From IMG/VR virus record IMGVR_UViG_3300008448_000102, positions 1 through 55,533 of that record: DNA of 55,533 bases; one strand, given 5' to 3'. Positions 1 to 55,533 of this stretch are shown here, piece after piece. A model generated the notes under the pieces. The model saw nothing but the letters and a program-made list of their open reading frames with translations. It ran no database searches and had not been told where the DNA came from. The first letter of the stretch is position 1, and the number at the start of each line of letters is the position of its first letter. The DNA comes from a virus (Duplodnaviria; Caudoviricetes). The translations under genes were made by a program, and so were the position numbers.

Positions 1-50
1 CGCCGACGTAATGCCGCTATATAACCCCCACACTACTACCATCTGATTCG

Positions 51-58
51 TATATTTG
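51..58 (+). promoter_or_regulatory. Bacteroidota-type -7 promoter box (TATATTTG)
   Basis: Matches the TAnnTTTG consensus, 20 nt upstream of the ATG at 78. Confidence 0.6.
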
Positions 59-77
59 GGTCTTAAACTTAAAAGGC

Positions 78-317
78 ATGGCACAGAAGATTAAAGTACA
101 CGGTAAGGCTGCGAACCTTAGCGGCTTGCGTATGGAGGGCGGACGCATGATTAACGACAGCCCAACTCCAATGGCTCCGATAACACAGGCTGCTATTATG
201 CGGAAGGAGCGGATGCGTCAGGAGAAGATTGACATGATGGCCGAGGCTTACCACCGGGCCGATATGCAGCACGAGATGATGGAGATGGCTATGGGTAAGT
301 ACAAGGACATGGACTAA
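78..317 (+). CDS. hypothetical protein (79 aa, Met-rich)
   Basis: ORF flanked by a -7 box and an intrinsic terminator. Confidence 0.75.
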   Translation: MAQKIKVHGKAANLSGLRMEGGRMINDSPTPMAPITQAAIMRKERMRQEKIDMMAEAYHRADMQHEMMEMAMGKYKDMD

Positions 318-338
318 CCAAGTCAAACACAGATAGGC

Positions 339-360
339 AAGGGGACTTCGGTCCCCTTTT
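339..360 (+). terminator. intrinsic terminator
   Basis: AAGGGGAC-TTCG-GTCCCCTT hairpin with a UUCG loop, running into a T tract. Confidence 0.85.
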
Positions 361-552
361 CTATGTCGTCAATGTCGATTCTAATTCTAACTATGTCGTT
401 TTTATGTCGATTCTTTTGACCTAACTTATTGATAATCAATCTCTATGTCGATTATGTCAATTTTAACTTTACTTTCTAATGGGAAAAAAATAATATATAT
501 AATAAAGAGAGAGAGAGAGATAGGGACATAGCCAAAATCGGCTTTACGACAT
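361..552. other. origin-like element A (ATGTC iterons, IHF-like site, AT-rich tract, inverted iterons)
   Basis: ATGTC at 363, 372, 393, 404, 445, 454; WATCAANNNNTTR match on the - strand at about 422-434; A-rich tract; inverted GACAT at 525 and 548; homologous to 47501-47678. Confidence 0.6.
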
Positions 553-597
553 GTGGTGGTTTAAGGCTTGGTTATTTGGTATTAGACAATTGACTGT

Positions 598-605
598 TAT
601 ATTTG
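598..605 (+). promoter_or_regulatory. -7 promoter box upstream of groEL
   Basis: TATATTTG followed by the A-rich leader TAATCAAACAAA-ATG. Confidence 0.65.
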
Positions 606-625
606 CACCACTCTAATCAAACAAA

Positions 626-2233
626 ATGAACACATCGGGTTATTCTCCAAAGGAGTTATACTTTTCACAGGACGCCGTTGGGCGCCTAATTGGTGGCATC
701 ACCAAGATGAGCAACGCCGTCAAGAGTACCTTGGGTCCTCACGGCAACACGGTACTAATCGAGTCCCCGCACCACACGCATGGCATCACGGTAACGAAGG
801 ACGGGGTGACGGTGGCCAAGGCCATTGAGTTGAAGGACCCGGTCGAGAACCTTGCGGTTCAGATGATGAAGGAGGCGGCGGACCGCACGGCGACGTTGGC
901 GGGCGACGGCACGACCACGGCGATTGTGTTAACCGAGGCGTTGGTACGCGAGGGCATGCGGAACATATCGGTGGACATGAACCGCACGGAGGTGCTGCGT
1001 CAGATGGTGGAGTTGAGCGGCAAGGTGGTGGAGAAGTTGAAGCGCAGGAGCAAGAAGGTGTCGGGCGGCATGCTGCACGACGTGGCGACAATCTCGTCCA
1101 ACAACGACAAGGCCATCGGTCAGATAATCTCGGAGGTATATAGGGAGGTTGGACGCAACGGCATTGTTACCGTCGAGCGCAGCCAAACGAGCGAGACCTA
1201 CTCGGAGACCACAAAGGGTCTAAAGGTTGACAGGGGGTACATGTCCCCGCTGTTCATCAACGACCAACGCAAGGACGAGTGTGTCTTCGAGGACACCATG
1301 GTGTTGGTGTGCGACATGGAGATAAGCAACATCCTTCAGATTGAGAATATCCTGAAGCCAATTGTAAGCGAGGGCAAGAAGTTGCTGATTATCTCGCCAT
1401 GCAGCGTGAACGTAATAAACACCTTGGCGGCTAACGTGATGAAGGGCAACATTAAGGTGTGTGCCATTCCGCCGCCCAACTTCGGATACAAGCAGCACGA
1501 GTTGATGCAGGACATCGCCGTGTCGCTTGGGGCCACGTACTTCAGCGAGAAGACGGGCGACGACCTGAGCCTCATCAACTACGGACACTTGGGCCACGCG
1601 GCCAAGGTGATTGTGGGGCGCGACAGCACGGTGATTATCAAGTCGGAGGTTAAGTCAAATCAGGAGACCATCGAGGAGCGCGTCGCTCAGTTGTGGGAGT
1701 CACACGCTTTGGCGAAACGCAAGGCCGACAAGGACTTCATCTTGGAGCGCATTGCTTCATTGACAGGCGGCATCGGCGTCATCTACGTTGGCGGAAATAC
1801 GGACCTCGAGCAGAAGGAACTGTACGACCGGGTTGACGATGCGGTATGCGCGGTGCGGTCGGCATTGGAGGAGGGCATCCTCCCCGGCGCGGGCAAGGCG
1901 CTGTACGAGGTCAGCGTACACTCGCTGATGTCAGGCAACCCGTCCACAGCCGAGCAGGTAGCGGCGGAGATACTTGACGCGGCTATCAAGGTTCCACTGA
2001 TTCAAATCCTTTCCAACGGCGGTTATGACTACCGCGACATTTACACCGACGCGGTCGGCGAGGGCGAGGGCTTCAACCTAAAGACGGGCAAGACGGGAGA
2101 CCTGATTAAGATGGGGGTGATTGACCCGCTGAAGGTCACACGGTCGGCGTTGCAGAACGCGGTGAGCGTGGCGACCACAATCCTAAGTACCAACGCAATT
2201 GTAACAATGGCCCGCTCCTATGAGTCAGCATGA
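626..2233 (+). CDS. groEL: phage chaperonin GroEL (Cpn60)
   Basis: TLGP-G, VTKDGVTVA, AGDGTTTA, ERIASLTGGIGVIYVGG and GVIDPLKVTRSALQNA motifs; no C-terminal GGM repeats. Confidence 0.97.
   Translation: MNTSGYSPKELYFSQDAVGRLIGGITKMSNAVKSTLGPHGNTVLIESPHHTHGITVTKDGVTVAKAIELKDPVENLAVQMMKEAADRTATLAGDGTTTAIVLTEALVREGMRNISVDMNRTEVLRQMVELSGKVVEKLKRRSKKVSGGMLHDVATISSNNDKAIGQIISEVYREVGRNGIVTVERSQTSETYSETTKGLKVDRGYMSPLFINDQRKDECVFEDTMVLVCDMEISNILQIENILKPIVSEGKKLLIISPCSVNVINTLAANVMKGNIKVCAIPPPNFGYKQHELMQDIAVSLGATYFSEKTGDDLSLINYGHLGHAAKVIVGRDSTVIIKSEVKSNQETIEERVAQLWESHALAKRKADKDFILERIASLTGGIGVIYVGGNTDLEQKELYDRVDDAVCAVRSALEEGILPGAGKALYEVSVHSLMSGNPSTAEQVAAEILDAAIKVPLIQILSNGGYDYRDIYTDAVGEGEGFNLKTGKTGDLIKMGVIDPLKVTRSALQNAVSVATTILSTNAIVTMARSYESA
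1281..1296. repeat. dispersed 16-bp palindrome copy 1 (GTGTCTTCGAGGACAC)
   Basis: Exact sequence, inside groEL. Confidence 0.9.
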
Positions 2234-2447
2234 CGAGATAATGAAGGCCGACGGCTTTGATGAGGCCATCATTGGGACAGACTACCGCACGGACAGGATA
2301 GTGTACTCAGTCTACAAGTGCGTCAAGATTCTAATGAAGCGAGACCGCATGGCCTTCGACGAGGCCCTTGAGTTTTTAGAGTTCAACACGTTCTCCGCTT
2401 ACGTTGGCGAGGGCACACCCATATTTGTAGACGACATAACGGTATGA
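2220..2447 (+). CDS. conserved phage hypothetical protein (ADGFDEAIIG motif)
   Basis: Overlaps both neighbouring genes; motif typical of small phage proteins. Confidence 0.8.
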   Translation: MSQHDEIMKADGFDEAIIGTDYRTDRIVYSVYKCVKILMKRDRMAFDEALEFLEFNTFSAYVGEGTPIFVDDITV

Positions 2448-2701
2448 AGGCAATAGGCAAATACATTGTAGTCCGTCAGTTGGAGGAGGAGGTGCGGACG
2501 GAGTCCGGCCTGATACTCAGCGGCGAGGACACCAATCAGTTCAGGTACCGCAGGGGTGTGGTAATATGCCCGGGCACCGACGTGAACTGCATCAGTGTCG
2601 GCGACGAGGTGTACTACGATAAGGCGCACAGTTTCACTATGCTAATAGGCGAGGAGCATCACACCATCATTCTTGAGCGGGACGTTGTTGTTGTCGCTTG
2701 A
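2444..2701 (+). CDS. groES: co-chaperonin GroES (Cpn10)
   Basis: Mobile loop TESGLIL, G.VI..G, VGDEVYY and ILERDV motifs; close to groEL. Confidence 0.92.
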   Translation: MKAIGKYIVVRQLEEEVRTESGLILSGEDTNQFRYRRGVVICPGTDVNCISVGDEVYYDKAHSFTMLIGEEHHTIILERDVVVVA

Positions 2702-3140
2702 GTCGCTCGGCTTCGGCAATCTCGTTCATCTCGTCGATTAGTTTCCGGTAGACCTTGTCGCTATAACGATAGGTGCGCTCGCCCAACTTCAGTCGGGTGA
2801 TGTAGTGCTGCTTGCGTGGTATGGCAGGGAACGGCACCGAGTGGCTAAGTTTGTCATAGATGAAGTCAACGACCTGAGCGGCCTTGAAGGAGATTTGGTA
2901 TAGGGTCCTTTGGTTCCCCGTCCTTGGCCTGAACACCGTTATCCACCCATCCCTAAGAAGCCGCTTAAACCGCTTGCTGTCCCAATGAAGGACGGACTCA
3001 AACTTTTCAAATCGCTCCCTACTGAAGTAGTTCTCATCGTAGAGGTACAGGAGGACGTCGAGGTCGGCCTCGCTTAGGTCCCACTTTCTTTTTGCATATT
3101 GGCGGACCACACGCCAATACTTTAGATAATTAGATTTCAT
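2667..3140 (-). CDS. putative winged-helix (MarR-like) DNA-binding protein
   Basis: LSEADLDVLLYLY...RLLRDGWI...LYQIS pattern; has its own -7 box on the - strand. Confidence 0.6.
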   Translation of the reverse strand: MKSNYLKYWRVVRQYAKRKWDLSEADLDVLLYLYDENYFSRERFEKFESVLHWDSKRFKRLLRDGWITVFRPRTGNQRTLYQISFKAAQVVDFIYDKLSHSVPFPAIPRKQHYITRLKLGERTYRYSDKVYRKLIDEMNEIAEAERLKRQQQRPAQE

Positions 3141-3144
3141 TTTA

Positions 3145-3162
3145 TACTTTTGAGCAAAGTTA
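3145..3162. promoter_or_regulatory. closely spaced, oppositely oriented -7 boxes
   Basis: TACTTTTG (+, 3145-3152) and TAACTTTG (-, 3155-3162) between divergent ORFs. Confidence 0.5.
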
Positions 3163-3169
3163 ACCTATC

Positions 3170-3409
3170 ATGCCCGAGCAAACTAATTCAAAGGAGTCCA
3201 CGCCAAAGAAGGACGAGGACGTCGCGTTTCGCAACGAGTCGATTGCCACCATCCGTGGGTTAGTTCACGAGAACAAGAAACTACGCGAGGCGATGTCGGC
3301 ATCGGCAAAGCAGCGCAGGTCAACGGTATCACAGCGTCAGTCTTCTGCCTCACGCATTCAGGGATTGCAAACGCTTAAAAATACTTTGGGCACCCCGTCC
3401 AAGGCTTAA
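3170..3409 (+). CDS. hypothetical protein
   Basis: ORF downstream of a -7 box. Confidence 0.65.
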   Translation: MPEQTNSKESTPKKDEDVAFRNESIATIRGLVHENKKLREAMSASAKQRRSTVSQRQSSASRIQGLQTLKNTLGTPSKA

Positions 3410-3424
3410 CCAAAAATAAGTAAA

Positions 3425-3532
3425 ATGAAAAAGACCCCAATGAAGACCGCCATCAAAACAATGGCTGCAAAGAAGGTTGCCACCAAGATGGCTCCAAAAA
3501 AGAAGGGCATGGTTCAAAAGAAGATGTACTAA
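3425..3532 (+). CDS. 35-aa Lys/Met-rich basic peptide (not in ORF track)
   Basis: MKKTPMKTAIKTMAAKKVATKMAPKKKGMVQKKMY; A-rich leader; fills the intergenic gap. Confidence 0.65.
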   Translation: MKKTPMKTAIKTMAAKKVATKMAPKKKGMVQKKMY

Positions 3533-3538
3533 TCTTCA

Positions 3539-3691
3539 ATGCCCAAGTCTAACAAGATTTGTCCTGCGGGAATTAAGTGGGCGAAGGCTACCTTTGCCCG
3601 CTACCCGTCGGCCTATGCAAACATGGCGGCGAGTAAATACTGCAAGGACCCTAACTACGGAAAATCAAAAACATCAAAAAGAAAAAAATGA
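3539..3691 (+). CDS. 50-aa basic protein with YPSAYAN motif (not in ORF track)
   Basis: MPKSNKICPAGIKWAKATFARYPSAYANMAASKYCKDPNYGKSKTSKRKK; ATGA overlap with the next gene. Confidence 0.8.
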   Translation: MPKSNKICPAGIKWAKATFARYPSAYANMAASKYCKDPNYGKSKTSKRKK

Positions 3692-3870
3692 CAGACGTAA
3701 AATCTTGGATTCAGTCCCGAACCATTTGGGCTATCCTGTTGGTGCTTGCACCCCTTCTGACCAAACTCGTTGGCTACGACATCGAGGCCACCATGGCCGA
3801 CATCCTTACAATTGCGGGCGCCGTCGGCGCAATCTATTTCCGCTTTACAGCCACGGCTGCACTGAAGTAA
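3688..3870 (+). CDS. small two-TM membrane protein (holin-like)
   Basis: KSWIQSRTIW followed by two hydrophobic segments. Confidence 0.7.
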   Translation: MTDVKSWIQSRTIWAILLVLAPLLTKLVGYDIEATMADILTIAGAVGAIYFRFTATAALK

Positions 3871-4127
3871 TGACGGGAGAACTGAGGAAGTGGAGGGAGG
3901 AGAAGTGGGTCCGGATTGGAACGGACGGCTCAATTAAGGGTCCGTGCGGTACAAGTAAGGACACGCGCAATCCCGACAGATGCTTACCTTTGGGCAAGGC
4001 TAAGAGCCTGTCACGGGCTGACCGTGCGGCTACTGCCAAGAAGAAGAAGTCCGAGGGTGGCAGCAAAACTCAGTTTGTTAGCAACACACCAAAAGCAAAG
4101 GTCACATCTAAATACACAAAGCGATGA
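3870..4127 (+). CDS. basic conserved phage protein (LRKWREEKW...CG...CLP)
   Basis: TAATG coupling puts the start at 3870; the upstream extension in the track is an artefact. Confidence 0.8.
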   Translation: MTGELRKWREEKWVRIGTDGSIKGPCGTSKDTRNPDRCLPLGKAKSLSRADRAATAKKKKSEGGSKTQFVSNTPKAKVTSKYTKR

Positions 4128-4204
4128 AAGCAACACCCTGCACACACAATGTAAACAAGGCGGTGTACGGTTCAAAGACCAAGCCCAAGCCTAAGAAGAA
4201 GTAA
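4124..4204 (+). CDS. 26-aa basic peptide (not in ORF track)
   Basis: MKATPCTHNVNKAVYGSKTKPKPKKK; ATGA overlap upstream, ends 1 nt before the next start. Confidence 0.6.
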   Translation: MKATPCTHNVNKAVYGSKTKPKPKKK

Positions 4205-4205
4205 C

Positions 4206-4496
4206 ATGGCGAACAAGTCCTCCATGAAGTGCAACCAACCTGTCCCGTCGGATAGGCCGGGAAAGAAGAAGATGGTGAAGGCTTGCCAAGACGGCAAAGA
4301 GAAACTTATCCACTTCGGCGCTGAGGGCTATGGACACAACTACTCGTCGGCGGCCCGTAAGTCGTTCAGAGCGAGGCACGGTTGTGATACAGCATCCAAC
4401 AAACTAACCGCAAGGTATTGGGCTTGCAAGAACCTTTGGGCCGGGCCCGGGGGCGACACTAAGAGCAGCCCTAAAAGTCGAAAAGGAAAATACTGA
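4206..4496 (+). CDS. basic conserved phage protein (HFG...RKSFRARH.C...ARYW)
   Basis: Motif pattern common in small basic proteins of aquatic phages. Confidence 0.8.
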   Translation: MANKSSMKCNQPVPSDRPGKKKMVKACQDGKEKLIHFGAEGYGHNYSSAARKSFRARHGCDTASNKLTARYWACKNLWAGPGGDTKSSPKSRKGKY

Positions 4497-4699
4497 TGAA
4501 GATAACATATCATGGTACCCCGCCTGTTGTAAACAAGAGCCGGGGCTTTGGAGACACAGTAGAGAAGTTCACCAACGCTACGGGCATAGCGAGGGTGCTA
4601 AAGAACATCACAGCGGCGGTCGGAGTTGAGGACTGCGGATGTGCAGCCCGAAGAGATACGTTAAACCGCATATTCCCATACAACAATGCCAACACCTAA
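4496..4699 (+). CDS. conserved phage hypothetical protein (GDTVEK...CGC..RR..LN)
   Basis: Coupled ORF with a recognisable CGC motif. Confidence 0.75.
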   Translation: MKITYHGTPPVVNKSRGFGDTVEKFTNATGIARVLKNITAAVGVEDCGCAARRDTLNRIFPYNNANT

Positions 4700-5189
4700 A
4701 CTTCAGCCGAGCCGTGCGCTCAGGCTTGCTATAACCAACAATGCTGAGATTCCGACACTTAATGTCCTCGCATCAGGAACGAACACATCGACAGGCACGG
4801 CAGTTAGTATCACTCCGGGCACGGGTGACTTTATTGCTGCGGGAGTTAAGCCGGGGGACATTGTATACAATATAAACACCCCGCTTGTTCCACTTGCTGC
4901 CACAGTTACAGCCGTGTTGAGTTCAACAGCAATTACCCTAAACGTAGGCATATTCCCTGCTGTACTTTACCCATTTATTATCTATCAGTCGGGAGCAAAC
5001 GCGGGCGTGTATGATGCGTGTGTTCTATATATTGGAACAAGCGGCAACCTATGTGCTGAGACGGCGGGCGGAGACCAAGTCGTATTTTCAAACGCCGCAG
5101 GTGGATTTTTTCCTGTGAACGTCCGAAGGATACTTACAAGCATAGGGTCGACCACAACAGCAGCATCGAATATTATAGGTCTTTGGTAA
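4686..5189 (+). CDS. putative head spike-base protein, paralog 1
   Basis: C-terminal LYIGTSGNL...GDQVVF...GFFPVNVRRI...AASNIIGLW resembles the RcGTA head-spike base family (from memory). Confidence 0.55.
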   Translation: MPTPKLQPSRALRLAITNNAEIPTLNVLASGTNTSTGTAVSITPGTGDFIAAGVKPGDIVYNINTPLVPLAATVTAVLSSTAITLNVGIFPAVLYPFIIYQSGANAGVYDACVLYIGTSGNLCAETAGGDQVVFSNAAGGFFPVNVRRILTSIGSTTTAASNIIGLW

Positions 5190-5190
5190 C

Positions 5191-5709
5191 ATGTCGATAA
5201 GGACACAGCAAGCAACGCAAATGATTTCGCAATGTAGGCCGAACGACACGGTTGACATTCCGAATCCATCAAACCGTATTACTCAGGGTGTAACATTTAG
5301 TGCTGTTGCTAACAAACTTATCAAGTCAGGACCCGATGGGTTATTTATTTCAAAGGGCGTTCAACCCGGAGACATAGCCTTGAATGTAAACAGTGGGTTT
5401 TATACTACTGTTGTTACCGTAGAGTCCGAGTCCTCTTTGTTATTGGCATCAAATATTTTTTCAGTAGCGAATCAGGCTTTTGCAGTTTTCAGGTCTATAC
5501 CAAACGGCGGATACCCTTGGACTCCATGTATTCGTATAATTACCTTCGGCGCACTTCCATATAATGTAAACTTAATTACGGCGGGAGGGGACAATATTAT
5601 ATTTACAACAACAGGATTCTTATCTGTTAACACACTCGGGAGCATCCAAGTAAGCAGGGTCCTTGCTACCGGAACAGATGCGGGTTTAATCTTCGCAGCA
5701 TTTCAATAG
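5191..5709 (+). CDS. putative head spike-base protein, paralog 2
   Basis: Shares GV.PGDI..N, TAGGD.I.F and V.RV motifs with the 4686 ORF. Confidence 0.5.
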   Translation: MSIRTQQATQMISQCRPNDTVDIPNPSNRITQGVTFSAVANKLIKSGPDGLFISKGVQPGDIALNVNSGFYTTVVTVESESSLLLASNIFSVANQAFAVFRSIPNGGYPWTPCIRIITFGALPYNVNLITAGGDNIIFTTTGFLSVNTLGSIQVSRVLATGTDAGLIFAAFQ

Positions 5710-6582
5710 ATGTCAATTATCTCATTAGCAATATCGAACATTACCGCTGTTTCAATCACAGCGCCACCCGCAGGGGGGAACGTAATTCCCACGCCGAGTC
5801 CGAATTGGGCGGACATAGACTTCGTCCCAACGGGCAGGACTTGGACCTATAACAAGCAGCAGATTCAGGGCATCGACGAGGTAATATCACTTAGGCTTTC
5901 ATCGAGTGCAAACCCTAATCCTGAGAATAAGATATACATAAACGTGTCACTGTCAAACCCCGCGTGGTCCAATGGCGGCACATCAAGTGATGACCCTGTC
6001 ACTGCGGGATTTACCGAGGTAACATCCTTCCCGTATGACTTTACCGTTCAGCCTAACGATTACGTATCGTTTGCGATTTGGATGCAGGAGTCGGGAACGT
6101 ACAGTTACACGATGACCGTATCAAACGAGTCGGATAGTGGTACCGTGATTGACACGTTCCTTGCCGACTCAAGCGGAAGCAATGTAGTGCCATATCCTGC
6201 GCTTGATTGGGCGAATGTAATATATGATGTAGGGGGACTCTACTATCAAGTTAGTAAGCAGCAGGTAAATGATATAACTCAGCCTATTGATTTGAAGTTT
6301 ATATCAAGCCCTCCGATAAGTGGCGGTGAAACAATCATGCTTTATATATCTCAGACTGAGCCGTCATGGGCTAACGGAGATGTTGTTTTTGACACTCCAT
6401 CTATTCTCGGATTTAATGTCATCAATGAGGGTGTAACATTCACAGTAAATAGGGGGGATTGGGTTTCATTTGCGATTGAGTCAAGTATAGGTGTCAGTGT
6501 AAATTATTACATTGATGTAGTGAATGAATCAGATGGGGATGAACTATTAGACGCATTTACAGCGGACGTGTTTGGATTATGA
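5710..6582 (+). CDS. virion protein with two tandem ~130-aa repeats (possible head fibre)
   Basis: NVIPTPSPNWADI..VSNESDSGTVIDTF repeated as NVVPYPALDWANV..VVNESDGDELLDAF. Confidence 0.65.
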   Translation: MSIISLAISNITAVSITAPPAGGNVIPTPSPNWADIDFVPTGRTWTYNKQQIQGIDEVISLRLSSSANPNPENKIYINVSLSNPAWSNGGTSSDDPVTAGFTEVTSFPYDFTVQPNDYVSFAIWMQESGTYSYTMTVSNESDSGTVIDTFLADSSGSNVVPYPALDWANVIYDVGGLYYQVSKQQVNDITQPIDLKFISSPPISGGETIMLYISQTEPSWANGDVVFDTPSILGFNVINEGVTFTVNRGDWVSFAIESSIGVSVNYYIDVVNESDGDELLDAFTADVFGL

Positions 6583-6893
6583 AGTTTACAGATTGGTTAT
6601 CATCAATAGGGATAGATATAACACTAATGTTTGCAGGAATGGCGGGCAGCGTGTTGATGGCAACTAAGAGACAGAAGCAGAACATAAAGGCTTCGGTGTT
6701 GGGAATCGTGTCGGGTACACTCTCGGCTAACTACCTAACTCAGGTTGCCATCGAGGTATTTGAACTTGAGGGTCGCAGCCAATACGGCGTCGCCTTCTTG
6801 TTGGGATACTTTGGACTAAAGGGAGTAGAGAAGTTTGTAGAAAAATTCAGTAAGGATGGCAAAGCAGAAGACAACTTCGGACCGGGCTTTTAA
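6579..6893 (+). CDS. putative holin
   Basis: Three hydrophobic segments, a charged C-terminus, upstream of the endolysin. Confidence 0.7.
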   Translation: MKFTDWLSSIGIDITLMFAGMAGSVLMATKRQKQNIKASVLGIVSGTLSANYLTQVAIEVFELEGRSQYGVAFLLGYFGLKGVEKFVEKFSKDGKAEDNFGPGF

Positions 6894-6999
6894 GCCCAAG
6901 GCGAAGCGCAACAATAAGGGCGTACATTCCAAGAAGGGGTCGAGTAAATTAAAGACGAGCAAGAATTACAAGAAGGAGTACAAAGGTCAGGGTCGATGA
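6856..6999 (+). CDS. 47-aa basic protein ending YKGQGR (not in ORF track)
   Basis: MAKQKTTSDRAFKPKAKRNNKGVHSKKGSSKLKTSKNYKKEYKGQGR; ATGA overlap with the endolysin. Confidence 0.75.
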   Translation: MAKQKTTSDRAFKPKAKRNNKGVHSKKGSSKLKTSKNYKKEYKGQGR

Positions 7000-7445
7000 A
7001 CATATCGAAGAACTTCACGCTAAAGGAGATGATAAGCAGCACGACTGCTATACGTTTAGGCATACCGAACGACCCCCCATTAGATGTGGTGAACAATATG
7101 ATTTTATTGGCCGATGCTGTCCTTCAGCCTCTGCGAGAGTACATGGACGAGTCCATTAGGGTAAGCAGCGGTTACAGGAGCCCGGTTTTGAACCGCAAGA
7201 TTGGCGGGAGTAAGTCCTCTCAGCATTGCGTGGGTCAGGCGGCTGACCTAACATGCGATGGGAAGAACAAGAAGATGTTCGACTTCATCAAGGATAGCCT
7301 CGTGTTCGACCAACTAATATGGGAGTTCGGAACGGAGCGTGAACCCGATTGGGTCCACGTGTCATACAAGAGGGATGGCAACAGGCGTCAGGTCCTTGTG
7401 GCTAAGAAGGTAAACGGCAAGACGGTATATGAGCAATATGGCTGA
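6996..7445 (+). CDS. endolysin, peptidase M15A family
   Basis: SKNFTLKE, SSGYRS..LN..IGG...SQH..GQAAD and WVHVS motifs. Confidence 0.92.
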   Translation: MNISKNFTLKEMISSTTAIRLGIPNDPPLDVVNNMILLADAVLQPLREYMDESIRVSSGYRSPVLNRKIGGSKSSQHCVGQAADLTCDGKNKKMFDFIKDSLVFDQLIWEFGTEREPDWVHVSYKRDGNRRQVLVAKKVNGKTVYEQYG

Positions 7446-7896
7446 CAGGCAGAGGAAGAAGTTCAAGGACACCAAGTTGGGGCAGTTCCTGCGCGTCAAG
7501 GCACCAAAGGTGTTGGACGTGGTGGGGGACGCCTTGCCTGACGAGGGCGTATTAGGTATCGTCAAGAACCTAATAGAGAACTCGACTGAGTTGCGTGAGG
7601 AGGACAAGCAGATGCTTAACAATGTCCTGCGCGAGATGCAGGAGGTCGAGGTCAGGGACCGCGAGTCGGCTCGTCAGAGGGAGGTTGATATAGCCAAGTT
7701 GGGCAAGACGGACTTCATGTTCCTTATGACGGGGGCAATTGGGTTGGCGGTCTTTTGCTTTATTGTCTATGCAATCGTGTACCTTCAGGTCCCGGATGAC
7801 AACAAGGAGATATGGATTCACCTAATCGGAATCTCAGAAGGCGTAGTTCTTTCTATCTTTGGATACTATTTTGGAAGTTCAATCAAACGCAACTAA
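7438..7896 (+). CDS. membrane protein (holin/lysis accessory)
   Basis: DRESARQRE followed by two TM helices ending YYFGSS; alternative start at 7429. Confidence 0.75.
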   Translation: MADRQRKKFKDTKLGQFLRVKAPKVLDVVGDALPDEGVLGIVKNLIENSTELREEDKQMLNNVLREMQEVEVRDRESARQREVDIAKLGKTDFMFLMTGAIGLAVFCFIVYAIVYLQVPDDNKEIWIHLIGISEGVVLSIFGYYFGSSIKRN

Positions 7897-7906
7897 AAAT
7901 AAATCA

Positions 7907-8173
7907 ATGGAAGTAGTATCAAACAAGGCGTCACAGTACGTCACGGCAGAGGAACTAAACACGATTCAGAGCATGAACTCGGACTTTACACGGGCCAAGA
8001 TTGCGCTTGGGGAAATTGAACTCCAACGGCATGGCCTGTTAAAGCACATTGATGAACTCAAGGAAATGTTCACTAACAATGAAAAGATGCTTATTGAAAA
8101 GTATGGCGACAATGCTGTCATCAATGTTAAGACAGGCGAGGTCACTGATAAAGTGCATAATAACAATACTTAA
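7907..8173 (+). CDS. small coiled-coil protein
   Basis: ATG after an A-rich leader; EKYGD...INVKTGE C-terminus. Confidence 0.7.
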   Translation: MEVVSNKASQYVTAEELNTIQSMNSDFTRAKIALGEIELQRHGLLKHIDELKEMFTNNEKMLIEKYGDNAVINVKTGEVTDKVHNNNT

Positions 8174-8183
8174 AAGACTAACA

Positions 8184-9071
8184 ATGGCTAAGATAACCAC
8201 ATACCCCAACGATACAAACATCACATCAGGTGATAAGTTAATTGGCACAGACGTTGACAACTCTGATGCTACAAAGAACTTTACCGTAGGTGGACTTCAA
8301 TCCTTCTTTGGTCAGACATTTGTTCCATACACCGGGGCTACTCAGAATGTCAACCTCGGAACCTTTAACTTGAACACAACAGGTGACGGGGCGTTTGGGG
8401 ACTTGGCTGTAACTTCACTTGCTGATGTTGGTGTCCTGAAGGCAAACTTTGGGATTCAACTCCCACAGGGTGCGCTCGAGGTTGGCGCTACAAATGATGC
8501 GGGTTCCACGGGTGAGGTCCTTGTTAGTCAAGGAGCGGGTGTCGCCCCATCTTGGTCTCCATCTCCTTGGTTGATTCCTACGGGTGCGTCATTCTTTGAT
8601 ACGACGGTTCAGTCACCCAATCCTCTTCAGGCTCCAACAAAAATGAAGTTCAATACTACCGATATTTCTTCGGCTACTATTAGTATTGTTAACGACTCGG
8701 TTAGTATTATTCAGCCGATGCCAAGCCGTATATTTATTGCTGATACAGGTGTTTTTAACATTCAGTTTTCTGCCCAACTGCAAAAGACCGCAGGTGGTGG
8801 TACTGATAAGGTTTCTATTTGGCTGCGTAAGAATGGTGTAGATGTGCCAAATAGCACGACACATATCACCATGACAAACAACAATGATTACAATGTTGCT
8901 GCGTGGAACTTCTTTGCGAGTGCGACAACGGGGTTTCCAAACTATGACTACTTTGAAATTATGTGGGCGTCATTGACAGGGGCAACACTTTTGAATTATG
9001 AAACAGCCGACCTGATACCTCCACATCCTGCGGTTCCATCCGTTATCCTTACAGTAAACAAGGTCGCATAA
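8184..9071 (+). CDS. putative tail fibre/virion structural protein
   Basis: MAKITTY..DKLIGTD..TKNF N-terminus, VPYTGAT.NVNLG, C-terminal beta-sandwich (G.FNIQFSAQL). Confidence 0.7.
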   Translation: MAKITTYPNDTNITSGDKLIGTDVDNSDATKNFTVGGLQSFFGQTFVPYTGATQNVNLGTFNLNTTGDGAFGDLAVTSLADVGVLKANFGIQLPQGALEVGATNDAGSTGEVLVSQGAGVAPSWSPSPWLIPTGASFFDTTVQSPNPLQAPTKMKFNTTDISSATISIVNDSVSIIQPMPSRIFIADTGVFNIQFSAQLQKTAGGGTDKVSIWLRKNGVDVPNSTTHITMTNNNDYNVAAWNFFASATTGFPNYDYFEIMWASLTGATLLNYETADLIPPHPAVPSVILTVNKVA

Positions 9072-9301
9072 TGGTCGACATCAGGAAGATATCCATTGGT
9101 CCCGACTATAAGGGTGGCGCTATGCACTACATTGTAGGGCAGAAGGTCATCAACGATACCCATGAGATACACCTGATAAAATATGACGACAGCAAGCAGT
9201 CAGTCAAAATATATATCATAAACGAAAAATCGGAGATTACACTATGGAAGGAGTTCAACTCCACCATACCGATGTCAATCGAATACAATATAAACTACTG
9301 A
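9071..9301 (+). CDS. conserved hypothetical protein (IRKISIG.DYK..AMHY.VGQ)
   Basis: Coupled ORF; pattern recalled from Bacteroidota phages. Confidence 0.8.
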   Translation: MVDIRKISIGPDYKGGAMHYIVGQKVINDTHEIHLIKYDDSKQSVKIYIINEKSEITLWKEFNSTIPMSIEYNINY

Positions 9302-9864
9302 TGAGGTCACCCTTCTATTTCATAGTAGAACCAAAGGACAATAGCAGATACAATAACACCAAGGAGATAGGCGGAGTAGAGTTTATCGTCAACACGTCCG
9401 AGGAGGAGCATAAGTTCTCCAACAGACATGCTATTGTAATGGAGACGCCGCTTGGATACAACGGGCCAATCAAGCCCGGGGATACGCTGCTTGTTCACCA
9501 CAATGTGTTCAAGTTCTATAACGACATGAAGGGTAAGCGAAGAAGCGGCAAGAGTTTCTTTAAGGAGAATAAGTTCTTTATTGAGCCTGACCAATTCTTT
9601 TTATATAAGACCAATGGTGATTGGAACAGTTACGATAGGTACTGCTTTGTTAGGCCCGTTCCTGCCACCGATTGCTACATTAAGAAGCCGTTCACACACG
9701 AGCCTCTAATGGGGGAGATGGTATATCCAAACGATTACCTCAAGTCACGTGGGGTGAATGCAGGTGACAAGGTTTGCTTTACGCCTGAGAGCGAGTACGA
9801 GTTTGATGTAGACGGAGAGAAACTATACCGAGTATACGACCACCAAATAACTATGAAGTTATGA
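9301..9864 (+). CDS. GroES-like two-domain protein
   Basis: TGATG start at 9301; two repeats of FxV.P...(A/G).(V/M)...(I/V)..GD.(L/V) resembling the GroES fold. Confidence 0.55.
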   Translation: MRSPFYFIVEPKDNSRYNNTKEIGGVEFIVNTSEEEHKFSNRHAIVMETPLGYNGPIKPGDTLLVHHNVFKFYNDMKGKRRSGKSFFKENKFFIEPDQFFLYKTNGDWNSYDRYCFVRPVPATDCYIKKPFTHEPLMGEMVYPNDYLKSRGVNAGDKVCFTPESEYEFDVDGEKLYRVYDHQITMKL

Positions 9865-10340
9865 ATATAATTTCATTTGATAATATAATTATAGACCCTG
9901 ATAATTATATTAAAGATATTTTATCCAACAATTTTTGTGACGTACATGATGGTGAACATGTATTCAATGGCATACAGCAGCGTGGTGATGATGAGTTCTC
10001 TGCATACGTTTTGTCTTTATTTCATGGATATGAAGTGACATTTAATTTCATAAGAAAATCCTGCATTGGTCAAGAGGAGCCTAATTATATTCACTCTGAT
10101 GAGATGATGGGGGATATTACAGCCATATTGTATTTAAGCAAAGAGCATCCATCGGATGACGGAACCACCATGTATGATGATGAAAGAAAACCATTGGCTC
10201 GTATTTTTTCAAAGTTCAATAGGATGGTTGCTTTTGACTCATCTATATTGCACTCAAGGAATATATTTGAGAACTTTGGGGAGGAGGATAAATCAAGATT
10301 GATTCAGGTTATATTCCTAAAACATATTTTGATAAAATAA
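9861..10340 (+). CDS. 2OG-Fe(II) oxygenase-like protein
   Basis: HSD, ILYL, GT.MY, FNRMVAFDS..LHSR and RLIQV motifs; markedly AT-rich. Confidence 0.75.
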   Translation: MNIISFDNIIIDPDNYIKDILSNNFCDVHDGEHVFNGIQQRGDDEFSAYVLSLFHGYEVTFNFIRKSCIGQEEPNYIHSDEMMGDITAILYLSKEHPSDDGTTMYDDERKPLARIFSKFNRMVAFDSSILHSRNIFENFGEEDKSRLIQVIFLKHILIK

Positions 10341-10350
10341 CAATGAGGGT

Positions 10351-10635
10351 ATGAGGGATGTAAGGGAAGTGAAGTTGAGGATTATCGAGGCGGGACATCA
10401 GGCCGTAGAGCAACTCATAAAGGTTGCCAAGGAGGACATTATCAAGCACGATAACGAGGAGGAACTATCCGCTGACAGACTAAAGAACGCGGCGGCTACA
10501 AAAAAGTTAGCCATATTTGATGCCTTCGAGATTCTAACTAAGATTGAGATGGAGCGAGAAAATCTCGAGTCATCTAATGCCGATACAAAGCGAGTAGATA
10601 CACGACAAGGGTTTGCGGAAAGAAGGTCAAGATAA
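10351..10635 (+). CDS. putative terminase small subunit
   Basis: Immediately upstream of TerL; helical, with ADRLKNAAATKKLAIFDA. Confidence 0.65.
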   Translation: MRDVREVKLRIIEAGHQAVEQLIKVAKEDIIKHDNEEELSADRLKNAAATKKLAIFDAFEILTKIEMERENLESSNADTKRVDTRQGFAERRSR

Positions 10636-12862
10636 TGAACTATATGTTTCGATTAGGGGTTTCATCCCCACTGCTGTACTAAACAGGAAGAACAAGAGTA
10701 GGTCTTGGGAGTACGGGTATAATGCGGAACATGACATGGTCGTCATTTCAAAGACGGGCCAAGTTGGAGAGGTCGTAAACATATCCGGCCTAAACATAGC
10801 ACTGCCATTGGAACCAACAAAGTGTCCTCAAAGACACTCCAAACCCGAGGAGCAGTATTGGGAACGCAGTGAGTTACCCAAGGAATTGCTAAAGATTCAG
10901 TCCATCTTTCATTGGAATGAGATGCCGGGCGACTTTAAGAACGCTTGGGTGGACTACATAGAGCAGGAGTTCGATTACCGAGAGCAGGGCTATTGGTTTA
11001 TGAACAACGGGGTCCCAACTTATATTACGGGCTCCCACTACATGTACCTTCAGTGGTCAAGTATAGACGTAGGCTACCCCGACTACCGTGAGGCGAACAG
11101 GATTTTCTTTCTATTTTGGGAGGCATGCCGTGCAGACCCAAGGTGTTTTGGTATGATATACCTGAAGATTCGTCGTTCGGGCTTTTCATTCATGGCATCA
11201 TCCGAGTGCGTTAATATCGGAACGCTTGCAAAAGACTCGAGGGTCGGCATACTATCAAAGACGGGGGCCGACGCTAAGAAGATGTTCACCGACAAGGTGG
11301 TTCCAATTAACAGTAAGTTACCATTCTTCTTCCGCCCAATCATGGATGGGATGGATAAGCCTAAAACAGAGTTGGCGTTCAGGGTTCCCGCCTCTAAAAT
11401 CACCAAGAAGAACATGTACGAGGTGAGCGGGGATGACATCATGGGGTTGGACACCACCATAGATTGGAAGAACACAGAGGAGAACTCCTATGACGGAGAG
11501 AAACTATTGTTCTTGGCACACGACGAAAGCGGAAAGTGGGTTAGGCCAAACAACATTCTTAATAATTGGCGTGTAACCAAGACGTGTTTGCGCTTGGGAA
11601 GCAAGATTATAGGTAAGTGCATGATGGGGTCTACCTCAAATGCCCTCAGTAAGGGTGGCGATAACTTCAAGTCCCTGTATGAGGACTCGAATGTATCCTA
11701 TCGAAATGCCAACGGTCAGACAAAGAGTGGCATGTATGGCCTGTTCATACCTATGGAGTGGAACATGGAGGGCTTCATCGACCTATATGGCATGCCTGTG
11801 CTTCGTAAGCCTGAGAAGAGGGTACGCGGAGTGGACGGTGGATGGATAGAAAACGGTGCTATTGACTATTGGGATGCCGAGGTTGACTCGCTAAAGAACG
11901 ACTCGGACGCCCTGAATGAATACTACCGTCAGTTTCCGAGGACAACATCGCATGCTTTTAGGGATGAGAGCAAGCAGTCGCTGTTCAACCTAACCAAAAT
12001 CTACCAACAGATTGACTACAACGACTCCGTCATCAAGGAACACTACCTCACAAGGGGCTCATTCCATTGGAAGGACGGTATAAAGGACACTCAGGTCATT
12101 TGGATGCCCGACAAAAGGGGCAGGTTCCTCATATCTTGGTTCCCAAAACGGGAACTTCAGAACAGGGTCATTGAAAAGAACGGCATTAAGTACCCCGGCA
12201 ACGACCACCTTGGGTCTTTTGGGTGTGACTCCTACGATATATCGGCTGTTGTTGGTGGCAGGGGGTCAAATGGGTCACTGCATGGCATGACTAAGTACCA
12301 CATGGACGACGGCCCGGTCAATGAGTTCTTCTTGGAGTACATTGCCCGCCCTCAAACGGCTGAAATCTTCTTTGAAGAGGTGCTGATGGCCTGTGTTTTC
12401 TTCGGGATGCCTATCTTAGTGGAGAATAATAAGCCGAGGCTGTTATATCACTTCAAGAACAGGGGGTACAGGGGGTTCTGCATGAACCGACCTGACCGAG
12501 AGTTCACTAAATTGTCAAAAACTGAGCGTGAACTTGGAGGAATACCCAACTCTTCCGAGGAAGTTAAGCAAGCACACGCCTCAGCAATCGAATCCTATAT
12601 TGAGAAGTACATTGGGTACGACACGACGGGCACATACCGTGAGCCTGACGTGATTGGGACGATGCCTTTCACCCGAACATTGGAGGATTGGGCAAAGTTT
12701 GACATAAACGACAGGACAAAGTTCGATGCCTGTATAAGTTCAGGGTTGGCTGTTATGGCAAACCAAAAACATCTGTACCAACCCGAGAAAAAACAGACAA
12801 AAATTAGCATTAACTTTGCAAGATATATCAATGATGGAATATCAAGTAAACTGATTAGATGA
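10613..12862 (+). CDS. terL: terminase large subunit
   Basis: Walker A-like KIRRSGFS, Walker B LAHDE, coupling motif GST, nuclease GCDSYD and FDA; TTG start uncertain. Confidence 0.92.
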   Translation: MRKEGQDNELYVSIRGFIPTAVLNRKNKSRSWEYGYNAEHDMVVISKTGQVGEVVNISGLNIALPLEPTKCPQRHSKPEEQYWERSELPKELLKIQSIFHWNEMPGDFKNAWVDYIEQEFDYREQGYWFMNNGVPTYITGSHYMYLQWSSIDVGYPDYREANRIFFLFWEACRADPRCFGMIYLKIRRSGFSFMASSECVNIGTLAKDSRVGILSKTGADAKKMFTDKVVPINSKLPFFFRPIMDGMDKPKTELAFRVPASKITKKNMYEVSGDDIMGLDTTIDWKNTEENSYDGEKLLFLAHDESGKWVRPNNILNNWRVTKTCLRLGSKIIGKCMMGSTSNALSKGGDNFKSLYEDSNVSYRNANGQTKSGMYGLFIPMEWNMEGFIDLYGMPVLRKPEKRVRGVDGGWIENGAIDYWDAEVDSLKNDSDALNEYYRQFPRTTSHAFRDESKQSLFNLTKIYQQIDYNDSVIKEHYLTRGSFHWKDGIKDTQVIWMPDKRGRFLISWFPKRELQNRVIEKNGIKYPGNDHLGSFGCDSYDISAVVGGRGSNGSLHGMTKYHMDDGPVNEFFLEYIARPQTAEIFFEEVLMACVFFGMPILVENNKPRLLYHFKNRGYRGFCMNRPDREFTKLSKTERELGGIPNSSEEVKQAHASAIESYIEKYIGYDTTGTYREPDVIGTMPFTRTLEDWAKFDINDRTKFDACISSGLAVMANQKHLYQPEKKQTKISINFARYINDGISSKLIR
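10822..10837. repeat. 16-bp palindrome copy 2 (GTGTCCTCAAAGACAC)
   Basis: Variant copy inside terL. Confidence 0.8.
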
Positions 12863-15294
12863 AAGAGATAGAAATCAACGTATCATCTACGATATTCCCG
12901 AGTCAGTTTGTACCTGACAGTGTGAAGGAGACGTCGGAGTATGGTCTTCAGATTGGTCAGGCCATACAATACGAGTGGTTTAGGCGAGACGGGAACTCAT
13001 GTAGGTATTACAGTCAATGGAGGGACTTCCATCGACTACGTCTTTACGCACGTGGCGAGCAGCCCGTTGGTAAATACAAGAATGAGTTAGCCATCGACGG
13101 AGACCTTTCGTACTTGAACTTGGATTGGACACCCGTGCCTATACTTCCAAAGTTCGTTGACATTGTTGTCAACGGCATGTCGGACAGGATGTTCAAGGTG
13201 AAGGCATACGCACAGGATGCAATGTCTCAGGCCAAGCGCAATAAGTATCAGGACATGATTGAGGGGCAGATGGCCGCGAAGGACATCCTGCTTACAATAC
13301 AAGAGGAGGCGGGAGTCAATCCTTTTGTGATGGACCCCAATGAGTTGCCCGAGAATGACGAGGAGATGTCCTTGTTCATGCAATTAAAATACAAGCCCGC
13401 CATCGAAATTGCCGAGGAAGAGGCCATCAATACAATACTTGACGAGAACCACTACTACGACACACGTAAGCGGTTAGACTACGACATGACCGTGTTGGGT
13501 ATTGCCGTGGCAAAGCATGAGTTCTTACCCGGAGCGGGCGTGAAGGTGTCATACGTAGACCCCGCAAATGTGGTATACAGTTACACCGAGGACCCATACT
13601 TCACCGATTGTTTTTATTGGGGAGAGATTAAGACTCTGCCCATGACTGAGTTGCTCAAGATTGACCCGACCCTTACCAACGAAGATTTGGATAAGATTAG
13701 TCAGTACAGTCAGAGTTGGTATGACTACTACAATGTGGCTCAGTTTTACGAGAACAGTATCTTCAGCAGGGACACCTGTACGCTACTGTACTTCAACTAC
13801 AAGACCACTAAGAAGATGGTCTACAAGAAGAAGATACTTGAGGGCGGAGGAACTCGTATTATACCAAAGGACGATACATTCAATCCTCCCGTCGAGATGA
13901 TGGAGGATGGTAAGTTCGAGAAGTTAGAGAAGACTATTGACGTATGGTATGAGGGCATCATGGTCATGGGCACCAACATCCTGCTAAAGTGGGAGTTGGC
14001 CGAGAACATGGTTCGACCCAAGTCAGCAAGTCAGCATGCCATCCCCAACTATGTGGCATGCGCTCCGCGTATGTACAAGGGTGCCATTGAGTCGTTGGTT
14101 CGCAGGATGATTCCATTCGCCGACCTGATTCAAATCACCCACCTAAAGTTGCAGCAGGTCATCTCACGTGTCGTACCTGACGGTGTATTCATTGACGCCG
14201 ACGGACTGAACGAGGTAGACTTGGGTACGGGCGCTGCATATAATCCCGAGGATGCACTGAGGCTGTACTTCCAAACGGGGTCGGTCATCGGTCGTAGTTA
14301 TACCCAAGAGGGTGAGTTCAATAATGCACGGGTTCCAATTCAACAACTTACATCCAACTCAGGGGCAAGCAAGACTCAGATGCTTATCGCCAACTATAAC
14401 CACTACATGGACATGTTACGTGCCGTGTCAGGGTTGAACGAGGCAAGGGATGGGTCAACGCCCGACCCTAACTCATTGGTTGGGGTACAGAAACTTGCTG
14501 CATTGAACTCGAACACAGCAACCCGTCACATTCTCGAGGGTGGCCTGTTCATATTCAGGTCTATCTCAGAGGCGCTCACGTATCGTATCGCTGACATTCT
14601 CGAGTATTCCGACTTCAAGGACGACTTCGCAAATAAGATTGGTAAGTACAACGTGTCATTACTGAACGACATCAGTGACCTATATATTTACGACTTTGGT
14701 ATCTTCATCGAGATAGCACCCGACGAGGAGCAGAAGGCCCAACTCGAGGGCAACATACAGATGGCCCTCAGTAGGGGAGACATCAACCTTGAGGATGCAA
14801 TCGACATCAGGGAGATTAAGAACCTTAAACTTGCAAACCAACTACTGAAGGTTAAGCGTGTCAAGAAGCAGGAGCGCGAGGAGAAGATGCAGATGCAGCA
14901 GCAGGCCATGATTTCACAGCAGCAACTCAAAAGTCAAGAGTTGGCGGGTCAGGTTGCCATGCAAAAGATTCAAGCCGAGACACAATCGAAGATGCAAATC
15001 AAGCAAGCCGAGGTGGCCTTCGAGATTCAAAGGATTCAGCAGGAGGCGGAACTCAAGCGTATGCTTATGGCTGAGGAGTTTAGGTACAATCTGCAACTCC
15101 ACGGAATGCGAGAGCAGATGGTCAATCAAAGGGAGGGCGACAAGGAGAAGGCTAAGGAGAAGCGCATTAGCATACAGAACACGCAGCAGTCTAAGTTAAT
15201 CAACCAACGCAAGAATAATCTGCCCCCTATGAACTTCGAGTCAAATGAGGATACGTTGGATGGATTCGACCTTGCGGAGTTTGAGCCGAGATAA
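12859..15294 (+). CDS. portal protein
   Basis: Follows TerL; 811 aa; Gln-rich coiled-coil C-terminus typical of P22/crAss-type portals. Confidence 0.88.
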   Translation: MKEIEINVSSTIFPSQFVPDSVKETSEYGLQIGQAIQYEWFRRDGNSCRYYSQWRDFHRLRLYARGEQPVGKYKNELAIDGDLSYLNLDWTPVPILPKFVDIVVNGMSDRMFKVKAYAQDAMSQAKRNKYQDMIEGQMAAKDILLTIQEEAGVNPFVMDPNELPENDEEMSLFMQLKYKPAIEIAEEEAINTILDENHYYDTRKRLDYDMTVLGIAVAKHEFLPGAGVKVSYVDPANVVYSYTEDPYFTDCFYWGEIKTLPMTELLKIDPTLTNEDLDKISQYSQSWYDYYNVAQFYENSIFSRDTCTLLYFNYKTTKKMVYKKKILEGGGTRIIPKDDTFNPPVEMMEDGKFEKLEKTIDVWYEGIMVMGTNILLKWELAENMVRPKSASQHAIPNYVACAPRMYKGAIESLVRRMIPFADLIQITHLKLQQVISRVVPDGVFIDADGLNEVDLGTGAAYNPEDALRLYFQTGSVIGRSYTQEGEFNNARVPIQQLTSNSGASKTQMLIANYNHYMDMLRAVSGLNEARDGSTPDPNSLVGVQKLAALNSNTATRHILEGGLFIFRSISEALTYRIADILEYSDFKDDFANKIGKYNVSLLNDISDLYIYDFGIFIEIAPDEEQKAQLEGNIQMALSRGDINLEDAIDIREIKNLKLANQLLKVKRVKKQEREEKMQMQQQAMISQQQLKSQELAGQVAMQKIQAETQSKMQIKQAEVAFEIQRIQQEAELKRMLMAEEFRYNLQLHGMREQMVNQREGDKEKAKEKRISIQNTQQSKLINQRKNNLPPMNFESNEDTLDGFDLAEFEPR

Positions 15295-15305
15295 AAAAGT
15301 ATATA

Positions 15306-15313
15306 TAACTTTG
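15306..15313 (+). promoter_or_regulatory. -7 promoter box for the scaffold/capsid operon
   Basis: TAACTTTG followed by AAAATCAAATCAA-ATG. Confidence 0.65.
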
Positions 15314-15329
15314 TAAAAAATCAAATCAA

Positions 15330-16418
15330 ATGGAACTGAAAGTTAGATTAGTTGAAGAGGGTGAAAATAAGGGTGTGCAAGAAATTGAACGCGAACTTGT
15401 TGATAGACATGAGCAGGAGATTCAAGCAGAAGTCGAGCAGCCTTCAAATGAAAATAATGAGGTCTTTGAAAGCAGCAGTGCTGACGAGGACCTGAGTGAA
15501 GAGAGAGTTCTTTCATATATTAGCAAACGCTACAATAAGCCAATCAATTCGTTCGACGAGTTGGTAAGTCAGCGTTCAGAGGCGGAGGAGATGCCCGAGG
15601 ATGTTGCGGCTTATATGAAGTACAGGAAGGAAACGGGGCGTGGGTTTGATGACTTCCTCAAGTTGAGGAAGGACTACGACACAATGGACCCTGAAGATGT
15701 CCTGAAGGAATACTTTTCGGCTACTCAGGATGGCCTCGATGCAGACGACATTGAAGTCCTAATGGACGACTATCGTTACGACGAGGACCTTGATGAGGAG
15801 TCGAAGATTAAGAAAGTAAAGATTGCAAAAAAGAAGGCTATTGCAGAAGCCAAGAAGTTCTTCAGTTCTCAGAAGGAGAAGTACAAGATGCCGCTTGAGT
15901 CAAGTTTGGCAAGCATCTCCGATGAAGAGAAGAGGGAGTTCGATGGCTACAAGCAGTACCTACAACAGGCTAAGACCATCCAAGAGCAGGATGAGCGCAA
16001 GCGGAATTGGTTTGCACAGAAAACGAACGAGGTGTTTGGTGGTGAGTTCAAAGGTTTTGAGTTCAGCATAAACGACCGAAAGTTTACATTCGCTCCGGGG
16101 GATGCCTCCGAACTGAAGAAGGCTCAGTCAACTCCAACGAACTTTATCAATAAGTTCTTGGATGAGAATGGGCTTATGAAAGATGCGGCAGGTTACCATA
16201 GGTCGTTAGCCATAGCCATGAATCCTGAAAAGTTTGCCAAGCACTTCTATGAGCAGGGTTTGGCAGACGCAACCGAGGACGTCATGCGTAAGACAAAGAA
16301 CATCAACATGTCTGAGCGTAGGGCGCCCGAGGTGACAAAGCAGGGCGGATTTCAGGTGAGGGCGGTAAACCCTGACTCCGGGCGAAAACTCAAAATCCGC
16401 AGCAACAAAAACACTTAA
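15330..16418 (+). CDS. putative scaffolding protein
   Basis: Acidic and helical, between portal and capsid. Confidence 0.7.
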   Translation: MELKVRLVEEGENKGVQEIERELVDRHEQEIQAEVEQPSNENNEVFESSSADEDLSEERVLSYISKRYNKPINSFDELVSQRSEAEEMPEDVAAYMKYRKETGRGFDDFLKLRKDYDTMDPEDVLKEYFSATQDGLDADDIEVLMDDYRYDEDLDEESKIKKVKIAKKKAIAEAKKFFSSQKEKYKMPLESSLASISDEEKREFDGYKQYLQQAKTIQEQDERKRNWFAQKTNEVFGGEFKGFEFSINDRKFTFAPGDASELKKAQSTPTNFINKFLDENGLMKDAAGYHRSLAIAMNPEKFAKHFYEQGLADATEDVMRKTKNINMSERRAPEVTKQGGFQVRAVNPDSGRKLKIRSNKNT

Positions 16419-16432
16419 CACACTAAAAAAAG

Positions 16433-17845
16433 ATGGGAATTCTTTCTACACCGACATTCGCCCTACAACCCGCAGCCGAGCGGGTGGCGTTGTCTACAAA
16501 CTACATCACCAACTTCAACTTCCTCAATCAGTATCTTCCTGATACTTACGAGAAGGAGTTTGAGCGTTATGGTAACCGTTCCGTATCATCCTTCCTTCGT
16601 ATGGTTGGAGCCGAGATGCCCTCCGCTTCTGACCAAATCAAGTGGGCTGAACAAGGACGTCTGCACATTAAATACACCCAAGCACAAGCATCCCTTGTTG
16701 TTGCAGCAGGATGTACATTGACTGTCGGTGACCCCGGTGCTACAACTGCCGCTGTTCGCGTAAATCAGACTGTATTCATTCAAAATCCCGCAGGTGCGAC
16801 TAACCGTGGAATTGTTGATTCTGTAACAGGTCTTGTGTTCACCGTAAAGTTTTATGAGGCCGCTGCTGCTATCGCAAATGGTGACCTCTGTACCGTGTTC
16901 ATTTACGGTTCTGAGTTCGCCAAGGGAACATTTGGAATGCAAAACTCTCTTGAGGCTGAGGATAGCATCTTCGACAACAAGCCAATCATCCTAAAGGACA
17001 CGTATGCCGTTAATGGTTCCGACATGGCTCAGATTGGTTGGGTAGAGGTGACAACCGAGAACGGTGCTACCGGATACCTATGGTACTTGAAGTCAGAACA
17101 CGAGACACGTCTACGTTTCGAGGACTACATTGAGACCGCCATGATTGAAGCAGTACCCGCAGCGGCAGGTACAGGTGCCGCTACCTTTATCACAGGTGGT
17201 GCAGCGAACGCCGCAGGAACTCAGGGTGTATTCTATACGGTTAACCTTCGTGGTAACGTATGGGGAGCAGGTAACCCGGGGTCTCTTGGAGATTGGGATT
17301 CTGTTATTGGTCGTCTTGACAAGCAGGGTTCAATCGAAGAGAATGTGGTATTTGTAAACCGCGACTTCTCGTTCGACATTGACGACATGCTTGCTACCTT
17401 GAATGGTTTCAACGGTGGTACTGCTGCCAACGGAGCATCGTTCGGTCTGTTCGACAACGACATCAACATGGCTTTGAACCTTGGCTTCAGCGGATTCCGC
17501 CGTGGCTATGACTTCTACAAGTCAGATTGGAAGTACCTGAACGACGCTACCATGCGCGGTGGTCTTGCCAATGCAGGAAACAATACCGTTACAGGTCTGC
17601 TCGTTCCCGCAGGTTCAACTACCGTGTATGACCAAATCATGGGTAAGAATGCCAAGCGTCCGTTCTTGCACGTTCGTTACCGTGCGTCTGAGGCTGAAGA
17701 CCGCCGCTATAAGACTTGGATTACCGGGTCAGCGGGTGGTGCTGCCACGACTGACCTCGATGCAATGCAGGTTAACTTCCTGTCTGAGCGTTGTGTGTGT
17801 ACCCTCGGTGCAAACAACTTCGTGTTGTTCCGCTACGGAGTCTAA
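16433..17845 (+). CDS. major capsid protein
   Basis: Position after the scaffold; 470 aa; strong codon bias; followed by a hairpin. Confidence 0.88.
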   Translation: MGILSTPTFALQPAAERVALSTNYITNFNFLNQYLPDTYEKEFERYGNRSVSSFLRMVGAEMPSASDQIKWAEQGRLHIKYTQAQASLVVAAGCTLTVGDPGATTAAVRVNQTVFIQNPAGATNRGIVDSVTGLVFTVKFYEAAAAIANGDLCTVFIYGSEFAKGTFGMQNSLEAEDSIFDNKPIILKDTYAVNGSDMAQIGWVEVTTENGATGYLWYLKSEHETRLRFEDYIETAMIEAVPAAAGTGAATFITGGAANAAGTQGVFYTVNLRGNVWGAGNPGSLGDWDSVIGRLDKQGSIEENVVFVNRDFSFDIDDMLATLNGFNGGTAANGASFGLFDNDINMALNLGFSGFRRGYDFYKSDWKYLNDATMRGGLANAGNNTVTGLLVPAGSTTVYDQIMGKNAKRPFLHVRYRASEAEDRRYKTWITGSAGGAATTDLDAMQVNFLSERCVCTLGANNFVLFRYGV

Positions 17846-17870
17846 TAGTCTAACAGTTTAGTATCAACCT

Positions 17871-17916
17871 GAATGGTCAGTGGGGGGTGTCTTCGAGGAC
17901 ACTCCCCCAACCATTC
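17871..17916. terminator. long hairpin after the capsid gene (terminator/stabiliser)
   Basis: GAATGGT..GGGGG-GTGTC-loop-GACAC-T-CCCCC-A-ACCATTC, followed by an A run rather than a T run. Confidence 0.55.
17887..17902. repeat. 16-bp palindrome copy 3
   Basis: Exact GTGTCTTCGAGGACAC, intergenic. Confidence 0.9.
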
Positions 17917-17932
17917 AAAAAAATCAAATCCA

Positions 17933-18682
17933 ATGAAAAATAAGAATATCCCTTCGGACAAAACCTACAAACTTCTTGGCGGATACACTCCGCTATCTTA
18001 CACTCTATCATCAAGAAACACACGGAGGTATCCCCTAATGTGGTATGATGAGGAGAAGAATATAAACAGGGCGCTTCGATATGCCCAAAACCAAAAGACC
18101 CCCTTTGAGGATGAGCAGGACGGGAATGCAATCCTTGAGCCTATTGTTTTTGAGGATGGGTTTTTAATAGTTCCAAAATCAAATCCTGTGCTTCAGCAGT
18201 TCCTTCACTATCATCCATTGAATGGAAAAACATTCATTTTGGTTGACAATGAGAAGGATGCTCAAGACGAGTTGGATGAAATGACAGTTGAGGTTGATGC
18301 CCTGATTGAGGCGCGTAAACTCACCGTCGAGCAACTTGAGACCGTATACCGTGTGGTGTTCGGCAAGGACCCAACGCGGTTTGCCACGGCAGAGATTCGG
18401 CGCGACATCTTAGTGATGGCTAAGAGGGACCCAAAGGGATTCCTCAATGTTATTAACGACCCGATGTTGAAATACAATGCCCGTGTTCAGATGTTCTTTG
18501 ACTCTAACCTATTGAGTCTGAGGAACAATGGAAAAGAGGTATGGTTTAACACGCCGTCAAACAAGCGGAAACTCCTTGCGGTTCCATTTGGAGAGGACCA
18601 CATTGAGACCGTATCTTTATATCTAAAGTCAGACGATGGTCTTGACGCACTGAAGTTCTTGGAAAGTCAATTAGAAGAATAG
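17933..18682 (+). CDS. conserved hypothetical protein downstream of the capsid gene
   Basis: ATG after the leader AAATCAAATCCA; the track start at 17873 runs through the hairpin. Confidence 0.8.
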   Translation: MKNKNIPSDKTYKLLGGYTPLSYTLSSRNTRRYPLMWYDEEKNINRALRYAQNQKTPFEDEQDGNAILEPIVFEDGFLIVPKSNPVLQQFLHYHPLNGKTFILVDNEKDAQDELDEMTVEVDALIEARKLTVEQLETVYRVVFGKDPTRFATAEIRRDILVMAKRDPKGFLNVINDPMLKYNARVQMFFDSNLLSLRNNGKEVWFNTPSNKRKLLAVPFGEDHIETVSLYLKSDDGLDALKFLESQLEE

Positions 18683-18738
18683 GATTTGTATATTTGTATT
18701 GTTCTCTGATGGTTTCATAGTTTTATTGTACATGGGGG

Positions 18739-18768
18739 AGAGGGGCGCTTAGGTGCCCCTTTCTTTTT
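18739..18768 (+). terminator. intrinsic terminator
   Basis: AGGGGCGC-TTAG-GTGCCCCT followed by TTCTTTTT. Confidence 0.75.
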
Positions 18769-18775
18769 ATCTTTG
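18768..18775 (+). promoter_or_regulatory. -7 promoter box for the tail operon
   Basis: TATCTTTG 17 nt before the ATG; a second box TATATTTG at 18689-18696. Confidence 0.55.
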
Positions 18776-18792
18776 TACAAAGCACATTAGAG

Positions 18793-19740
18793 ATGATAAA
18801 CTCTGTCAGGAATACGGTATTATCCGTTCTGAACAAGAATAACTACGGCTATATATCCCCATCGGACTTCAACCTGTACGCCAAACAGGCGCAGTTGGAG
18901 TTATTTCAGGATTACTTTTCCGACTATAATAAGACCATCAATCGTGAGAACGCTCGCATGTCGGGTACCGACTATGCCGACGAGCGCAAGAGAATTGAGG
19001 AGGCTATGGAGGTGTTCGCCGTGACGGACTATCTCGATGTTGTTACACCGCTTCCGAATAACACTTACTACCTTCCGGCGTTAGCGTACAACAATAACGA
19101 CTACTTTATGATTAACAAGGTGGTCTGCTATCCAATTCAGGTAGCAACGGGATTTAATAGTGCAGCCGTGGCGAGTCAGTTGATTGATGCAACCGCTAAC
19201 TTTATAGCGAGTGGTGTACAGGTTGGAGACATAGTCATCCGATACAATGCAAACTTCATAGCCAAAGTCACAGCGGTAACTTCAGCAACGATATTGACGC
19301 TTGACACTAACATATTCTTTGGTACACCCGAACAGTATTTTATTTTTTCAGGCCAAACGGTGCGTGAGGCTGAGAAGGTTACGCATGGTAAAATCACCAT
19401 GCTAAACAATTCTTTATTAACGGCACCAAGTAATAACTTCCCTGCCTACACGCAGGAGTATGATAAACTGACCATTTATCCGCCAACAATAAATAATCGC
19501 GGACAGATATTAGCAAACTACTTCAGGTATCCATTCGACCCCAAGTGGACATACATTACACTTGTGAATGGAGAACCCTCATTCGACCAAACGCAGCCTG
19601 ACTATCGGGACTTCGAGTTGCCAATCGAGGACGAGGCAAGGCTTACTATGAAGATACTTCAGTATTGTGGTATATCAATCAGAGAAGGTGAGGTGTATCA
19701 GTTTGGAAAGACAGAAGAGAACCAAGATAAAGCAGAATAA
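18793..19740 (+). CDS. putative head-tail adaptor/tail ring protein
   Basis: LNK.N.GYI.P.DFN..A.QAQ N-terminus; Y.RYP..PKW and DFELP motifs. Confidence 0.7.
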   Translation: MINSVRNTVLSVLNKNNYGYISPSDFNLYAKQAQLELFQDYFSDYNKTINRENARMSGTDYADERKRIEEAMEVFAVTDYLDVVTPLPNNTYYLPALAYNNNDYFMINKVVCYPIQVATGFNSAAVASQLIDATANFIASGVQVGDIVIRYNANFIAKVTAVTSATILTLDTNIFFGTPEQYFIFSGQTVREAEKVTHGKITMLNNSLLTAPSNNFPAYTQEYDKLTIYPPTINNRGQILANYFRYPFDPKWTYITLVNGEPSFDQTQPDYRDFELPIEDEARLTMKILQYCGISIREGEVYQFGKTEENQDKAE

Positions 19741-19742
19741 CG

Positions 19743-20648
19743 ATGGCCTATATATCACAGTTTGACTACTACAACAATCCGAGCAATCACGGCTCATATC
19801 AGTATGTAAGCCTGTTTGACATTGTCAATAACTTCATGTTAATGTATAATGGGAATCGCTCGTTAGTCAACAACGAAGAGCGATACAAGATTCTATTCCA
19901 TGCCAAGCGGGCCGTACAGGAACTAAACTACGATGCCTTCAAGGAGATTAAGGTATTAGAGTTGAACGTATGTGACCTGCTTAGGTATGTACTCCCATCT
20001 GACTACGTTAATTGGGTTCGTATATCTCTATACAAGGACGGGTATCTTAGGCCACTGAGTGAGAACATTCAGGCCCTTTCATCCGACGCTTACTTGCAGG
20101 ACAACAACTGTCAGATTCTATTCGACATCAATGGAAATGTACTGAAGCCTCAGTTCTCTAACATTGACTTTGATAGGATTACGGGAACAAAGAAGAGCAT
20201 CTACTTAAACGAGGGTAATCAATTTAGTGGACAGCCGGGATACTTTGTTGACGGCATGTGGTACTTTGACTACGCCATCGGCAATAGGATTGGTCTTAAT
20301 ACCGAGACGGCGAACTTCAACCCTACATTCAGCATCGACAAAAAGAACGGAGTGATAAACTTCGACTCAACCATGTCAGGTGAAGTCTGCATACTTGAGT
20401 ACGTATCTGATGGTATGGAGAATGGTGACGACTCGTTGATATCGGTCAATAAACTATTTGAGAAATACGTATACGCATATATTCAGTATGAGATACTGAA
20501 CTCCAAGTTAGGCGTTCAAGAATATATAGTTGCTCGGGCACGTAAAGAGAAGGCGGCTCTGTTGAGGAACGCAAAGATTAGAATCAGCAACATTCACCCC
20601 GGCAGACTTCTGATGAATCTGCGTGGTATGGACAAGACAATCAAATAA
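19743..20648 (+). CDS. tail ring/structural protein
   Basis: LP.DYVNWVRIS, ILEYVSDG and A..RNAKIR motifs; position in the tail operon. Confidence 0.7.
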   Translation: MAYISQFDYYNNPSNHGSYQYVSLFDIVNNFMLMYNGNRSLVNNEERYKILFHAKRAVQELNYDAFKEIKVLELNVCDLLRYVLPSDYVNWVRISLYKDGYLRPLSENIQALSSDAYLQDNNCQILFDINGNVLKPQFSNIDFDRITGTKKSIYLNEGNQFSGQPGYFVDGMWYFDYAIGNRIGLNTETANFNPTFSIDKKNGVINFDSTMSGEVCILEYVSDGMENGDDSLISVNKLFEKYVYAYIQYEILNSKLGVQEYIVARARKEKAALLRNAKIRISNIHPGRLLMNLRGMDKTIK

Positions 20649-20649
20649 G

Positions 20650-23600
20650 ATGGCTAACGTAACAAGAACATTTGTAGCGGGTCGAATGAATAAAGTCGTC
20701 GATGAACGACTTGTTCCAAACGGCGAGTATATTGACGCATTAAATATCCGCATGGGTTCTACCGAGAACTCAGAGATTGGCGTCATTGAAAACTCAAAAG
20801 GAAACGACCGCCTTACATTCTTGGCCTATATTGATGGGACGCCGCTTAGTGTGGATGCTCTTTGTATTGGAGCCCTTGAGGATTCGGCGAATGACACACT
20901 CTATTGGTTTGTCCATGACCCCAACTTCACTGTTGGTGCCACAGGTAAACTTGACCTGATTGTATCATACAATGCCAACACAAGCATACTAACATACCAC
21001 GTAGTTAGTATTGACGATGGAGGCGGTGTAAACACCACACTAAACTTCAATCCATCGTATACAATCACAGGCGTCAACATCATTGACAATCTGCTGTTCT
21101 TTACGGATGACTATAATCAGCCGAGGTTTATCAATGTTACAAGACAATACGCTGTTCCTGTTGCAAACATAGACGCCATATCAGCGGAGTCACTTCTTGT
21201 TATTAAGAAGCCACCGACATCTTCTCCGGCAATTACTCCATATCGTACTTCAAGTCAGGAGAACTTCATGGAGACGCGGTTTATCTGTTTTGCGTATCGT
21301 TATAGGTATGCTGATGGAGAATACTCCGCAACCTCTCAGTGGTCTGAGCCCGCATTTATTCCAAACCCGTTCGAGTTTTCGACAGAGAGTTTCTTAAATG
21401 AGGGTATGGTAAACTTCGCCAACGCATGCGACATTACCTATAACTCAGGCGGACCACTTGTGGTTGGTATAGACCTGCTATTCAAGAATGCGGACTCGAA
21501 CATTATCAAGGTAATCGAGAAACTTGACAAGACCGACCTTGGATTAGCGAACAATACTGACTATCAGTATCAGTTCAACAATAGCAAGATATTCACTGTG
21601 CTGCCCGAGTCTGAACTGCTTCGCTTGTACGACAATGTACCAAGGCTTGCGAAGGCTCAAACAACTATGGGCAACCGCCTCATGTATGGTAACTATACTG
21701 AGGGGTACGACATGATTGATGCGAATGGTTTTCCTGTAAACCTTGAGTATTTTGTGACACTCAATACAGAGGATATTGGAACATCAGATATTCCCGACAC
21801 GACATCGAATGGGAACTATAACATAAACGGAGCATTGACAGTTAATGGAAGTATAGTCGAGATTAACCTCGACCCTATAAACTTTCCATTGGTTGCAGGT
21901 TCATCTATTTCATGGGAGTTAAACATTGCCCATAGCACCTTCACGGGAACAGGTCCTTTCCCTGCGCCCATGTCTGATGTTCAGGTGAGTTTCACGTTCT
22001 TCCTTCAGACTAACTACACATCTGTATATCAGATGGCAACAAGCGTTGAGTTTCTGAACGCTGTTGGAACAAACCTAAATATCAAGCCCGTCTATGCGGC
22101 TCCGGGTAACGACACGTCCTGCGATGGCTCAACATTTACAGACATACTAAACTGTGCCCTTCCAAATACGCTTGGTACATTCAATAAGTATGCAAGCGGA
22201 ATAACGGCTTCATCTCAACCAATTGCAGTTATAGCATCACCCGCAAGTAATGTGATAGGATTGCAGTTGATTGCTATGGAATATGTTGACGCTCCTGCGA
22301 CACCAACGGTGAGTTTCTTTAACTATTACACCGTCTCTTCAGCACAGGCTGTATATCAGCAGGTGGCTACACCAAAGAGTCTCCATAGTAATCGGGGGTA
22401 TGAGATTGGTATAGTCTACATGGACGAGTTTAATCGCTCGACCACTGCCTTGGTTAGTCCAAACAATACATTGTATGTTCCATGCGAGAACTCGTATTTG
22501 AAGAACTACATTCAGGTTACTATACCAACGACACAGATTGCACCGTCTTGGGCGTCAAAGTATAAGTTTGTTATCAAGCCCGATGCCGAGACATACGAGA
22601 CAATCTTCAGTAACATATTCGTAAAGGATACAACCACAAACAATTGGTGGTTCCTTTTAGACGGAGAGAATGCAAGAAAGATTGAGGTAGGAGACAGGCT
22701 TATTGTAAAGTCAGATTCATCAGGAACCGTAACAAGTTGTGTGTATGCGACTGTTTTAGATAAGCAAAGCAAGACGGCGGGATTTATTGGGTCTGCACCT
22801 TCGGGTGTTTATATGAGAATAAACCCAAATGACTTTTCTGTTGAGGTTAACCCCGATGCAGTATTTCAAGAAAATAGAACAATCACTACAAATCAAGGCA
22901 ATTCATTTCCTACAATAAACATTGACTTCAAGAATGGTTCAGGTGACAATGTAACCATACCATCGGGGAGTAGGATTATCTTAAACTTTACGTGGAAGAG
23001 GATTGGCGGATACAGTTTATGTGAAAAGCGTGAATACTATTGGTCTAAGACATTCATCTCCTCTGCCAACTATGATAACTTCAGGGATTGGTTTGTAGGG
23101 GATGGGATTGAAACAGCAATAGATAGCGGTACACAGAATGTTGGTTCGGGAGGTGGACCAATAGATAACACATATATTCCTTTACTAATACCATACAATA
23201 CAAATGCGTATGTTGGTCCGTTAAGTGTCGGAACTAACTTTTGGAGATTTGAAGACCTTGGTCCAACAGGAACAGGTGATGCAGTACGTTTATGGCTTAC
23301 GGGAACGGAGTCGTGTCCCGGCGTTCGCAGGAAGAGCAACAGGATGTCAAGCATACAGGTGAGCGTTACAATCTTTCGTGCCGTTGACCTGTTTGTATTC
23401 GAGACCGAGCCCGTTGATGCGCTACCCGACGTGTTCTACGAGAACGAGCAGTCGTTCGACATCGACACCAATGGTCAACACCTTGGTAACGTGCAAGACC
23501 AAAACTTTGCTACCAACCAATCGGCAATCATTGACACCACATTCCATAACTGCTATGCCTTTGGTAACGGTGTCGAGAGTTACAAGATTCGCGACTCGGT

Positions 23601-25791
23601 TGTAGGCAAGCAGTTTAATCTTGGTAACAGGGTGACGAGCGTGTCGGCTCAGGACTACAAGGAGGCTGACAGGTACGCTGATATAACATACAGCGGCATC
23701 TACAACAACGAGTCGAACGTCAATAAACTAAACGAGTTCAACCTTGGCCTTATCAACTTCAAGGCGTTGGAGGACTCGTTCGGTGGCATCTTCAAATTAG
23801 ATGGACGCGAGACCGACGTTCTTGTTTTGCAGGAAGATAAGGTGTCATACGTTTTGGCAGGTAAGAATCTGCTATCCGACTCTGCTGCGGGTGGCGCTAT
23901 CACCTCTGTACCTGAAGTGTTGGGCACACAGATAGCACGTGTCGAGAAGTATGGTATTAGTCAGAACCCTGAGAGTTATATTCATTGGGGATACGACAGG
24001 TACTTTACTGACGTGAAGCGCGGTGCCGTAATCCAACTCAAGGGTAACTCATATAGCAACGACCAACTACGAGTGGTATCGGAGCAGGGTATGAGGACAT
24101 GGTTTAGGGACGAGTTCAATGCCGCGTTTAATACACAGAAACTCGGTGGCTTTGACCCGTACATGAACGAGTACGTTCTGTCATCAAACGAGCGACAAAT
24201 ACCCGGAACACCTCAGTGTGTTGACTGCGGAATTGCTAACATGTTTGTTTTGGCAGGGGACGAGGAGGTTGTGGCTGACTACTGCGTTGGTTTCGGTCAA
24301 GACGTAGGATTGGTTACGGTGTCTTGGGTGGTGAACTCTATAACTGTTGGTTCAACATTTGAGATTTCAAGCGTATACAATAGTGTCACCAACTCATCGG
24401 GTCTTGTAAATACTGCGGGAAGTTTCACGTTTAACAAGAACTCCAATACCATAGACTTTGCGGACATCAATATATTCGTTGACGGCGAGATTACAATCAC
24501 TGTCACCGTATCATGTCCCGTTGTTGAAACGCTCACACTGATTGAAGTTGTCGTAACGAATCAATACGAGGTAGGCGAGACAATACACGTAGAGTACAGG
24601 TATATTGATGGAGCCTATGTGTCGCCAACTCAGTCAAACTTGGTTACATTCAGTGGGGTTATTACAAACCCACTTATATCAAGGTACAACCTGAGTACAG
24701 GAGCGGCAGGTTCTGCTGCGTTCCCAACGGCGGGAAGTACGGTATTCTTGCAGACAAACAAGATTGTACCCGACACGTTTGACTTTTCGCCATTGACTGA
24801 CAAGTTCAGGTACCATAGGTCGAACACGCTATACACGAATACACCTGTTGATATACAGTCGTTGCTGTCGCTTTCATCTGTTGCGACACCGATTGTTTCA
24901 ACGCCGCCCGTGTTCTACTCTACTTTCACTGTGCCTCCATCAGCAAGTGGTCAGTACCTGTATCTCATTTGGGACTTCCGTGATGCCATTGGTGATGTGC
25001 TGTGTTTTGGAACATCGCTCAATGAGACGTGCTGCGAATGTGAGGTATGCGAGACAAACAACTGCATCCGCATCTCTGTTCTGAATCCGAGTGCTACCAA
25101 TACATCACAGGTTTCATTCCCTAACGGAGCATGCAACAGTTTGACGGGTGGATTTTCAATAGAACTTGACCCACTCGAGGATGTTGAACTTTGTGTTTAT
25201 GCCCCTTGGATTGTACTCACAGGAGATGCAACCATTACGATGGTAGAATGCGACTGCTCTAACTGCGCCGAGTCATGTAGTAATTGGGTAGTAGAAACAA
25301 ACGATGTGGCAAACATAGAGTACATAAGTTGCGAAGACACTCGAACTGTTATTAGTATCAATGAGTCCGATGGCCCCGTCGTTATATGTGCCAAGACTGT
25401 TGAGACGCCTCTCGTTACATTTGGTATTGCCACAGTCAGTTACTTCAACTGCGGATGCTATGCTGAACTGAAGTGTTTCACGATGCTTATGAGCAACAAC
25501 GTATCTGATGGACCTTGGTATATCAAGACATTGAATACTACATCAGGCTCTTACACAGCCCCTGCTTCAACATTCAATGTTGCTACCGATGGTCCCGCAA
25601 TTGTAGCATGGGTTAATGGCCTCAATCCGGGAGTATTGCAGGTGGCCGGATATGTATACACACCGATAGCACCAAACTCAGCAAACGTGCAGTTGAACTA
25701 TTACAGTGAGGCTCTGCTTGGATTAACTATAACAAATGGTGTAACAGACTACTCAATGATTCCAATAGGTTCTACTTCTTGTACATTCTAA
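20650..25791 (+). CDS. tail nozzle/muzzle (stabilisation) protein with a Cys-rich C-terminal extension
   Basis: GRMNK..DERLVP.GEY.DALN, PRLAKAQ...GNRLMYGNY, YGISQNPES and GGFDPY motifs; start at 20650. Confidence 0.75.
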   Translation: MANVTRTFVAGRMNKVVDERLVPNGEYIDALNIRMGSTENSEIGVIENSKGNDRLTFLAYIDGTPLSVDALCIGALEDSANDTLYWFVHDPNFTVGATGKLDLIVSYNANTSILTYHVVSIDDGGGVNTTLNFNPSYTITGVNIIDNLLFFTDDYNQPRFINVTRQYAVPVANIDAISAESLLVIKKPPTSSPAITPYRTSSQENFMETRFICFAYRYRYADGEYSATSQWSEPAFIPNPFEFSTESFLNEGMVNFANACDITYNSGGPLVVGIDLLFKNADSNIIKVIEKLDKTDLGLANNTDYQYQFNNSKIFTVLPESELLRLYDNVPRLAKAQTTMGNRLMYGNYTEGYDMIDANGFPVNLEYFVTLNTEDIGTSDIPDTTSNGNYNINGALTVNGSIVEINLDPINFPLVAGSSISWELNIAHSTFTGTGPFPAPMSDVQVSFTFFLQTNYTSVYQMATSVEFLNAVGTNLNIKPVYAAPGNDTSCDGSTFTDILNCALPNTLGTFNKYASGITASSQPIAVIASPASNVIGLQLIAMEYVDAPATPTVSFFNYYTVSSAQAVYQQVATPKSLHSNRGYEIGIVYMDEFNRSTTALVSPNNTLYVPCENSYLKNYIQVTIPTTQIAPSWASKYKFVIKPDAETYETIFSNIFVKDTTTNNWWFLLDGENARKIEVGDRLIVKSDSSGTVTSCVYATVLDKQSKTAGFIGSAPSGVYMRINPNDFSVEVNPDAVFQENRTITTNQGNSFPTINIDFKNGSGDNVTIPSGSRIILNFTWKRIGGYSLCEKREYYWSKTFISSANYDNFRDWFVGDGIETAIDSGTQNVGSGGGPIDNTYIPLLIPYNTNAYVGPLSVGTNFWRFEDLGPTGTGDAVRLWLTGTESCPGVRRKSNRMSSIQVSVTIFRAVDLFVFETEPVDALPDVFYENEQSFDIDTNGQHLGNVQDQNFATNQSAIIDTTFHNCYAFGNGVESYKIRDSVVGKQFNLGNRVTSVSAQDYKEADRYADITYSGIYNNESNVNKLNEFNLGLINFKALEDSFGGIFKLDGRETDVLVLQEDKVSYVLAGKNLLSDSAAGGAITSVPEVLGTQIARVEKYGISQNPESYIHWGYDRYFTDVKRGAVIQLKGNSYSNDQLRVVSEQGMRTWFRDEFNAAFNTQKLGGFDPYMNEYVLSSNERQIPGTPQCVDCGIANMFVLAGDEEVVADYCVGFGQDVGLVTVSWVVNSITVGSTFEISSVYNSVTNSSGLVNTAGSFTFNKNSNTIDFADINIFVDGEITITVTVSCPVVETLTLIEVVVTNQYEVGETIHVEYRYIDGAYVSPTQSNLVTFSGVITNPLISRYNLSTGAAGSAAFPTAGSTVFLQTNKIVPDTFDFSPLTDKFRYHRSNTLYTNTPVDIQSLLSLSSVATPIVSTPPVFYSTFTVPPSASGQYLYLIWDFRDAIGDVLCFGTSLNETCCECEVCETNNCIRISVLNPSATNTSQVSFPNGACNSLTGGFSIELDPLEDVELCVYAPWIVLTGDATITMVECDCSNCAESCSNWVVETNDVANIEYISCEDTRTVISINESDGPVVICAKTVETPLVTFGIATVSYFNCGCYAELKCFTMLMSNNVSDGPWYIKTLNTTSGSYTAPASTFNVATDGPAIVAWVNGLNPGVLQVAGYVYTPIAPNSANVQLNYYSEALLGLTITNGVTDYSMIPIGSTSCTF

Positions 25792-25801
25792 AGAACAATA
25801 G

Positions 25802-27103
25802 ATGCCAATAGCACAGCAATACTATCTCAACAGTCCGTCGCTCTCGTCAGCGACGGCTGTGTTTGCCAACTCGTCACTTAGTGTACTTGCCCCTGATGGA
25901 TACTATTCGGATGGAGCAATAACAAGGCAGCAAGTAGGAGGGGTTCTCCTTCCTGTTGTACCATGTCCAAGTTGCGGTGTATCGTGCGACCTACCCGAGC
26001 AAACTGCGGGTAGCGACCGTGGTATATATAGGGCTACAATAAATGCCCTGTATGGTGTTGGTGCGGTCGTTATCAAGTTTACACCCGAGGATGTCCCCGA
26101 TGGTGTTCAGGCTGTGTATAACGGGAACATATACAATACACTGTCATCGAACACATACGGATACTTGGGTGGGACTCCGGGTCTTCCCGTATACATTGGA
26201 AACTCAGGCTTGGATTGTGGTCTTGTCGCAGGGAGCCCATACCTTTTGGCTGAGTTTGAGTATGACGGCGTTACGTCTTCATTTGTTCCGTTAGGCACAA
26301 ACCAATGGGTAACCATTGCAGGTGGTCAGATGTCATTAAGCCCCGGAGACCCCGGCAGTTGCTACATGATTATACCCAAGACAAACTCGGCTATTACCGA
26401 TATTGACTTGACCATGATACTTGCATGTGATGGTTCGGTCTGCAAGTTTGATATTGATTGTCCTATTTTATTGCCAAAGTATTTCAGTACGGCATTGCAT
26501 GCGGGACCAATACTTTACAAGTGCGATAGTGTGACAGACCAAACATACTACGTGTTCTCTGTGAATAGCACATACCCTGTGCTTGGCTTGCACGACATGG
26601 TCTTCTCAGACCCGAACGGCGAGTTCCCATTAGCAAACGGTTGGTACACGGCACCAATTCACTGCCCATCACCAAACGACTCGTATCAAGTTACAAATGG
26701 TGTCATCACAAACTTCGCCAACATCTGCTCGACGGGAACATTGGAAATAACAGGAGAGGACAATTACAGCGGATGCGAGGCGGGAGTTGTTAACGGTGTT
26801 ATAAGTGTTGATTGGGAACCTGTTCCGATTAGTATCTTCTCAGGAAACATTCCATTTGCGACGGTTACATACAACATAGACCCCGGCGTCTATAAGATTA
26901 AACTTACAGCGAATGTGTCCGCAGGTGCGGTAGATTGCCCTCCGCTAAAGATGGAACTTATCATTACGGACCCATACGGAACTAACACATACACTCAGAT
27001 TGTATCCCCTCCTAATGCCTCTCAGACATACACGCTAACGCATACAATCTATACATTAGCGGGCGGAGCATACAATGTATCAGGTGTTCTATCTAACGTA
27101 TAA
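25802..27103 (+). CDS. Cys-containing tail-associated protein
   Basis: APDGYYSDG..RQQV.G.L...CPSC N-terminus; beta-rich. Confidence 0.65.
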   Translation: MPIAQQYYLNSPSLSSATAVFANSSLSVLAPDGYYSDGAITRQQVGGVLLPVVPCPSCGVSCDLPEQTAGSDRGIYRATINALYGVGAVVIKFTPEDVPDGVQAVYNGNIYNTLSSNTYGYLGGTPGLPVYIGNSGLDCGLVAGSPYLLAEFEYDGVTSSFVPLGTNQWVTIAGGQMSLSPGDPGSCYMIIPKTNSAITDIDLTMILACDGSVCKFDIDCPILLPKYFSTALHAGPILYKCDSVTDQTYYVFSVNSTYPVLGLHDMVFSDPNGEFPLANGWYTAPIHCPSPNDSYQVTNGVITNFANICSTGTLEITGEDNYSGCEAGVVNGVISVDWEPVPISIFSGNIPFATVTYNIDPGVYKIKLTANVSAGAVDCPPLKMELIITDPYGTNTYTQIVSPPNASQTYTLTHTIYTLAGGAYNVSGVLSNV

Positions 27104-27903
27104 TGAATCACACACTAACATATAGCGAGGGGGTAGAGGGATGGGTGTCCTTCTACTCCTTCTTCCCCGATTGGATGATTGGGATGAACAACTTCTTTTA
27201 TACGTTCAAGGGCGGGAATTTATACAGGCATAATACGAACCCGATACGAAACCAATTCTATGGTATAAACTACGGCTCGGTACTTCAGAGTGTATTCAAC
27301 GATAATCCGTTCGAGAACAAACTATATAAGACGTTGAACTTGGAGGGCGACGCGAAGTGGACCGCCGACCTGACCACAGACCTTGAGTATACGGGATTCA
27401 TTCAGGCCCCGTGGTTCGAGCGCAAGGAGGCGTCATACTTTGCCTTTATTAGGAACAACGGAACGGTACCCGCAGACATTCAGCAGTACCCGCTTCGGAG
27501 TTTGAATGGCATCGGCAGGAGTTCAACCACGGCGGTTGGCGTCGGAACGATTACCGTCAACTTCTCAATATCCCCCTTGGTTTCGATTGGGACAATTTTG
27601 AGCGTAGGGGACATGCTGTATTTCTCGCTACCGCCGACCTATAATTCGCCTCAACTTGCGGGGCAGGTGACGGCTGTGAACGTAAACTACCCTGCGGGTC
27701 TGAACAGAATAATTGTCGATACAACAATCGCAGGTGCGGTACCTGTACCAATCCCCGACCCGTACTTCCTATACATCAAGAACTCGGTCGCCGAGTCGCA
27801 CGGGGTCTTGGGCCACTACTGCGTGTTCACCATAAGCAACATCGACACGACCAAGGTTGAGTTGTTTGCTGCCGAGGCTGACGTGATGAAGAGTTACCCA
27901 TAA
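27103..27903 (+). CDS. tail protein resembling the C-terminal part of muzzle proteins
   Basis: TLTYSE...GWVSFYSF.P, YTFKGG.LY.H, K.YKTL.LEG and KE..YFA motifs. Confidence 0.6.
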   Translation: MNHTLTYSEGVEGWVSFYSFFPDWMIGMNNFFYTFKGGNLYRHNTNPIRNQFYGINYGSVLQSVFNDNPFENKLYKTLNLEGDAKWTADLTTDLEYTGFIQAPWFERKEASYFAFIRNNGTVPADIQQYPLRSLNGIGRSSTTAVGVGTITVNFSISPLVSIGTILSVGDMLYFSLPPTYNSPQLAGQVTAVNVNYPAGLNRIIVDTTIAGAVPVPIPDPYFLYIKNSVAESHGVLGHYCVFTISNIDTTKVELFAAEADVMKSYP

Positions 27904-27909
27904 TGTTGG

Positions 27910-27917
27910 TATATTTG
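27910..27917 (+). promoter_or_regulatory. -7 promoter box for the ejection-protein operon
   Basis: TATATTTG 10 nt before the ATG. Confidence 0.55.
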
Positions 27918-27927
27918 TAGTTGAACT

Positions 27928-28332
27928 ATGTTCAATGTACGTCAATTAAACGATGCCGACTACGACACCCTCGTAGGATGGTGGAAAGATTGGGGATGGG
28001 AGCCTCCGACAAGGGAGTTCCTTCCCGATGACGGGACAGGGGGCATCATGGTATTGGACGGAGACACCCCTGTTTGTGCGGGGTTTGTCTATGCGACGAA
28101 CTCGGCGGTGGCTTGGGTGGATTGGATTGTATCCAACAAGCAGTACAGAAAGAAGCCTGAGAGGACATTGGCATTAAAGGTATTGATAGAGTCGCTGACA
28201 AACATCAGTAAATCGTCGGGCGGAAAGTATGCCTATGCCCTAATAAAGCATCCGAGGTTAATAGGACTATATGAGGAGGCGGGGTATATAAAGGGCGACT
28301 CGTACACATCAGAAATGATTAAAGCATTATAG
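27928..28332 (+). CDS. GNAT-fold protein (T7 gp13-like position)
   Basis: GNAT pattern including W..WIVSN..YR and L..LYE..GY; precedes the ejection proteins. Confidence 0.65.
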   Translation: MFNVRQLNDADYDTLVGWWKDWGWEPPTREFLPDDGTGGIMVLDGDTPVCAGFVYATNSAVAWVDWIVSNKQYRKKPERTLALKVLIESLTNISKSSGGKYAYALIKHPRLIGLYEEAGYIKGDSYTSEMIKAL

Positions 28333-28334
28333 AC

Positions 28335-29177
28335 ATGGCAGCATTTACAGCAATCGCAGCGGGTGTAGGTATGGCAGCGACAGCAGCCACAACCACCGGG
28401 TCGTTCATTCAGGCGGGTAAGCAGAGGAGGCTTCAACAGCAAGCCGAGGCTGACGCCGCCAAGGCTATGGCCGACGCACGTAAGAAACTTGACGTCAATT
28501 ACTACGAGTCGTTGGCTATTCAGAAGGAGCCATACGAGTTAGAGCGTGAGGCACTGATTGCTGCGGGCGCTCAGGCTATTGAGGCAGGGCGTGAGTCCGA
28601 GCGTGGTGCCGCCGCAGTTGCGGGCCGTGTTCAGATGGCACAGCAAGAAGGTCAGGCAGGAATTCGCACGGCGATGGGCAAGGAGTTAAGCGACCTTGAG
28701 AAACTCACCGCAACCGAGGAAGGCCGACTTCGAGACATCGGCGTTCAGTTAGACCTCGAGGAGGTGGCAGGAGCGCAGATGGCTGCTGCTCAGGCTCAGG
28801 AGGCGGCACAGAAGGCAAGTGCCGAGGGCGTTCAGGGAGCAGTAAATCTCGTTGGACAGGTTGCCGCTGCTGCTCCCTTATATGCAAAGGCTTCTTCAAA
28901 TATTCAAAAGCAAGCACTAAGCCAAATGCAATTGACTCCCGAGCAGTACCAAGCGATTGGTAATGTACCTGAATTAGGAGGAATGGGTCCTGCATTAGAA
29001 GGTGGTTTCACGAACCTTGACATGGGTCAATTTGCAAACATGTCAAATCGAGAGTATCGTCAGTTTATGAGCGCACTAAAGCCTGAGCAAAGGAACGCAC
29101 TCATGTTCAATCCTCAGTACACAAAATATCTTGAACAGTTGTCAAGTACATTTAATGTAAATCCGTTTGGTAAATAA
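28335..29177 (+). CDS. putative ejection (internal virion) protein
   Basis: Ala/Gly hydrophobic N-terminus and Ala/Gln-rich helices. Confidence 0.7.
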   Translation: MAAFTAIAAGVGMAATAATTTGSFIQAGKQRRLQQQAEADAAKAMADARKKLDVNYYESLAIQKEPYELEREALIAAGAQAIEAGRESERGAAAVAGRVQMAQQEGQAGIRTAMGKELSDLEKLTATEEGRLRDIGVQLDLEEVAGAQMAAAQAQEAAQKASAEGVQGAVNLVGQVAAAAPLYAKASSNIQKQALSQMQLTPEQYQAIGNVPELGGMGPALEGGFTNLDMGQFANMSNREYRQFMSALKPEQRNALMFNPQYTKYLEQLSSTFNVNPFGK

Positions 29178-29180
29178 GTC

Positions 29181-31001
29181 ATGGCAGGTACATACTACAA
29201 ATACGCAGAGCGGAACGTCGAGTCTCAGATAAATTGGGCTGAGGTAGGGAAGAACCTTACCGACATGCTCAGTGAGGAGGCTAAGGTTCGTGAAGAGAAG
29301 AAGGCCGCAATAGACGAGGCCACACGAAAGTTTGGTGAGACGCTTGCTAACTCTCCGCAGGGTGAGCATGCGGGCGTGAACCAATGGGCATTAAATTACG
29401 CATCTGATGCACAGGAGGCGAGGCTCATTCAGGACAGGCTCCTGCGTTCGGGACAACTGAAACTGCGTGACTATAATATCATGCGTCAGAATGTGACCGA
29501 CGGCACTAAGAATGCGTTCAATCTATTCAAGGAGTACCAAGACGAGTACAAGGTGAAGATGGAGCGGGCCAAATCAATGGACCCCAAGACATCAAGTCAG
29601 TTTTTAGAACAGTGGGAGATGGAGCAAGCCGAGGGGTTTGCAAATTTTAGTAAGACTAAATTGTATATCAACCCAACCAATGGTCAGGTGAGCGTAGGGA
29701 AGATGGTGAGGAATGAGGAGACGGGCGTAATGGAGTTGAGTAAGAACCCGAACGACTTTGTCACTATCGACCAAATGCGTAATAGGCTCAAGTCAAAGTA
29801 TGACAAGTACGATGTTGACGCAAACGCATCTCAGTGGGCTAAGGGCTTGGCTAAGTTCCAAAGGGAGATTAAGGTTGCGGGCGGCATGAAGAAGATTACA
29901 GACCCTTCACTACGCAAGGAGTTCGATGCCGCATTTGATGCCATGCTGAAGGCCCAACTTGAGGGGAACCCCTACAACACCACGTCAATCCTTACCGACT
30001 ACTTGGGCTCGGATAAAAACGGTAATCAGTATACCTTCACCTATGACGAAGCGGAGGCCGCAGAGAATCCAAACGAGGTCCTATTAAAGCCCGACCCCAC
30101 CAACCCCGGTGGGTCTTATATCCCCGACTTCAGTACGGCAAATGGCAAGATTCAGTACGAGGCAGCGAAGGACTACATGAAGACACAAACCATCGTGAAA
30201 CTCGAGCGTTTGGAGGACTTCCAACAGGGGCCTCAAATTCAGGAGTGGCAGTATAAGATTGGTCAAGATGCGAAGAAGCAGGAAGAAATGTCTAACATGC
30301 TTGCGATGCTATATTCAGGAGATAATAAAGAAGTAACATCAGCCATATCTTTCTTTAATGGACTCCCCGGAGGTGTTCAAGTAAATAGGACAGCGGATGG
30401 CGTTAGTTTCACAATGAAAGACAAGGAAGGGAAAGAGACAACAAAGACTGTTCCGTTCAAGGCAGGTGCAGAAGAGATTGGTGTCGAGAACTTTATCAAG
30501 GGTGCTTCCTCATGGTTCTTGGGTGAAACGTCAGACCCTGCTTCGGCACAGCGGGCTGCATTAAAAGTAAAAGGGAAAACTCTAAATCCATTGGTAGCAT
30601 CCTCACAGGCAACAACGACTGAAACAGAAGACCCCATGAAGCAATATGCTGCGGCTGTTGACTCGAAGTCTCAGGGGTTGATGTCGGGTGATTGGAATGA
30701 GGAGAGCGTAGCCGAAGAGGTGAACAATCAGTTTGGCGGCATTGGGTTCAGCGCAAGGGTTCCATATACTTATGGTGACTACATTGAGATAACATCTCCC
30801 GATGGGAAGAAGAGTCCCGAGATAGACCTCAGTAAGCCCAATGCAAAGCAGGTGATTGCCGACTTCATCAAAGGAAATATCCAAGGCGAAAGTGCCGAAG
30901 AGAAGATGCGTAATGCGTATCAAATCATTAGCACAGGAACCCTTGGTGGCGGCACACAGGGAGGCACACCTGCGGCAGGAGATGCTATCTTTGGTAAATA
31001 A
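29181..31001 (+). CDS. putative ejection (internal virion) protein
   Basis: Helical, 606 aa, between ejection-type genes. Confidence 0.65.
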   Translation: MAGTYYKYAERNVESQINWAEVGKNLTDMLSEEAKVREEKKAAIDEATRKFGETLANSPQGEHAGVNQWALNYASDAQEARLIQDRLLRSGQLKLRDYNIMRQNVTDGTKNAFNLFKEYQDEYKVKMERAKSMDPKTSSQFLEQWEMEQAEGFANFSKTKLYINPTNGQVSVGKMVRNEETGVMELSKNPNDFVTIDQMRNRLKSKYDKYDVDANASQWAKGLAKFQREIKVAGGMKKITDPSLRKEFDAAFDAMLKAQLEGNPYNTTSILTDYLGSDKNGNQYTFTYDEAEAAENPNEVLLKPDPTNPGGSYIPDFSTANGKIQYEAAKDYMKTQTIVKLERLEDFQQGPQIQEWQYKIGQDAKKQEEMSNMLAMLYSGDNKEVTSAISFFNGLPGGVQVNRTADGVSFTMKDKEGKETTKTVPFKAGAEEIGVENFIKGASSWFLGETSDPASAQRAALKVKGKTLNPLVASSQATTTETEDPMKQYAAAVDSKSQGLMSGDWNEESVAEEVNNQFGGIGFSARVPYTYGDYIEITSPDGKKSPEIDLSKPNAKQVIADFIKGNIQGESAEEKMRNAYQIISTGTLGGGTQGGTPAAGDAIFGK

Positions 31002-31012
31002 TAAATCAGGAC

Positions 31013-34000
31013 ATGAACGATAAGATTCAGAAACTATACGACCTCTATACTCAGAGTGGTCTACTTAACTCAACAGACTTAAATACGTTTGCGTCCGCAA
31101 CACCTGAGCAGCAGCAGAAACTGTACGACCTTGGTGTATCAAAGGGGCTATTCAAGTCCGTTGACTTTTCGACGTTCAGCACGGCGTTCCAAGTAAAAAA
31201 AAAAGACGAGGCCGTCCCCCCGGCAGAAGAAACAATCCCAAGCCCACAGCCACAGCAGGAGCAACCCGCCGCTATGGCATCTCCTTCGGGCGTTTCTTCA
31301 TCGGCATCTCCATCGGGCCTCCAAGAGTTTAAGGGCTTCAGTCCTGAGCAACTAAGTGGTATGAAAGCCTCCGCTCAGGAGGCACCCGAGGTGGCACGTA
31401 TGAGGGCTGAAATGCAAAAGCCTGAGAGAGAAAGGCAAGAGCAAGAGAGAGAAAAGAAGGAGGCCGCCTCATTTAAGGCGGCTACCGCATCAGAGGCTGA
31501 CTTTGCGAGTTCACTCGGTAAGGTCAACAAGGAACTCATAGACTTTGATGAGGACTACATTGCGCCTCAACTGAACTACATGTTCGGCACGTATGGCTTT
31601 AAGTTCAACCAAGCGTTACCCGGTCAGGAGGCTATTGAAGTCGTGGCTCCGAACGGTAAGAAGAAGACCATAGCCGTCGATACCTTCTCGGATAAGAAAG
31701 ACCTTGAGAGTTCAAATGAACTCAAGGCATTCATTAACGAGAATAAGCCAAAGATTGTATCAATGGCAAATCAGTACAGTCAATACGAGAGGAAATTCAA
31801 TAATGAGCAGGAGATAGCAAACTCCTTCAAGTCAATAAACGAGGAGGCTAATACTCTTGCGAAAGAGCAGAAGGATGTGGCGGCTCGATATGCCGCAGTA
31901 CAGAAGGAGATGGAGTACCTATCCACTCCCGCAGCCAAGGCTGCACCCGACTATCAACAGAGGCTTGCCAAGTTTAACACAGACTCTCAGGAGATAAACA
32001 ACAGCGTCAAGCAACTCTCCGCAAAGGAGTCTGATGTTATACTAAAGCAAAAGAAACTTGACAAGTCAGTTGGCTTGTACACAGAGATGAAATCCGAGCA
32101 GGGTGGAATCTTTGGTGCAATGTATAACGCAGCAGTAGGAAGCATTGGTGCATCATCAGCGGGGCGTGTTGGTTTATTCACAGACTTAGTTACGGCGATA
32201 GTCCCACTTGAATATCAAATGGGCGAGAATGCGTACCGCAAATCGTTTATAGAAAAGGCCATATCAAATGGCATAAGCGTCCCTCAAACACTTAGCAAAG
32301 AAAACTTCGACGCTTGGGTAGACAGATTAGATGAGGATGTCAGGGATAATATAGACTCAAAAATACTTGACGAGAATCGCAAGGGTATAAAGCAGGAGAT
32401 GCTTCCCGTAGTCAGAACAGGTCTCACTCAGATGATTGGTGACCAAGGGACTACCAAGGAATACATGGAGAAAAAGCAGGAGGAGTACATCGCGGGTGGC
32501 CTTATAGGTCTTGGCGGCTCTGCTCCTGCCATAGCATTGTCTATGGGTGCCGCCCCTGTTGGTATGGCTGAATTTTTCTTTTTGGGTATGGACGCCACCA
32601 TGCAGCAAATGAATGCTCCCGAGTTCAAAGACATCTCAGAAACAGAGAAGTATGCGGTGGCTGTACCCGTCGGCGTAGTCAACGCTGTATTGGAGGAGTT
32701 CGGGTTGAGAAATGTAATTGGCAAGTCGGGCGTTGTAAACAACTTGGTGACGAGGGCATTGAGCAAGTCTACCAAGACCACAACCGCCAAGTCTTTCAAG
32801 GAGTTGGTCGAGAATGAGGTAGAGAGCGACATAGCACGAGGTGTACTCACGTTTGCCGCTGCGGGATTAGCAGAGGCTGAGACGGGTGCAGCACAGGCGG
32901 CTGCCGAGATTGGTATTCAGGAGATATATAATACCGTCAAGGAGAAGAAATTGTTTCAGACCCCGAACTCAATGGGTGAGTTGATTGATGACGTACTCAA
33001 GTCGGGTGTGCAAGAGGCCGTAGGTGGCTTCGTTATGGGTATGCCGTCCGCTATTAGCACGGCATACAAGGACAACAACTATAATGGAGTAACCGACGAA
33101 CATATTGCGTTCTTCCAAGCATTTGCAAATGATGTGAATGTAAGGAACGCCTTCGATATTAAACTAAAGAATGACATCAACATCGGGAAGATTACAGCCG
33201 AACAGGCTCAGGAGAAACTCGACAACTATACTGCCGCCTCGGGATTGCTGAATACATTACCTGATGGATTGGATAATGCACAAAAGCGTAAGGCTCTTGG
33301 TCTTATCCAAGAAAGGAAGGGGTTAGAGAATCAGATTCAGAACAAAGATGAGGCACTAACCAAGAAACAGAGAACGAGGATTGCTGAGATAAACACAGAG
33401 TTGGAGGGGATAATGGAGATGACTCCCGCCCCCGCAGCGCCGACCATCTCCGAGGGCGAGAGGCTGATGCCCATCACGCCCGAGGCTCCCGCCGCTGAAG
33501 CGAAGCCGCTTACACGGACAGAGATAACGAACCCTGACCTGAAGGCGGTAATAGACGAGCGAGTCATGTTTTATGAGAACATGCTAAAGCGAGACGAGGA
33601 GTTTTACAATGAGCAAATGGCCGAGTGGAATAAGAAGGGATTACTTCAAAAAATGTTCGGCACATTGGCGGGCGCAAAGCCAAGTTACAAGGAGGCGGTT
33701 CGGCATGCTAAAGGAAAGTTAGAGCAACTCGAAAACAATCCCGAGGCTTACTTTCAGGAGACGCTTGATTTTTACATGGAGGATATGCCTGAAGTTCCGG
33801 CTGAACAGATGTATATGTACTCCGATAAAATAGGTGAGGAGACTGAAGATGGAGCGCGATACAGAACGAACTTAGTAAATTTATTAAAAACTTTTAAGGA
33901 GGAAAACGATGCCATTCAAAAGCAAGCAGCAGGTCAAGTACCTGTACAGCCAAGAGCCGGAGGTAGCCAAGAGGTGGCGCAAGGAGAACCCCAAGCAGGA

Positions 34001-37000
34001 CCTCAAGAAGTTACCCAAGAAGGTCAAGCCCAAGAAGGGGTAGTGTCTTCGAGGACACTCGAAGAGCAGGTGTCCGCCCTCGAGCAGATGATGACCGAGG
34101 AGGAGACCAATGACTTGATTGATGAGTTTGCATTGGCGGTGGACACCGTAGATGACGCACAGGCTGCTCTGTCCCGTGGCGACCTTGTCTATGTATTCGA
34201 TGAGACCACCGAGGCACCGACCTTGGTATCGGACGCCACCGTTCTTGCGGGGTATACACCCGACCGTATCGCCGTGGTTCCAAGGGAGAACTCCCCTATG
34301 GCACAGCAGCCGCAAGCGCAGCCACAGATGTCAGCCGTTGAGTTCATAATGGGTGGCATCGCCCCAACAGAGAATGTGGTGATTGGCTCCAACAAGGCCC
34401 AACTTGATTCGGTTAGGGCGCAGACAACTGACGCCACTAAGCGTCGTGTGTTGGATATGGTTGACAGCGGAGTGAAGGTACTCAAGGCGTTGTTCCCGAA
34501 TGTTGACATCGCCGTGCATACCACAGCCGAGTCTTACAATCAGGCTATGCGAAACCTTGGATATGGGACCGACTCCAAGGGGCGATTCTCCACAGTTTTG
34601 GATGCCGACGGAAAGGTTGCAGGTGGCCGTATAGATATTGACCTATCGAGTGCTGATGGTGTAACGGTAGCGCACGAGATTGCACACGCCGTGATGCTCA
34701 AGGCTTTCGGTGATAACCCTGCGCTATTCAAGACATTCAGGGGAAAGATTAGCAAGATACTTGCTGACTCTACTGTAAAGAAACTCAATGATTTCGCAGA
34801 CCAATACAACGAGAGCGAGTCGCATGAGGAGTTCTTGGTTCAACTTGCGGGGATGCTTACTGATAACGCTCAGGAGTTGGCACGTGTTGAGCCTACCACC
34901 ATTCAGAAGATTGCCGATGCCATCAACAGCATTGTGTCTACAATCACGGGAGGAAGGTTCGTTCCGTTCAAGGGCACGACCGACGTGAACCAACTCGTTG
35001 ACTTCTTGAATACAATCACGAGGTCTATCCGTGAGGGTGAGTTCTCTGATTTGATGAACCAAATTGAGGCTTACTCTACCGCCACACCAATCCCCGTTTC
35101 CGAGCCTGATAATTTCAACTCAAAGCAGTATAAGTCTAAGGCAAGCATTGGTAAGTATACAATACCAAAGGGGTCAGACCCTATACTAAAAACAGCAAAT
35201 TTACCTGTAAGGTCATTGTCTGACTTAGTAAAGCAGTACGGTGGTCGAGTTGCTATTATCACAAGTGATGCAACAGGTTATGGTGTTGATTCAGATGGAG
35301 CGCCAATCTTAGGTGGATTTGGATTTTGTGTTAATGCAAAGAATAACCAAGACAACATAGGATTTGCAAGTGTCAATGTTGGTACTGTAAGAACAACATA
35401 TACCCTTGCAGAAAAGGCTTATGGTAAGGGGAAGACGTTAGTCTTGGTAATGATACAGCCACCCCATACTACAATAAATAATTCTTATGGGGCCAAGTAT
35501 ATATTGAGAGGTCTTGTGGACTTAGCCAAAAAGTCTAAAAAAGATTTTGAGTCCGCAAAGGGTGGCATGGAAGACTTCATTAAAAAGTCAAAGGCTATTC
35601 AAAAAGAATTTAAGTCAGAGGATGGTAAGGCGAGAGCAAGTCAAAAAGAACTCATAAAGTTTATAGATAGCATAAACTCAAAAACAAACATTGACAGGGC
35701 GGTTCAGGACTTCTTGGCAATGACCACATTTACCATAAGAAAAGAATTGGGTCTTGGTATTCTGTTAGAAAGAGGAGATGTACGTATTTCTAAGGGTACA
35801 AACCCTGCTAAAGTAGCATTCAACGGGTTAGGATATAATATATTCAACTTCCTCAAGGAGTATGGAGACTCATCTATATTAGATGATAATATCATACTTG
35901 ATAATAAGGGTGGCCTTTTGGTCGGTGGATTTGAGTTAGATGTTTTGCCTAAAGAGCAAAGAGAAAAACTTATTCTTGATACTCAAAGCAAAGGGATAAA
36001 TCATCCTCTGTTTAATGCTAAACTCCCCGGAACAAATCACTTTGTATTAGATGGCTTGTATGATGTGCAGGAAAACTTTGGAAAGTATGCAAAGCCGGAC
36101 ACAATAATCTTATTAGAAAAAGAAATAGTAGATGCTTTAGTTAGAAAGTATTACCCAACCGATGAATACTATAACGCTGATGCCAAAAAAAGTTTTAATG
36201 CTCAAAGAAAGAAGGGTGTAGCGGAAAAGGATATACAGAGAGAGTATAAAGACTTAACGGCTGCTATCAAAAGTGAGTTTAAGTATAAATATCTTACAGG
36301 GATAAAGGGTGCATTAGCACCGAAAGAACCAAAACTCATAGCAAAAGTTTCCAAGGGGGAAGGATTTGTACCTAAAGAAGGTGCTGAAACTGAATTGGCT
36401 TCGGCTGCATTTACAGCAATCGGGAAATACGAAAAGGCTGACGCCAAGGATAAACCAAAACTAAAGTCCAAAGCGCAGGTAGCCGTTCATAAGGACACAG
36501 GCTTTGTGCCTGTTGGTTTTTGGGTCGAGCAACTCAAGGGAAAGACGGCATACCTTGATGAGGTAATTAAGCATGTATTAAAAGCACGTGAGGAACTCAA
36601 GGAGGGAAAGGTAAGGGAAAGAAAAGTAGTCAAGGCATATCTTATCACAATAGGCTCTGTACTTGCAAGAGGAGGTACTTACTCCGAATGGAAGAAGAAA
36701 ACAAATCAGGAGGTGAGCGATGTCTTCTTAGAGAAGGTGAATGGTAAGGACCACCTAAGACCTGAAGGGGTATCTGCCGCTTATCTTATCACTCCTGATG
36801 GAGAAAAATTAGTTGATGACATCATAAACGGAACAGCCACATTCGAGCAGATAAGGAAGATGTTTGAATATGTAGGCTTTGGTCTTGAAAACAAAAGGAC
36901 AAACTATGTTCTTGAAACCATGAAGAATGATGGCTTTAAGGCCATGACTGACTTATTCAACAAGAACAAGGGTTCTGACTTTAATGAACTATACAAGGGA

Positions 37001-40000
37001 GCAATAAAGAATTTTGCAGGAATAAGAGAAGGTAAGACAGGATTCTTCAATCAGTTTTTTGGTGTGACATCACGTGGTGTAATTGACGCCCGTGAACTTA
37101 ATGCTTGGGTTGCGGGTTCGATGGACCTCACTCCTGAGCAAAGGGCTAAGGTTGAGAAAGTTTCAAGAAGTAAGAAACTTGGAGAGCAATTACTTGGATA
37201 CATCGAGCAGGTTGGCATCGAGTTAGGATACCCGAAGGATTTGGCGGGATACATTGCACACCATGGGATATGGGATTCCATCGCCAAGTCTGTCACCACC
37301 CATCAGGGCGAGTATATGGTGGTCTCCAAGGCGCAGAAGGCAGCAGAGGGTGCAGAAAAGGAGAAGTACAAGGTCGTCATCGTATTCAAGAGCAAGTTCG
37401 GTGGGAGTAGGGCCAAGCCATACGAGTTCAATGACAAGAGACACTTCGATAATTGGTTCAAGAAGTATGGAGAAAAGTACGACATCAGGGAAATCTATGA
37501 GATGAACTCGAAGGCGCAACTATCAAAGTTGCGTGGTATGGAGCGCATCGTTGAACTCGGTCGTGCAAGTGGATTCTCGGACGAGGCCATCACCGTTGTT
37601 CTTCAAAAGAAGGGATACTCGCAGTCAGAAATAGACGAGGCGTTGAAGACCAAGAAGGCCGCATCAAAGGTTGTCGTCAATGAGACTTTCGTCGAAGGGT
37701 ACGACCGCATGATGGGCGAGGTTGATGGCATCATCGAGAAGGGCTTGAGGCGTGGCTCAACGCAGGAGCAGATACTCGACAATATCATCAACTACATCCA
37801 AGGCTCTAAGGCATACGAGAACGCCACCGATGTTCAGCGTGAGCAGTTGATTCGTGACGCACGTGCTGCGTTCGGCAAGAAGGAGAAGGCGGCACCGAAG
37901 GTTGAGCGCATCCTCGGTACACTCAAGGACGTGAAGAACGTCACCATGTCGGAGTACCAACTGCTCAAGAAGCAGATTAAGGACTACGCCAAGGGTGCGA
38001 AGGATGCTACCAAGGCATGGCGGTTGGCTTCAGAGTCGCTGACAAAAGACCTGCGGGAGTTGGTACGTGGCGGAAAGATAACGAGCAAGCAAGCCGTTGC
38101 CGTCCTGCGTAGGTTCTCGAAGGTCAACATGTTCGACCCGAACTCAATCGAGTCGTTTGTCAACTACATGACCAAGGTGTTCGAGAACGCCGACTATGCG
38201 GAGCGCATATCAGGTCTGAGAAAGAAACTGAAGTTGGCTAAGGATAGTGCGAGTCGTAAGATTGGTATTGCAGAGGGTCTTTACCCGATGCTGAACCGCA
38301 TGCTTCGCATTGACCCGACCCTCATACCTGACTCGGTGCTTGACACATACGCCGAGATTGTTGAGATGCTCGGCAAGCGTGATGCTGTGCTGAAGTTGCA
38401 GGACATCCAAGATGTGACAGAGAAGACCAAGACCGTACTCGATGCTGTGGATAGTGAACTATCTACATTGGAGACGCTGTCTGAAATCTTCGAGCAGTAT
38501 GCAGACAAGGTCGTTGACGAGAATGGTGCTATTCAGTTTGCTGACACGCTCGATGCGATGGTAAGCGACGGCACCATCACAAACGACGAGGCAAAGATTC
38601 TCAGGAAGTACAAGAATATAGTGATGCCACGCGCTGCAAAACCTGAGAAGACAGAGGAGCAGTTGAAAGAGGAGCGAGATGAAATGCTGAAGGCGTTGTC
38701 TTCGGTTGACATTGACGCTGAATCGCTGCCGACTCAGGACGAGCGTGACTTGGCTCGTGAGTTACAGAAACTCAAGGATAGCGATGCGGTTGAGGGACTG
38801 TCGAACAGTGAACTCGAGAAGTTGCTGCGCGTCATTGACAACATAAACAACGGGTATCTTCCTCACTACGCTCAGTTAATGAAGGAGAAACTCAATGCCA
38901 TCAATAACGAGAAGGCACTCGAGTCGTCGGTCAAGAAAGCGAAGCCGTTGCCTGTAACTAAACTGTATGCAAGACTGAAGAGCCTGTTCTACAAGAACTC
39001 CAAGGCCCTTGACCTTATGGTTCAGCGAAATCCGCTGTTCTATATCGACCAAGTCTTCGGTGACTTTAAGACCAAGGATATTTTCAACTCTATCTTAAAG
39101 CCAATCTCTGATGCAATGGGCGTCTTCAACTTATCCATTCAGCGGGTAGAGGACAAACTCAATGGCGCACTCGACGAGGTGGCGAAGTCGCATAAGAACG
39201 ACCCGAAGAAAACAAAGATGTCGTCATACAAGATGATGACGTACATGCTGCAACTTGAGTTCATGTCGAACCCTGACAGCGTTGGTGTCAATCCTGCATC
39301 TGAGTTCTTGAAGGCAACCATAAAGCATATCCGTGCTGAGAAGTCGCACCTTAGTGACATTGATGCCGACATGCTTCAGGAGATTCTTGATACGTACTCT
39401 GATTCGGATGGCAACATCGACTCAGAGAAACTATTTAAGTCATTCAATCCCGCAGAGAAGAAGGCACTCGATACCATTAAGGGTATCAACGTAGACATGC
39501 GTGATAAGGCTGTATTTACAGCACACATTATCCGTGGCGACAAACTCACTCCGCTGAACAACTACGTACACCACAACGTGCTGCATGAGTTTAGGCCCGA
39601 GGAAAACATATCGGGTGTTACATCGGCGGAGGAGTTCAATAATATGATGCAGCCGTCCACCCGTGGCAAGTCTCTCATATCAAGAACAAAGGGCGTGAAG
39701 CCATTAGATTTTAACGTGTTCTCAGCCACTCAGCGTGGAGCCAACTATGTGCTGATGGACTACTACCTGACCGAGCCTATCAGGACGGCAAGGAAGACCA
39801 TCAATGCCACCGAGAAGGCACTCGAAGGTGAGACGGGAATGAACAAGAATGATAGGGACACCTTCAATGCCATCCGTAATTCGTTCGAGGCTGCTGTAAG
39901 GAACACGCTAATGACGAGGTTCCATAACAATACGTTTGCTGACGAGGTTGTGAACTTTGTAACCAAGAACGGATACCGTGCCGTTCTCGCAAGTACAACA

Positions 40001-41494
40001 AGGTGGGTTGCTGAATTGACATCGAACATGGGCTTCATCATGTTTGCCGACCGTGCGTCGTGGCTCAATGGTATACAGAACTACATGGATGTGGTATCGT
40101 CACCGAACTCAATCGACATCCTTACCAACCTGAAGAGTTCTCAGTCTGCAAGGCTTTACCCATCTGACACATTATCGGGTCGAATGATTGACTCAAGCAT
40201 GATGAGCCAAGCAAGTGGCACACGTGGGGGTAGAACAAGGGGAGACATTGCAAATACAATGCAGCGCATCTACAACAACTCGCTGAAGAAGTATCAGAAC
40301 TTTGTTGAGACCACAGCCGATTCGCTTATCTCTACGCCTGATAAGATTATGATGAGGCCATATTGGTTTGGCTCGTTCGCTAAGGAGTTTAAGAGCATCA
40401 CGGGCAAGGAACCAAACTTTGACCTGATTGCAGAGAACAACGAGGCGTACATGACCGAGAACAAGGAGGCGCTCGAGCAAGCGAAGAAGACTGCCGACGA
40501 TAAGAGCGTACTTGCGGGTGCATCCGACAACCCATTTATGGGCATCCTCAAGGGTCAGATAACGCCCGACATGAACTCATTACTGAAGGCGTTCAATGTG
40601 TTCAACAACTACATGACACGCTTCCTTATCTACGAATACTCTACCGCAAGGACGGGCATCATGGCAGCCATTGGAAATGGAAGCATCACACGTAAGCAGG
40701 GTGCCGCACTTCTCGGTGGTGTAGCCACAAGGATGGTGGTATACTCACTGCTCACATCCACACTTAGCAACGCATTGGTCGGACTCTTTGTTGATGACGA
40801 GGACGAGGACGACGAGAAGTCCCTGTTGCAGAAGATGGGTCAGGCTATGGCGTCGGGTATGAGTGCCCTGCTGCTTGGCCGTGACTTTGGTAACGCCACA
40901 AGGGCGGTCATCAACTATGGTGTTGAGCGCATGAACGAGGAGTTCCTTACCGGACTGAGGAGTGGTGACTACGACCCATATAAGGACGCCATTGCATACT
41001 CAGCCTTTGCAAGCCAAAGCGACAATGCCACGCTTCAAGACTATGCCATCAATATGATGGGGCCGCTAACTCCAATAGCGAAGACCACGGCGTTGATTGT
41101 TAAGAAGGCTTCGGGTGAACCAAAGAAAGAGGCAGCAGCACGTGGACGTGAGCAGAAGGAGATTGAGGTTCGTATCCCGTTGGAGATTCTTGGTAACGTA
41201 GGCCTTGTTCCCCTGTACAAGGATGTACGCAAGGTAGTGATGGCCGACATTTACAAGGGCATGAAGAAGGAGTTGGGGAAGGGCGACTTCAAAAAACAAG
41301 AGCAGGAGGACATGAGCCGTGAGGACATGAAAAGATACTTCCCTCAAATGTATGAGCAGATGTATGGGAAGCGTTCTCCGAACTATAAAATGGAGCAGTC
41401 CATGAAAAAGTTTGACAAGAAGATGAACGACTTAGACAGGAGGATGAAGGACGAGATGTACAACTACACTCCAAAGAAAAAGGATAATGACTAA
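31013..41494 (+). CDS. giant polyvalent/ejection protein (3493 aa) with a zincin HExxH domain and an HhH glycosylase-like module
   Basis: Uninterrupted ORF; HEIAH at 34673-34687; hydrophobic Gly/Ala segments; modular composition. Confidence 0.8.
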   Translation: MNDKIQKLYDLYTQSGLLNSTDLNTFASATPEQQQKLYDLGVSKGLFKSVDFSTFSTAFQVKKKDEAVPPAEETIPSPQPQQEQPAAMASPSGVSSSASPSGLQEFKGFSPEQLSGMKASAQEAPEVARMRAEMQKPERERQEQEREKKEAASFKAATASEADFASSLGKVNKELIDFDEDYIAPQLNYMFGTYGFKFNQALPGQEAIEVVAPNGKKKTIAVDTFSDKKDLESSNELKAFINENKPKIVSMANQYSQYERKFNNEQEIANSFKSINEEANTLAKEQKDVAARYAAVQKEMEYLSTPAAKAAPDYQQRLAKFNTDSQEINNSVKQLSAKESDVILKQKKLDKSVGLYTEMKSEQGGIFGAMYNAAVGSIGASSAGRVGLFTDLVTAIVPLEYQMGENAYRKSFIEKAISNGISVPQTLSKENFDAWVDRLDEDVRDNIDSKILDENRKGIKQEMLPVVRTGLTQMIGDQGTTKEYMEKKQEEYIAGGLIGLGGSAPAIALSMGAAPVGMAEFFFLGMDATMQQMNAPEFKDISETEKYAVAVPVGVVNAVLEEFGLRNVIGKSGVVNNLVTRALSKSTKTTTAKSFKELVENEVESDIARGVLTFAAAGLAEAETGAAQAAAEIGIQEIYNTVKEKKLFQTPNSMGELIDDVLKSGVQEAVGGFVMGMPSAISTAYKDNNYNGVTDEHIAFFQAFANDVNVRNAFDIKLKNDINIGKITAEQAQEKLDNYTAASGLLNTLPDGLDNAQKRKALGLIQERKGLENQIQNKDEALTKKQRTRIAEINTELEGIMEMTPAPAAPTISEGERLMPITPEAPAAEAKPLTRTEITNPDLKAVIDERVMFYENMLKRDEEFYNEQMAEWNKKGLLQKMFGTLAGAKPSYKEAVRHAKGKLEQLENNPEAYFQETLDFYMEDMPEVPAEQMYMYSDKIGEETEDGARYRTNLVNLLKTFKEENDAIQKQAAGQVPVQPRAGGSQEVAQGEPQAGPQEVTQEGQAQEGVVSSRTLEEQVSALEQMMTEEETNDLIDEFALAVDTVDDAQAALSRGDLVYVFDETTEAPTLVSDATVLAGYTPDRIAVVPRENSPMAQQPQAQPQMSAVEFIMGGIAPTENVVIGSNKAQLDSVRAQTTDATKRRVLDMVDSGVKVLKALFPNVDIAVHTTAESYNQAMRNLGYGTDSKGRFSTVLDADGKVAGGRIDIDLSSADGVTVAHEIAHAVMLKAFGDNPALFKTFRGKISKILADSTVKKLNDFADQYNESESHEEFLVQLAGMLTDNAQELARVEPTTIQKIADAINSIVSTITGGRFVPFKGTTDVNQLVDFLNTITRSIREGEFSDLMNQIEAYSTATPIPVSEPDNFNSKQYKSKASIGKYTIPKGSDPILKTANLPVRSLSDLVKQYGGRVAIITSDATGYGVDSDGAPILGGFGFCVNAKNNQDNIGFASVNVGTVRTTYTLAEKAYGKGKTLVLVMIQPPHTTINNSYGAKYILRGLVDLAKKSKKDFESAKGGMEDFIKKSKAIQKEFKSEDGKARASQKELIKFIDSINSKTNIDRAVQDFLAMTTFTIRKELGLGILLERGDVRISKGTNPAKVAFNGLGYNIFNFLKEYGDSSILDDNIILDNKGGLLVGGFELDVLPKEQREKLILDTQSKGINHPLFNAKLPGTNHFVLDGLYDVQENFGKYAKPDTIILLEKEIVDALVRKYYPTDEYYNADAKKSFNAQRKKGVAEKDIQREYKDLTAAIKSEFKYKYLTGIKGALAPKEPKLIAKVSKGEGFVPKEGAETELASAAFTAIGKYEKADAKDKPKLKSKAQVAVHKDTGFVPVGFWVEQLKGKTAYLDEVIKHVLKAREELKEGKVRERKVVKAYLITIGSVLARGGTYSEWKKKTNQEVSDVFLEKVNGKDHLRPEGVSAAYLITPDGEKLVDDIINGTATFEQIRKMFEYVGFGLENKRTNYVLETMKNDGFKAMTDLFNKNKGSDFNELYKGAIKNFAGIREGKTGFFNQFFGVTSRGVIDARELNAWVAGSMDLTPEQRAKVEKVSRSKKLGEQLLGYIEQVGIELGYPKDLAGYIAHHGIWDSIAKSVTTHQGEYMVVSKAQKAAEGAEKEKYKVVIVFKSKFGGSRAKPYEFNDKRHFDNWFKKYGEKYDIREIYEMNSKAQLSKLRGMERIVELGRASGFSDEAITVVLQKKGYSQSEIDEALKTKKAASKVVVNETFVEGYDRMMGEVDGIIEKGLRRGSTQEQILDNIINYIQGSKAYENATDVQREQLIRDARAAFGKKEKAAPKVERILGTLKDVKNVTMSEYQLLKKQIKDYAKGAKDATKAWRLASESLTKDLRELVRGGKITSKQAVAVLRRFSKVNMFDPNSIESFVNYMTKVFENADYAERISGLRKKLKLAKDSASRKIGIAEGLYPMLNRMLRIDPTLIPDSVLDTYAEIVEMLGKRDAVLKLQDIQDVTEKTKTVLDAVDSELSTLETLSEIFEQYADKVVDENGAIQFADTLDAMVSDGTITNDEAKILRKYKNIVMPRAAKPEKTEEQLKEERDEMLKALSSVDIDAESLPTQDERDLARELQKLKDSDAVEGLSNSELEKLLRVIDNINNGYLPHYAQLMKEKLNAINNEKALESSVKKAKPLPVTKLYARLKSLFYKNSKALDLMVQRNPLFYIDQVFGDFKTKDIFNSILKPISDAMGVFNLSIQRVEDKLNGALDEVAKSHKNDPKKTKMSSYKMMTYMLQLEFMSNPDSVGVNPASEFLKATIKHIRAEKSHLSDIDADMLQEILDTYSDSDGNIDSEKLFKSFNPAEKKALDTIKGINVDMRDKAVFTAHIIRGDKLTPLNNYVHHNVLHEFRPEENISGVTSAEEFNNMMQPSTRGKSLISRTKGVKPLDFNVFSATQRGANYVLMDYYLTEPIRTARKTINATEKALEGETGMNKNDRDTFNAIRNSFEAAVRNTLMTRFHNNTFADEVVNFVTKNGYRAVLASTTRWVAELTSNMGFIMFADRASWLNGIQNYMDVVSSPNSIDILTNLKSSQSARLYPSDTLSGRMIDSSMMSQASGTRGGRTRGDIANTMQRIYNNSLKKYQNFVETTADSLISTPDKIMMRPYWFGSFAKEFKSITGKEPNFDLIAENNEAYMTENKEALEQAKKTADDKSVLAGASDNPFMGILKGQITPDMNSLLKAFNVFNNYMTRFLIYEYSTARTGIMAAIGNGSITRKQGAALLGGVATRMVVYSLLTSTLSNALVGLFVDDEDEDDEKSLLQKMGQAMASGMSALLLGRDFGNATRAVINYGVERMNEEFLTGLRSGDYDPYKDAIAYSAFASQSDNATLQDYAINMMGPLTPIAKTTALIVKKASGEPKKEAAARGREQKEIEVRIPLEILGNVGLVPLYKDVRKVVMADIYKGMKKELGKGDFKKQEQEDMSREDMKRYFPQMYEQMYGKRSPNYKMEQSMKKFDKKMNDLDRRMKDEMYNYTPKKKDND
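33909..34043 (+). CDS. nested 44-aa basic protein in the +1 frame of the giant gene
   Basis: MPFKSKQQVKYLYSQEPEVAKRWRKENPKQDLKKLPKKVKPKKG, preceded by AAGGAGG; resembles the MPFKS..Q small phage proteins. Confidence 0.6.
   Translation: MPFKSKQQVKYLYSQEPEVAKRWRKENPKQDLKKLPKKVKPKKG
34043..34058. repeat. 16-bp palindrome copy 4
   Basis: Exact GTGTCTTCGAGGACAC inside the giant gene, overlapping the stop of the nested ORF. Confidence 0.9.
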
Positions 41495-41904
41495 GTGTAC
41501 CTGACGTACCTGATGTTGTCCTGCTTATCATAGTAGGCCATCATCTCGTCGTCGTTTACCGCCCCCTCTCTGTTTGGACGACCACCAAGCCTGACGCTCC
41601 CGTATATTTTCCTGATGTCGGCGTAAAATATGCCATCCTCACAGGCCCAAATTACGATTGGCTTCATCCGCTTGTCCATGAGTTTGACTAACTTTCTTAA
41701 AGCGAGCGGCAAAGGGAAGGCGTCCCTCATCGGGCGTATCCTTCCCTTTACCTCTGCGTAACCGATGACATTCCCGTCGTGGTCGAGAACCTTGTAATCG
41801 ACGTCGTTCTCGCTGAGTTTTACATATCTCAGGTTGAAGGTCTTTGAAAATAGTTCTATTGCCTTTAACTCACGGGCGAGGTCTGTCTCGGTTTCAAATC
41901 TCAT
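41491..41904 (-). CDS. PD-(D/E)xK nuclease-like protein
   Basis: VDY...YAEVKGR motif. Confidence 0.7.
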   Translation of the reverse strand: MRFETETDLARELKAIELFSKTFNLRYVKLSENDVDYKVLDHDGNVIGYAEVKGRIRPMRDAFPLPLALRKLVKLMDKRMKPIVIWACEDGIFYADIRKIYGSVRLGGRPNREGAVNDDEMMAYYDKQDNIRYVRYT

Positions 41905-42440
41905 TACTTGTTCAGGATTGCGTTCACTCGGCGGTACATCTCCTCCTCGTCGCCAACCCTTACTCGTTCGCTTAGGAGGTCTAATATGCGCTCAAACCGC
42001 TTATACTTTTTGAGCGACATGCGAAGATACTCCTTCTCTGATACAAGATTATCAACCATAACCGTCAGGTTTTCAACACGCTTGACCATCTGTGACTGCT
42101 TGGTCATTGGTACGATTGGCTCCCTGCCCCTAACAAATGCGTCCTTGCACTCCATGTACTTATTGAAAAGCGGTACGGATTGCTCGAGCCAATCGGACAC
42201 ATTCCTGTTGTAGTGTATGATTGTCGAGTGGTTCTTGTTTAGGTACTTACCGATAGTGGTTATACTATGGCCTCGGTCGGATAGTATCTTCGAGAACACC
42301 ATCCTCGCCTCAACAATGGATTGATACCTGCGCTTGTTCATTAGGTCTGTGTTGAACACCTTGTCAACAATCCTCCTTAGTTCCTCCCTTTCCTGTCTTG
42401 CTTTCTCTATCTCCTCGATAGACCTCTGATTTAATTCCAT
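41904..42440 (-). CDS. DnaA C-terminal (domain IV) HTH-like protein
   Basis: RRYQSIVEARMV...SITTIGKYLNKNHSTIIH; start at 42440 after the leader CTCAAATCAC. Confidence 0.7.
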   Translation of the reverse strand: MELNQRSIEEIEKARQEREELRRIVDKVFNTDLMNKRRYQSIVEARMVFSKILSDRGHSITTIGKYLNKNHSTIIHYNRNVSDWLEQSVPLFNKYMECKDAFVRGREPIVPMTKQSQMVKRVENLTVMVDNLVSEKEYLRMSLKKYKRFERILDLLSERVRVGDEEEMYRRVNAILNK

Positions 42441-42648
42441 GTGATTTGAGTTCATTGATTCTGTATTGTTGAAGTTTTGATAGTTTTCCGTCGGGTCTCT
42501 TGACCTCAATAAATAATACGTCCGAGTGGGGCGGTATAGCGATAAGGTCGGGTATCCCGTTGCGGTTTGTCTTGACCAACTTTATCACATAGTATCCCTG
42601 AGCCTCGAGTTCCTTTATCTTCTTGGCTTGTATCTGCTGCTCTGTCAT
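42364..42648 (-). CDS. VRR-NUC domain nuclease
   Basis: E..IQ.K, GIPDL, FIEVKRP.GKLS.LQ motifs. Confidence 0.9.
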   Translation of the reverse strand: MTEQQIQAKKIKELEAQGYYVIKLVKTNRNGIPDLIAIPPHSDVLFIEVKRPDGKLSKLQQYRINELKSHGIKSEVYRGDRESKTGKGGTKEDC

Positions 42649-42856
42649 GCTTTAGTTTCTCTATCTTTCGGTTGATATACCATGCTGCCTTCTCAAGGTC
42701 TTCGATTTGGTCGCCCTTCTTTCCGGCGCGTGATATATATTTGATGGCGTTACCGAGGCAGAAGTCCAAGTCCCAAGCCTCGATGACGTTTATGGTCTCA
42801 TAGGTGGGGTCTCCTGATTGGTAGTGGTCGGGGTGGTCTACTCTGTCTTTATTCAT
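42506..42856 (-). CDS. DUF3310-like protein
   Basis: VDHPDHY, FCLGNAIKYISRAGKK and EDLEKA.WY motifs; long tail overlapping the VRR-NUC gene. Confidence 0.85.
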   Translation of the reverse strand: MNKDRVDHPDHYQSGDPTYETINVIEAWDLDFCLGNAIKYISRAGKKGDQIEDLEKAAWYINRKIEKLKHDRAADTSQEDKGTRGSGILCDKVGQDKPQRDTRPYRYTAPLGRIIY

Positions 42857-43307
42857 ACCTGATTTCCTTCTTTGATTTTTCTTTGCTGTTGTGTTCCTCG
42901 ACCTTCTTTATGAAGGCTTCCAATTTTTCTTCCATCTTACCCGAGAATACCTTGAACTTGGGGGTTTGGATGAACTTATAGAACTCCTCGTGTAGGTAGC
43001 CATTAAGCCAAGCCATTGTCTCCTCGTCCTCGATGTCCCTGTCGTTACATATCCTGTGCGTTACGTGGTATATCTCGTGGCCGATTAGATTGTTGGTCAT
43101 AAACCTGTAATCCAACACCATCACATACAGCGTCGAGTTCACCGTGACAGTGTACCCCTCCGCAGGGTCGTCGTCCTTCGGCTTGTCGCCGCCATACTTT
43201 TTATGGAGGAGCGACTCGACCTTGTAGATGTTGTCGGACACGATGTATATCACATCGCAACTGAACGTATTGACGTTAATCTTCTTTTGGATTTTTATGA
43301 AGGCCAT
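42849..43307 (-). CDS. zincin-like HExxH protein
   Basis: LIGHEIYH...DEETMA motif. Confidence 0.6.
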   Translation of the reverse strand: MAFIKIQKKINVNTFSCDVIYIVSDNIYKVESLLHKKYGGDKPKDDDPAEGYTVTVNSTLYVMVLDYRFMTNNLIGHEIYHVTHRICNDRDIEDEETMAWLNGYLHEEFYKFIQTPKFKVFSGKMEEKLEAFIKKVEEHNSKEKSKKEIRYE

Positions 43308-44745
43308 CTTTGAAGTGTGCTACGGTGTAGTCTTTCTTTTTGGTTACGGCTTTGTAGATGTCTCGCTCAATGCCACCCTTTGAGAACACCCAATACACAT
43401 TGTTGTGCGTCCTATCTCGTGTGGTCATCCTGTCCCTACTCTGCCAATAACTCGTTGCACTGAAGTCAATGTTGTAGTAAACCAAGCAGTCGGCCTGACG
43501 CAAGGATATACCCTCGCGCCCCGAAACTATCTGCAAGGCGATGTGCTTATCGGTGTCCTCGAAGACACTGAGTTCGGTGGTCAACTCGTCGCCGAACACC
43601 TGCTCGAGTGCGTTCAGTTCCTCCTTGAACTTATAGAAGATGCCAATCTTCTTGCCATTGAAGTGTTCCCGTATGAACTCGGCCTTGCTTGTGTCGAGTA
43701 CCATCGAGTTGCCGCTCTCGAACTTGATTGTCCCCGAGCATAACTGATGTACCTTCATCATTAACTTGACGGGTGTGTCAGCCAAGATGGTCTCCTCCTT
43801 ACCCTCAACCACCAAGTCCCTCTTCAGTTTCTCGATGAGTGCGTAGGTTGTAGGCTTTAGTTCCACATCCAATACATGCTCGTCAATCTTGACGTTGAAC
43901 CCCGCCTGACTCTGCGTGTAGTTGATGGTGTATGGCCGCATTACCTCGAGGATTGAATCGCTACCGCCCGAGTAGTCCCGAATCATCAGCCCGTTTATCT
44001 TCTTGTCACGAACCTTCACATACTTGTGACAGAACTTATAGAAGTTGCTGAACTCACGGAATGGATTGTTTGGTATGCCGTACACCTGATGATACATCTG
44101 AGAGTACGACTCGGGCGTTGGTGTCCCCGACATGAGTACGACAAGGGGGTTGCTCTTCTTGATAATCTCCCTCACCGCCACGGCCCTGCCGCTCGGCTTA
44201 GGGAAGGCACCCATGCTGTGTGCCTCGTCTACCACCACCATGTCCCAACGAATAGACTCGTCGATGGTGTGTAGGCTCTCGTAGTTTATGACATGAAGAT
44301 GTAGGTCGGGTCTAAGTGTTGCGTAGTCCGCCTCGATTGAGCCGATGGCCTTCTTCTTTGTGATAAACAGGACACTCTTCATGTTCAGTTCCTGCGCTAT
44401 GCCGAGGCTCGTCAGCGTCTTGCCCGTCCTCACCTCCATTGCGAGGTACAGGAAGCCGTGCTGCCGAAGGATGTCAGACCCACGCATGATGATGTCGTGT
44501 TGATAGTCACGGAATGAGAAGCCGTTCTCCTGCTCATGCAGCATCTTGTAATACTCACAAGACTTGAGAATGCGCTCCTCTACCTCCTCATCTCCTCTAT
44601 ACTTTCTTGCCGCCTGTGATGTAGCCGACTTGCCCCGACCCACCTTCACATCCTTGGTTTGGCTTATGACCTTGTATAGTGACTCGCACCGCTTCCACAT
44701 CTCGAGGTTTGAATATGCAGGTATTCGTTCCAATATGTCCGTCAT
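43276..44745 (-). CDS. SF2 (SNF2-like) helicase
   Basis: FRDYQ, RTGKT, VDEAH, SGTP, GREGISL and QSRDR motifs. Confidence 0.9.
   Translation of the reverse strand: MTDILERIPAYSNLEMWKRCESLYKVISQTKDVKVGRGKSATSQAARKYRGDEEVEERILKSCEYYKMLHEQENGFSFRDYQHDIIMRGSDILRQHGFLYLAMEVRTGKTLTSLGIAQELNMKSVLFITKKKAIGSIEADYATLRPDLHLHVINYESLHTIDESIRWDMVVVDEAHSMGAFPKPSGRAVAVREIIKKSNPLVVLMSGTPTPESYSQMYHQVYGIPNNPFREFSNFYKFCHKYVKVRDKKINGLMIRDYSGGSDSILEVMRPYTINYTQSQAGFNVKIDEHVLDVELKPTTYALIEKLKRDLVVEGKEETILADTPVKLMMKVHQLCSGTIKFESGNSMVLDTSKAEFIREHFNGKKIGIFYKFKEELNALEQVFGDELTTELSVFEDTDKHIALQIVSGREGISLRQADCLVYYNIDFSATSYWQSRDRMTTRDRTHNNVYWVFSKGGIERDIYKAVTKKKDYTVAHFKDGLHKNPKED
43553..43568. repeat. 16-bp palindrome copy 5 (GTGTCCTCGAAGACAC)
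   Basis: Reverse complement of the main form, inside the helicase gene. Confidence 0.9.
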
Positions 44746-45074
44746 CTTGCTATCCTCCTTCCGCAGTCACCGCATCTCATCTTGCGTGAATACTCTGTAA
44801 TCACGGGGTAGTAGCATTCGCACTCCTCCTCCTTGGGTGTGCCGTCCTCATTGTAGTTCTCGTCGAATATCTGCTTGAGTTCGGCGCAATGCTCGAACAT
44901 CTCGCAATCTTGGAAGTACATAATCATCATCTCCAAGGCGTTCGGGCTGAGTTCGTTTGGGTCATGGGCAAAGTATCCAATGCCCGCATTCAGCACGTCG
45001 TCGAATGTGGCCTTGCCCGTGAGGACATTGAATGAGTTAATCATTCCTATGTGAATCGTTTGGTGGCTGTCCAT
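44742..45074 (-). CDS. hypothetical protein with C-terminal Cys pairs
   Basis: Coupled ORF; TAGATTTG box at 45100-45107 (-). Confidence 0.7.
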   Translation of the reverse strand: MDSHQTIHIGMINSFNVLTGKATFDDVLNAGIGYFAHDPNELSPNALEMMIMYFQDCEMFEHCAELKQIFDENYNEDGTPKEEECECYYPVITEYSRKMRCGDCGRRIAR

Positions 45075-47517
45075 CTGTGTCGTATGTTAGTGTGGTTTGC
45101 AAATCTACCTCAGGTTTCTTTTTGATTATCATCCACCTTCCGCTCATGTCCCTGCCCTCCTCGGGAATTGTTCCCTCCTTGAACATGGCGTATGAGACAA
45201 GCCATCGGTAGAACTTAGTTCGGCTTATGGTCATCCTCGACTTTGGCCCGTAGTCGGGGTACTCGTTTATGAAGTCGTAGTACAAGTCGTTCTTGTTAAT
45301 GCGAACGCCCGTCTGTATTGGCGAAGTTCTGCCCTCGCTCCTGTCCAACAGGCCGCACCACTCGATGAAGTCGTGGCAGGTCTCGGCACTAAGTTGGCGA
45401 ACCTTGAGGTTAACGAACTTGCTCTTGACCAACCCCGTGTTGAGGTATCCCTGAAGGTTTCCGACCATGTAGTTGTCGAACTCGCACCAATCGTCATCCG
45501 ACCAATCTCCGAACATCAACTTGCCGAAGTCATCCAATGGGGTGAACGCCTTTGAATAATACTGATGCAGTTCGAGTTCCCACTTGCGTCGGGCGAACGA
45601 GTTGCCCGAGCCCTTGATGGCGTAGTTGGTTGTGATGGCAATCTTGGGAGACTTACTGAATGGAATCTTGATGGCGTCCTTGTTCTTCTTCTCGAGTGTC
45701 AGACCCTCGGTGACCACCGAGAACAGACGCTCGAAGTCGAAGTATTTCTTGACGTCATCGAAGCACAAGATTTGGGTGTCCGCTGACACCAACTGATATG
45801 CGAACGACCGCTCGAAGGTGAAGGACTTTCCGTCGATGACCACGAGTTTCTTCATGTTCGACAGGGCGTTCATAAACAAACCCTTGCCCGTGCCTCCCTC
45901 GGGGTTGTCGCTGATAACCTCGTCGTTGAGGATGATGGCCGGACAGAAGGAGAGGTTCTTGTAGCCGTGCAAAAGGAAACCGATTGTACTCTCCATGGAC
46001 TTGACCCTGCTGTCGTCGTCGAAGCAAATGTTTCGGATGAACCTGCGGTAGTCGCACCTGTCGGTAACGCGGCACTTGTGGAAGTTGCGGTCGATGACGT
46101 GGTCTTTCCAAACGTAGCCCCCCAAGTCGAGGTAGTCGATTGGTATTACATCATTCTTGGTAATCTTCACGGCACAGTTCCTGTAATAAAGGTAGGCCGA
46201 CTCCTTGGTATCCTCGATAAAGTAGATGTCGATTGTTGACAGCATGGACAGGAACTCCTCCTTAAAAAATCGGGTGTTGTCAGCGAAGTAATTATACACG
46301 GACATGTCATCCAATTCCAACAGGTGGTTCAGCACGAAGTCCTTAATCTCCTTCTCGCTTGCGTGGTCGATGAGGTTGTTGGTCACCTTAACGAATACGT
46401 AGTTCTTGCTACCCTCGGGGCAATACTTGTAGAACCCCGAATCCTCAAGGAACTGCTTGAACAGGATGTGTTCTATTCTGATTGCACCCTTCTCGTTCTT
46501 CGTCCAAAATGTCTGCTTGCTATTCTCGTCCTCAATGCGTGTCATCACGGCGTCGATGGTGTCCTCGTCCAACATCGACTCCTGAAGTTGGAGGCGTATC
46601 TCTTTCTTGGATACGCCCCGTAGCAACTTGGATTTGATTTGGCTGATGCGCTCCTCGTCCTCGTAATACTTTGTTCCGAAGTTCGCCGTGTTGGAGTAGG
46701 CCGAGTTGATGGTGGTGGTTATCTCCCGTGCGGTGAAGTCCTCGGTGATGTATTGGTTCAGCACGTAGGATGCGAGCCCTCGGTTTACACCGAAGTCGTT
46801 GAACGCCATCGCAAGGATGTAGCAGTTCTGATTGCGCTGCCCCTCCGTCATGGGGTACTTTTTTGTCCACCACTTTACGAGTATGTCCACAATCTTATTC
46901 TCGTCAGTTATAGGGATGGTTGGCCTGTCCCTGACCTTTGACACCTCCGTGTACTCAGGCTCCGCTATAACGTCCCAAATGGAGGAATTTGGGTTAATGT
47001 AAAGCAGGGGGTCATAGGACTCGTAGCAGACCCTGCTTAGGTTCTTGCTTGTCTTGTCGAAGTACGGGCTGTTGAAGTGCTTCTCGAGGCTGTTGAAGTA
47101 GTTGACGTGGTTTGATGGGTCGGGCGGTATGCGAACCAATACCTTCAGGCCGTTGCCTGATGGTGAGATGAACACGCTGTACACGTACTTGCTCTTGGAC
47201 AGTGTCTCCTTCTCCTGAAGTAGTTCCTTTTGGTTTACGTACCCGTCGAAGTCGAGGCAGATGATGCCCGAGTGTTCGACGATGGAGTCGTCAGACCGCT
47301 TGTTGAACTTGCCGCTGAAGCAGATGGCGGGCAGTTGCTTCTTCAGTTCGTTGCGCTCCTGCTTTCGCTTCTCTAATCGTATCTTCTTGACCAAGTCCTT
47401 GGTTGCGCCGTCCTTGATGCGCCCAAGTATCAAATTGAGGTCACGATAGAATGGGGTGTCGGTGTCCTTGATGGTCTTGAATATGGTCACCAAACTACTA
47501 TATGTCGCTGATGTCAT
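45037..47517 (-). CDS. primase-helicase (VirE-N/BT4734-like primase, PriCT, P-loop helicase)
   Basis: K..LPA..FSG.F, CLDFD, FISPSG.GLK, R.C..SYDP; G.RN (PriCT); Walker A GGTGKG; CFDD. Confidence 0.88.
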   Translation of the reverse strand: MTSATYSSLVTIFKTIKDTDTPFYRDLNLILGRIKDGATKDLVKKIRLEKRKQERNELKKQLPAICFSGKFNKRSDDSIVEHSGIICLDFDGYVNQKELLQEKETLSKSKYVYSVFISPSGNGLKVLVRIPPDPSNHVNYFNSLEKHFNSPYFDKTSKNLSRVCYESYDPLLYINPNSSIWDVIAEPEYTEVSKVRDRPTIPITDENKIVDILVKWWTKKYPMTEGQRNQNCYILAMAFNDFGVNRGLASYVLNQYITEDFTAREITTTINSAYSNTANFGTKYYEDEERISQIKSKLLRGVSKKEIRLQLQESMLDEDTIDAVMTRIEDENSKQTFWTKNEKGAIRIEHILFKQFLEDSGFYKYCPEGSKNYVFVKVTNNLIDHASEKEIKDFVLNHLLELDDMSVYNYFADNTRFFKEEFLSMLSTIDIYFIEDTKESAYLYYRNCAVKITKNDVIPIDYLDLGGYVWKDHVIDRNFHKCRVTDRCDYRRFIRNICFDDDSRVKSMESTIGFLLHGYKNLSFCPAIILNDEVISDNPEGGTGKGLFMNALSNMKKLVVIDGKSFTFERSFAYQLVSADTQILCFDDVKKYFDFERLFSVVTEGLTLEKKNKDAIKIPFSKSPKIAITTNYAIKGSGNSFARRKWELELHQYYSKAFTPLDDFGKLMFGDWSDDDWCEFDNYMVGNLQGYLNTGLVKSKFVNLKVRQLSAETCHDFIEWCGLLDRSEGRTSPIQTGVRINKNDLYYDFINEYPDYGPKSRMTISRTKFYRWLVSYAMFKEGTIPEEGRDMSGRWMIIKKKPEVDLQTTLTYDTDGQPPNDSHRND

Positions 47518-47678
47518 TCGTATGTCGATTTAATGTTGATTTAATTGAGTTAACTGATTGATTAGTAATACTTATGTCGATTATGTCAATTATTCTTTCT
47601 AAATATAAATAAAAAAAAATAATAATAAAGAGAGTATATATAGAGAAGTAGGGGGTTCTGAATTGACTTTTCTGACAT
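47501..47678. other. origin-like element B, overlapping the primase-helicase start
   Basis: ATGTY at 47502, 47511, 47522, 47533, 47574, 47583; IHF-like site; AT tract; inverted GACAT at 47674; 19-nt identity with 444-462. Confidence 0.65.
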
Positions 47679-47689
47679 AGGTAGGGGCG

Positions 47690-47715
47690 AAAAAAAGTGG
47701 GGGCGAACCCCCACT
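47690..47715 (-). terminator. intrinsic terminator after the SSB-like gene
   Basis: On the - strand, an AGTGGGG...CCCCACT stem around a TTCG loop, followed by a T run. Confidence 0.8.
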
Positions 47716-47738
47716 CTTCTCGTGCAATAGCCTCAGAA

Positions 47739-48026
47739 TTAGAACGGTAGTTCTTCCTTTGGTGTAGCGGACGCCTTCGGAGCCTTGGCCTTGGTTGTGG
47801 CCGGAGCATCCTGCTTACCCTTGGGTTCGTAGGTGTCCAACTCCATGTAGGGGTTACCGCTTCGGCCATACTTGGCGTTGAGGTTCACCCAACCATTCTT
47901 CTCATGCTTACGCATGAAGGCGATGGCGTCGTCTACCTTGATACTTACTCTCCCGATTACGAAGTCGGGTGCGTTCTCCTGTCGCTTGAAGGAGAAGCCG
48001 TCTGCGAAGATTTTTTCTTCTGACAT
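47739..48026 (-). CDS. putative single-stranded DNA-binding protein
   Basis: Short beta-rich protein with AP.F..G, GWVNL and a C-terminal ELPF tail; start MSEEK at 48026. Confidence 0.65.
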   Translation of the reverse strand: MSEEKIFADGFSFKRQENAPDFVIGRVSIKVDDAIAFMRKHEKNGWVNLNAKYGRSGNPYMELDTYEPKGKQDAPATTKAKAPKASATPKEELPF

Positions 48027-48046
48027 TGGATTGTGGTTTTTAGTTT

Positions 48047-48101
48047 GACGCAGTCTGTTTGAACCCACACCGAATCCCTGCGCCTGAACTCATGTGTGGG
48101 T
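48047..48101 (-). promoter_or_regulatory. candidate RNA pseudoknot in the SSB-like leader
   Basis: Stem ACCCACAC/GTGTGGGT; loop GGCGCAG complementary to downstream CTGCGTC. Confidence 0.45.
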
Positions 48102-48110
48102 ATGTTGTTG

Positions 48111-48126
48111 GTGTCTTCGAGGACAC
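48111..48126. repeat. 16-bp palindrome copy 6
   Basis: Exact GTGTCTTCGAGGACAC at the stop of the 48126-48602 ORF. Confidence 0.9.
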
Positions 48127-48602
48127 TACTCGAGTGTGATGTGCATGTCAACGGGGGCGGGGCAGTTGCCTCCGAAGTATGGCTTGAGGTTGTACCCCCA
48201 AGATGGGGCTGTGCCTAACCACGGCGTTTGGTATGTTACCGAGCCCGCCTTGAACGTGAGCATGTTGTCCGTGCTGAGGTATACAGACACGTCGATTGGA
48301 GTCTCGGGGTCTGCCCATGCGAAGCCTACGATTCGCCTAACTCCCTTCTCGTAGAGGTAGACCATGAGCCTGATGCGCCCATCGCGTATCCTCCAACCAA
48401 CTCGAATGCTGTTGGTGTGGTGCATACCATACGACCAACCGAACAACTTGTTGGTGTCCGTGTCGCATGACGAGATGCCCGGCAGAACCATACACGAATC
48501 ATCGAACGTGACCCTGTACCCCATCGACCTCCTTCCTGTATGGAACTGACCGATGCTGAAGCCCGATGAGTAGTGGCTACCCTTCTTGATTAGTACATCC
48601 AT
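48126..48602 (-). CDS. hypothetical beta-rich protein (NKLFG.S...HH.NSIR.GWR)
   Basis: ORF in the - strand operon. Confidence 0.75.
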   Translation of the reverse strand: MDVLIKKGSHYSSGFSIGQFHTGRRSMGYRVTFDDSCMVLPGISSCDTDTNKLFGWSYGMHHTNSIRVGWRIRDGRIRLMVYLYEKGVRRIVGFAWADPETPIDVSVYLSTDNMLTFKAGSVTYQTPWLGTAPSWGYNLKPYFGGNCPAPVDMHITLE

Positions 48603-48801
48603 AGTATTTGTTTTTGTAGTAATACTCGCCCTCTTGGTAGAGGCTATGGAACAACTCGTCCGATAGTTCCCCTGCGTGTCCTACGTATGCGAGGACTACC
48701 TGAACACGCTCCCGTCCGAGGTAGCGTATCTTGAGGTCTGCCGAAACGGATATGCCCCTGTCCTCCAACTCAGAGATGAAGTCGGTAAGTGCCGTGTTCA
48801 T
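48577..48801 (-). CDS. hypothetical protein
   Basis: Coupled ORF. Confidence 0.7.
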   Translation of the reverse strand: MNTALTDFISELEDRGISVSADLKIRYLGRERVQVVLAYVGHAGELSDELFHSLYQEGEYYYKNKYYGCTNQEG

Positions 48802-49061
48802 CAGTCGAAGTCCTCTATTTTCTCCTGAGCCAAGATGCTAAGGAGGAGAATCTCGTATGGTGTCAGGATGCCATCAGAGTTTGAGTATGCGTTGTCGAGC
48901 ATGGCCTGAATGCTGATGTCCCACGGCAACTTGTCGAGCCCGTCGGTGTCGATAAGGCTGTGCTTTACGAAATGGTCTGTCAGTTCAAATGTCCCCTTGT
49001 CGGTTTGGATTACGTACCCGTTCTCAATTGATGGGTGCTTGTGAAGTGTTGCTTGTGCCAT
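48801..49061 (-). CDS. hypothetical protein
   Basis: Coupled ORF. Confidence 0.7.
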   Translation of the reverse strand: MAQATLHKHPSIENGYVIQTDKGTFELTDHFVKHSLIDTDGLDKLPWDISIQAMLDNAYSNSDGILTPYEILLLSILAQEKIEDFD

Positions 49062-49075
49062 TGGTTTGGTGTGTG

Positions 49076-49819
49076 TTAGTCGAGGTTTTCAGATATATAA
49101 TAGTTACTAATGTCGTCCCAATGTTCTTCTGAGAAGAACCTGTTGTACACCTCAATCGCCCTGATAACCTTCTGCTCTCCCGAGTCAACGAACGACTGCG
49201 TTGGCTTGAAGATACCGAGTTGAGATGTGCCCTTGTCGATGACAAAGAATACGAGAGGCTTTCCAAATAGTTGCTGATAGATGAAGCACTGCGAGTCGTA
49301 GTTGTACGCCTTGGCCGAATACTTGAACTTGTGGATGTCGCCCGTGGTCTTCAGGTCTATGATGCTGTCGGGTGTGACGATGTCAGCCTTCCCCTTCCAC
49401 ATCATGCCGTGAATCTCCGTGATTGACGGAACCTCGTATTGGTTGCCCTCCCTGTAAATCTCGTCAAAGAAAGTGATATTGGCCTTGATGACCGACACAA
49501 GTCTGTGTATATCATCGAGTTCTTTTTTTAGCAGGGCGAACGGCAGGTTGTGGGTGTCGCAGTATGCCTTGTACTCCTTGGTCGTGCGTGTGCTAACGTC
49601 AACGAACGGGACGAACTCGGCCTTGTCGGGCTCGATTAGAAGTTGATGAAATAGGCGACCTTCTGCGAACGCCTTGTTGTCCTCCCTCGGCTTTCCAAAC
49701 TGCTGAGGGTTACTCAGCAGTGAGCCAATGTCTGAGTTGGACAGGTAGTTTTTGCCGATGCCTCGGTAATACTCGTTGTCGTCCTTGAGTGCGCCTATGA
49801 TTACATCGTGGTCTTTCAT
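49076..49819 (-). CDS. RecE/exonuclease VIII-like PD-(D/E)xK exonuclease (DUF3799-like)
   Basis: LSNS, G..FH..L.EP, KGKAD, IDLKTT and Y..Q..IY motifs. Confidence 0.85.
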   Translation of the reverse strand: MKDHDVIIGALKDDNEYYRGIGKNYLSNSDIGSLLSNPQQFGKPREDNKAFAEGRLFHQLLIEPDKAEFVPFVDVSTRTTKEYKAYCDTHNLPFALLKKELDDIHRLVSVIKANITFFDEIYREGNQYEVPSITEIHGMMWKGKADIVTPDSIIDLKTTGDIHKFKYSAKAYNYDSQCFIYQQLFGKPLVFFVIDKGTSQLGIFKPTQSFVDSGEQKVIRAIEVYNRFFSEEHWDDISNYYISENLD

Positions 49820-50439
49820 GCCCTGACTAATTTTTCAATCTCCTTCTGTACCGATGGGCTGATGATGTACTTGCGACTCAGTTGCTGAACAATCTTGTCG
49901 AGTCCGAGTTGCTTGTTGCCCGTGATGTAGGTCTCGACCTTGCTCCAAGACTCGTCACCCTTCTCGAGTGCCGTCTTGCTATCAGACTGCGGGGATTGGC
50001 TCCCCGTGTCGGGGATGTCCTCGCCCGTCCAAAGGCTAAGTCCAAGTCCGTGCATGGCGATGGCCTTGGCTGTGCTGCGTTGGATGGCCTTGTTCACGTC
50101 CATGCTTGTCACCTTGTCAACGGGGATGGCATTGTTTCGGAAGTCCATGATGGGCAGGTAGTCAATATGCTCAAGCCCGTTGACCACGATGCCGACCTTG
50201 ACGTATGCGGTCTTGCCGTCGGTGAAGTAGTTGTTGCCCGTGAATGACGACTCGTACACGATGCGTTGTGCGTCGGGGTGTGCGCTCTTGAGCATAGACC
50301 ATGCGTTCGCCCACGATAGGTAGTCGAGGTTTCCCTTGCGCTCAATCTTATCCCTGACGGGTGTTGATGCGAGTCTGCTGAAGTAGTTTGTGTTCTCTTG
50401 CATTGTTGCTTGCGTTTCTGTTGTTTGCTTTTGCTTCAT
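49816..50439 (-). CDS. single-strand annealing protein, Sak/DUF1071 (Rad52-like)
   Basis: YLSWANAW, LPIMDFRN and NKAIQR..AKAIAMHGLGL..W.GED motifs. Confidence 0.9.
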   Translation of the reverse strand: MKQKQTTETQATMQENTNYFSRLASTPVRDKIERKGNLDYLSWANAWSMLKSAHPDAQRIVYESSFTGNNYFTDGKTAYVKVGIVVNGLEHIDYLPIMDFRNNAIPVDKVTSMDVNKAIQRSTAKAIAMHGLGLSLWTGEDIPDTGSQSPQSDSKTALEKGDESWSKVETYITGNKQLGLDKIVQQLSRKYIISPSVQKEIEKLVRA

Positions 50440-50735
50440 TGTACGTTGGTTTGGATTCTATTGATAACACGGATGTAGTCTCTGTCTTCACGCATACGTC
50501 GCTCGGTCTGCTTGATTCCGTAGATAACAGACGAGTGCCCTATGTCGTATCCGTTCTCCCCCATGTATGACATGATGGATGAGACATTGATAGGACGCTT
50601 GCTGCACAGGTAGTACAGCATGTGTCGGGCGTTGGTGTAGTTTCGGGACTTAGTCTTGATGAACAGCAACTCCCTTGGGAAGCCGAACTCGTCGGCCACC
50701 TTGGTTGCGTAGTTGTCGAATATCTCTCTCTTCAT
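50436..50735 (-). CDS. stand-alone DnaA domain IV-like HTH protein
   Basis: VADEFG...L..KTKSR....ARHM.YYL...HSSVIYG pattern. Confidence 0.75.
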   Translation of the reverse strand: MKREIFDNYATKVADEFGFPRELLFIKTKSRNYTNARHMLYYLCSKRPINVSSIMSYMGENGYDIGHSSVIYGIKQTERRMREDRDYIRVINRIQTNVQ

Positions 50736-50755
50736 TTGATTGGATTGTGGGTCTG

Positions 50756-50763
50756 CAAAGTTA
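50756..50763 (-). promoter_or_regulatory. -7 promoter box for the recombination operon
   Basis: TAACTTTG on the - strand, then the leader CAATCCAATCAA-ATG. Confidence 0.65.
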
Positions 50764-50774
50764 CGAGAATAAGT

Positions 50775-51095
50775 TTAATTCTCGTTCTTTTTGTTAATAA
50801 AATTATCAGCATGTCTTTGCCACAGCACAGACTCAACCGTCTCAAGTTTTCCGCTACGTATCTTGGTGATAATCTCTGATGGTTCTGCCTCGTCGTATAT
50901 CTCGAGAAGGAACGAGTTGTCCTTGAGACATTGGATAAAGAAGTCGCCTTGGTATATGAGTACATCTGTGCAGTCACTATGCAGTTTCTGCTTTGGCTTG
51001 TGCTTTCGCTCGAAGTCGGGTCGGTACACGAACATGCCTGTTTTTTGGAAGTCTTGTAGTGTCATTTGCTCTTTATGTTTTTGATTGTCATCCAT
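50775..51095 (-). CDS. hypothetical protein
   Basis: Coupled ORF. Confidence 0.7.
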   Translation of the reverse strand: MDDNQKHKEQMTLQDFQKTGMFVYRPDFERKHKPKQKLHSDCTDVLIYQGDFFIQCLKDNSFLLEIYDEAEPSEIITKIRSGKLETVESVLWQRHADNFINKKNEN

Positions 51096-51486
51096 AGATT
51101 ACCTCCCCGAGTACCATGTATTGGAATAGAATGTCTGCTGAGTTTGCGTCCCCCTCTCCGTTGACCCACTCCGTCAACGCCCAAGCCTCCCCTCCATCTG
51201 CGAGTTTCTGAAGTCGAGACTCGATGGTGTGTGTGCTTAGGACTCCGAGCAGTTCGTCTTGGTTCTCGATGTCGTTTATTTCAATGTCAATGCCGTGGTC
51301 AAACACCGCCTTGAACAGGGCTATACTTAGGCATCTCTCATCCTTTTTGGATACCGCCTTGCGTATCTTGAGTACCTCGCTGTCGGGTAGCCAATACCAA
51401 TAGTTACTGCCTCCCTCGAGTGCTGTGACAAGTACATCCTCGATGCACTGCCTTTCAATCTTCGTTGTGATTTTGATTTCTGTCAT
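51088..51486 (-). CDS. conserved phage hypothetical protein (TALEGGSNYW...DA..AD..FQ...GE.IYG)
   Basis: Recognisable early-gene motif. Confidence 0.8.
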   Translation of the reverse strand: MTEIKITTKIERQCIEDVLVTALEGGSNYWYWLPDSEVLKIRKAVSKKDERCLSIALFKAVFDHGIDIEINDIENQDELLGVLSTHTIESRLQKLADGGEAWALTEWVNGEGDANSADILFQYMVLGEVIYG

Positions 51487-51667
51487 TGTTGGTTTGTATT
51501 TGATTGCTTGGTTTTCCGTTTGACCAAAAGTAGTCGCACCTCCCCTCGTCCTTGAGCGGAGGGTCTACGAAGTATGACTGCCTGTACTCGTTGGGTATTG
51601 CTGTGTGTCGGTGGCACTGCTCCTTCACGGGGCATCCTATGCCATTACACATTGCGATGTCTGCCAT
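51455..51667 (-). CDS. small Cys-rich protein (MADIAMC...CP....C.R...C.YFW)
   Basis: Start at 51667; four-Cys pattern. Confidence 0.7.
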   Translation of the reverse strand: MADIAMCNGIGCPVKEQCHRHTAIPNEYRQSYFVDPPLKDEGRCDYFWSNGKPSNQIQTNNDRNQNHNED

Positions 51668-51914
51668 AGGTTTCGTTGTAGTATTGTTCTGCTTGGTCAT
51701 TAGTCCACTGAGTATGTGGATGTTTATCAAATACCCGTTGCCCTTCAATGTGAGCATCTATTATCTGCTCCTTCTCCATCTGCTTGGCTTGTTCAATAAG
51801 TCTTAATATCTCTAACTCACAATTTCTTTGACTAATTCTACGTAATGATAATTGTAGATTAAGTTCTAAAACTTTAGGCATCAACCATTCAACTGCGGTT
51901 TGTTTCTTTTCCAT
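51645..51914 (-). CDS. KQTAVEWL-family hypothetical protein
   Basis: KQTAVEWL...QAKQMEKEQIIDA...EQYYNETY pattern, recalled from Bacteroidota phages. Confidence 0.8.
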   Translation of the reverse strand: MEKKQTAVEWLMPKVLELNLQLSLRRISQRNCELEILRLIEQAKQMEKEQIIDAHIEGQRVFDKHPHTQWTNDQAEQYYNETYGRHRNV

Positions 51915-51979
51915 TTTTAGTTGTTAGTTTTTAATTGTTAGTGTGTCTGATTTAATGTTTGTAGTCAGGACAGGCCATC

Positions 51980-51995
51980 GTGTCCTCGAGGACAC
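51980..51995. repeat. 16-bp palindrome copy 7 (perfect, GTGTCCTCGAGGACAC)
   Basis: Intergenic. Confidence 0.9.
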
Positions 51996-52006
51996 CCTTA
52001 CTTGCG

Positions 52007-53080
52007 TCAGTATTTCAATACCTCCGACTCGCAGAACCACTCGTCACACGAACCGCAATGGTAGTCCATGAACCCGTCGTGCTTTAGTGTGTGGTAGCAG
52101 TTGACGCACATCGCCTCCTGCTCCATCCTGCTTTTGAGTTGCTCGTGTTCGTACATTAACTCGTCGGTGTAGGTGTGCGATGCGGCACTCCTTGCCTCCT
52201 GCTGATACGCCGACACCCACGACCCCTTGAATCCCACGCTCTGATTGTATGACTTGTGGAGCCTCTCTCCACTTGGTATCTCCGTTCCGTTGAAGTACAC
52301 CCAACAATTCTTGACCTTGCCATCAATCAGTATTGGAATCCTCTTGCGTGTGTACCAATTCGGGTGACCCTCGAGTGCGTCCAAGTCTGCCATTACCTCG
52401 TTGCTTACCTTGAACACATCAACGCTGACCCATTCACCTACACCCTTCTTGTCGATGAGGTACGGAAGACCCTTGATGATAAGCGGATACTTGTCGAATG
52501 TCTCACCATTGCCGATGAACTTAGAGTCGGATAGGAACCTGTTGTAGTTCCCGTTGCCACGCTTGAGTGTGCCGTACACGGCCACCAAGTTCGGCTCGAA
52601 CACGTTATCCTTCGAGTACCACACGCCGTCATGCTGTGTCCAAAGGTGCTTGTTGTAGATTTGGTATGAGCGGTTGCGTGTGTTGATGGTGACGAACCTG
52701 CATGGGTATTTCTCAAGTTCGTTGCTCCACTTACGGCGTGGTACATCTCCGATGCTGTTAGCCAACACCTTGGTGTCGCTCTCCTCCGCGTTGCCGAGCA
52801 TTGGAATTGTTCCGTTCATCATAAGCCACTCGCTCTTGTTGCTACCGCATTGGAATGGGTGCGTGTTCTCTATGCCAATCTTGCCAATTGTGGCGTAGCG
52901 GAAGTGTGCAATGAATGGCCTGTCCGTGAGCAGAACCTTGTACTCCTTGGACTTGTGGTATGTGACCTCGAACGTGTCGAGCCACATGATGCCGAGTCCG
53001 TGCGGGTTCATGCGTGATGATGTCTTTGCTACCTCTGTTGATAGTTTCTTTCCTTCCTTCTTGATGATGATGATACACAT
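52007..53080 (-). CDS. class II glutamine amidotransferase fused to a gamma-glutamylcyclotransferase (AIG2-like) domain and a Zn ribbon
   Basis: N-terminal Cys2, NPHG.G, HFRYAT.G...NTHPF, NG, SDT; then VYGTLK.G..N and LD.LEG.P..Y.R; C-terminal CxxC...CxxC. Confidence 0.85.
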   Translation of the reverse strand: MCIIIIKKEGKKLSTEVAKTSSRMNPHGLGIMWLDTFEVTYHKSKEYKVLLTDRPFIAHFRYATIGKIGIENTHPFQCGSNKSEWLMMNGTIPMLGNAEESDTKVLANSIGDVPRRKWSNELEKYPCRFVTINTRNRSYQIYNKHLWTQHDGVWYSKDNVFEPNLVAVYGTLKRGNGNYNRFLSDSKFIGNGETFDKYPLIIKGLPYLIDKKGVGEWVSVDVFKVSNEVMADLDALEGHPNWYTRKRIPILIDGKVKNCWVYFNGTEIPSGERLHKSYNQSVGFKGSWVSAYQQEARSAASHTYTDELMYEHEQLKSRMEQEAMCVNCYHTLKHDGFMDYHCGSCDEWFCESEVLKY

Positions 53081-53104
53081 AGTTTTGATTTGAGTTTATG
53101 CAGA

Positions 53105-53120
53105 GTGTCTTTGAAGACAC
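53105..53120. repeat. 16-bp palindrome copy 8 (GTGTCTTTGAAGACAC)
   Basis: Intergenic, 25 nt upstream of the GATase start. Confidence 0.85.
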
Positions 53121-53148
53121 AGACTGCTGATTAGGATTGTAGTGGGGG

Positions 53149-53361
53149 TTACTTTTTTGACATATCAATGTCGTTGAACATGTCGAGTAGGTCGGTCAGT
53201 ATTGACCAACCCTCCTCGATGCTCCGCTCCTCGAGTGTGCGTCTGATAAGGAAGGCTACCGCCTCCACCCTTTCGTCCGACCAATCGGGTCTGATTGACT
53301 TAATGTCGAGTAGTGACCACCTGATGGTGGCGAATACGTTGCTGTCTTGTTCTTCTTTCAT
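53149..53361 (-). CDS. hypothetical protein
   Basis: ORF in the early cluster. Confidence 0.7.
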   Translation of the reverse strand: MKEEQDSNVFATIRWSLLDIKSIRPDWSDERVEAVAFLIRRTLEERSIEEGWSILTDLLDMFNDIDMSKK

Positions 53362-53364
53362 GGC

Positions 53365-53655
53365 TTAGTCTATTGTGTCGTCTGTTACATAGTCAGGTGG
53401 ATTGATGGCTGTCACGCTGTACCCTGCGTTCCTTTCTTTGAAGTCCAAGGTGTAGGTGTTGGTCTGCATGGACACCACGTCAAACTCCTTGATGAAGTCG
53501 CAGATGTAGTCGATGATGTTCCTTCGCTCTCGCTTGTTGTCCCTCATGTACACGAGGGTCTCATCTTCTACGTATACCTTGAATACCTCATGCACTGCGG
53601 AGGTGTATGCGTCGATGTAGTGTTCGACCTTGAATGTTATCTTCTTGTCTATCAT
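53365..53655 (-). CDS. hypothetical protein
   Basis: ATGA-coupled start MIDKK at 53655. Confidence 0.65.
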   Translation of the reverse strand: MIDKKITFKVEHYIDAYTSAVHEVFKVYVEDETLVYMRDNKRERRNIIDYICDFIKEFDVVSMQTNTYTLDFKERNAGYSVTAINPPDYVTDDTID

Positions 53656-53861
53656 AGCCCGTAGTAGTGTTCGTCCCAAGTTATTGTCTCTTGTCCGTAG
53701 TCTACCTCCACGTTCCACCCGTCCTCCATGATGGCGTATAGTACGCTCCGTGGCTGTGACCTGAGCAGGTACATGAACGCGTCATGCTCACTACTGCACT
53801 CGAACTTGCACACGTTGTATTGGTAGACCTTAACTGCGATTGGTTTCTTTATCGTCCTCAT
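53652..53861 (-). CDS. hypothetical protein
   Basis: Coupled ORF. Confidence 0.65.
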   Translation of the reverse strand: MRTIKKPIAVKVYQYNVCKFECSSEHDAFMYLLRSQPRSVLYAIMEDGWNVEVDYGQETITWDEHYYGL

Positions 53862-53862
53862 G

Positions 53863-54102
53863 TTACTTGCCTCCGTTTAGATAGTGTTTGTACTTGGACT
53901 TGTTGCGGCTCTTGCGTACAGCGTAACGCTTGCCGTCGATGGTCTCATAGATAGGCCATTCCCTGCCATTCCTATCTGTGAAATAGGACGGGGTCTTACG
54001 CACACGCTTACGCTTGCGCTTGGTTGACTTGCTTGATGAGATTACGTTGACAGCGCCCGTGGCCTCGTCAACCGAGATGGTGATTGTGATTACTTTCTTC
54101 AT
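53863..54102 (-). CDS. basic hypothetical protein
   Basis: Leader CTCAAATCAA-ATG. Confidence 0.7.
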   Translation of the reverse strand: MKKVITITISVDEATGAVNVISSSKSTKRKRKRVRKTPSYFTDRNGREWPIYETIDGKRYAVRKSRNKSKYKHYLNGGK

Positions 54103-54122
54103 TTGATTTGAGTGTTTTTTGA

Positions 54123-54296
54123 TTAAAGTCTGTCTTCAATTTCTGATAGCATCTTGCTCATCACTGCGATGGATGTGACGCATAGTATCAAGCATAGTAA
54201 CATCTCGCCCCCCGTGGTTGCGAGTTTGTGGAATGCCATGAGTGATGCGAGTGCGGTGACTGAACTCACCCCTGCGATTATCTTGTGCTTCCTCAT
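54123..54296 (-). CDS. small two-TM membrane protein
   Basis: Start MRKHK at 54296 (ATGA overlap); two hydrophobic helices. Confidence 0.6.
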   Translation of the reverse strand: MRKHKIIAGVSSVTALASLMAFHKLATTGGEMLLCLILCVTSIAVMSKMLSEIEDRL

Positions 54297-54613
54297 CGTG
54301 ATATGCCTGATAGTTTGAATGCCCACTTCCAAATGCGTGACGCGTTGGCGTTCACTTGCTCGCGGCAGAGGTGTACGCACTCGATGGTCTCGGTTGATGT
54401 GCGGTAGTCGGTGTCGTGCGAGTATTCCACCCACTCGTTCGGTGTGCCACATGATGGGGACGATGATGGCCTACCACCACGCAGTAGTTCAACTAATTCA
54501 CGGAGCGTGACCTCCTCCCTCTCTGCGAGGAAGCCCGTCTCTTCGTACTCCCCGTGTTCTGCCGACTCGGGGGAGATGGTCGCATAGGTGCGACTGATGA
54601 GGATTGTTTTCAT
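54293..54613 (-). CDS. hypothetical protein (TY...SPESAE.G...E.GF)
   Basis: Start at 54613 after CTCAAATCAA; -7 box at 54635-54642. Confidence 0.75.
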   Translation of the reverse strand: MKTILISRTYATISPESAEHGEYEETGFLAEREEVTLRELVELLRGGRPSSSPSCGTPNEWVEYSHDTDYRTSTETIECVHLCREQVNANASRIWKWAFKLSGISR

Positions 54614-54634
54614 TTGATTTGAGTTATTATTGTA

Positions 54635-54642
54635 CAAAGATA
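54635..54642 (-). promoter_or_regulatory. -7 promoter box
   Basis: TATCTTTG on the - strand. Confidence 0.6.
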
Positions 54643-54651
54643 CGACGGAAA

Positions 54652-54918
54652 TTAGACATCTCCAAGTGTTGTTGATAAGTTGTTTTCTTCGAGAACCAAC
54701 TCGCCCCTGAAGAAAATTAAATGCTCGTAGACCATTCGGATGCCGTGGTATTTCTCAACCACAACGATGCTACCGAGCGTCCTACTCAGACGCTTTGCCT
54801 TGTGGTAGGCTGTCGCTTTAGACCTGATGACGTGCAGTACCACGGGTTCTCCATGCTCGAACACCGCCACCAAGTACGGGTTCTGTGTCTTCGAGGACAC
54901 CTTATCTGCTGCTTCCAT
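54652..54918 (-). CDS. hypothetical protein
   Basis: Likely start MEAAD at 54918. Confidence 0.55.
   Translation of the reverse strand: MEAADKVSSKTQNPYLVAVFEHGEPVVLHVIRSKATAYHKAKRLSRTLGSIVVVEKYHGIRMVYEHLIFFRGELVLEENNLSTTLGDV
54885..54900. repeat. 16-bp palindrome copy 9
   Basis: Exact GTGTCTTCGAGGACAC. Confidence 0.9.
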
Positions 54919-55360
54919 AGTCTTCAACGTATTGTGCGATGGTATTCCAAGTGATTCCATACTCCGCGTCGTGGTTCTTAATCATGTTCACGAGTGCGAC
55001 CTGTGCCTGTTCGAGGCTGATGGTATGCGTTGGGTGCGGGTAGTCTACCAAGTCCTCAGCGCTCCACTTGATGGACTCCCTTCGGTACTGAGCGAACTCG
55101 TCCACCATTGCGATGTACTGCTTCACTATTCTGTCGAGTGCCTCCTTAGTTTGTGCAAACGTGCGCTTGTCCACCTCCACATTGTCCATGTCCACCTCCA
55201 CCTCGATTATTTTTGCTCCACCCTCGGCGTACACCAAGTCCTCGATGGCTGAGATGGGTATCTCATTTTGTGCAAACATCTTCGCTTCTTCGGGGGAGTT
55301 AGCCTCGACCTCGAACGTCGGCGTGAAGAGTACCGACATAGTTACCTTGTAGTTTTTCAT
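54902..55360 (-). CDS. hypothetical protein (FEVEANSPEEA motif)
   Basis: ORF in the early cluster. Confidence 0.75.
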   Translation of the reverse strand: MKNYKVTMSVLFTPTFEVEANSPEEAKMFAQNEIPISAIEDLVYAEGGAKIIEVEVDMDNVEVDKRTFAQTKEALDRIVKQYIAMVDEFAQYRRESIKWSAEDLVDYPHPTHTISLEQAQVALVNMIKNHDAEYGITWNTIAQYVEDYGSSR

Positions 55361-55533
55361 TGTGCTTGTGTGTTAGTTTTGATTACCAATTCCGTATCAA
55401 GTGTCCACTCATCGGGAGTGGGGATGACGAGCCAATCTAAGGCATCCATCACCGCTTCCTCGGTAGTCGGGTCGTACTCCCAATCTTTTATATACGCCTT
55501 GCCTTCTGCAAGGTAAGTCCACATATCATCCTC
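55357..55533 (-). CDS. partial hypothetical protein (runs off the window)
   Basis: Open frame EDDMWTYLAEG...TQAQ-stop with ATGA overlap on the next gene. Confidence 0.6.
   Translation of the reverse strand, partial: EDDMWTYLAEGKAYIKDWEYDPTTEEAVMDALDWLVIPTPDEWTLDTELVIKTNTQAQ

Follow-up and report, generated by a model that had tools for sequence, protein, structure and literature searches.

The origin of phage lambda and origins of the pSC101 type combine phased direct repeats with a site of the IHF type and a neighboring AT-rich tract for unwinding, and binding at or near the initiator gene of iteron origins can also be autoregulatory. In P4, the alpha protein is a multifunctional primase-helicase with a C-terminal origin-binding winged helix, and the separate ori and crr sites carry the same repeat word. 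To our knowledge, no replication origin has been mapped for phages using a primase of the BT4734 type, nor for the large group of uncultured freshwater phages to which the DNA analyzed here belongs. A search for iteron origins in phages with a BT4734-type primase returned no relevant paper among the top 10 full-text matches listed. According to a review, this primase is the one replication gene universal to crAss-like phages (PMC10136315). In another report, the origins of SaPIs are described as having iterons in opposite orientation on either side of an AT-rich region, with the winged helix of Rep or PriRep5 recognizing the iterons (bioRxiv 10.64898/2026.10.17.759575).

The DNA considered here (the window) is the whole 55,533-nucleotide stretch of IMG/VR record IMGVR_UViG_3300008448_000102. 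It comes from a tailed phage of the freshwater group, with genomes of 55-66 kb and probable Bacteroidota hosts. An earlier note, based on the letters of the window, had pointed to two origin-like elements, designated A and B, of about 190 nt each. We propose, with a probability of roughly 60%, that A and B are a pair of paralogous modules of the origin type, both bound by the self-loading primase-helicase of the phage.

Results

Each element contains six direct units arranged in pairs on the plus strand. These are ATGTC at positions 363, 372, 393, 404, 445, and 454 in A (363-461) and ATGTY at positions 47502, 47511, 47522, 47533, 47574, and 47583 in B (47502-47590). The within-pair spacings of 9, 11, and 9 nt and the distance of 41 nt from unit 4 to unit 5, as described in the earlier note, were found in both copies. 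Between units 4 and 5, the minus strand harbors a match to the IHF consensus WATCARNNNNTTR, which reads TATCAATAAGTTA in A (422-434) and AATCAATCAGTTA in B (47551-47563). The last unit pair of A (445 and 454) lies inside a 19-mer (444-462) that is identical in B (47573-47591), and these two sites are the only matches to the 19-mer in the record at up to 2 mismatches. A purine-skewed AT tract ending in TAGGG is located next to the 19-mer in both copies. The tract of A (462-524), a candidate unwinding region, comprises an A run, (TA)n, and (GA)n, and has the third-lowest GC content of the record (17%); the tract of B (47592-47655) is the 60-nt stretch with the lowest GC content (12%). The motif AATAAAGAGAG is present in both tracts (501-511 and 47624-47634). 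Minus-strand units are found beyond the tracts, 94 nt (A) and 91 nt (B) past the last direct unit. They consist of GACAT at 525-529 and 548-552 in A (525-552), and of GACAT at 47674-47678 with a degenerate GACTT at 47665-47669 in B (47665-47678). In A as in B, opposed short repeats are therefore present on the two sides of an AT-rich region. Alignment of the two elements revealed 79% identity over 71 nt followed by 71% over the adjoining 52 nt.

The A/B pair is not a chance occurrence. In 300 first-order Markov simulations, a single cluster of at least 5 ATGTY per 100 nt was obtained in 4 cases and two clusters in none, as compared to two clusters of 6 each in the real window. Scanning of the whole window with Rfam at gathering thresholds identified no family, indicating that no known RNA explains the elements. 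A motif shared by the tracts, TATATAGAGARNTAGGG, was detected in the window in A, in B, and at one site with 3 mismatches inside groEL, and nowhere else; it is therefore not a recurring phage promoter.

Element A is located, as proposed, between a terminator and the promoter region of groEL. It abuts an intrinsic-terminator-like hairpin (339-358, plus strand; 8-pair stem with a T-rich tail) that ends a small gene (78-317, plus strand). A promoter-like site (576-605, plus strand) follows, outside the shared module. It contains a sigma-70-like scan match (576-603) and, at 598-605, the sequence TATATTTG, which conforms to the -7 motif of Bacteroidota, TAnnTTTG. Scans of the sigma-70 type gave weak matches, 9-10 of 12, which were no better than those obtained with shuffled sequences. 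The downstream gene (626-2233, plus strand) encodes a GroEL-type chaperonin (Cpn60_TCP1, E 3.6e-57) and heads a 41-kb plus-strand block. Element B overlaps the start codon (47515-47517, minus strand) of the 826-aa primase-helicase gene (45037-47517, minus strand), with units 1 and 2 at the overlap, again in agreement with the initial description. On its other side, B is bounded by a terminator hairpin on the minus strand (47690-47714; GTGGGGG-CGAA-CCCCCAC followed by a minus-strand T run), which ends the gene at 47739-48068 (minus strand). This hairpin is kept in relatives, although it was not called by the terminator scan. Given this terminator upstream of the primase-helicase gene, the promoter of the latter must be located within B. 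GC and AT skew tracked gene strand and were uninformative about the origin. No DNA polymerase family was detected among 60 ORFs (Pfam) and 56 ORFs (PHROGs), and no IHF/HU gene was found in the window.

The primase-helicase contains a BT4734-like N-terminal primase domain, a DUF5906/D5-type SF3 helicase domain, and a C-terminal winged helix (approximately residues 695-805, encoded by 45088-45435). The first two domains were identified by the Pfam families BT4734-like_N and DUF5906. The AF2 model of the protein had a mean pLDDT of 89.8. Foldseek searches with this model retrieved the ASFV PrimPol, the SaPI5 primase-helicase 7OLA, and the poxvirus D5/E5 proteins with E values of 1e-10 to 4e-13 (1.8e-12 for 7OLA, TM 0.59 on target). 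The C-terminal 116 residues were modeled as a winged helix (pLDDT 84.7), for which the best chains were winged-helix DNA binders. The P4 origin-binding domain 1KA8 was aligned with a Z score of 5.0 (rmsd 3.3 over 71 residues), tied with many winged helices; in this comparison of a model, Z scores of 5-6 point to a common fold only. Foldseek with the C-terminal domain returned nothing below an E value of 0.2, and a profile of 70 homologues had no match among PDB sequences. At the level of the predicted fold only, the protein thus has the composition of a SaPI/PICI-type initiator, an SF3 helicase and a primase with a C-terminal winged helix.

To define conservation of the elements, related stretches were retrieved from IMG/VR (485, 437, and 771), and 160 contigs were listed from the first two sets. 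The earlier note had named the presence of a single element in relatives as a finding that would refute its interpretation. Instead, both elements are kept across the family with their position and mutual orientation. With a profile built from B copies, B was detected adjacent to the primase-helicase start in 75 of 80 listed loci; the five misses had no more than 53 nt upstream or a gene truncated at the end of the contig. The same profile detected A before groEL in 74 of 80 listed loci; five of the six misses had less than 360 nt of flank, and unit pairs were recognized by eye in the sixth (L091). An upstream flank of 9.5 kb or more was available for 39 loci, and 12 of these had the second copy 7.7-9.6 kb away on the same strand. 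Two whole contigs (G003 and G004) contained exactly two strong profile matches each, and a circular GenBank relative, MW202828.1, carried both copies 11 kb apart. The latter was the single close record in the phage collection searched, in which no cultured phage had the module. In cultured Flavobacterium elemoviruses, similarity to the primase-helicase is confined to the N-terminal third of the protein (42.6% identity), and no such module was present in the intergenic region ahead of the replication genes.

When 68 A copies and 68 B copies were reduced to a consensus, the layout of units, AT tract, and inverted units was retained, the inverted units of A appearing as ttGACATt...GACAT. A match to the IHF consensus occupied the same position in 54 of 68 distinct A copies and 52 of 68 distinct B copies, as compared to 123 of 2720 shuffled copies; the strict consensus was absent from 14 and 16 copies, respectively. 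Among relatives, the distance across the IHF-like site fell into classes of about 30-31, 40-42, 50-53, and 59-62 nt, corresponding to steps of about 10 nt. In three cases (L026/G004, L110, and L135), A had an inverted copy of the repeat half past the AT tract, generating a symmetric layout. The distance from A to groEL ranged from about 60 to 700 nt.

More distant loci (n = 58), encoding primase-helicases 37-70% identical to that of the window, were inspected by eye. They were retrieved with an alignment query, which was used instead of a 47%-identical representative (P0004) that had found no relative in IMG/VR. The same layout was recognized in 25 of the 58 loci with other repeat words (ATGACGAT, CGTGACAAC, ATGTGTAGT, GTGTTGCG, TGTACA/TGAACA, TGACAAC, ATGTTAAT, and ATGTTGAG), and the inverted units were changed to match. 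No such element was seen by eye in 30 loci, in which another gene abuts the primase-helicase gene, and three more were partial. In three whole contigs (G006, G007, and G008), clusters of the word specific to the genome were located at exactly two places, 8.2-10.2 kb apart, one before the primase-helicase gene and the other after a terminator and before groEL. Both copies of each of these genomes had a near-identical 20-40-mer beside the AT tract. Each genome thus has two copies, 8-11 kb apart, with its own word common to both. The C-terminal domain of the primase-helicase was 65-67% identical in same-word genomes and 36-37% identical in other-word genomes; across the same comparison, identity of the helicase core was 70-87%.

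Co-variation of A and B was evaluated for 26 genome pairs. The mean local score was 58.5 for A and B of the same genome versus 48.9 across genomes, a difference reached in 0 of 5000 permutations. Addition of the three distant genomes led to scores of 60.9 versus 44.8 (0 of 5000 permutations). Inside the close family, co-variation is statistical only, since in many cases A was matched better by the B of another genome, and the B of the same genome ranked as low as 24 of 26.

Discussion

The proposal of a bipartite or dual origin made in the earlier note gained support from the concerted switch of the repeat word in A, in B, and in their inverted units, from the spacing steps of about 10 nt, and from the fold of the primase-helicase. 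For the remainder of that proposal, we infer that replication may start at the modules, that both copies may be needed, that IHF may bind the conserved site, and that B may mediate autorepression. The layout suggests how such modules could function. The C-terminal winged-helix domains would read the repeat units of 8-9 nt, which would be displayed on one face of the helix, and a bend of the IHF/HU type between units 4 and 5 would wrap the array. The direct and inverted units, which flank the AT-rich, purine-skewed tract from opposite sides, would place helicase rings around this tract, and the tract would melt. The N-terminal domain would then synthesize primers. Extension by a host polymerase is proposed because the phage lacks a polymerase gene. 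Binding to B would probably also throttle the primase-helicase gene, making B a probable autoregulatory site. B, located at the start of this gene, is the likelier origin. A could be either a second origin or, by analogy with P4, a cis partner bridged to B by the primase-helicase, as crr is to ori.

A different reading of the repeats is that a phage regulator binds them where the replication block (B) and the chaperonin/structural block (A) begin, and times or silences transcription, replication starting elsewhere. The repeats could be read by the 157-aa regulator-like protein (2667-3140) or by two small HTH proteins with a DnaA domain IV, of which an early 99-aa protein (50436-50735) is one candidate. 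The position of each element directly after a terminator and directly before the first gene of a long block is consistent with this reading, as are the promoter held by B and the location of the inverted units of A about 25-50 nt before the groEL promoter-like site. The reverse complement of the last unit pair, TGACATAAT, forms an extended -10-like word on the minus strand of both copies, but this word was lost, as judged by eye, in lineages with other repeat words. The 157-aa protein, for which a transcriptional regulator was a weak match in PHROGs (E 1.2e-4), was encoded by the five whole contigs compared (5/5). However, this protein is only 39-42% identical between genomes having the same repeat word, and the DnaA-like proteins are missing or weak in the three distant whole contigs. 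The copies are co-oriented, yet the genes that they precede run in opposite directions, and the repeats are upstream of the promoter of groEL but within the leader of the primase-helicase gene. Only two copies are present per genome, with none at other operons, and the variable distance to groEL is at odds with a fixed spacing to a regulated promoter. An operator would not need the AT tract, the inverted units, or the symmetric variants of A. We therefore consider a purely regulatory role of the elements unlikely.

Repeats associated with an IHF site would also fit a packaging signal, since lambda cosB is built in this manner. A and B could be terminase sites bounding a long direct terminal repeat, collapsed in assemblies, that would consist of the early block of 8-11 kb. 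The block extending from B to A indeed contains small early-type genes, as do the long terminal repeats of T5 and SPO1. Among the listed contigs, an end no more than 250 nt from the primase-helicase start was counted for 8 of the 44 with a cut upstream flank, and an end within 1.2 kb upstream of groEL for 23 of 80. These ends did not define a consistent boundary. In B, they were scattered between profile positions 83 and 131, in the (TA)n/(GA)n tract of low complexity. One contig (G002) forms a circle through a 127-nt overlap inside B, indicating that reads span B, and two others close at unrelated places, in groEL (G005) and, as deduced from gene order, in the structural block (G007). MW202828.1 is also circular. 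None of the 160 listed contigs exceeds about 66 kb, implying that none carries the early block twice. The TerL gene is separated from A by 10 kb and from B by 18 kb. A packaging boundary is, in our opinion, very improbable. Recombination or partition (resolution, inversion, or a parS-like centromere) by a site-specific protein is the least credible explanation. P1 parS and attP arms likewise consist of repeat arrays around an IHF site, but no integrase, resolvase, invertase, ParA, or ParB family was detected among the 60 ORFs, and relatives are collinear in the order of the genes that separate and surround the copies.

If A and B are origin-type modules, as we favor, the predicted primase-helicase might in addition bridge them and loop out the early block, so that the firing of replication and a switch in transcription would occur together. 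We regard this extension as speculative and rather improbable. Should it be true, expression would pass from the early genes to the replication genes leftward from B and to the chaperonin and virion genes rightward from A. Licensing of replication and the switch to middle and late transcription would be one physical event, and swaps of the repeat word would act as an incompatibility code among co-infecting relatives. Independently of bridging, the twin modules provide precise and testable origin candidates. They also account for the frequent assembly breaks at both spots in these phages. The repeat words, together with the matching changes in a domain of 110 residues, provide a natural data set on the reading of origins by self-loading helicases.

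The modules share several features with SaPI/PICI origins, as these are described in the SaPI report (bioRxiv 10.64898/2026.10.17.759575). Short repeats are opposed around an AT-rich region adjoining the initiator gene, and the putative initiator is a self-loading SF3 helicase, fused to a primase here; the C-terminal winged helix of this type of helicase reads the repeats of SaPIs. The repeat words are lineage-specific in both cases. In contrast to the SaPI origin, which according to the same text is downstream from the gene, the phage module is upstream and overlaps the start codon. It is also present in two copies per genome, and it contains a conserved IHF-consensus site and spacings that vary by about 10 nt per step. 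A tailed phage of 55-66 kb, rather than a satellite island, is the carrier, and the protein of the window has no sequence-level similarity to any solved chain. The analogy with P4 would involve two separated cis sites with the same word and one primase-helicase with a C-terminal winged helix, 1KA8 being among the tied best fold matches of this domain. The phage differs from P4 in that neither copy lacks any part of the layout (direct units, bend site, AT tract, and inverted units), in that the copies head two gene blocks and are separated by 8-11 kb, and in that the primase domain is of the BT4734-like type. Phased direct repeats, an IHF-type site, and an AT-rich tract alongside are common to the modules and to the origins of lambda and of the pSC101 type. 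The initiators of the latter origins only recruit the host helicase, whereas the candidate initiator of the phage is itself both a helicase and a primase.

Anatomy of the twin modules

The window carries two matching modules, A before groEL and B at the start of the primase-helicase gene, both built on ATGTY repeat units. The earlier note had described for each element three pairs of units, an IHF-consensus match (a putative bend site) between units 4 and 5, and an A-rich tract followed by an inverted repeat pair. Every detail of this layout was found in the window sequence, including a 19-mer common to A and B. In module A, a terminator is followed by direct units, the bend-site match, further direct units, the AT tract, inverted units, a promoter-like site and groEL. 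In module B, the start codon of the primase-helicase gene lies within units 1-2; direct units, the bend-site match, direct units, the AT tract and inverted units follow, and then the terminator of the preceding leftward gene. The two modules are co-oriented in the genome, and their downstream genes run in opposite directions. In a ranking of the record by GC content, the AT tract of B (47592-47655) is the lowest stretch and that of A (462-524) the third-lowest. Two clusters of six ATGTY units were present in none of 300 simulated sequences. The paired modules are genuine, greatly exceed what chance would give, and are kept in relatives. Within A, positions 493-520 comprise a (TA)n run together with a microsatellite of the (GA)8 type; the length and composition of this stretch vary widely across relatives.

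Genome and host setting

The window record (IMG/VR, 55,533 bases) is classed as linear, with a completeness of 92%. A rightward block (78 to 41494, + strand) encodes groEL (626-2233, +), groES, lysis genes, the large terminase (10613-12862, +), the portal, virion proteins, a muzzle-domain protein of the crAss type (27103-27903) and a giant protein of 3,493 aa. The ORF of this giant protein (31013-41494, +) neighbours the muzzle-domain gene, matches virion RNA polymerases of N4-like phages in size and gave no Pfam family above threshold. The leftward block (55360 to 41491, - strand) begins with small early-type genes, including those for a Sak annealing protein and an exonuclease, and continues with the 826-aa primase-helicase (45037-47517, -), an SNF2 helicase, a DUF3310 protein and a DnaA-domain-IV helix-turn-helix protein. 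A scan of 60 ORFs detected no DNA polymerase family.

Among cultured phages, the Flavobacterium elemoviruses come nearest, with similarity confined to the N-terminal third of the primase-helicase. The sole close GenBank record, MW202828.1, is circular (60,850 bases) and comes from a freshwater spring. Parts of the window sequence were present in 20 of the 22 runs listed for it; an organism is recorded for 18, each time a lake or freshwater metagenome. The hosts of the relatives, and words before groEL of the TAnnTTTG type, a Bacteroidota promoter motif, point to a probable host within the Bacteroidota.

The 16-mer palindrome GTGTCYTCGAGGACAC occurs, with at most 2 mismatches, at 10 places in the window (1281, 10822, 17887, 34043, 42284, 43553, 48111, 51980, 53105 and 54885), against 0.07 expected. 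The copies at 48111, 51980 and 53105 lie within short spacers of the leftward early genes, the copy at 54885 in the overlap of ORFs 54652-54960 and 54902-55360, and the copy in groEL codes for a conserved peptide. The relative G001 (locus L174) has a comparable palindrome after a stop codon. The early block might use these palindromes as hairpin promoters, as terminators or as operators.

Conservation of both modules in close relatives

Related IMG/VR stretches numbered 485 for the primase-helicase and 437 for groEL, and the top 80 in each set were scanned with a DNA profile made from B copies. Of the 80 primase-helicase loci, 75 had a module at the gene start, and the other five lack upstream sequence. 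Before groEL, a module was detected in 74 of 80; five misses had less than 360 nt of flank and the sixth has unit pairs by eye. A second copy was found on the same strand, 7.7-9.6 kb away, in 12 of the 39 loci having at least 9.5 kb of upstream sequence. In the remainder, the second copy should lie past the end of the flank, like that of MW202828.1, whose two copies are 11 kb apart. The complete contigs G003 and G004 each contain two strong profile matches and no third. Both elements are kept in related genomes, where the earlier note had proposed to look for them.

A consensus built from distinct copies, 68 of A and 68 of B, preserves one set of blocks in both: the unit pairs, TAACTnATTGATwAT, the pair beside the AT tract, an A run, ATATATAGA, TAGGG and ttGACATt...GACAT. 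The IHF-consensus match occupies the same position in 54 of 68 A copies and 52 of 68 B copies (123 of 2720 in shuffled copies). The units flanking this site are spaced in classes of about 30-31, 40-42, 50-53 and 59-62 nt, and indels have therefore occurred by whole helical turns. Such spacing is a requirement of a wrapped protein-DNA assembly, and is not needed in coding sequence or RNA.

In some relatives (L135:1-510; L026:389-618, identical to G004:C1:48596-48825; L110:848-1099), the repeat half of A is duplicated in inverted orientation beyond the AT tract. In L135, the inverted repeat of about 110 nt lies at the contig end and the core is reversed relative to groEL. The inverted duplicate may represent a symmetric variant of the origin or a segment able to invert, or may be an artefact of fold-back assembly.

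Lineage-specific repeat words

A wider search covered loci with primase-helicases 37-83% identical to that of the window. Among the 58 loci at or below 70% identity, inspected by eye, the layout before the gene was kept with other words in 25, three had partial modules, and no module was seen before the gene in 30, where another gene abuts. The other words include ATGACGAT, CGTGACAAC, ATGTGTAGT, GTGTTGCG, TGTACA/TGAACA, TGACAAC, ATGTTAAT and ATGTTGAG; in every such module, the inverted units past the AT tract are the reverse complement of the lineage's word. In the whole contigs G006, G007 and G008 (primase-helicases 53-57% identical to the window's), each genome's own word forms exactly two clusters, separated by 8.2-10.2 kb: one precedes the primase-helicase gene, and the other lies between a terminator and groEL. 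Next to the AT tract, the two copies of each genome have a near-identical 20-40-mer in common, like the 19-mer of the window.

In 26 close-family genomes, A scored 58.5 against the B of its own genome and 48.9 against the B of other genomes (0 of 5000 permutations as high), a likeness that is statistical since the B of the same genome often fails to rank as the sole best match of A. With the three distant genomes added, the scores were 60.9 and 44.8, respectively. The replacement of words in both copies and the own-genome similarity of A and B indicate that both modules would be read by one lineage-specific DNA-binding protein.

Candidate readers of the repeats

The AlphaFold2 model of the primase-helicase (70-sequence alignment, mean pLDDT of 89.8) matched the ASFV PrimPol, the SaPI5 primase-helicase and poxvirus D5/E5. 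The last 116 ordered residues are predicted to fold as a winged helix, a C-terminal domain at about aa 695-805. The top structural matches of this domain were winged-helix DNA binders, among them RFX (Z of 5.6-5.8) and the P4 origin-binding domain (Z of 5.0), values that denote fold, not kinship; Foldseek alone returned no significant match for the domain. Among five whole contigs compared, it is the fastest-changing part of the protein, falling from 65-67% identity in same-word genomes to 36-37% in other-word genomes, the helicase core remaining at 70-87%.

The other candidate binders appear to fit this pattern less well. Two small proteins with a DnaA C-terminal helix-turn-helix domain (41904-42509 and 50436-50735, both -) occur patchily in relatives. 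The 201-aa DnaA-type protein is absent from 4 of the 5 compared genomes, and the 99-aa one is absent or weak in the three other-word genomes. In its first four letters, the repeat unit TTATGTCGA agrees with the DnaA box. The 157-aa regulator-like protein is encoded by the lone leftward gene of the rightward block (2667-3140, -), directly after groES. Its PHROG match, to a transcriptional regulator, is weak; the protein is annotated as a 'repressor protein' in MW202828.1 and was found in all five whole contigs, and its identity is already down to 39-42% between same-word genomes. This protein might read the repeats instead.

Function of the modules

The best-supported reading, to which we assign a probability of roughly 0.6, is that A and B are origin-type modules for the phage's primase-helicase. 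B is the likelier candidate, as both an origin and an autoregulatory site; A is a candidate for either a second origin or a cis partner. The main rival, that the modules are purely regulatory, is rather unlikely. B must contain a promoter, since a terminator precedes it, and binding to repeats situated in the leader of the primase-helicase gene should alter expression. Regulation as the whole story is, however, at odds with co-oriented modules before oppositely oriented genes, with a maximum of two copies per genome, with an A-to-groEL distance that varies and with an AT tract accompanied by inverted units.

Many contigs terminate at the elements, as they would at a packaging or terminal-repeat boundary, but these ends are spread through the (TA)n/(GA)n tract, one contig circularises across B with an overlap of 127 nt, and in other circular contigs the closure falls at unrelated sites. 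The ends therefore resemble breaks that arise when low-complexity DNA is assembled, and a packaging role is very improbable. Breaks in this tract are frequent (ends of L029, L030, L033, L038 and L078; contigs G001 and G002), and are a practical source of fragmented assemblies in this phage group and of 'linear' calls on otherwise complete genomes.

Comparison with known replication origins

If A and B are origin-type modules, we lean towards assigning them to a known kind, the iteron origin of a self-loading primase-helicase. The P4 replicon uses two sites, ori and crr, and the doubling of the module in the window phage resembles this arrangement. In a 2026 preprint on SaPI origins, iterons are oppositely placed about an AT-rich region, and Rep and PriRep5, self-loading SF3 helicases, recognise them through a C-terminal winged helix (bioRxiv 10.64898/2026.10.17.759575). 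A and B have the anatomy described there, and differ in three respects: the phage module precedes the gene, contains a bend-site match and occurs twice.

Follow-up and report, generated by a model that had tools for sequence, protein, structure and literature searches.

A 16-nt palindrome with the arms GTGTC and GACAC, found in nine copies along a phage genome, is retained across a family of freshwater phages. Our best explanation, which we think stands an even chance of being right, is that it acts as an RNA stem-loop on the sense strand, punctuating phage transcripts, with a highly specific putative factor as its reader. The palindrome is conserved and selected at the nucleotide level, it lies behind stop codons, its lower stems pair on the sense strand only, and in relatives it is coupled to terminators and ribozymes; we infer that it serves in the formation or stability of mRNA 3' ends and that the putative reader exists.

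The window, by which we mean the whole 55.5-kb phage record (55,533 nt), contains nine exact matches to the pattern GTGTCYTYRARGACAC (Table 1), each at the position given in a preliminary description of this DNA. No match was found in 100 dinucleotide-preserving shuffles, and the chance expectation of about 2e-4 given earlier has the right order of magnitude. The pattern read backwards has no match in the window. When up to 2 mismatches are allowed, one extra copy appears, decayed by 2 mismatches that break two stem pairs, compared with 0.03 matches in the shuffles at the same tolerance. Six copies are identical with one of them reversed, as had been noted before: five read GTGTCTTCGAGGACAC on the + strand and the sixth, at 43553, on the - strand. 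The bare 16-mer folds weakly (-4.5 to -7.6 kcal/mol).

Table 1. Copies of the palindrome and the candidate regulator in the window; strand and gene assignments come from a crude ORF caller.
Feature	Position	Strand	Context
Copy 1, GTGTCTTCGAGGACAC	1281..1296	+	in groEL-like gene (626-2233), codons ~219-224 (CVFEDT)
Copy 2, GTGTCCTCAAAGACAC	10822..10837	+	in terL (10613-12862), codons ~70-75, variable protein stretch
Copy 3	17880..17908, core 17887-17902	+	tip of 11-bp stem (GGGGG..UCCCC) in gap between capsid gene and next gene
Copy 4	34043..34058	+	in 3493-aa ORF (31013-41494), residue ~1011
Decayed copy, GTATCTTCGAGAACAC	42284..42299	+	in DnaA-IV HTH gene 41904-42509
Copy 5	43553..43568	-	in SNF2/ResIII helicase gene (43276-44745), residues ~393-398 (SVFEDT)
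Copy 6	48111..48126	-	overlaps TAG stop of ORF 48126-48602; upstream of conserved 109-aa ORF 47739-48068
Copy 7, perfect palindrome GTGTCCTCGAGGACAC	51980..51995	-	11 nt past stop of GATase-GGACT gene (52007-53080)
Copy 8	53105..53120	-	24 nt ahead of GATase-GGACT gene ATG (53080)
Copy 9	54885..54900	-	1 nt past TAA of ORF 54902-55360
wHTH protein, 157 aa	2667..3140	-	MarR-like model

Five of the nine copies are found at gene boundaries, 0-41 nt behind a stop codon. Copy 8 also lies 28 nt past the stop of ORF 53149-53361, and copy 9 falls inside the first 12 codons of the next ORF (ATG 54918). The preliminary description had placed five copies inside genes and in different frames; four lie in groEL, terL, the giant 3493-aa ORF and the helicase, 17887 is intergenic, and the codon phases are three rather than five, because the groEL and helicase copies share one (xGT GTC TTC GAG GAC ACx, encoding VFEDT). 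The tightening of the spacing toward the early end, described at the same time, merely follows the short early genes. The copy at 17887 is the only one of the nine with an extended stem: it lies 41 nt past the capsid-gene stop (17843-17845) and 30 nt ahead of a conserved ATG at 17933, and its 33-nt stretch folds at -20.7 kcal/mol (ViennaRNA). No U-tract follows its 11-bp stem, the next bases being AACCAUUCAAAAAAA, and an extended stem is lacking in the remaining eight copies, so we rejected intrinsic (Rho-independent) terminators as a description of the window copies. A hammerhead ribozyme module was likewise ruled out for the window, where neither a hammerhead nor a tRNA was found and Rfam had no match at E <= 1.

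In related complete genomes, GTGTC-N6-GACAC is present 6-21 times (21 in G009, 13 in G014); G003 and G004 have none, and G017 has one, at the helicase position. The centre varies by lineage, with GenBank MW202828 carrying 14 copies of GTGTCGTTAACGACAC, and the ten arm bases are virtually invariant over ~240 sites in 22 records, against only 7 one-mismatch variants. This near-invariance leads us to propose a very specific trans-acting reader of the hairpin tip. A check suggested earlier, whether relatives keep the motif at non-homologous positions, came out positive: it occurs at both homologous and new positions. Among the matches listed for bacterial genomes (120 stretches), no enrichment of the motif was seen. 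The family's three most conserved positions are all coding, namely helicase (43553; 16 records, the most widely kept), terL (10822; 14 complete records) and groEL (1281; seven records). Of the other window positions, 34043 is shared by G013 and G025, and 53105 is also occupied in MW202828, G001, G002 and G013. A copy upstream of the homologue of the 47739-48068 gene (cf. 48111) is present in G001, G006 and G025, and one lies 4 nt past the homologue of the GATase-GGACT gene in MW202828 (cf. 51980).

The claim that selection in the coding copies is not on the protein was borne out as selection on the nucleic acid: in helicase, terL and groEL the motif bases are fixed and adjacent codons drift. 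In terL, 16 of the 57 portal loci covering the site have the motif with identical arm bases, and the remaining 41 encode CFSRS, VYKRS and similar peptides. Synonymous positions are fixed in the helicase copy, and the helicases of G003 and G004 encode SIFDS or SIFES from other bases. In G006, groEL encodes the same CVFEDT without the motif.

Outside genes, as assigned by the same crude ORF caller, we considered 98 intergenic copies from 20 records (18 with a copy). An ORF stop lies within 150 nt upstream of 83 of these, and in 56 of the 83 it is less than 20 nt away. In MW202828, copies fill successive intercistronic gaps, starting 3-6 nt past the TAA and leaving 16-39 nt ahead of the ATG, a space too small for an intervening promoter. 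At least 4 extra base pairs extend the stem on the sense strand in 33 of the 98 copies, compared with 3 of 98 on the antisense strand; with Watson-Crick pairs alone, only 2 of 98 have extended lower stems. The extended sites contain 38 G-U pairs versus 9 A-C. The lower-stem covariation score is 0.171 versus 0.112 +/- 0.010 for shuffles, none of 500 of which reaches 0.171. Pairing of the extended stems on the sense strand only, and through G-U, speaks for action at the RNA level. At positions 6/11, sense-strand pairing is not kept in the window's subgroup (4 U-G versus 3 C-A), and in G024 a clear terminator tolerates C-A there.

In the relatives, the palindrome forms the tip of U-tract terminators, or else a hairpin that immediately precedes a type III hammerhead ribozyme or a tRNA-like element. 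A T-run follows it on one strand only in 25 copies, and at the post-capsid site (cf. 17887) most relatives have a stem and then a T-run. Using a regular expression, a hammerhead core was found just downstream of 24 copies; the full Rfam Hammerhead_3 model gave 43.5 bits (E 1.5e-7) and 38 bits (E 5.9e-6) in relatives, both below the gathering score of 48.5. In one case, G006, the palindrome itself makes up the apex of stem III in a type I hammerhead, which shows a three-stem junction in the minimum-energy fold. Some hammerheads of G008 and G015 are preceded by other stable hairpins in place of the palindrome, which suggests that a hairpin is required upstream of the hammerheads. Loop orientation shows a strong bias where a copy is coupled to a ribozyme (CA 18 : TG 2), and those copies may have a common origin; the bias is weak in copies with a T-run (13 : 9) and in the remaining intergenic ones (24 : 16). 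The hairpins directly upstream of type III hammerheads between early genes resemble the gene-flanking hammerheads of phages and prophages, which one report proposes to cut long transcripts into gene-length mRNAs, and the hairpin-hammerhead pairs fit that proposal (PMC3088659). By contrast, the window has no ribozyme, and in the relatives the stems of the ribozyme are much less conserved than the partner hairpin; a conserved partner hairpin beside hammerheads is not mentioned in the sections available (PMC3088659).

On our preferred reading, GUGUC would pair with GACAC around a 4-6-nt loop, often atop a site-specific lower stem, and the hairpin just behind the stop codon would be the 3'-terminal hairpin of a phage message, ending or protecting the upstream mRNA and so separating ("punctuating") neighbouring cistrons. 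In relatives, the 3' end may arise in three ways: by intrinsic termination at a U-tract, by a type III hammerhead ribozyme cutting a few bases downstream of the hairpin, or through a tRNA-like minihelix, presumably by recruiting RNase P or Z. Of these, the window retains only bare hairpins and the one long-stemmed hairpin after the capsid gene. The four coding copies may serve the same reader as the intergenic ones; they remain unexplained by the hairpin reading and count against it, as do the family's three most conserved positions, since a 3'-end hairpin has no obvious use inside coding sequence. Also speaking against it are the window's lack of hammerheads, tRNAs and Rfam matches, its single extended stem without a U-tract, the weak fold of the bare 16-mer, the pairing not kept at positions 6/11, and the weak orientation bias outside the ribozyme-coupled copies.

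Close parallels for such a hairpin include the REP/BIME elements of enterobacteria, repeated palindromes just past stop codons that are transcribed as hairpins and stabilise mRNA 3' ends; they probably protect the message upstream of them against 3' exonucleases, which would set the relative expression of neighbouring genes. The phage element shares with them a short, highly repeated palindrome between cistrons just behind stops, and its position and sense-strand pairing would fit a transcribed REP-like 3'-side hairpin. It differs in length (16 nt versus 20-40 nt), in being phage-borne rather than chromosomal, in its invariant arms, and in being joined to hammerheads and tRNA-like elements. 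A strictly extragenic REP-like palindrome was rejected, given the copies in the groEL, terL, helicase and giant ORFs with their nucleotide-level selection. Like boxB/nut-type and coat-protein-operator RNA hairpins, which number one or two per genome and whose readers are known, the hairpin is ~15-16 nt long and conserved in sequence as well as fold, which would imply a specific protein reader on the transcript; unlike them, it is present at 6-21 copies and its reader is putative.

The preliminary description had favoured architectural sites of the parS/matS/Noc/SlmA type. This was not borne out: rather than being placed by chromosome geometry, the copies follow gene boundaries, in the window as in relatives, where they also cap terminators and hairpins next to hammerhead ribozymes, and the extended stems are confined to the sense strand, with G-U pairs. 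No ParB, MatP, Noc or SlmA was found by Pfam (19 window proteins) or PHROG (8 proteins), scans that covered part of the window's small ORFs, and to our knowledge the palindrome matches no parS, matS, NBS or SBS consensus. The binders suggested at that stage, a wHTH protein and two DnaA-IV proteins, gain no support from their distribution and stay mere candidates. The wHTH protein has no Pfam match and hits a PHROG "transcriptional regulator" at E 1.2e-4; its AlphaFold model (mean pLDDT 79.6) has MarR-family dimers as best PDB matches (E 1.1e-3, TM 0.44-0.48). Both it and the 99-aa DnaA-IV protein are also encoded in G003, G004 and G017, about equally diverged in these motif-free or one-copy records, and in an alignment that included G003 and G004 and left out G017, the presumed recognition helix of the wHTH protein is conserved in G003 and G004. 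The 201-aa DnaA-IV protein has no match in five of the motif-bearing records (G011, G013, G012, G016 and G019, the last 68% complete).

Could the palindrome instead be a double-stranded DNA site for a dimeric phage regulator, such as the MarR-like protein, working as an operator or roadblock in the manner of stoperators (13-14 bp, oriented with transcription), with the terminator and ribozyme-side hairpins built secondarily on a pre-existing palindrome? We consider this rather unlikely, although the half-sites GTGTC and GACAC, with centres ~11 bp or one helical turn apart in the sequence, fit a helix-turn-helix dimer, position 6 varies as Y independently in each half, a MarR-like protein is encoded in every record, and coding and orientation-free copies would be natural for DNA. 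A duplex site, however, needs none of the sense-only G-U lower stems carried by one third of the intergenic copies, the copies cling to stop codons, and the usual operator families are less sharp than the ratio of one-mismatch to perfect-arm sites seen here. The MarR-like protein is kept where the motif is absent or single, no copy lies near its gene, and no integrase or lysogeny module was detected among the 19 proteins scanned. Precedent exists in the dispersed, elongation-stopping repressor sites of Cluster A mycobacteriophages, which are also near-identical short sites, mostly at gene borders, that vary in sequence between related phages and number in the tens per genome (PMC9283540, PMC6550527). 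Those stoperators are reported to be asymmetric sites bound by a temperate-phage repressor that acts as a monomer (PMC9283540), whereas the phage element is palindromic, belongs to an apparently lytic phage and has RNA-type lower stems on a third of its copies. We thus rejected a stoperator system, the site being a palindrome and the distribution of the MarR-like protein not tracking the motif.

A function as recombination linkers, with palindromes at gene borders letting co-infecting relatives swap cassettes and any RNA role being secondary, would be compatible with the RNA stem-loop, and we regard it as improbable. Window copies do separate conserved genes from ORFs (48126-49061, 53149-55360) without a homologue in 19 relatives, nucleotide homology around the GATase-GGACT gene ends 3-13 nt beyond 53105 in eight comparisons, and in G019 small genes stand in arrays, each gene closed by one and the same hairpin with identical flanks. 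Yet 16 bp is very short for homologous exchange, and sequence identity does not jump at the helicase or terL copies (compared in 120 and 91 pairs of genomes, which are too diverged for a fair test); the fixed coding copies and sense-strand lower stems would also be left unexplained. The proposed precedent is the PeSL of T4-type phages, reported as a stem-loop repeated between small variable early genes as the border of swappable genes (PMC2839356, PMC4122927), and the palindrome resembles it as a conserved stem-loop between small variable genes. The window-specific ORFs that it borders and the end of homology at 53105 would suit a PeSL-type junction; the coding copies, which show no identity jump, would not. 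We know of no report of PeSLs inside conserved genes. PeSLs couple the stem-loop to an early promoter, and we rejected a PeSL cassette since the 16-39 nt often found between palindrome and ATG leave no room for one; Bacteroidota-type promoter boxes were sought by visual inspection. Highly improbable, in our view, is a role in replication, priming or recombination as a cruciform or a hairpin of single-stranded DNA, which might signal to the primase-helicase (45037-47517) or be cut by the PDDEXK nucleases, or else an N4-type hairpin promoter, with the 3493-aa protein concealing a virion RNA polymerase. Because transcription and the presumed replication run the same way, strand bias cannot separate an RNA from a replication hairpin, and strand-specific lower stems could just as well belong to hairpins of a single DNA strand; the copy conserved best is in the helicase, a replication gene, GTGTC is among the pentamers that T7 primase reads, and a giant virion protein of N4-like length is present. 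Stop codons, U-tracts and ribozymes, to which the copies are tied, are nevertheless transcript features. Searches of Pfam, PHROGs and PDB sequences revealed no polymerase signature in the giant protein, and PF00940 had no match in 5 records, with control genomes equally silent. PDDEXK_14 is missing from G009 and G014 despite their many copies, the palindrome is identical in either direction, and few of the late-region copies precede a gene.

Taken jointly with the RNA stem-loop, the findings may describe a 16-nt family tag that these phages place on their own nucleic acid, with a near all-or-none reader and a three-way operon punctuation, a proposal that we find possible but doubtful. The tag's information content of ~26-28 bits makes it specific enough to be absent by chance from a host genome. 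The putative factor would act where genes end and, within essential genes, at three fixed sites, and the three arms, tag hairpin, hammerhead ribozyme and tRNA-like minihelix, would form a punctuation system comparable to tRNA punctuation in mitochondria. If this is true, the reader may be a new hairpin-specific RNA-binding protein or endoribonuclease, or alternatively a factor able to recognise this one sequence in both its DNA and its RNA form.

The preliminary description claimed nine copies of the palindrome, and all nine were recovered at their positions by the pattern GTGTCYTYRARGACAC, which matches the window exactly nine times. No match at all occurred in 100 dinucleotide-preserving shuffles of the window, and the reversed pattern, read backwards, had none in the record. 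The sequence GTGTCTTCGAGGACAC accounts for six of the nine copies (five on the + strand and one, at 43553, on the - strand), and position 42284 has a tenth copy, decayed, with two mismatches. The window, one entire IMG/VR record (55,533 bp, classed as linear, with an estimated completeness of 92%), carries + strand genes from 1 to 41494, including groEL/ES, terL, portal, capsid and ORFs of 1722 and 3493 aa, and - strand genes from 41491 to the end, encoding a helicase, a primase-helicase, a Sak annealing protein, PDDEXK nucleases, two DnaA-domain-IV proteins and many small ORFs. The earlier view that copies inside genes occupy different reading frames stands for part of the set: 4 of the 9 are clearly coding, in groEL, terL, the 3493-aa ORF and the helicase gene, but groEL and the helicase gene have theirs in the same codon phase (VFEDT). 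Five of the nine lie at gene borders (see the table). With about 60 genes, only some 5% of window positions fall within 45 nt past a stop by our rough estimate, so that five of nine copies behind stops is, on that estimate, far above chance. The 33-nt stretch around copy 17887 has a fold energy of -20.7 kcal/mol.

Positions of gene-border palindrome copies in the window and of ribozyme and tRNA-like elements in related phages
Feature	Record	Position	Context
Palindrome copy	window	17887	41 nt past capsid-gene stop; tip of 11-bp stem, no U-tract
Palindrome copy	window	48111	overlaps TAG stop
Palindrome copy	window	51980	11 nt past stop of GATase-GGACT gene
Palindrome copy	window	53105	24 nt ahead of ATG of GATase-GGACT gene
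Palindrome copy	window	54885	1 nt past TAA; inside first 12 codons of next ORF
Type III hammerhead	L245 (G012)	17592-17646	
Type III hammerhead	L237 (G006)	18361-18415	
tRNA-like minihelices	G001	near 55781, 56309	T-arm pattern
tRNA-like minihelices	G006	near 55735, 55403	T-arm pattern
tRNA-like minihelices	G009	57126-58300	
tRNA-like minihelices	G010	1645-3916	
tRNA-like minihelices	G013	55164	
tRNA-like minihelices	G016	55919	T-arm pattern
tRNA-like minihelices	G025	479, 1380	T-arm pattern
tRNA-like minihelices	MW202828	609, 676	T-arm pattern

The 3493-aa ORF (31013-41494, +) has no informative Pfam or PDB-sequence match, and its PHROG match (function unknown) covers the C-terminal 800 residues only; it diverges fast, with 26-49% identity over parts between relatives. 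The idea that it is a hidden RNA polymerase found no support in Pfam, PHROGs, PDB sequences or DxDxD-type motifs.

Relatives of the window are numerous in IMG/VR (at least 573 confirmed among at least 599 matched stretches), and motif analysis covered 22 full records, with motif types distinguished by their centres (CGTTAACG, CTTCAAAG, CYTCGARG or none). Scanning of related phages, as the preliminary description had suggested, showed that they keep the motif, with up to 21 copies per record. The general form GTGTC-N6-GACAC occurs in 28 of 80 IMG/VR loci around portal genes (80-85% protein identity), mainly at two homologous places, in terL and behind the capsid gene. Whole records reached through these loci had 13, 8, 0, 0 and 0 copies, and 18 records chosen by motif scan, a choice biased to carriers, had 1-21 each. 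Two records with the window's own motif variant hold 12 and 10 copies; one of these, G025, is about 75-80% identical to the window and collinear with it, and keeps copies in groEL, terL, behind the capsid gene, in the 3493-aa ORF, in the helicase gene, and upstream of a 109-aa ORF (47739-48068 in the window). The closest GenBank record, MW202828.1, came from a freshwater spring and is a circular genome of 60.8 kb, syntenic with the window; it has 14 copies of another perfect palindrome, GTGTCGTTAACGACAC, most of them occupying consecutive gaps among small early genes, 3-6 nt past TAA and 16-39 nt before ATG. A literature search on cultured relatives brought up no mention of the motif. We conclude that the palindrome is real and ancient within a widespread freshwater phage group.

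Bacterial genomes have scattered, mostly single copies over several phyla among the 120 matched stretches listed. Only one carrier among these has several copies: WTJX01000555.1 (L297, L344), a contig of 56,458 bp from a MAG of Cytophagales. Its length and its count of at least 5 copies make it probably a phage genome of the same family that either infects a Cytophagales bacterium or was binned with one, a weak hint of the host. The 41-kb partial record G019 (L268 around 15000-20000, and L269) contains 19 copies, several with identical flanks (ATCGGAGA..TCTTCACA, for example) and 300-400 nt apart, as if small cassettes ending in the hairpin had undergone tandem duplication. Motif-free G004 has tandem 51-nt coding repeats (CCAAAGAAAGAGTT...) at 26404-27997 (L095, around 6400-8000) in a gene of about 6 kb, probably encoding a repetitive fibre-like protein; its most repeated word, CCAAAGAAAGAG, belongs to this coding repeat and was ruled out as an analogue of the palindrome.

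The palindrome is under strong nucleotide-level selection. Selection on the nucleic acid had been proposed from the window, and it is borne out at terL and the helicase, where motif bases are fixed and flanking codons vary. The terL position was readable without gaps in 57 of the 80 loci: 16 carry the motif with identical arm bases and variable codons on both sides, and the remaining 41 have unrelated residues (CFSRS, VYKRS etc.), so that the protein itself is variable there. The helicase copy is found in 16 records, including G017, of which it is the sole copy, with the bases aGT GTC TTy GAr GAC AC fixed and synonymous sites alongside drifting; motif-free G003 and G004 have SIFDS/SIFES at this position. 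The groEL copy occurs in seven records, and G006 has the same CVFEDT residues without the motif. Across the 22 records, about 240 sites have perfect arms versus 7 that have a family-type centre and one mismatched arm base, which makes recognition look close to all-or-none; the sorting of single mismatches into G-U-compatible and A-C-compatible ones draws on these 7 variants, a small sample.

To describe the surroundings of the copies, we used a crude ORF caller at a strand-call confidence of at least 0.8 on 20 records (18 of them with the motif), which gave approximate classes of 98 intergenic and 79 "coding" copies. An ORF stop lies at most 150 nt upstream of 83 of the 98 intergenic copies, and less than 20 nt upstream of 56 of those 83. 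On the sense strand, 33/98 have a lower stem that continues the palindrome by at least 4 base pairs, compared with 3/98 on the antisense strand and 2/98 with Watson-Crick pairs alone, and extended sites contain 38 G-U pairs versus 9 A-C. The covariation score of the 98-sequence alignment was 0.171, versus 0.112 ± 0.010 in shuffles (0 of 500 reached 0.171), and slid registers scored lower. A T-run, as at terminators, follows 25 copies, on one strand only. The loop sequence UCAA strongly prevails over UUGA in ribozyme-coupled copies only (18 : 2) and weakly elsewhere (13 : 9, 24 : 16); the overall ratio of 82 : 32 is inflated because homologous coding copies are counted. In the window's subgroup, pairing of positions 6/11 is not kept on the sense strand, and C-A is tolerated by a clear terminator in G024. 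The window itself gave no Rfam match at E <= 1, no tRNA with ARAGORN and no ribozyme, and it has an extended stem at one copy only.

In relatives, a hammerhead core lies a few bases downstream of 24 copies. Full-length matches to Rfam Hammerhead_3 reached 43.5 bits (E 1.5e-7) and 38 bits (E 5.9e-6); the curated gathering score of 48.5 was missed because stem III is short (4-5 bp); at gathering scores, 138 kb of relatives yielded no Rfam match, and the hammerheads surface with E-value thresholds only. In a type I hammerhead of G006, parsed manually and by folding, the palindrome forms the apical part of stem III; this element has no Rfam match at E <= 1. Some hammerheads have unrelated stable hairpins upstream in the palindrome's place. 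Many more type III hammerheads were seen in G001, G002, G007, G008, G011, G013, G014, G015 and G018, between early genes, often several per genome about 1 kb apart, and followed by an A-rich leader and ATG; G002, G006 and G011 additionally have a set of type I (stem I GGUUAA/UUAACC). In the parts of PMC3088659 considered here, hammerheads flanking phage genes are proposed to cut polycistronic RNAs, with their role in phages still open, and the alignments of that paper might already include members of the present family. Other copies adjoin tRNA-like minihelices, composed of an acceptor stem and a T arm (GGTTCGAnTCC), some with a CCA end, and positioned between early genes. ARAGORN called no tRNA in the minihelix loci scanned (G009 57126-58300, G010 and G013). 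Together with the hammerheads, the minihelices look like a tRNA-style punctuation of phage operons.

Judging from these sequence patterns, we give about an even chance to the palindrome being a sense-strand RNA stem-loop that would punctuate phage transcripts behind stops. U-tracts, hammerheads and tRNA-like elements would stand in for it or accompany it; where a hammerhead cuts after GUC, the upstream RNA would have the palindrome hairpin as its 3' end, and a specific putative factor would read the hairpin's tip. The best-conserved copies of all are the coding ones, which have no obvious use as 3'-end hairpins. Also hard to fit to this reading are the bare hairpin, which is weak (-4.5 to -7.6 kcal/mol), the 6/11 pairing not kept in the window's subgroup, the uneven loop preference, and a window with one extended stem and neither ribozyme, tRNA nor Rfam match. 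A dispersed double-stranded operator or roadblock site would have a candidate binder in the winged-helix protein at 2667-3140 (-), since MarR-family proteins bind palindromes and its model (mean pLDDT 79.6) shows a weak likeness to MarR-family dimers (E 1.1e-3, TM 0.44-0.48); the strand asymmetry of the lower stems is, however, not expected from a duplex site or cruciform, and we consider such a site unlikely. The parS/matS-type role that had been proposed is not supported, as many copies sit behind stops and the lower stems pair on the sense strand only. Recombination linkers, a reading compatible with the others, seem improbable: identity across coding copies gave no signal of recombination junctions, in genomes too diverged for a fair test. 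A hairpin acting in single-stranded DNA or as a promoter appears very improbable. A restriction site, a mimic of CRISPR repeats, a CsrA site and the core site of a tyrosine recombinase were considered too and dropped as poor fits.

No window protein tracks the distribution of the motif across records, so that a reader, if any, would have to be present throughout the family, evolve fast or come from the host. The winged-helix protein, named in the preliminary description, remains a candidate through its MarR-like model, but it is equally conserved in G003, G004 and G017, which have 0-1 copies; its presumed recognition helix is conserved in G003 and G004 (G017 lies outside the alignment). Its gene, a lone - strand gene among + strand genes, is conserved in 19 of 19 full records examined and has no palindrome copy near it. 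Another proposed binder, the 201-aa DnaA-domain-IV protein, has no match in five records that bear the motif, of which one is a fragment of 68% completeness. Two more candidates were rejected, PDDEXK_14 because G009 and G014 lack it, and the 109-aa ORF because G003, itself without the motif, has it. So was the product of the GATase-GGACT gene (52007-53080, -), present in 16/16 motif-rich and 0/3 motif-poor records but with no match in G024, which has 12 copies. This protein, which all but one of the 17 motif-rich records examined encode, joins an N-terminal class II amidotransferase-like domain (start MC...) to a GGACT/AIG2-like cyclotransferase domain. Its gene has the palindrome on both sides in the window; several relatives have a copy immediately upstream of it, and MW202828 has one immediately downstream.

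By mode of action, the closest analogues are REP-type intercistronic palindromes and PeSL cassettes, but the palindrome lacks defining features of both, as it has coding copies and comes without an attached promoter. Selection can keep an in-gene "DNA motif" fixed at synonymous sites across phages only 65-80% identical, and gene annotation and recoding experiments should allow for such sites. If the stem-loop reading is true, it would point to a very specific hairpin reader that could be used as a tool, as a host genome would hardly contain a 16-nt tag by chance and bacterial matches listed have mostly single copies. Phage hammerheads would gain a concrete, testable context, and widespread uncultured freshwater phages, probably of Bacteroidota, would build their transcripts from interchangeable punctuation parts: a strictly conserved stem-loop, hammerhead ribozymes and tRNA-like minihelices.

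Follow-up and report, generated by a model that had tools for sequence, protein, structure and literature searches.

A conserved poly-A run in giant virion genes of phages is a probable recoding site that would yield a short protein with the giant protein's N-terminal domain

The window, a stretch of 55,533 nucleotides of phage DNA, contained a giant ORF at the end of a structural module, with terminase, portal, and virion structural genes upstream. The following features, all on the plus strand, were read at this locus.

31013-41494, plus strand: giant ORF, 3493 aa (P0001), the 0-frame product, closing the structural module
31013-31192, plus strand: N-terminal domain, codons 1-60, two helix-loop-helix repeats, common to the long product and the proposed short one
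31195-31204, plus strand: putative slippery run A10, GTA AAA AAA AAA, V61 K62 K63 K64, read from the sequence
31204-31332, plus strand: -1 frame tail, 42 codons and TAA, a basic Arg/Pro/Gly linker followed by an aromatic/glycine motif
31273-31305, plus strand: conserved tail core YGISFGRFFIG in the -1 frame; the 0 frame there is the linker MASPSGVSSSA, so that the segment is dual-coded

The C-terminal third of P0001 matched phrog_32588, no Pfam domain was found above the cut-off in the protein, and phmmer against PDB sequences gave 0 matches. A total of 36 giant homologues of P0001 were found, two of which, P0002 and P0025, contained ART-PolyVal, LPD23, and GNAT. The polyvalent class of Iyer et al. 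2017 comprises very large multidomain proteins of virion context with disparate enzymatic domains, for which ART-PolyVal and LPD are given as example domains (PMC5512222, in excerpt), and the position of the P0001 gene in a structural module is the one that this class asks for. Blastn and tblastn searches of INPHARED with the N-terminal region as the query gave no match, and 0 of the 7 pattern matches were confirmed in a scan of IMG/VR with the single protein. The repeat KLYDL..G..F..F was visible in the translation of the N-terminal domain. The AlphaFold2 model of P0039, a natural short form of a relative, contained four helices (residues 3-59, pLDDT about 85) and a tail with a pLDDT below 50 and no confident structure. 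Pfam and ESM Atlas gave nothing for the short form or the N-terminal domain, and the match of DUF3364 to P0044 was weak and below the cut-off.

The codons at the run were GTA AAA AAA AAA GAC, with codon 61 starting at 31193; the sequence and the ORF coordinates agreed with the sequence-only reading, which had placed a slippery A10 at codons 61-64 of the 3493-aa gene. This run was the longest homopolymer in the 55.5-kb window, where about 0.08 runs of at least ten A would be expected from base composition alone. The one other run of at least nine in the window, A9/T9 at 47611-47619, was considered as a second slip site and rejected because it is intergenic, with a terminator-like hairpin on one side and the primase gene on the other. 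The -1 frame translation from 31204 was RRGRPP...YGISFGRFFIGISIGPPRV, ending at the TAA at 31330-31332, and its 42 sense codons together with residues 1-64 add up to the short product of about 106 aa (106 by this count) that had been proposed. Open -1 stretches of at least 43 codons were found at 4% of positions in the giant gene, and the +1 frame was likewise open at the run for 52 codons. Judged alone in the window, an open -1 frame of this length is therefore nothing unusual, and its significance rests on the comparison with relatives.

The comparison covered 64 non-redundant sites, namely the window and 63 IMG/VR loci, drawn from 80 loci of 116 relatives; three further loci (L048, L072, and L080), in which the run lay elsewhere (at about codon 250) and had no tail, brought the non-redundant sites to 67 and were kept out of the 64-site counts. 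A run of A9-A11 was present at the same domain boundary in 63 of the 64 sites, in any codon phase, although these loci are kin and the counts are not independent events. The run was A10 in 50 sites, A9 in 10, A11 in three, and A8 in one, and the combinations of length and phase were (10,2) in 41 sites, (9,0) in 8, (10,1) in 8, (11,1) in 3, (9,2) in 2, (10,0) in 1, and (8,1) in 1. The A10 loci of phase 1 encoded E-K-K-N or Q-K-K-K, and A10 was intact in all of them. Lysine codons in the same ORFs were AAA in 3310 cases and AAG in 2269 (59% AAA), yet none of the 32 other exact KKK tripeptides was written AAA AAA AAA, and just four further runs of at least nine A were found in 345,430 nt of these ORFs. 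AAG codons breaking the run in homologues were not seen. These counts argue that the run is kept at the nucleotide level beyond coding need.

A conserved aromatic/glycine peptide, about YGITFGRWFIG, followed the run in the -1 frame. The pattern YGIxFGRxFIG, for which conservation among homologues had been predicted, was matched in 50 of the 64 sites and failed in 14, most of which carried looser variants (the tails of L035/L041, L045, and L032 were aromatic but only loosely similar). In the nearest GenBank relative the peptide was YCIKLGRYSIC, with Cys at both flanking Gly positions of the motif on a by-eye reading. The tail was 16-61 codons long among the sites, so that no early -1 stop was found, and the stop came 4-14 codons past the motif. 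Another part of the sequence-only reading, an AT-hook-like RGRP in the tail, was found to be lineage-specific: apart from the window, it was seen in just the two relatives nearest to it, L001 and MW202828.1, and it was dropped as a conserved feature. Run and tail go together in the loci compared, as both were absent from L051 and L055.

Selection on the tail was examined in 43 distinct 33-nt motif blocks. The entropy at -1 codon positions 1, 2, and 3 was 0.73, 0.50, and 1.25 bits, respectively, and the third positions of the Gly codons reached 1.84-1.95 bits, a near saturation that points to deep divergence of the loci. Pairwise amino-acid identity was 0.61 in the -1 frame, 0.40 in the 0 frame, and 0.34 in the +1 frame, and the synonymous share of differing codons was 0.44, 0.14, and 0.05, respectively. 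The alignment behind the entropy and identity values was anchored on the -1 frame pattern and is biased toward it; an unanchored best-window test was made to remove this bias. In 52 loci, left after 12 near-duplicates were removed by hand, the -1 frame was the top frame directly after the run in 941 of 1326 pairs and the 0 frame in 235, whereas in the segment 600-780 nt downstream, which served as the control, 988 of 1225 pairs had the 0 frame on top. The tail bears the mark of purifying selection in the -1 frame. The run, its frames, their conservation, and this selection signature are observations made directly on the site.

The -1 frame is unlikely to have a start of its own. The gap from the preceding -1 frame stop to the run had a median of 5 codons and contained no ATG, GTG, or TTG in 60 of the 64 sites, and independent initiation of the -1 ORF was rejected on these grounds. 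Some relatives encode the short form directly. The frame was broken at the run in L011 (A8) and L021 (A11), both of which carried the N-terminal domain joined to the -1 tail, and small ORFs resembling these (P0039, P0040, P0042, and P0049) were found in the protein database. By run-length variant, the small database ORFs were of the -1 type (P0038-40, P0042, and P0049) or the +1 type (P0041 and P0043).

The comparison with relatives supports the proposal of the sequence-only reading that ribosomal or transcriptional recoding leads to a short isoform. It is likely, judging from these sequences, that the A10 is a programmed recoding site kept across a large family of giant virion genes of the polyvalent type, and this family belongs to phages of Flavobacteriia-like hosts. 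A hidden protein of roughly 106 residues is thus very probably a further product of the giant gene. Standard decoding would give the 3493-aa protein, while a share of expression events would shift into the -1 frame at the run and give a product composed of the four-helix N-terminal domain (1-64), the basic linker, and the aromatic/glycine tail YGISFGRFFIG... up to the TAA. We infer the making of the short protein, its ratio to the long one, and its role. As a guess, the short form could be a partner, an assembly factor, or a membrane- or virion-docking form relying on the giant protein's N-terminal domain.

RNA polymerase slippage seems the more likely mechanism, by a modest degree of confidence, because the runs have at least nine A and no stimulatory RNA structure was detected; the choice between polymerase and ribosome turns on these two points, run length and undetected structure. 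The polymerase would slip on the run in a fraction of the transcripts; a single added A is the commonest slip product, and it leads to exactly the frame with the conserved tail. The hybrid in RNA polymerase is 9-10 bp long, and slippage is efficient on runs of nine A or T (PMC5009743, in excerpt). The homopolymer of about nine or more that is expected for transcriptional slippage was found in the window and in the 63 sites with A9-A11. RNA structure was not in excess on either side of the run in the same set of 52 loci: in the 60 nt downstream the mean z was +0.12, with one of 52 loci below -2, and upstream it was -0.35, compared with -0.19 and -0.17 in two controls (n = 52; 51 for one control). 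The window itself had a structure z of -1.39. No frameshift element of Rfam was found, and the only match was a chance one to a miRNA, with an E of 0.68 and 19 bits where the gathering score is 70. The run may have a stimulator that is weak or non-canonical.

The same short product could arise from -1 programmed ribosomal frameshifting on an in-phase A_AAA_AAA instead of polymerase slippage, which we regard as possible and clearly the less probable route. An in-phase A_AAA_AAA or A_AAA_AAG is contained in each observed class of length and phase (GT-A AAA AAA in the window), the conserved frame is the -1 frame, and heptamers rich in A are textbook sites of frameshifting in bacteria (PMC5009743 and PMC4066793, both in excerpt). 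However, seven A's would be enough for the ribosome, and the in-frame sites, 62 of the 64, all keep at least nine. The family shows no common structure on either side of the run and no Rfam frameshift element, and the strict avoidance of A9 at the other KKK tripeptides fits a length-dependent process better than a ribosomal shift. Polymerase and ribosomal shifts could both contribute.

A DNA-level contingency locus, in which replication slippage toggles the giant gene and the -1 product is merely the "off" state, is improbable. Phage contingency loci at homopolymers have recently been reported (10.1101/2025.10.21.683753, in excerpt), and run-length variants did occur here in two of the 64 same-position sites and in several small database ORFs. 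An "off" state, however, needs neither a conserved alternative-frame peptide nor a conserved stop position, and both are present; 62 of the 64 sites are in frame, and a phage fixed in the short form at the DNA level would be without a virion structural protein. The contigs from four of four sequencing runs (four studies) also kept A10 with no indel, which carries little weight either way since contigs drop rare variants.

Least probable of all is that there is no second product. The A track would then pace or attenuate translation of the 10.5-kb ORF through stalling at poly-lysine or poly-A, or KKK would serve as a protein signal, for example for cleavage, and the -1 peptide would be the shadow of a conserved 0-frame motif. 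In favour of this reading, exactly KKK occurs between residues 7 and 101 in 34 of the 36 homologues from the database (one of the 34 is truncated at its N-terminus), an LPSxxGS-like 0-frame motif recurs after it, and the linker composition opens both alternative frames in the window. Against it, the E-K-K-N loci keep A10 without KKK, which rules out a KKK motif at the protein level; the 0-frame "motif" differs among loci precisely at its second codon positions, with the residues that the -1 codons allow; the -1 frame outscores the 0 frame in the unanchored test; and the position of the stop after the motif is tightly kept.

The recoding proposed for the run resembles several known systems. In dnaX (tau/gamma) of Thermus thermophilus, a run of about nine A on the coding strand also lies inside one long ORF, mRNAs carry added A's in diminishing proportions, and the slipped mRNAs give a truncated protein with the same N-terminus, with no elaborate stimulator needed (PMC5009743, in excerpt). 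Both alternative frames of Thermus dnaX stop at once and the tail is irrelevant, whereas here a conserved tail of 16-61 codons with its own motif is found; the present gene encodes a phage virion protein, of whose 3493 residues only about 60 belong to the common part. The potyvirus P3N-PIPO is likewise a short conserved ORF with no start of its own, embedded in a very long ORF and entered through one A inserted at a conserved A run (GAAAAAA) to give an N-terminal fusion (PMC5027478 and PMC7618844, both in excerpt). PIPO arises through the replicase of an RNA virus in a eukaryotic host and uses six A, whereas the present site has A9-A11 in a dsDNA phage, presumably read by a bacterial-type RNA polymerase. 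The G/GT tail assembly chaperones of phages are a conserved case of late-gene recoding in which two proteins that begin with the same N-terminal part are made in a set ratio (PMC5009743, in excerpt); the G/GT shift lengthens a short protein, whereas here a giant one would be truncated, and no sign of a tail chaperone was seen. Bacterial RNA polymerase slips on poly-A to give two length variants in Citrobacter rodentium tssM (PMC4256274, in excerpt) and Shigella spa13 (PMC5009743, in excerpt), and these variants belong to structural or secretion-machine proteins. The slips in tssM and spa13 restore or extend the frame, and no conserved embedded short ORF is described for them in these excerpts. 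The dnaX of E. coli (A_AAA_AAG) is similar in its slippery heptamer of Lys codons and its truncated product with the same N-terminus. Its frameshift is aided by an SD-like element upstream and a stem-loop downstream. No such structure was detected here, and the run exceeds the heptamer.

No published description of this slip site was found in the literature searched. The words "frameshift" and "slippage" are absent from PMC5335546, PMC13288928, and the available excerpt of PMC5512222, and "gp101" is absent from the first two. Gene callers and GenBank records give the giant ORF alone, so the annotation of a large and environmentally abundant group of phages would lack a conserved protein. The site would offer a clear natural case of poly-A slippage giving access to an embedded ORF in a dsDNA phage. 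It is conserved deeply enough for the selection signature to show, and it would bear on the assembly or delivery of giant polyvalent virion proteins, which is an open question.

A wider reading, which as a whole we hold to be doubtful, would make the trans-frame protein an unrecognised and near-universal product of freshwater and marine Bacteroidota podophages, including Elemovirus, Gundelvirus, and perhaps Cellulophaga phi38:1, that anchors copies of the N-terminal domain. The linker and tail would attach to the membrane or to the interior of the portal or capsid, where the anchored copies would recruit the giant ejected protein, act as its chaperone, or clear a path for it. The length of the A run would set the ratio through stuttering of the RNA polymerase, and the run would double as a recombination joint at which lineages exchange N-terminal domains. 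In BLASTP, phi38:1 gp101 matched P0001 with an E of 5; homology is not established at this level, and phi38:1 is therefore an analogous case only.

The run is also present in cultured phages. Flavobacterium Elemovirus elemoF had A10 at codon 57, the sole A10 in its 59.8-kb record, gp074 of Tenacibaculum phage Gundel_1 had A10, and GenBank MW202828.1 had A11; the giant ORF alone was annotated in MW202828.1, the Elemovirus records, and Gundel_1. Since the site lies in cultivable phage-host pairs, its mechanism, ratio, and function are directly testable.

The sequence-only reading had placed a run of ten A at codons 61-64 of the giant virion gene and had proposed that slippage there yields an isoform of about 106 residues. 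The frames at this site are as follows.

31013..41494, plus strand: giant ORF, product P0001 of 3493 aa (ORF listing, translated)
31195-31204, plus strand: A10 run, in the sequence GTA AAA AAA AAA GAC
31204 onward, plus strand: -1 frame tail of 42 sense codons, ending ...RRYGISFGRFFIGISIGPPRV, with TAA at 31330-31332 (frame reading)

The codon assignment was correct for ORF 31013..41494, and both the -1 frame open to its TAA and the length of the shifted product (64 + 42 = 106 residues) were borne out. The A10 run was the longest homopolymer in the window, where about 0.08 such runs are expected by base composition, and the only other run of at least 9 was an A9 in AT-rich intergenic sequence at 47611-47619. 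At least 43 open -1 codons were found at 4% of the giant-gene positions, so that an open -1 frame alone was unremarkable, and the +1 frame after the run was likewise open for 52 codons. The window by itself was therefore indecisive.

A search with residues 1-500 of P0001 gave 36 giant homologues (2374-3807 aa, 23-83% identity). Exactly KKK was present near the N-terminus in 34 of them. In 33 it fell within residues 55-101, and the other case was the N-terminally truncated P0012, with KKK at residue 7; the remaining two homologues, P0003 and P0013, are truncated short of the site. The gene call of P0003 (3317 aa, 83% identical) begins at the equivalent of P0001 residue 172, without the N-domain, the run and the linker, and its contig may carry a frame break at the run or beyond it. 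With A1, an alignment of eleven N-terminal regions, 116 IMG/VR relatives were retrieved and 80 loci were kept. Loci with the same 150 nt of sequence flanking the run on both sides were collapsed to one, and L048, L072 and L080 (run elsewhere, at about codon 250, without the tail) and L051 and L055 (no run) were excluded from the count, giving a final set of 64 sites (63 loci and the window). The run was A10 in 50 sites, A9 in 10, A11 in 3 and A8 in 1, and its first A stood at codon position 3 in 43 of them, with 9 sites starting at position 1 and 12 at position 2. The position-2 A10 loci read GAA AAA AAA AAT (E-K-K-N) or CAA AAA AAA AAG, with ten A in all. As read from these loci, what is conserved at the run is the nucleotides and not the lysines. 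In the bodies of the same ORFs, lysine was encoded by AAA 3310 times and by AAG 2269 times (59% AAA). Of 32 further exact KKK tripeptides there, none was written AAA AAA AAA, and runs of at least 9 A occurred elsewhere 4 times in 345,430 nt; A9 or longer was thus avoided everywhere but here.

The run also appeared to be a mosaic joint, with N-domains that differ upstream and sequences that match downstream. Locus L001 (L001:2309-2510) was 73% identical to the window from residue 62 on, and its N-terminal domain was unrelated to that of the window (27% nucleotide identity over the 120 nt upstream of the run). The small ORF product P0049 shared its -1 tail with P0039 and P0040 and had a different N-domain. 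In one metagenome contig (X6), an L001-like N-domain led into window-like sequence, with the junction at exactly 31195 (loose end).

Past the run, the -1 frame encoded a basic segment, 2-47 residues long, followed by a peptide near Y-G-I-T-F-G-R-W-F-I-G, with the stop 4-14 codons beyond this motif. Pattern matching recovered the peptide at 50 of the 64 sites (39 strict, 11 loose). Among the 14 sites without a match, most had longer-loop variants, such as YGIRY...GR.WLIG, and the tails of three groups (L035/L041, L045 and L032) resembled the motif loosely. In 43 distinct 33-nt motif blocks, anchored on the -1 frame pattern, mean entropy at -1 codon positions 1, 2 and 3 was 0.73, 0.50 and 1.25 bits, and in the three Gly codons the third position was nearly random (1.84-1.95 bits). 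Pairwise identity of the blocks was 0.61 in the -1 frame, 0.40 in the 0 frame and 0.34 in the +1 frame, and the synonymous share of differing codons was 44% in the -1 frame vs 14% and 5% in the others. Because this alignment was anchored on the -1 frame pattern, an unanchored test was run, in which 52 sites were compared pairwise by their best ungapped 11-residue window over the 180 nt past the run. The best frame was -1 in 941 of 1326 pairs, 0 in 235 and +1 in 150. For the control, a region lying 600-780 nt downstream, it was 0 in 988 of 1225 pairs. Residues in the tails were 21% aromatic, 14.5% Gly, 17% basic and 1.6% acidic, against 2.8% aromatic and 15.5% acidic when these nucleotides are translated in the 0 frame. 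Judged by these substitution patterns, the -1 frame is under selection, and the recurring 0-frame "motif" T-[AE]-L-P-S-[AE]-[GD]-G-S-L is, on the same reading, the -1 motif codons read one base later. The AT-hook-like RGRP remarked on earlier in the -1 frame was not supported by comparison with relatives. In locus L067, the -1 frame from 1440 onward carried the motif twice in tandem (…YGLIIGRWCFG…CGIIIGRWCFG…) ahead of the stop. At window position 31251, one strain in a freshwater run was without 9 nt of the run-to-motif linker, and both the 0 and -1 frames were kept.

The previous -1 stop lay a median of 5 codons from the run (64 sites), and ATG, GTG and TTG were absent between the two in 60 of 64 sites; entry to the tail was therefore possible solely by leaving the 0 frame at the run. 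In L011 (A8) and L021 (A11) the run itself was shifted, and the N-terminal domain continued directly into the -1 tail. Small database ORFs like that of L011 were of the -1 type (P0039, P0040, P0042, P0049) or the +1 type (P0041, P0043), a search that favours the -1 type because the query was of that type. An AlphaFold2 model of P0039 from a six-row alignment showed four helices at residues 3-59 (pLDDT about 85) and left the tail unmodelled (pLDDT below 50).

Comparison with relatives supports the core of the earlier proposal, and the run is very probably a genuine site of recoding whose short product is functional. Either insertion of one A in the mRNA or a -1 ribosomal shift at the run would open the conserved frame. 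Polymerase slippage is somewhat favoured, because the in-frame runs hold at least 9 A in every phase, such runs are known to slip, no structure flanks the run and A9 is avoided elsewhere. According to the review PMC5009743, the RNA polymerase hybrid is 9-10 bp, 9 A or T slip efficiently, and Thermus dnaX mRNAs carry one or more extra A's in diminishing proportion; thus the commonest slip product would give the frame conserved here. A ribosomal shift would yield the same short product and is a weaker candidate, rather unlikely, since a heptamer would be enough for it, yet the in-frame sites hold longer runs. Family-wide RNA structure beside the run was absent (mean z +0.12 downstream and -0.35 upstream, n=52; controls -0.19 and -0.17, n=52, or 51 for one control), and an Rfam search gave no element at the run, which also argues against a ribosomal shift; the window's own z was -1.39. 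A DNA-level contingency locus, of the kind described in preprint 10.1101/2025.10.21.683753, is very improbable because it would need neither a conserved alternative-frame peptide nor a conserved stop position. Metagenome contigs from four DNA runs of four studies all read A10 with no indel, a result of little weight in either direction because rare variants are lost from contigs. A mere translational attenuator leaves selection on the -1 frame unexplained, and the loci reading E-K-K-N contradict a KKK signal acting purely at the protein level.

This kind of recoding site is already known. Thermus dnaX is alike in run type and truncated product, and potyvirus P3N-PIPO is alike in that a conserved ORF lies inside a giant one and is entered through one added A; further parallel cases are E. 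coli dnaX, the phage G/GT chaperone, tssM and spa13. No published description of this site was found within the literature searched, and "frameshift" and "slippage" were absent from the available parts of PMC5512222, PMC5335546 and PMC13288928. The putative site is present, unannotated, in three further records.

MW202828.1 (uncultured), giant CDS 741..12320, minus strand: A11, -1 tail of 25 codons
Flavobacterium phage elemoF, 3694-aa structural protein: A10 at codon 57, aromatic/Gly tail of 44 residues
Tenacibaculum phage Gundel_1, gp074: A10 at codon 50, -1 tail of 31 residues

The two flanking Gly residues of the motif were read as Cys in MW202828.1, whose giant protein (locus L081) is labelled "reticulocyte binding/rhoptry protein", which looks like a spurious name transfer onto a low-complexity phage protein. 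The run of elemoF was the sole A10 in its 59.8-kb record. Cellulophaga phage phi38:1 gp101 (KC821614.1 67422-72497), a 1691-aa structural protein, carried the sole A10 of its 72.5-kb genome at 67520-67529 (codons 33-36), followed by an aromatic/Gly-rich -1 tail of 25 residues; it was taken as analogous only, since BLASTP against P0001 revealed no homology (E 5). For phi38:1, both RNA-seq and proteomics are available. With the site, a widespread phage group gains a predicted conserved protein that had stayed hidden, and the prediction is testable in cultured phages.

By gene content, the window is a phage genome segment, with the terminase large subunit at 10613-12862 and the portal at 12859-15294 (gene annotation), several virion structural proteins, a 1722-aa structural protein and the giant gene as the final gene of this block. 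The window also encodes a helicase and a primase-like protein (BT4734/DUF5906) on the opposite strand. The stretch was found in freshwater and lake metagenome runs, with no RNA run among those containing it, and its terminase was 79.5% identical to that of GenBank MW202828.1 (uncultured podovirus, spring water), 44.7% to those of Flavobacterium Elemovirus phages and 30-38% to those of Cellulophaga and Tenacibaculum phages. A Pfam search of P0001 gave no domain above cut-off. The giant family was tentatively assigned to the "polyvalent proteins", for which packaging and injection are predicted (PMC5512222), because its homologues P0002 and P0025 carry ART-PolyVal, LPD23 and GNAT domains. An HExxH-like motif, VAHEIAHAV, lies near residue 1215 of P0001 (window about 34650-34690), with VAHEVAHAV in P0002-P0006, and suggests a metallopeptidase-like module in the giant protein, P0001 itself being without a Pfam match. 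A full-length GroEL-like chaperonin is encoded at 626-2233 on the plus strand (phrog_5725, E 3.9e-136). The second-longest homopolymer, at 47611-47619 (A9 on the plus strand, T9 on the minus), is non-coding and lies in an AT-rich stretch with a TTGACA-like box; on the minus strand it is downstream of a terminator-like GC-rich hairpin with T7 (about 47690-47725) and upstream of the primase-like gene starting at 47517.
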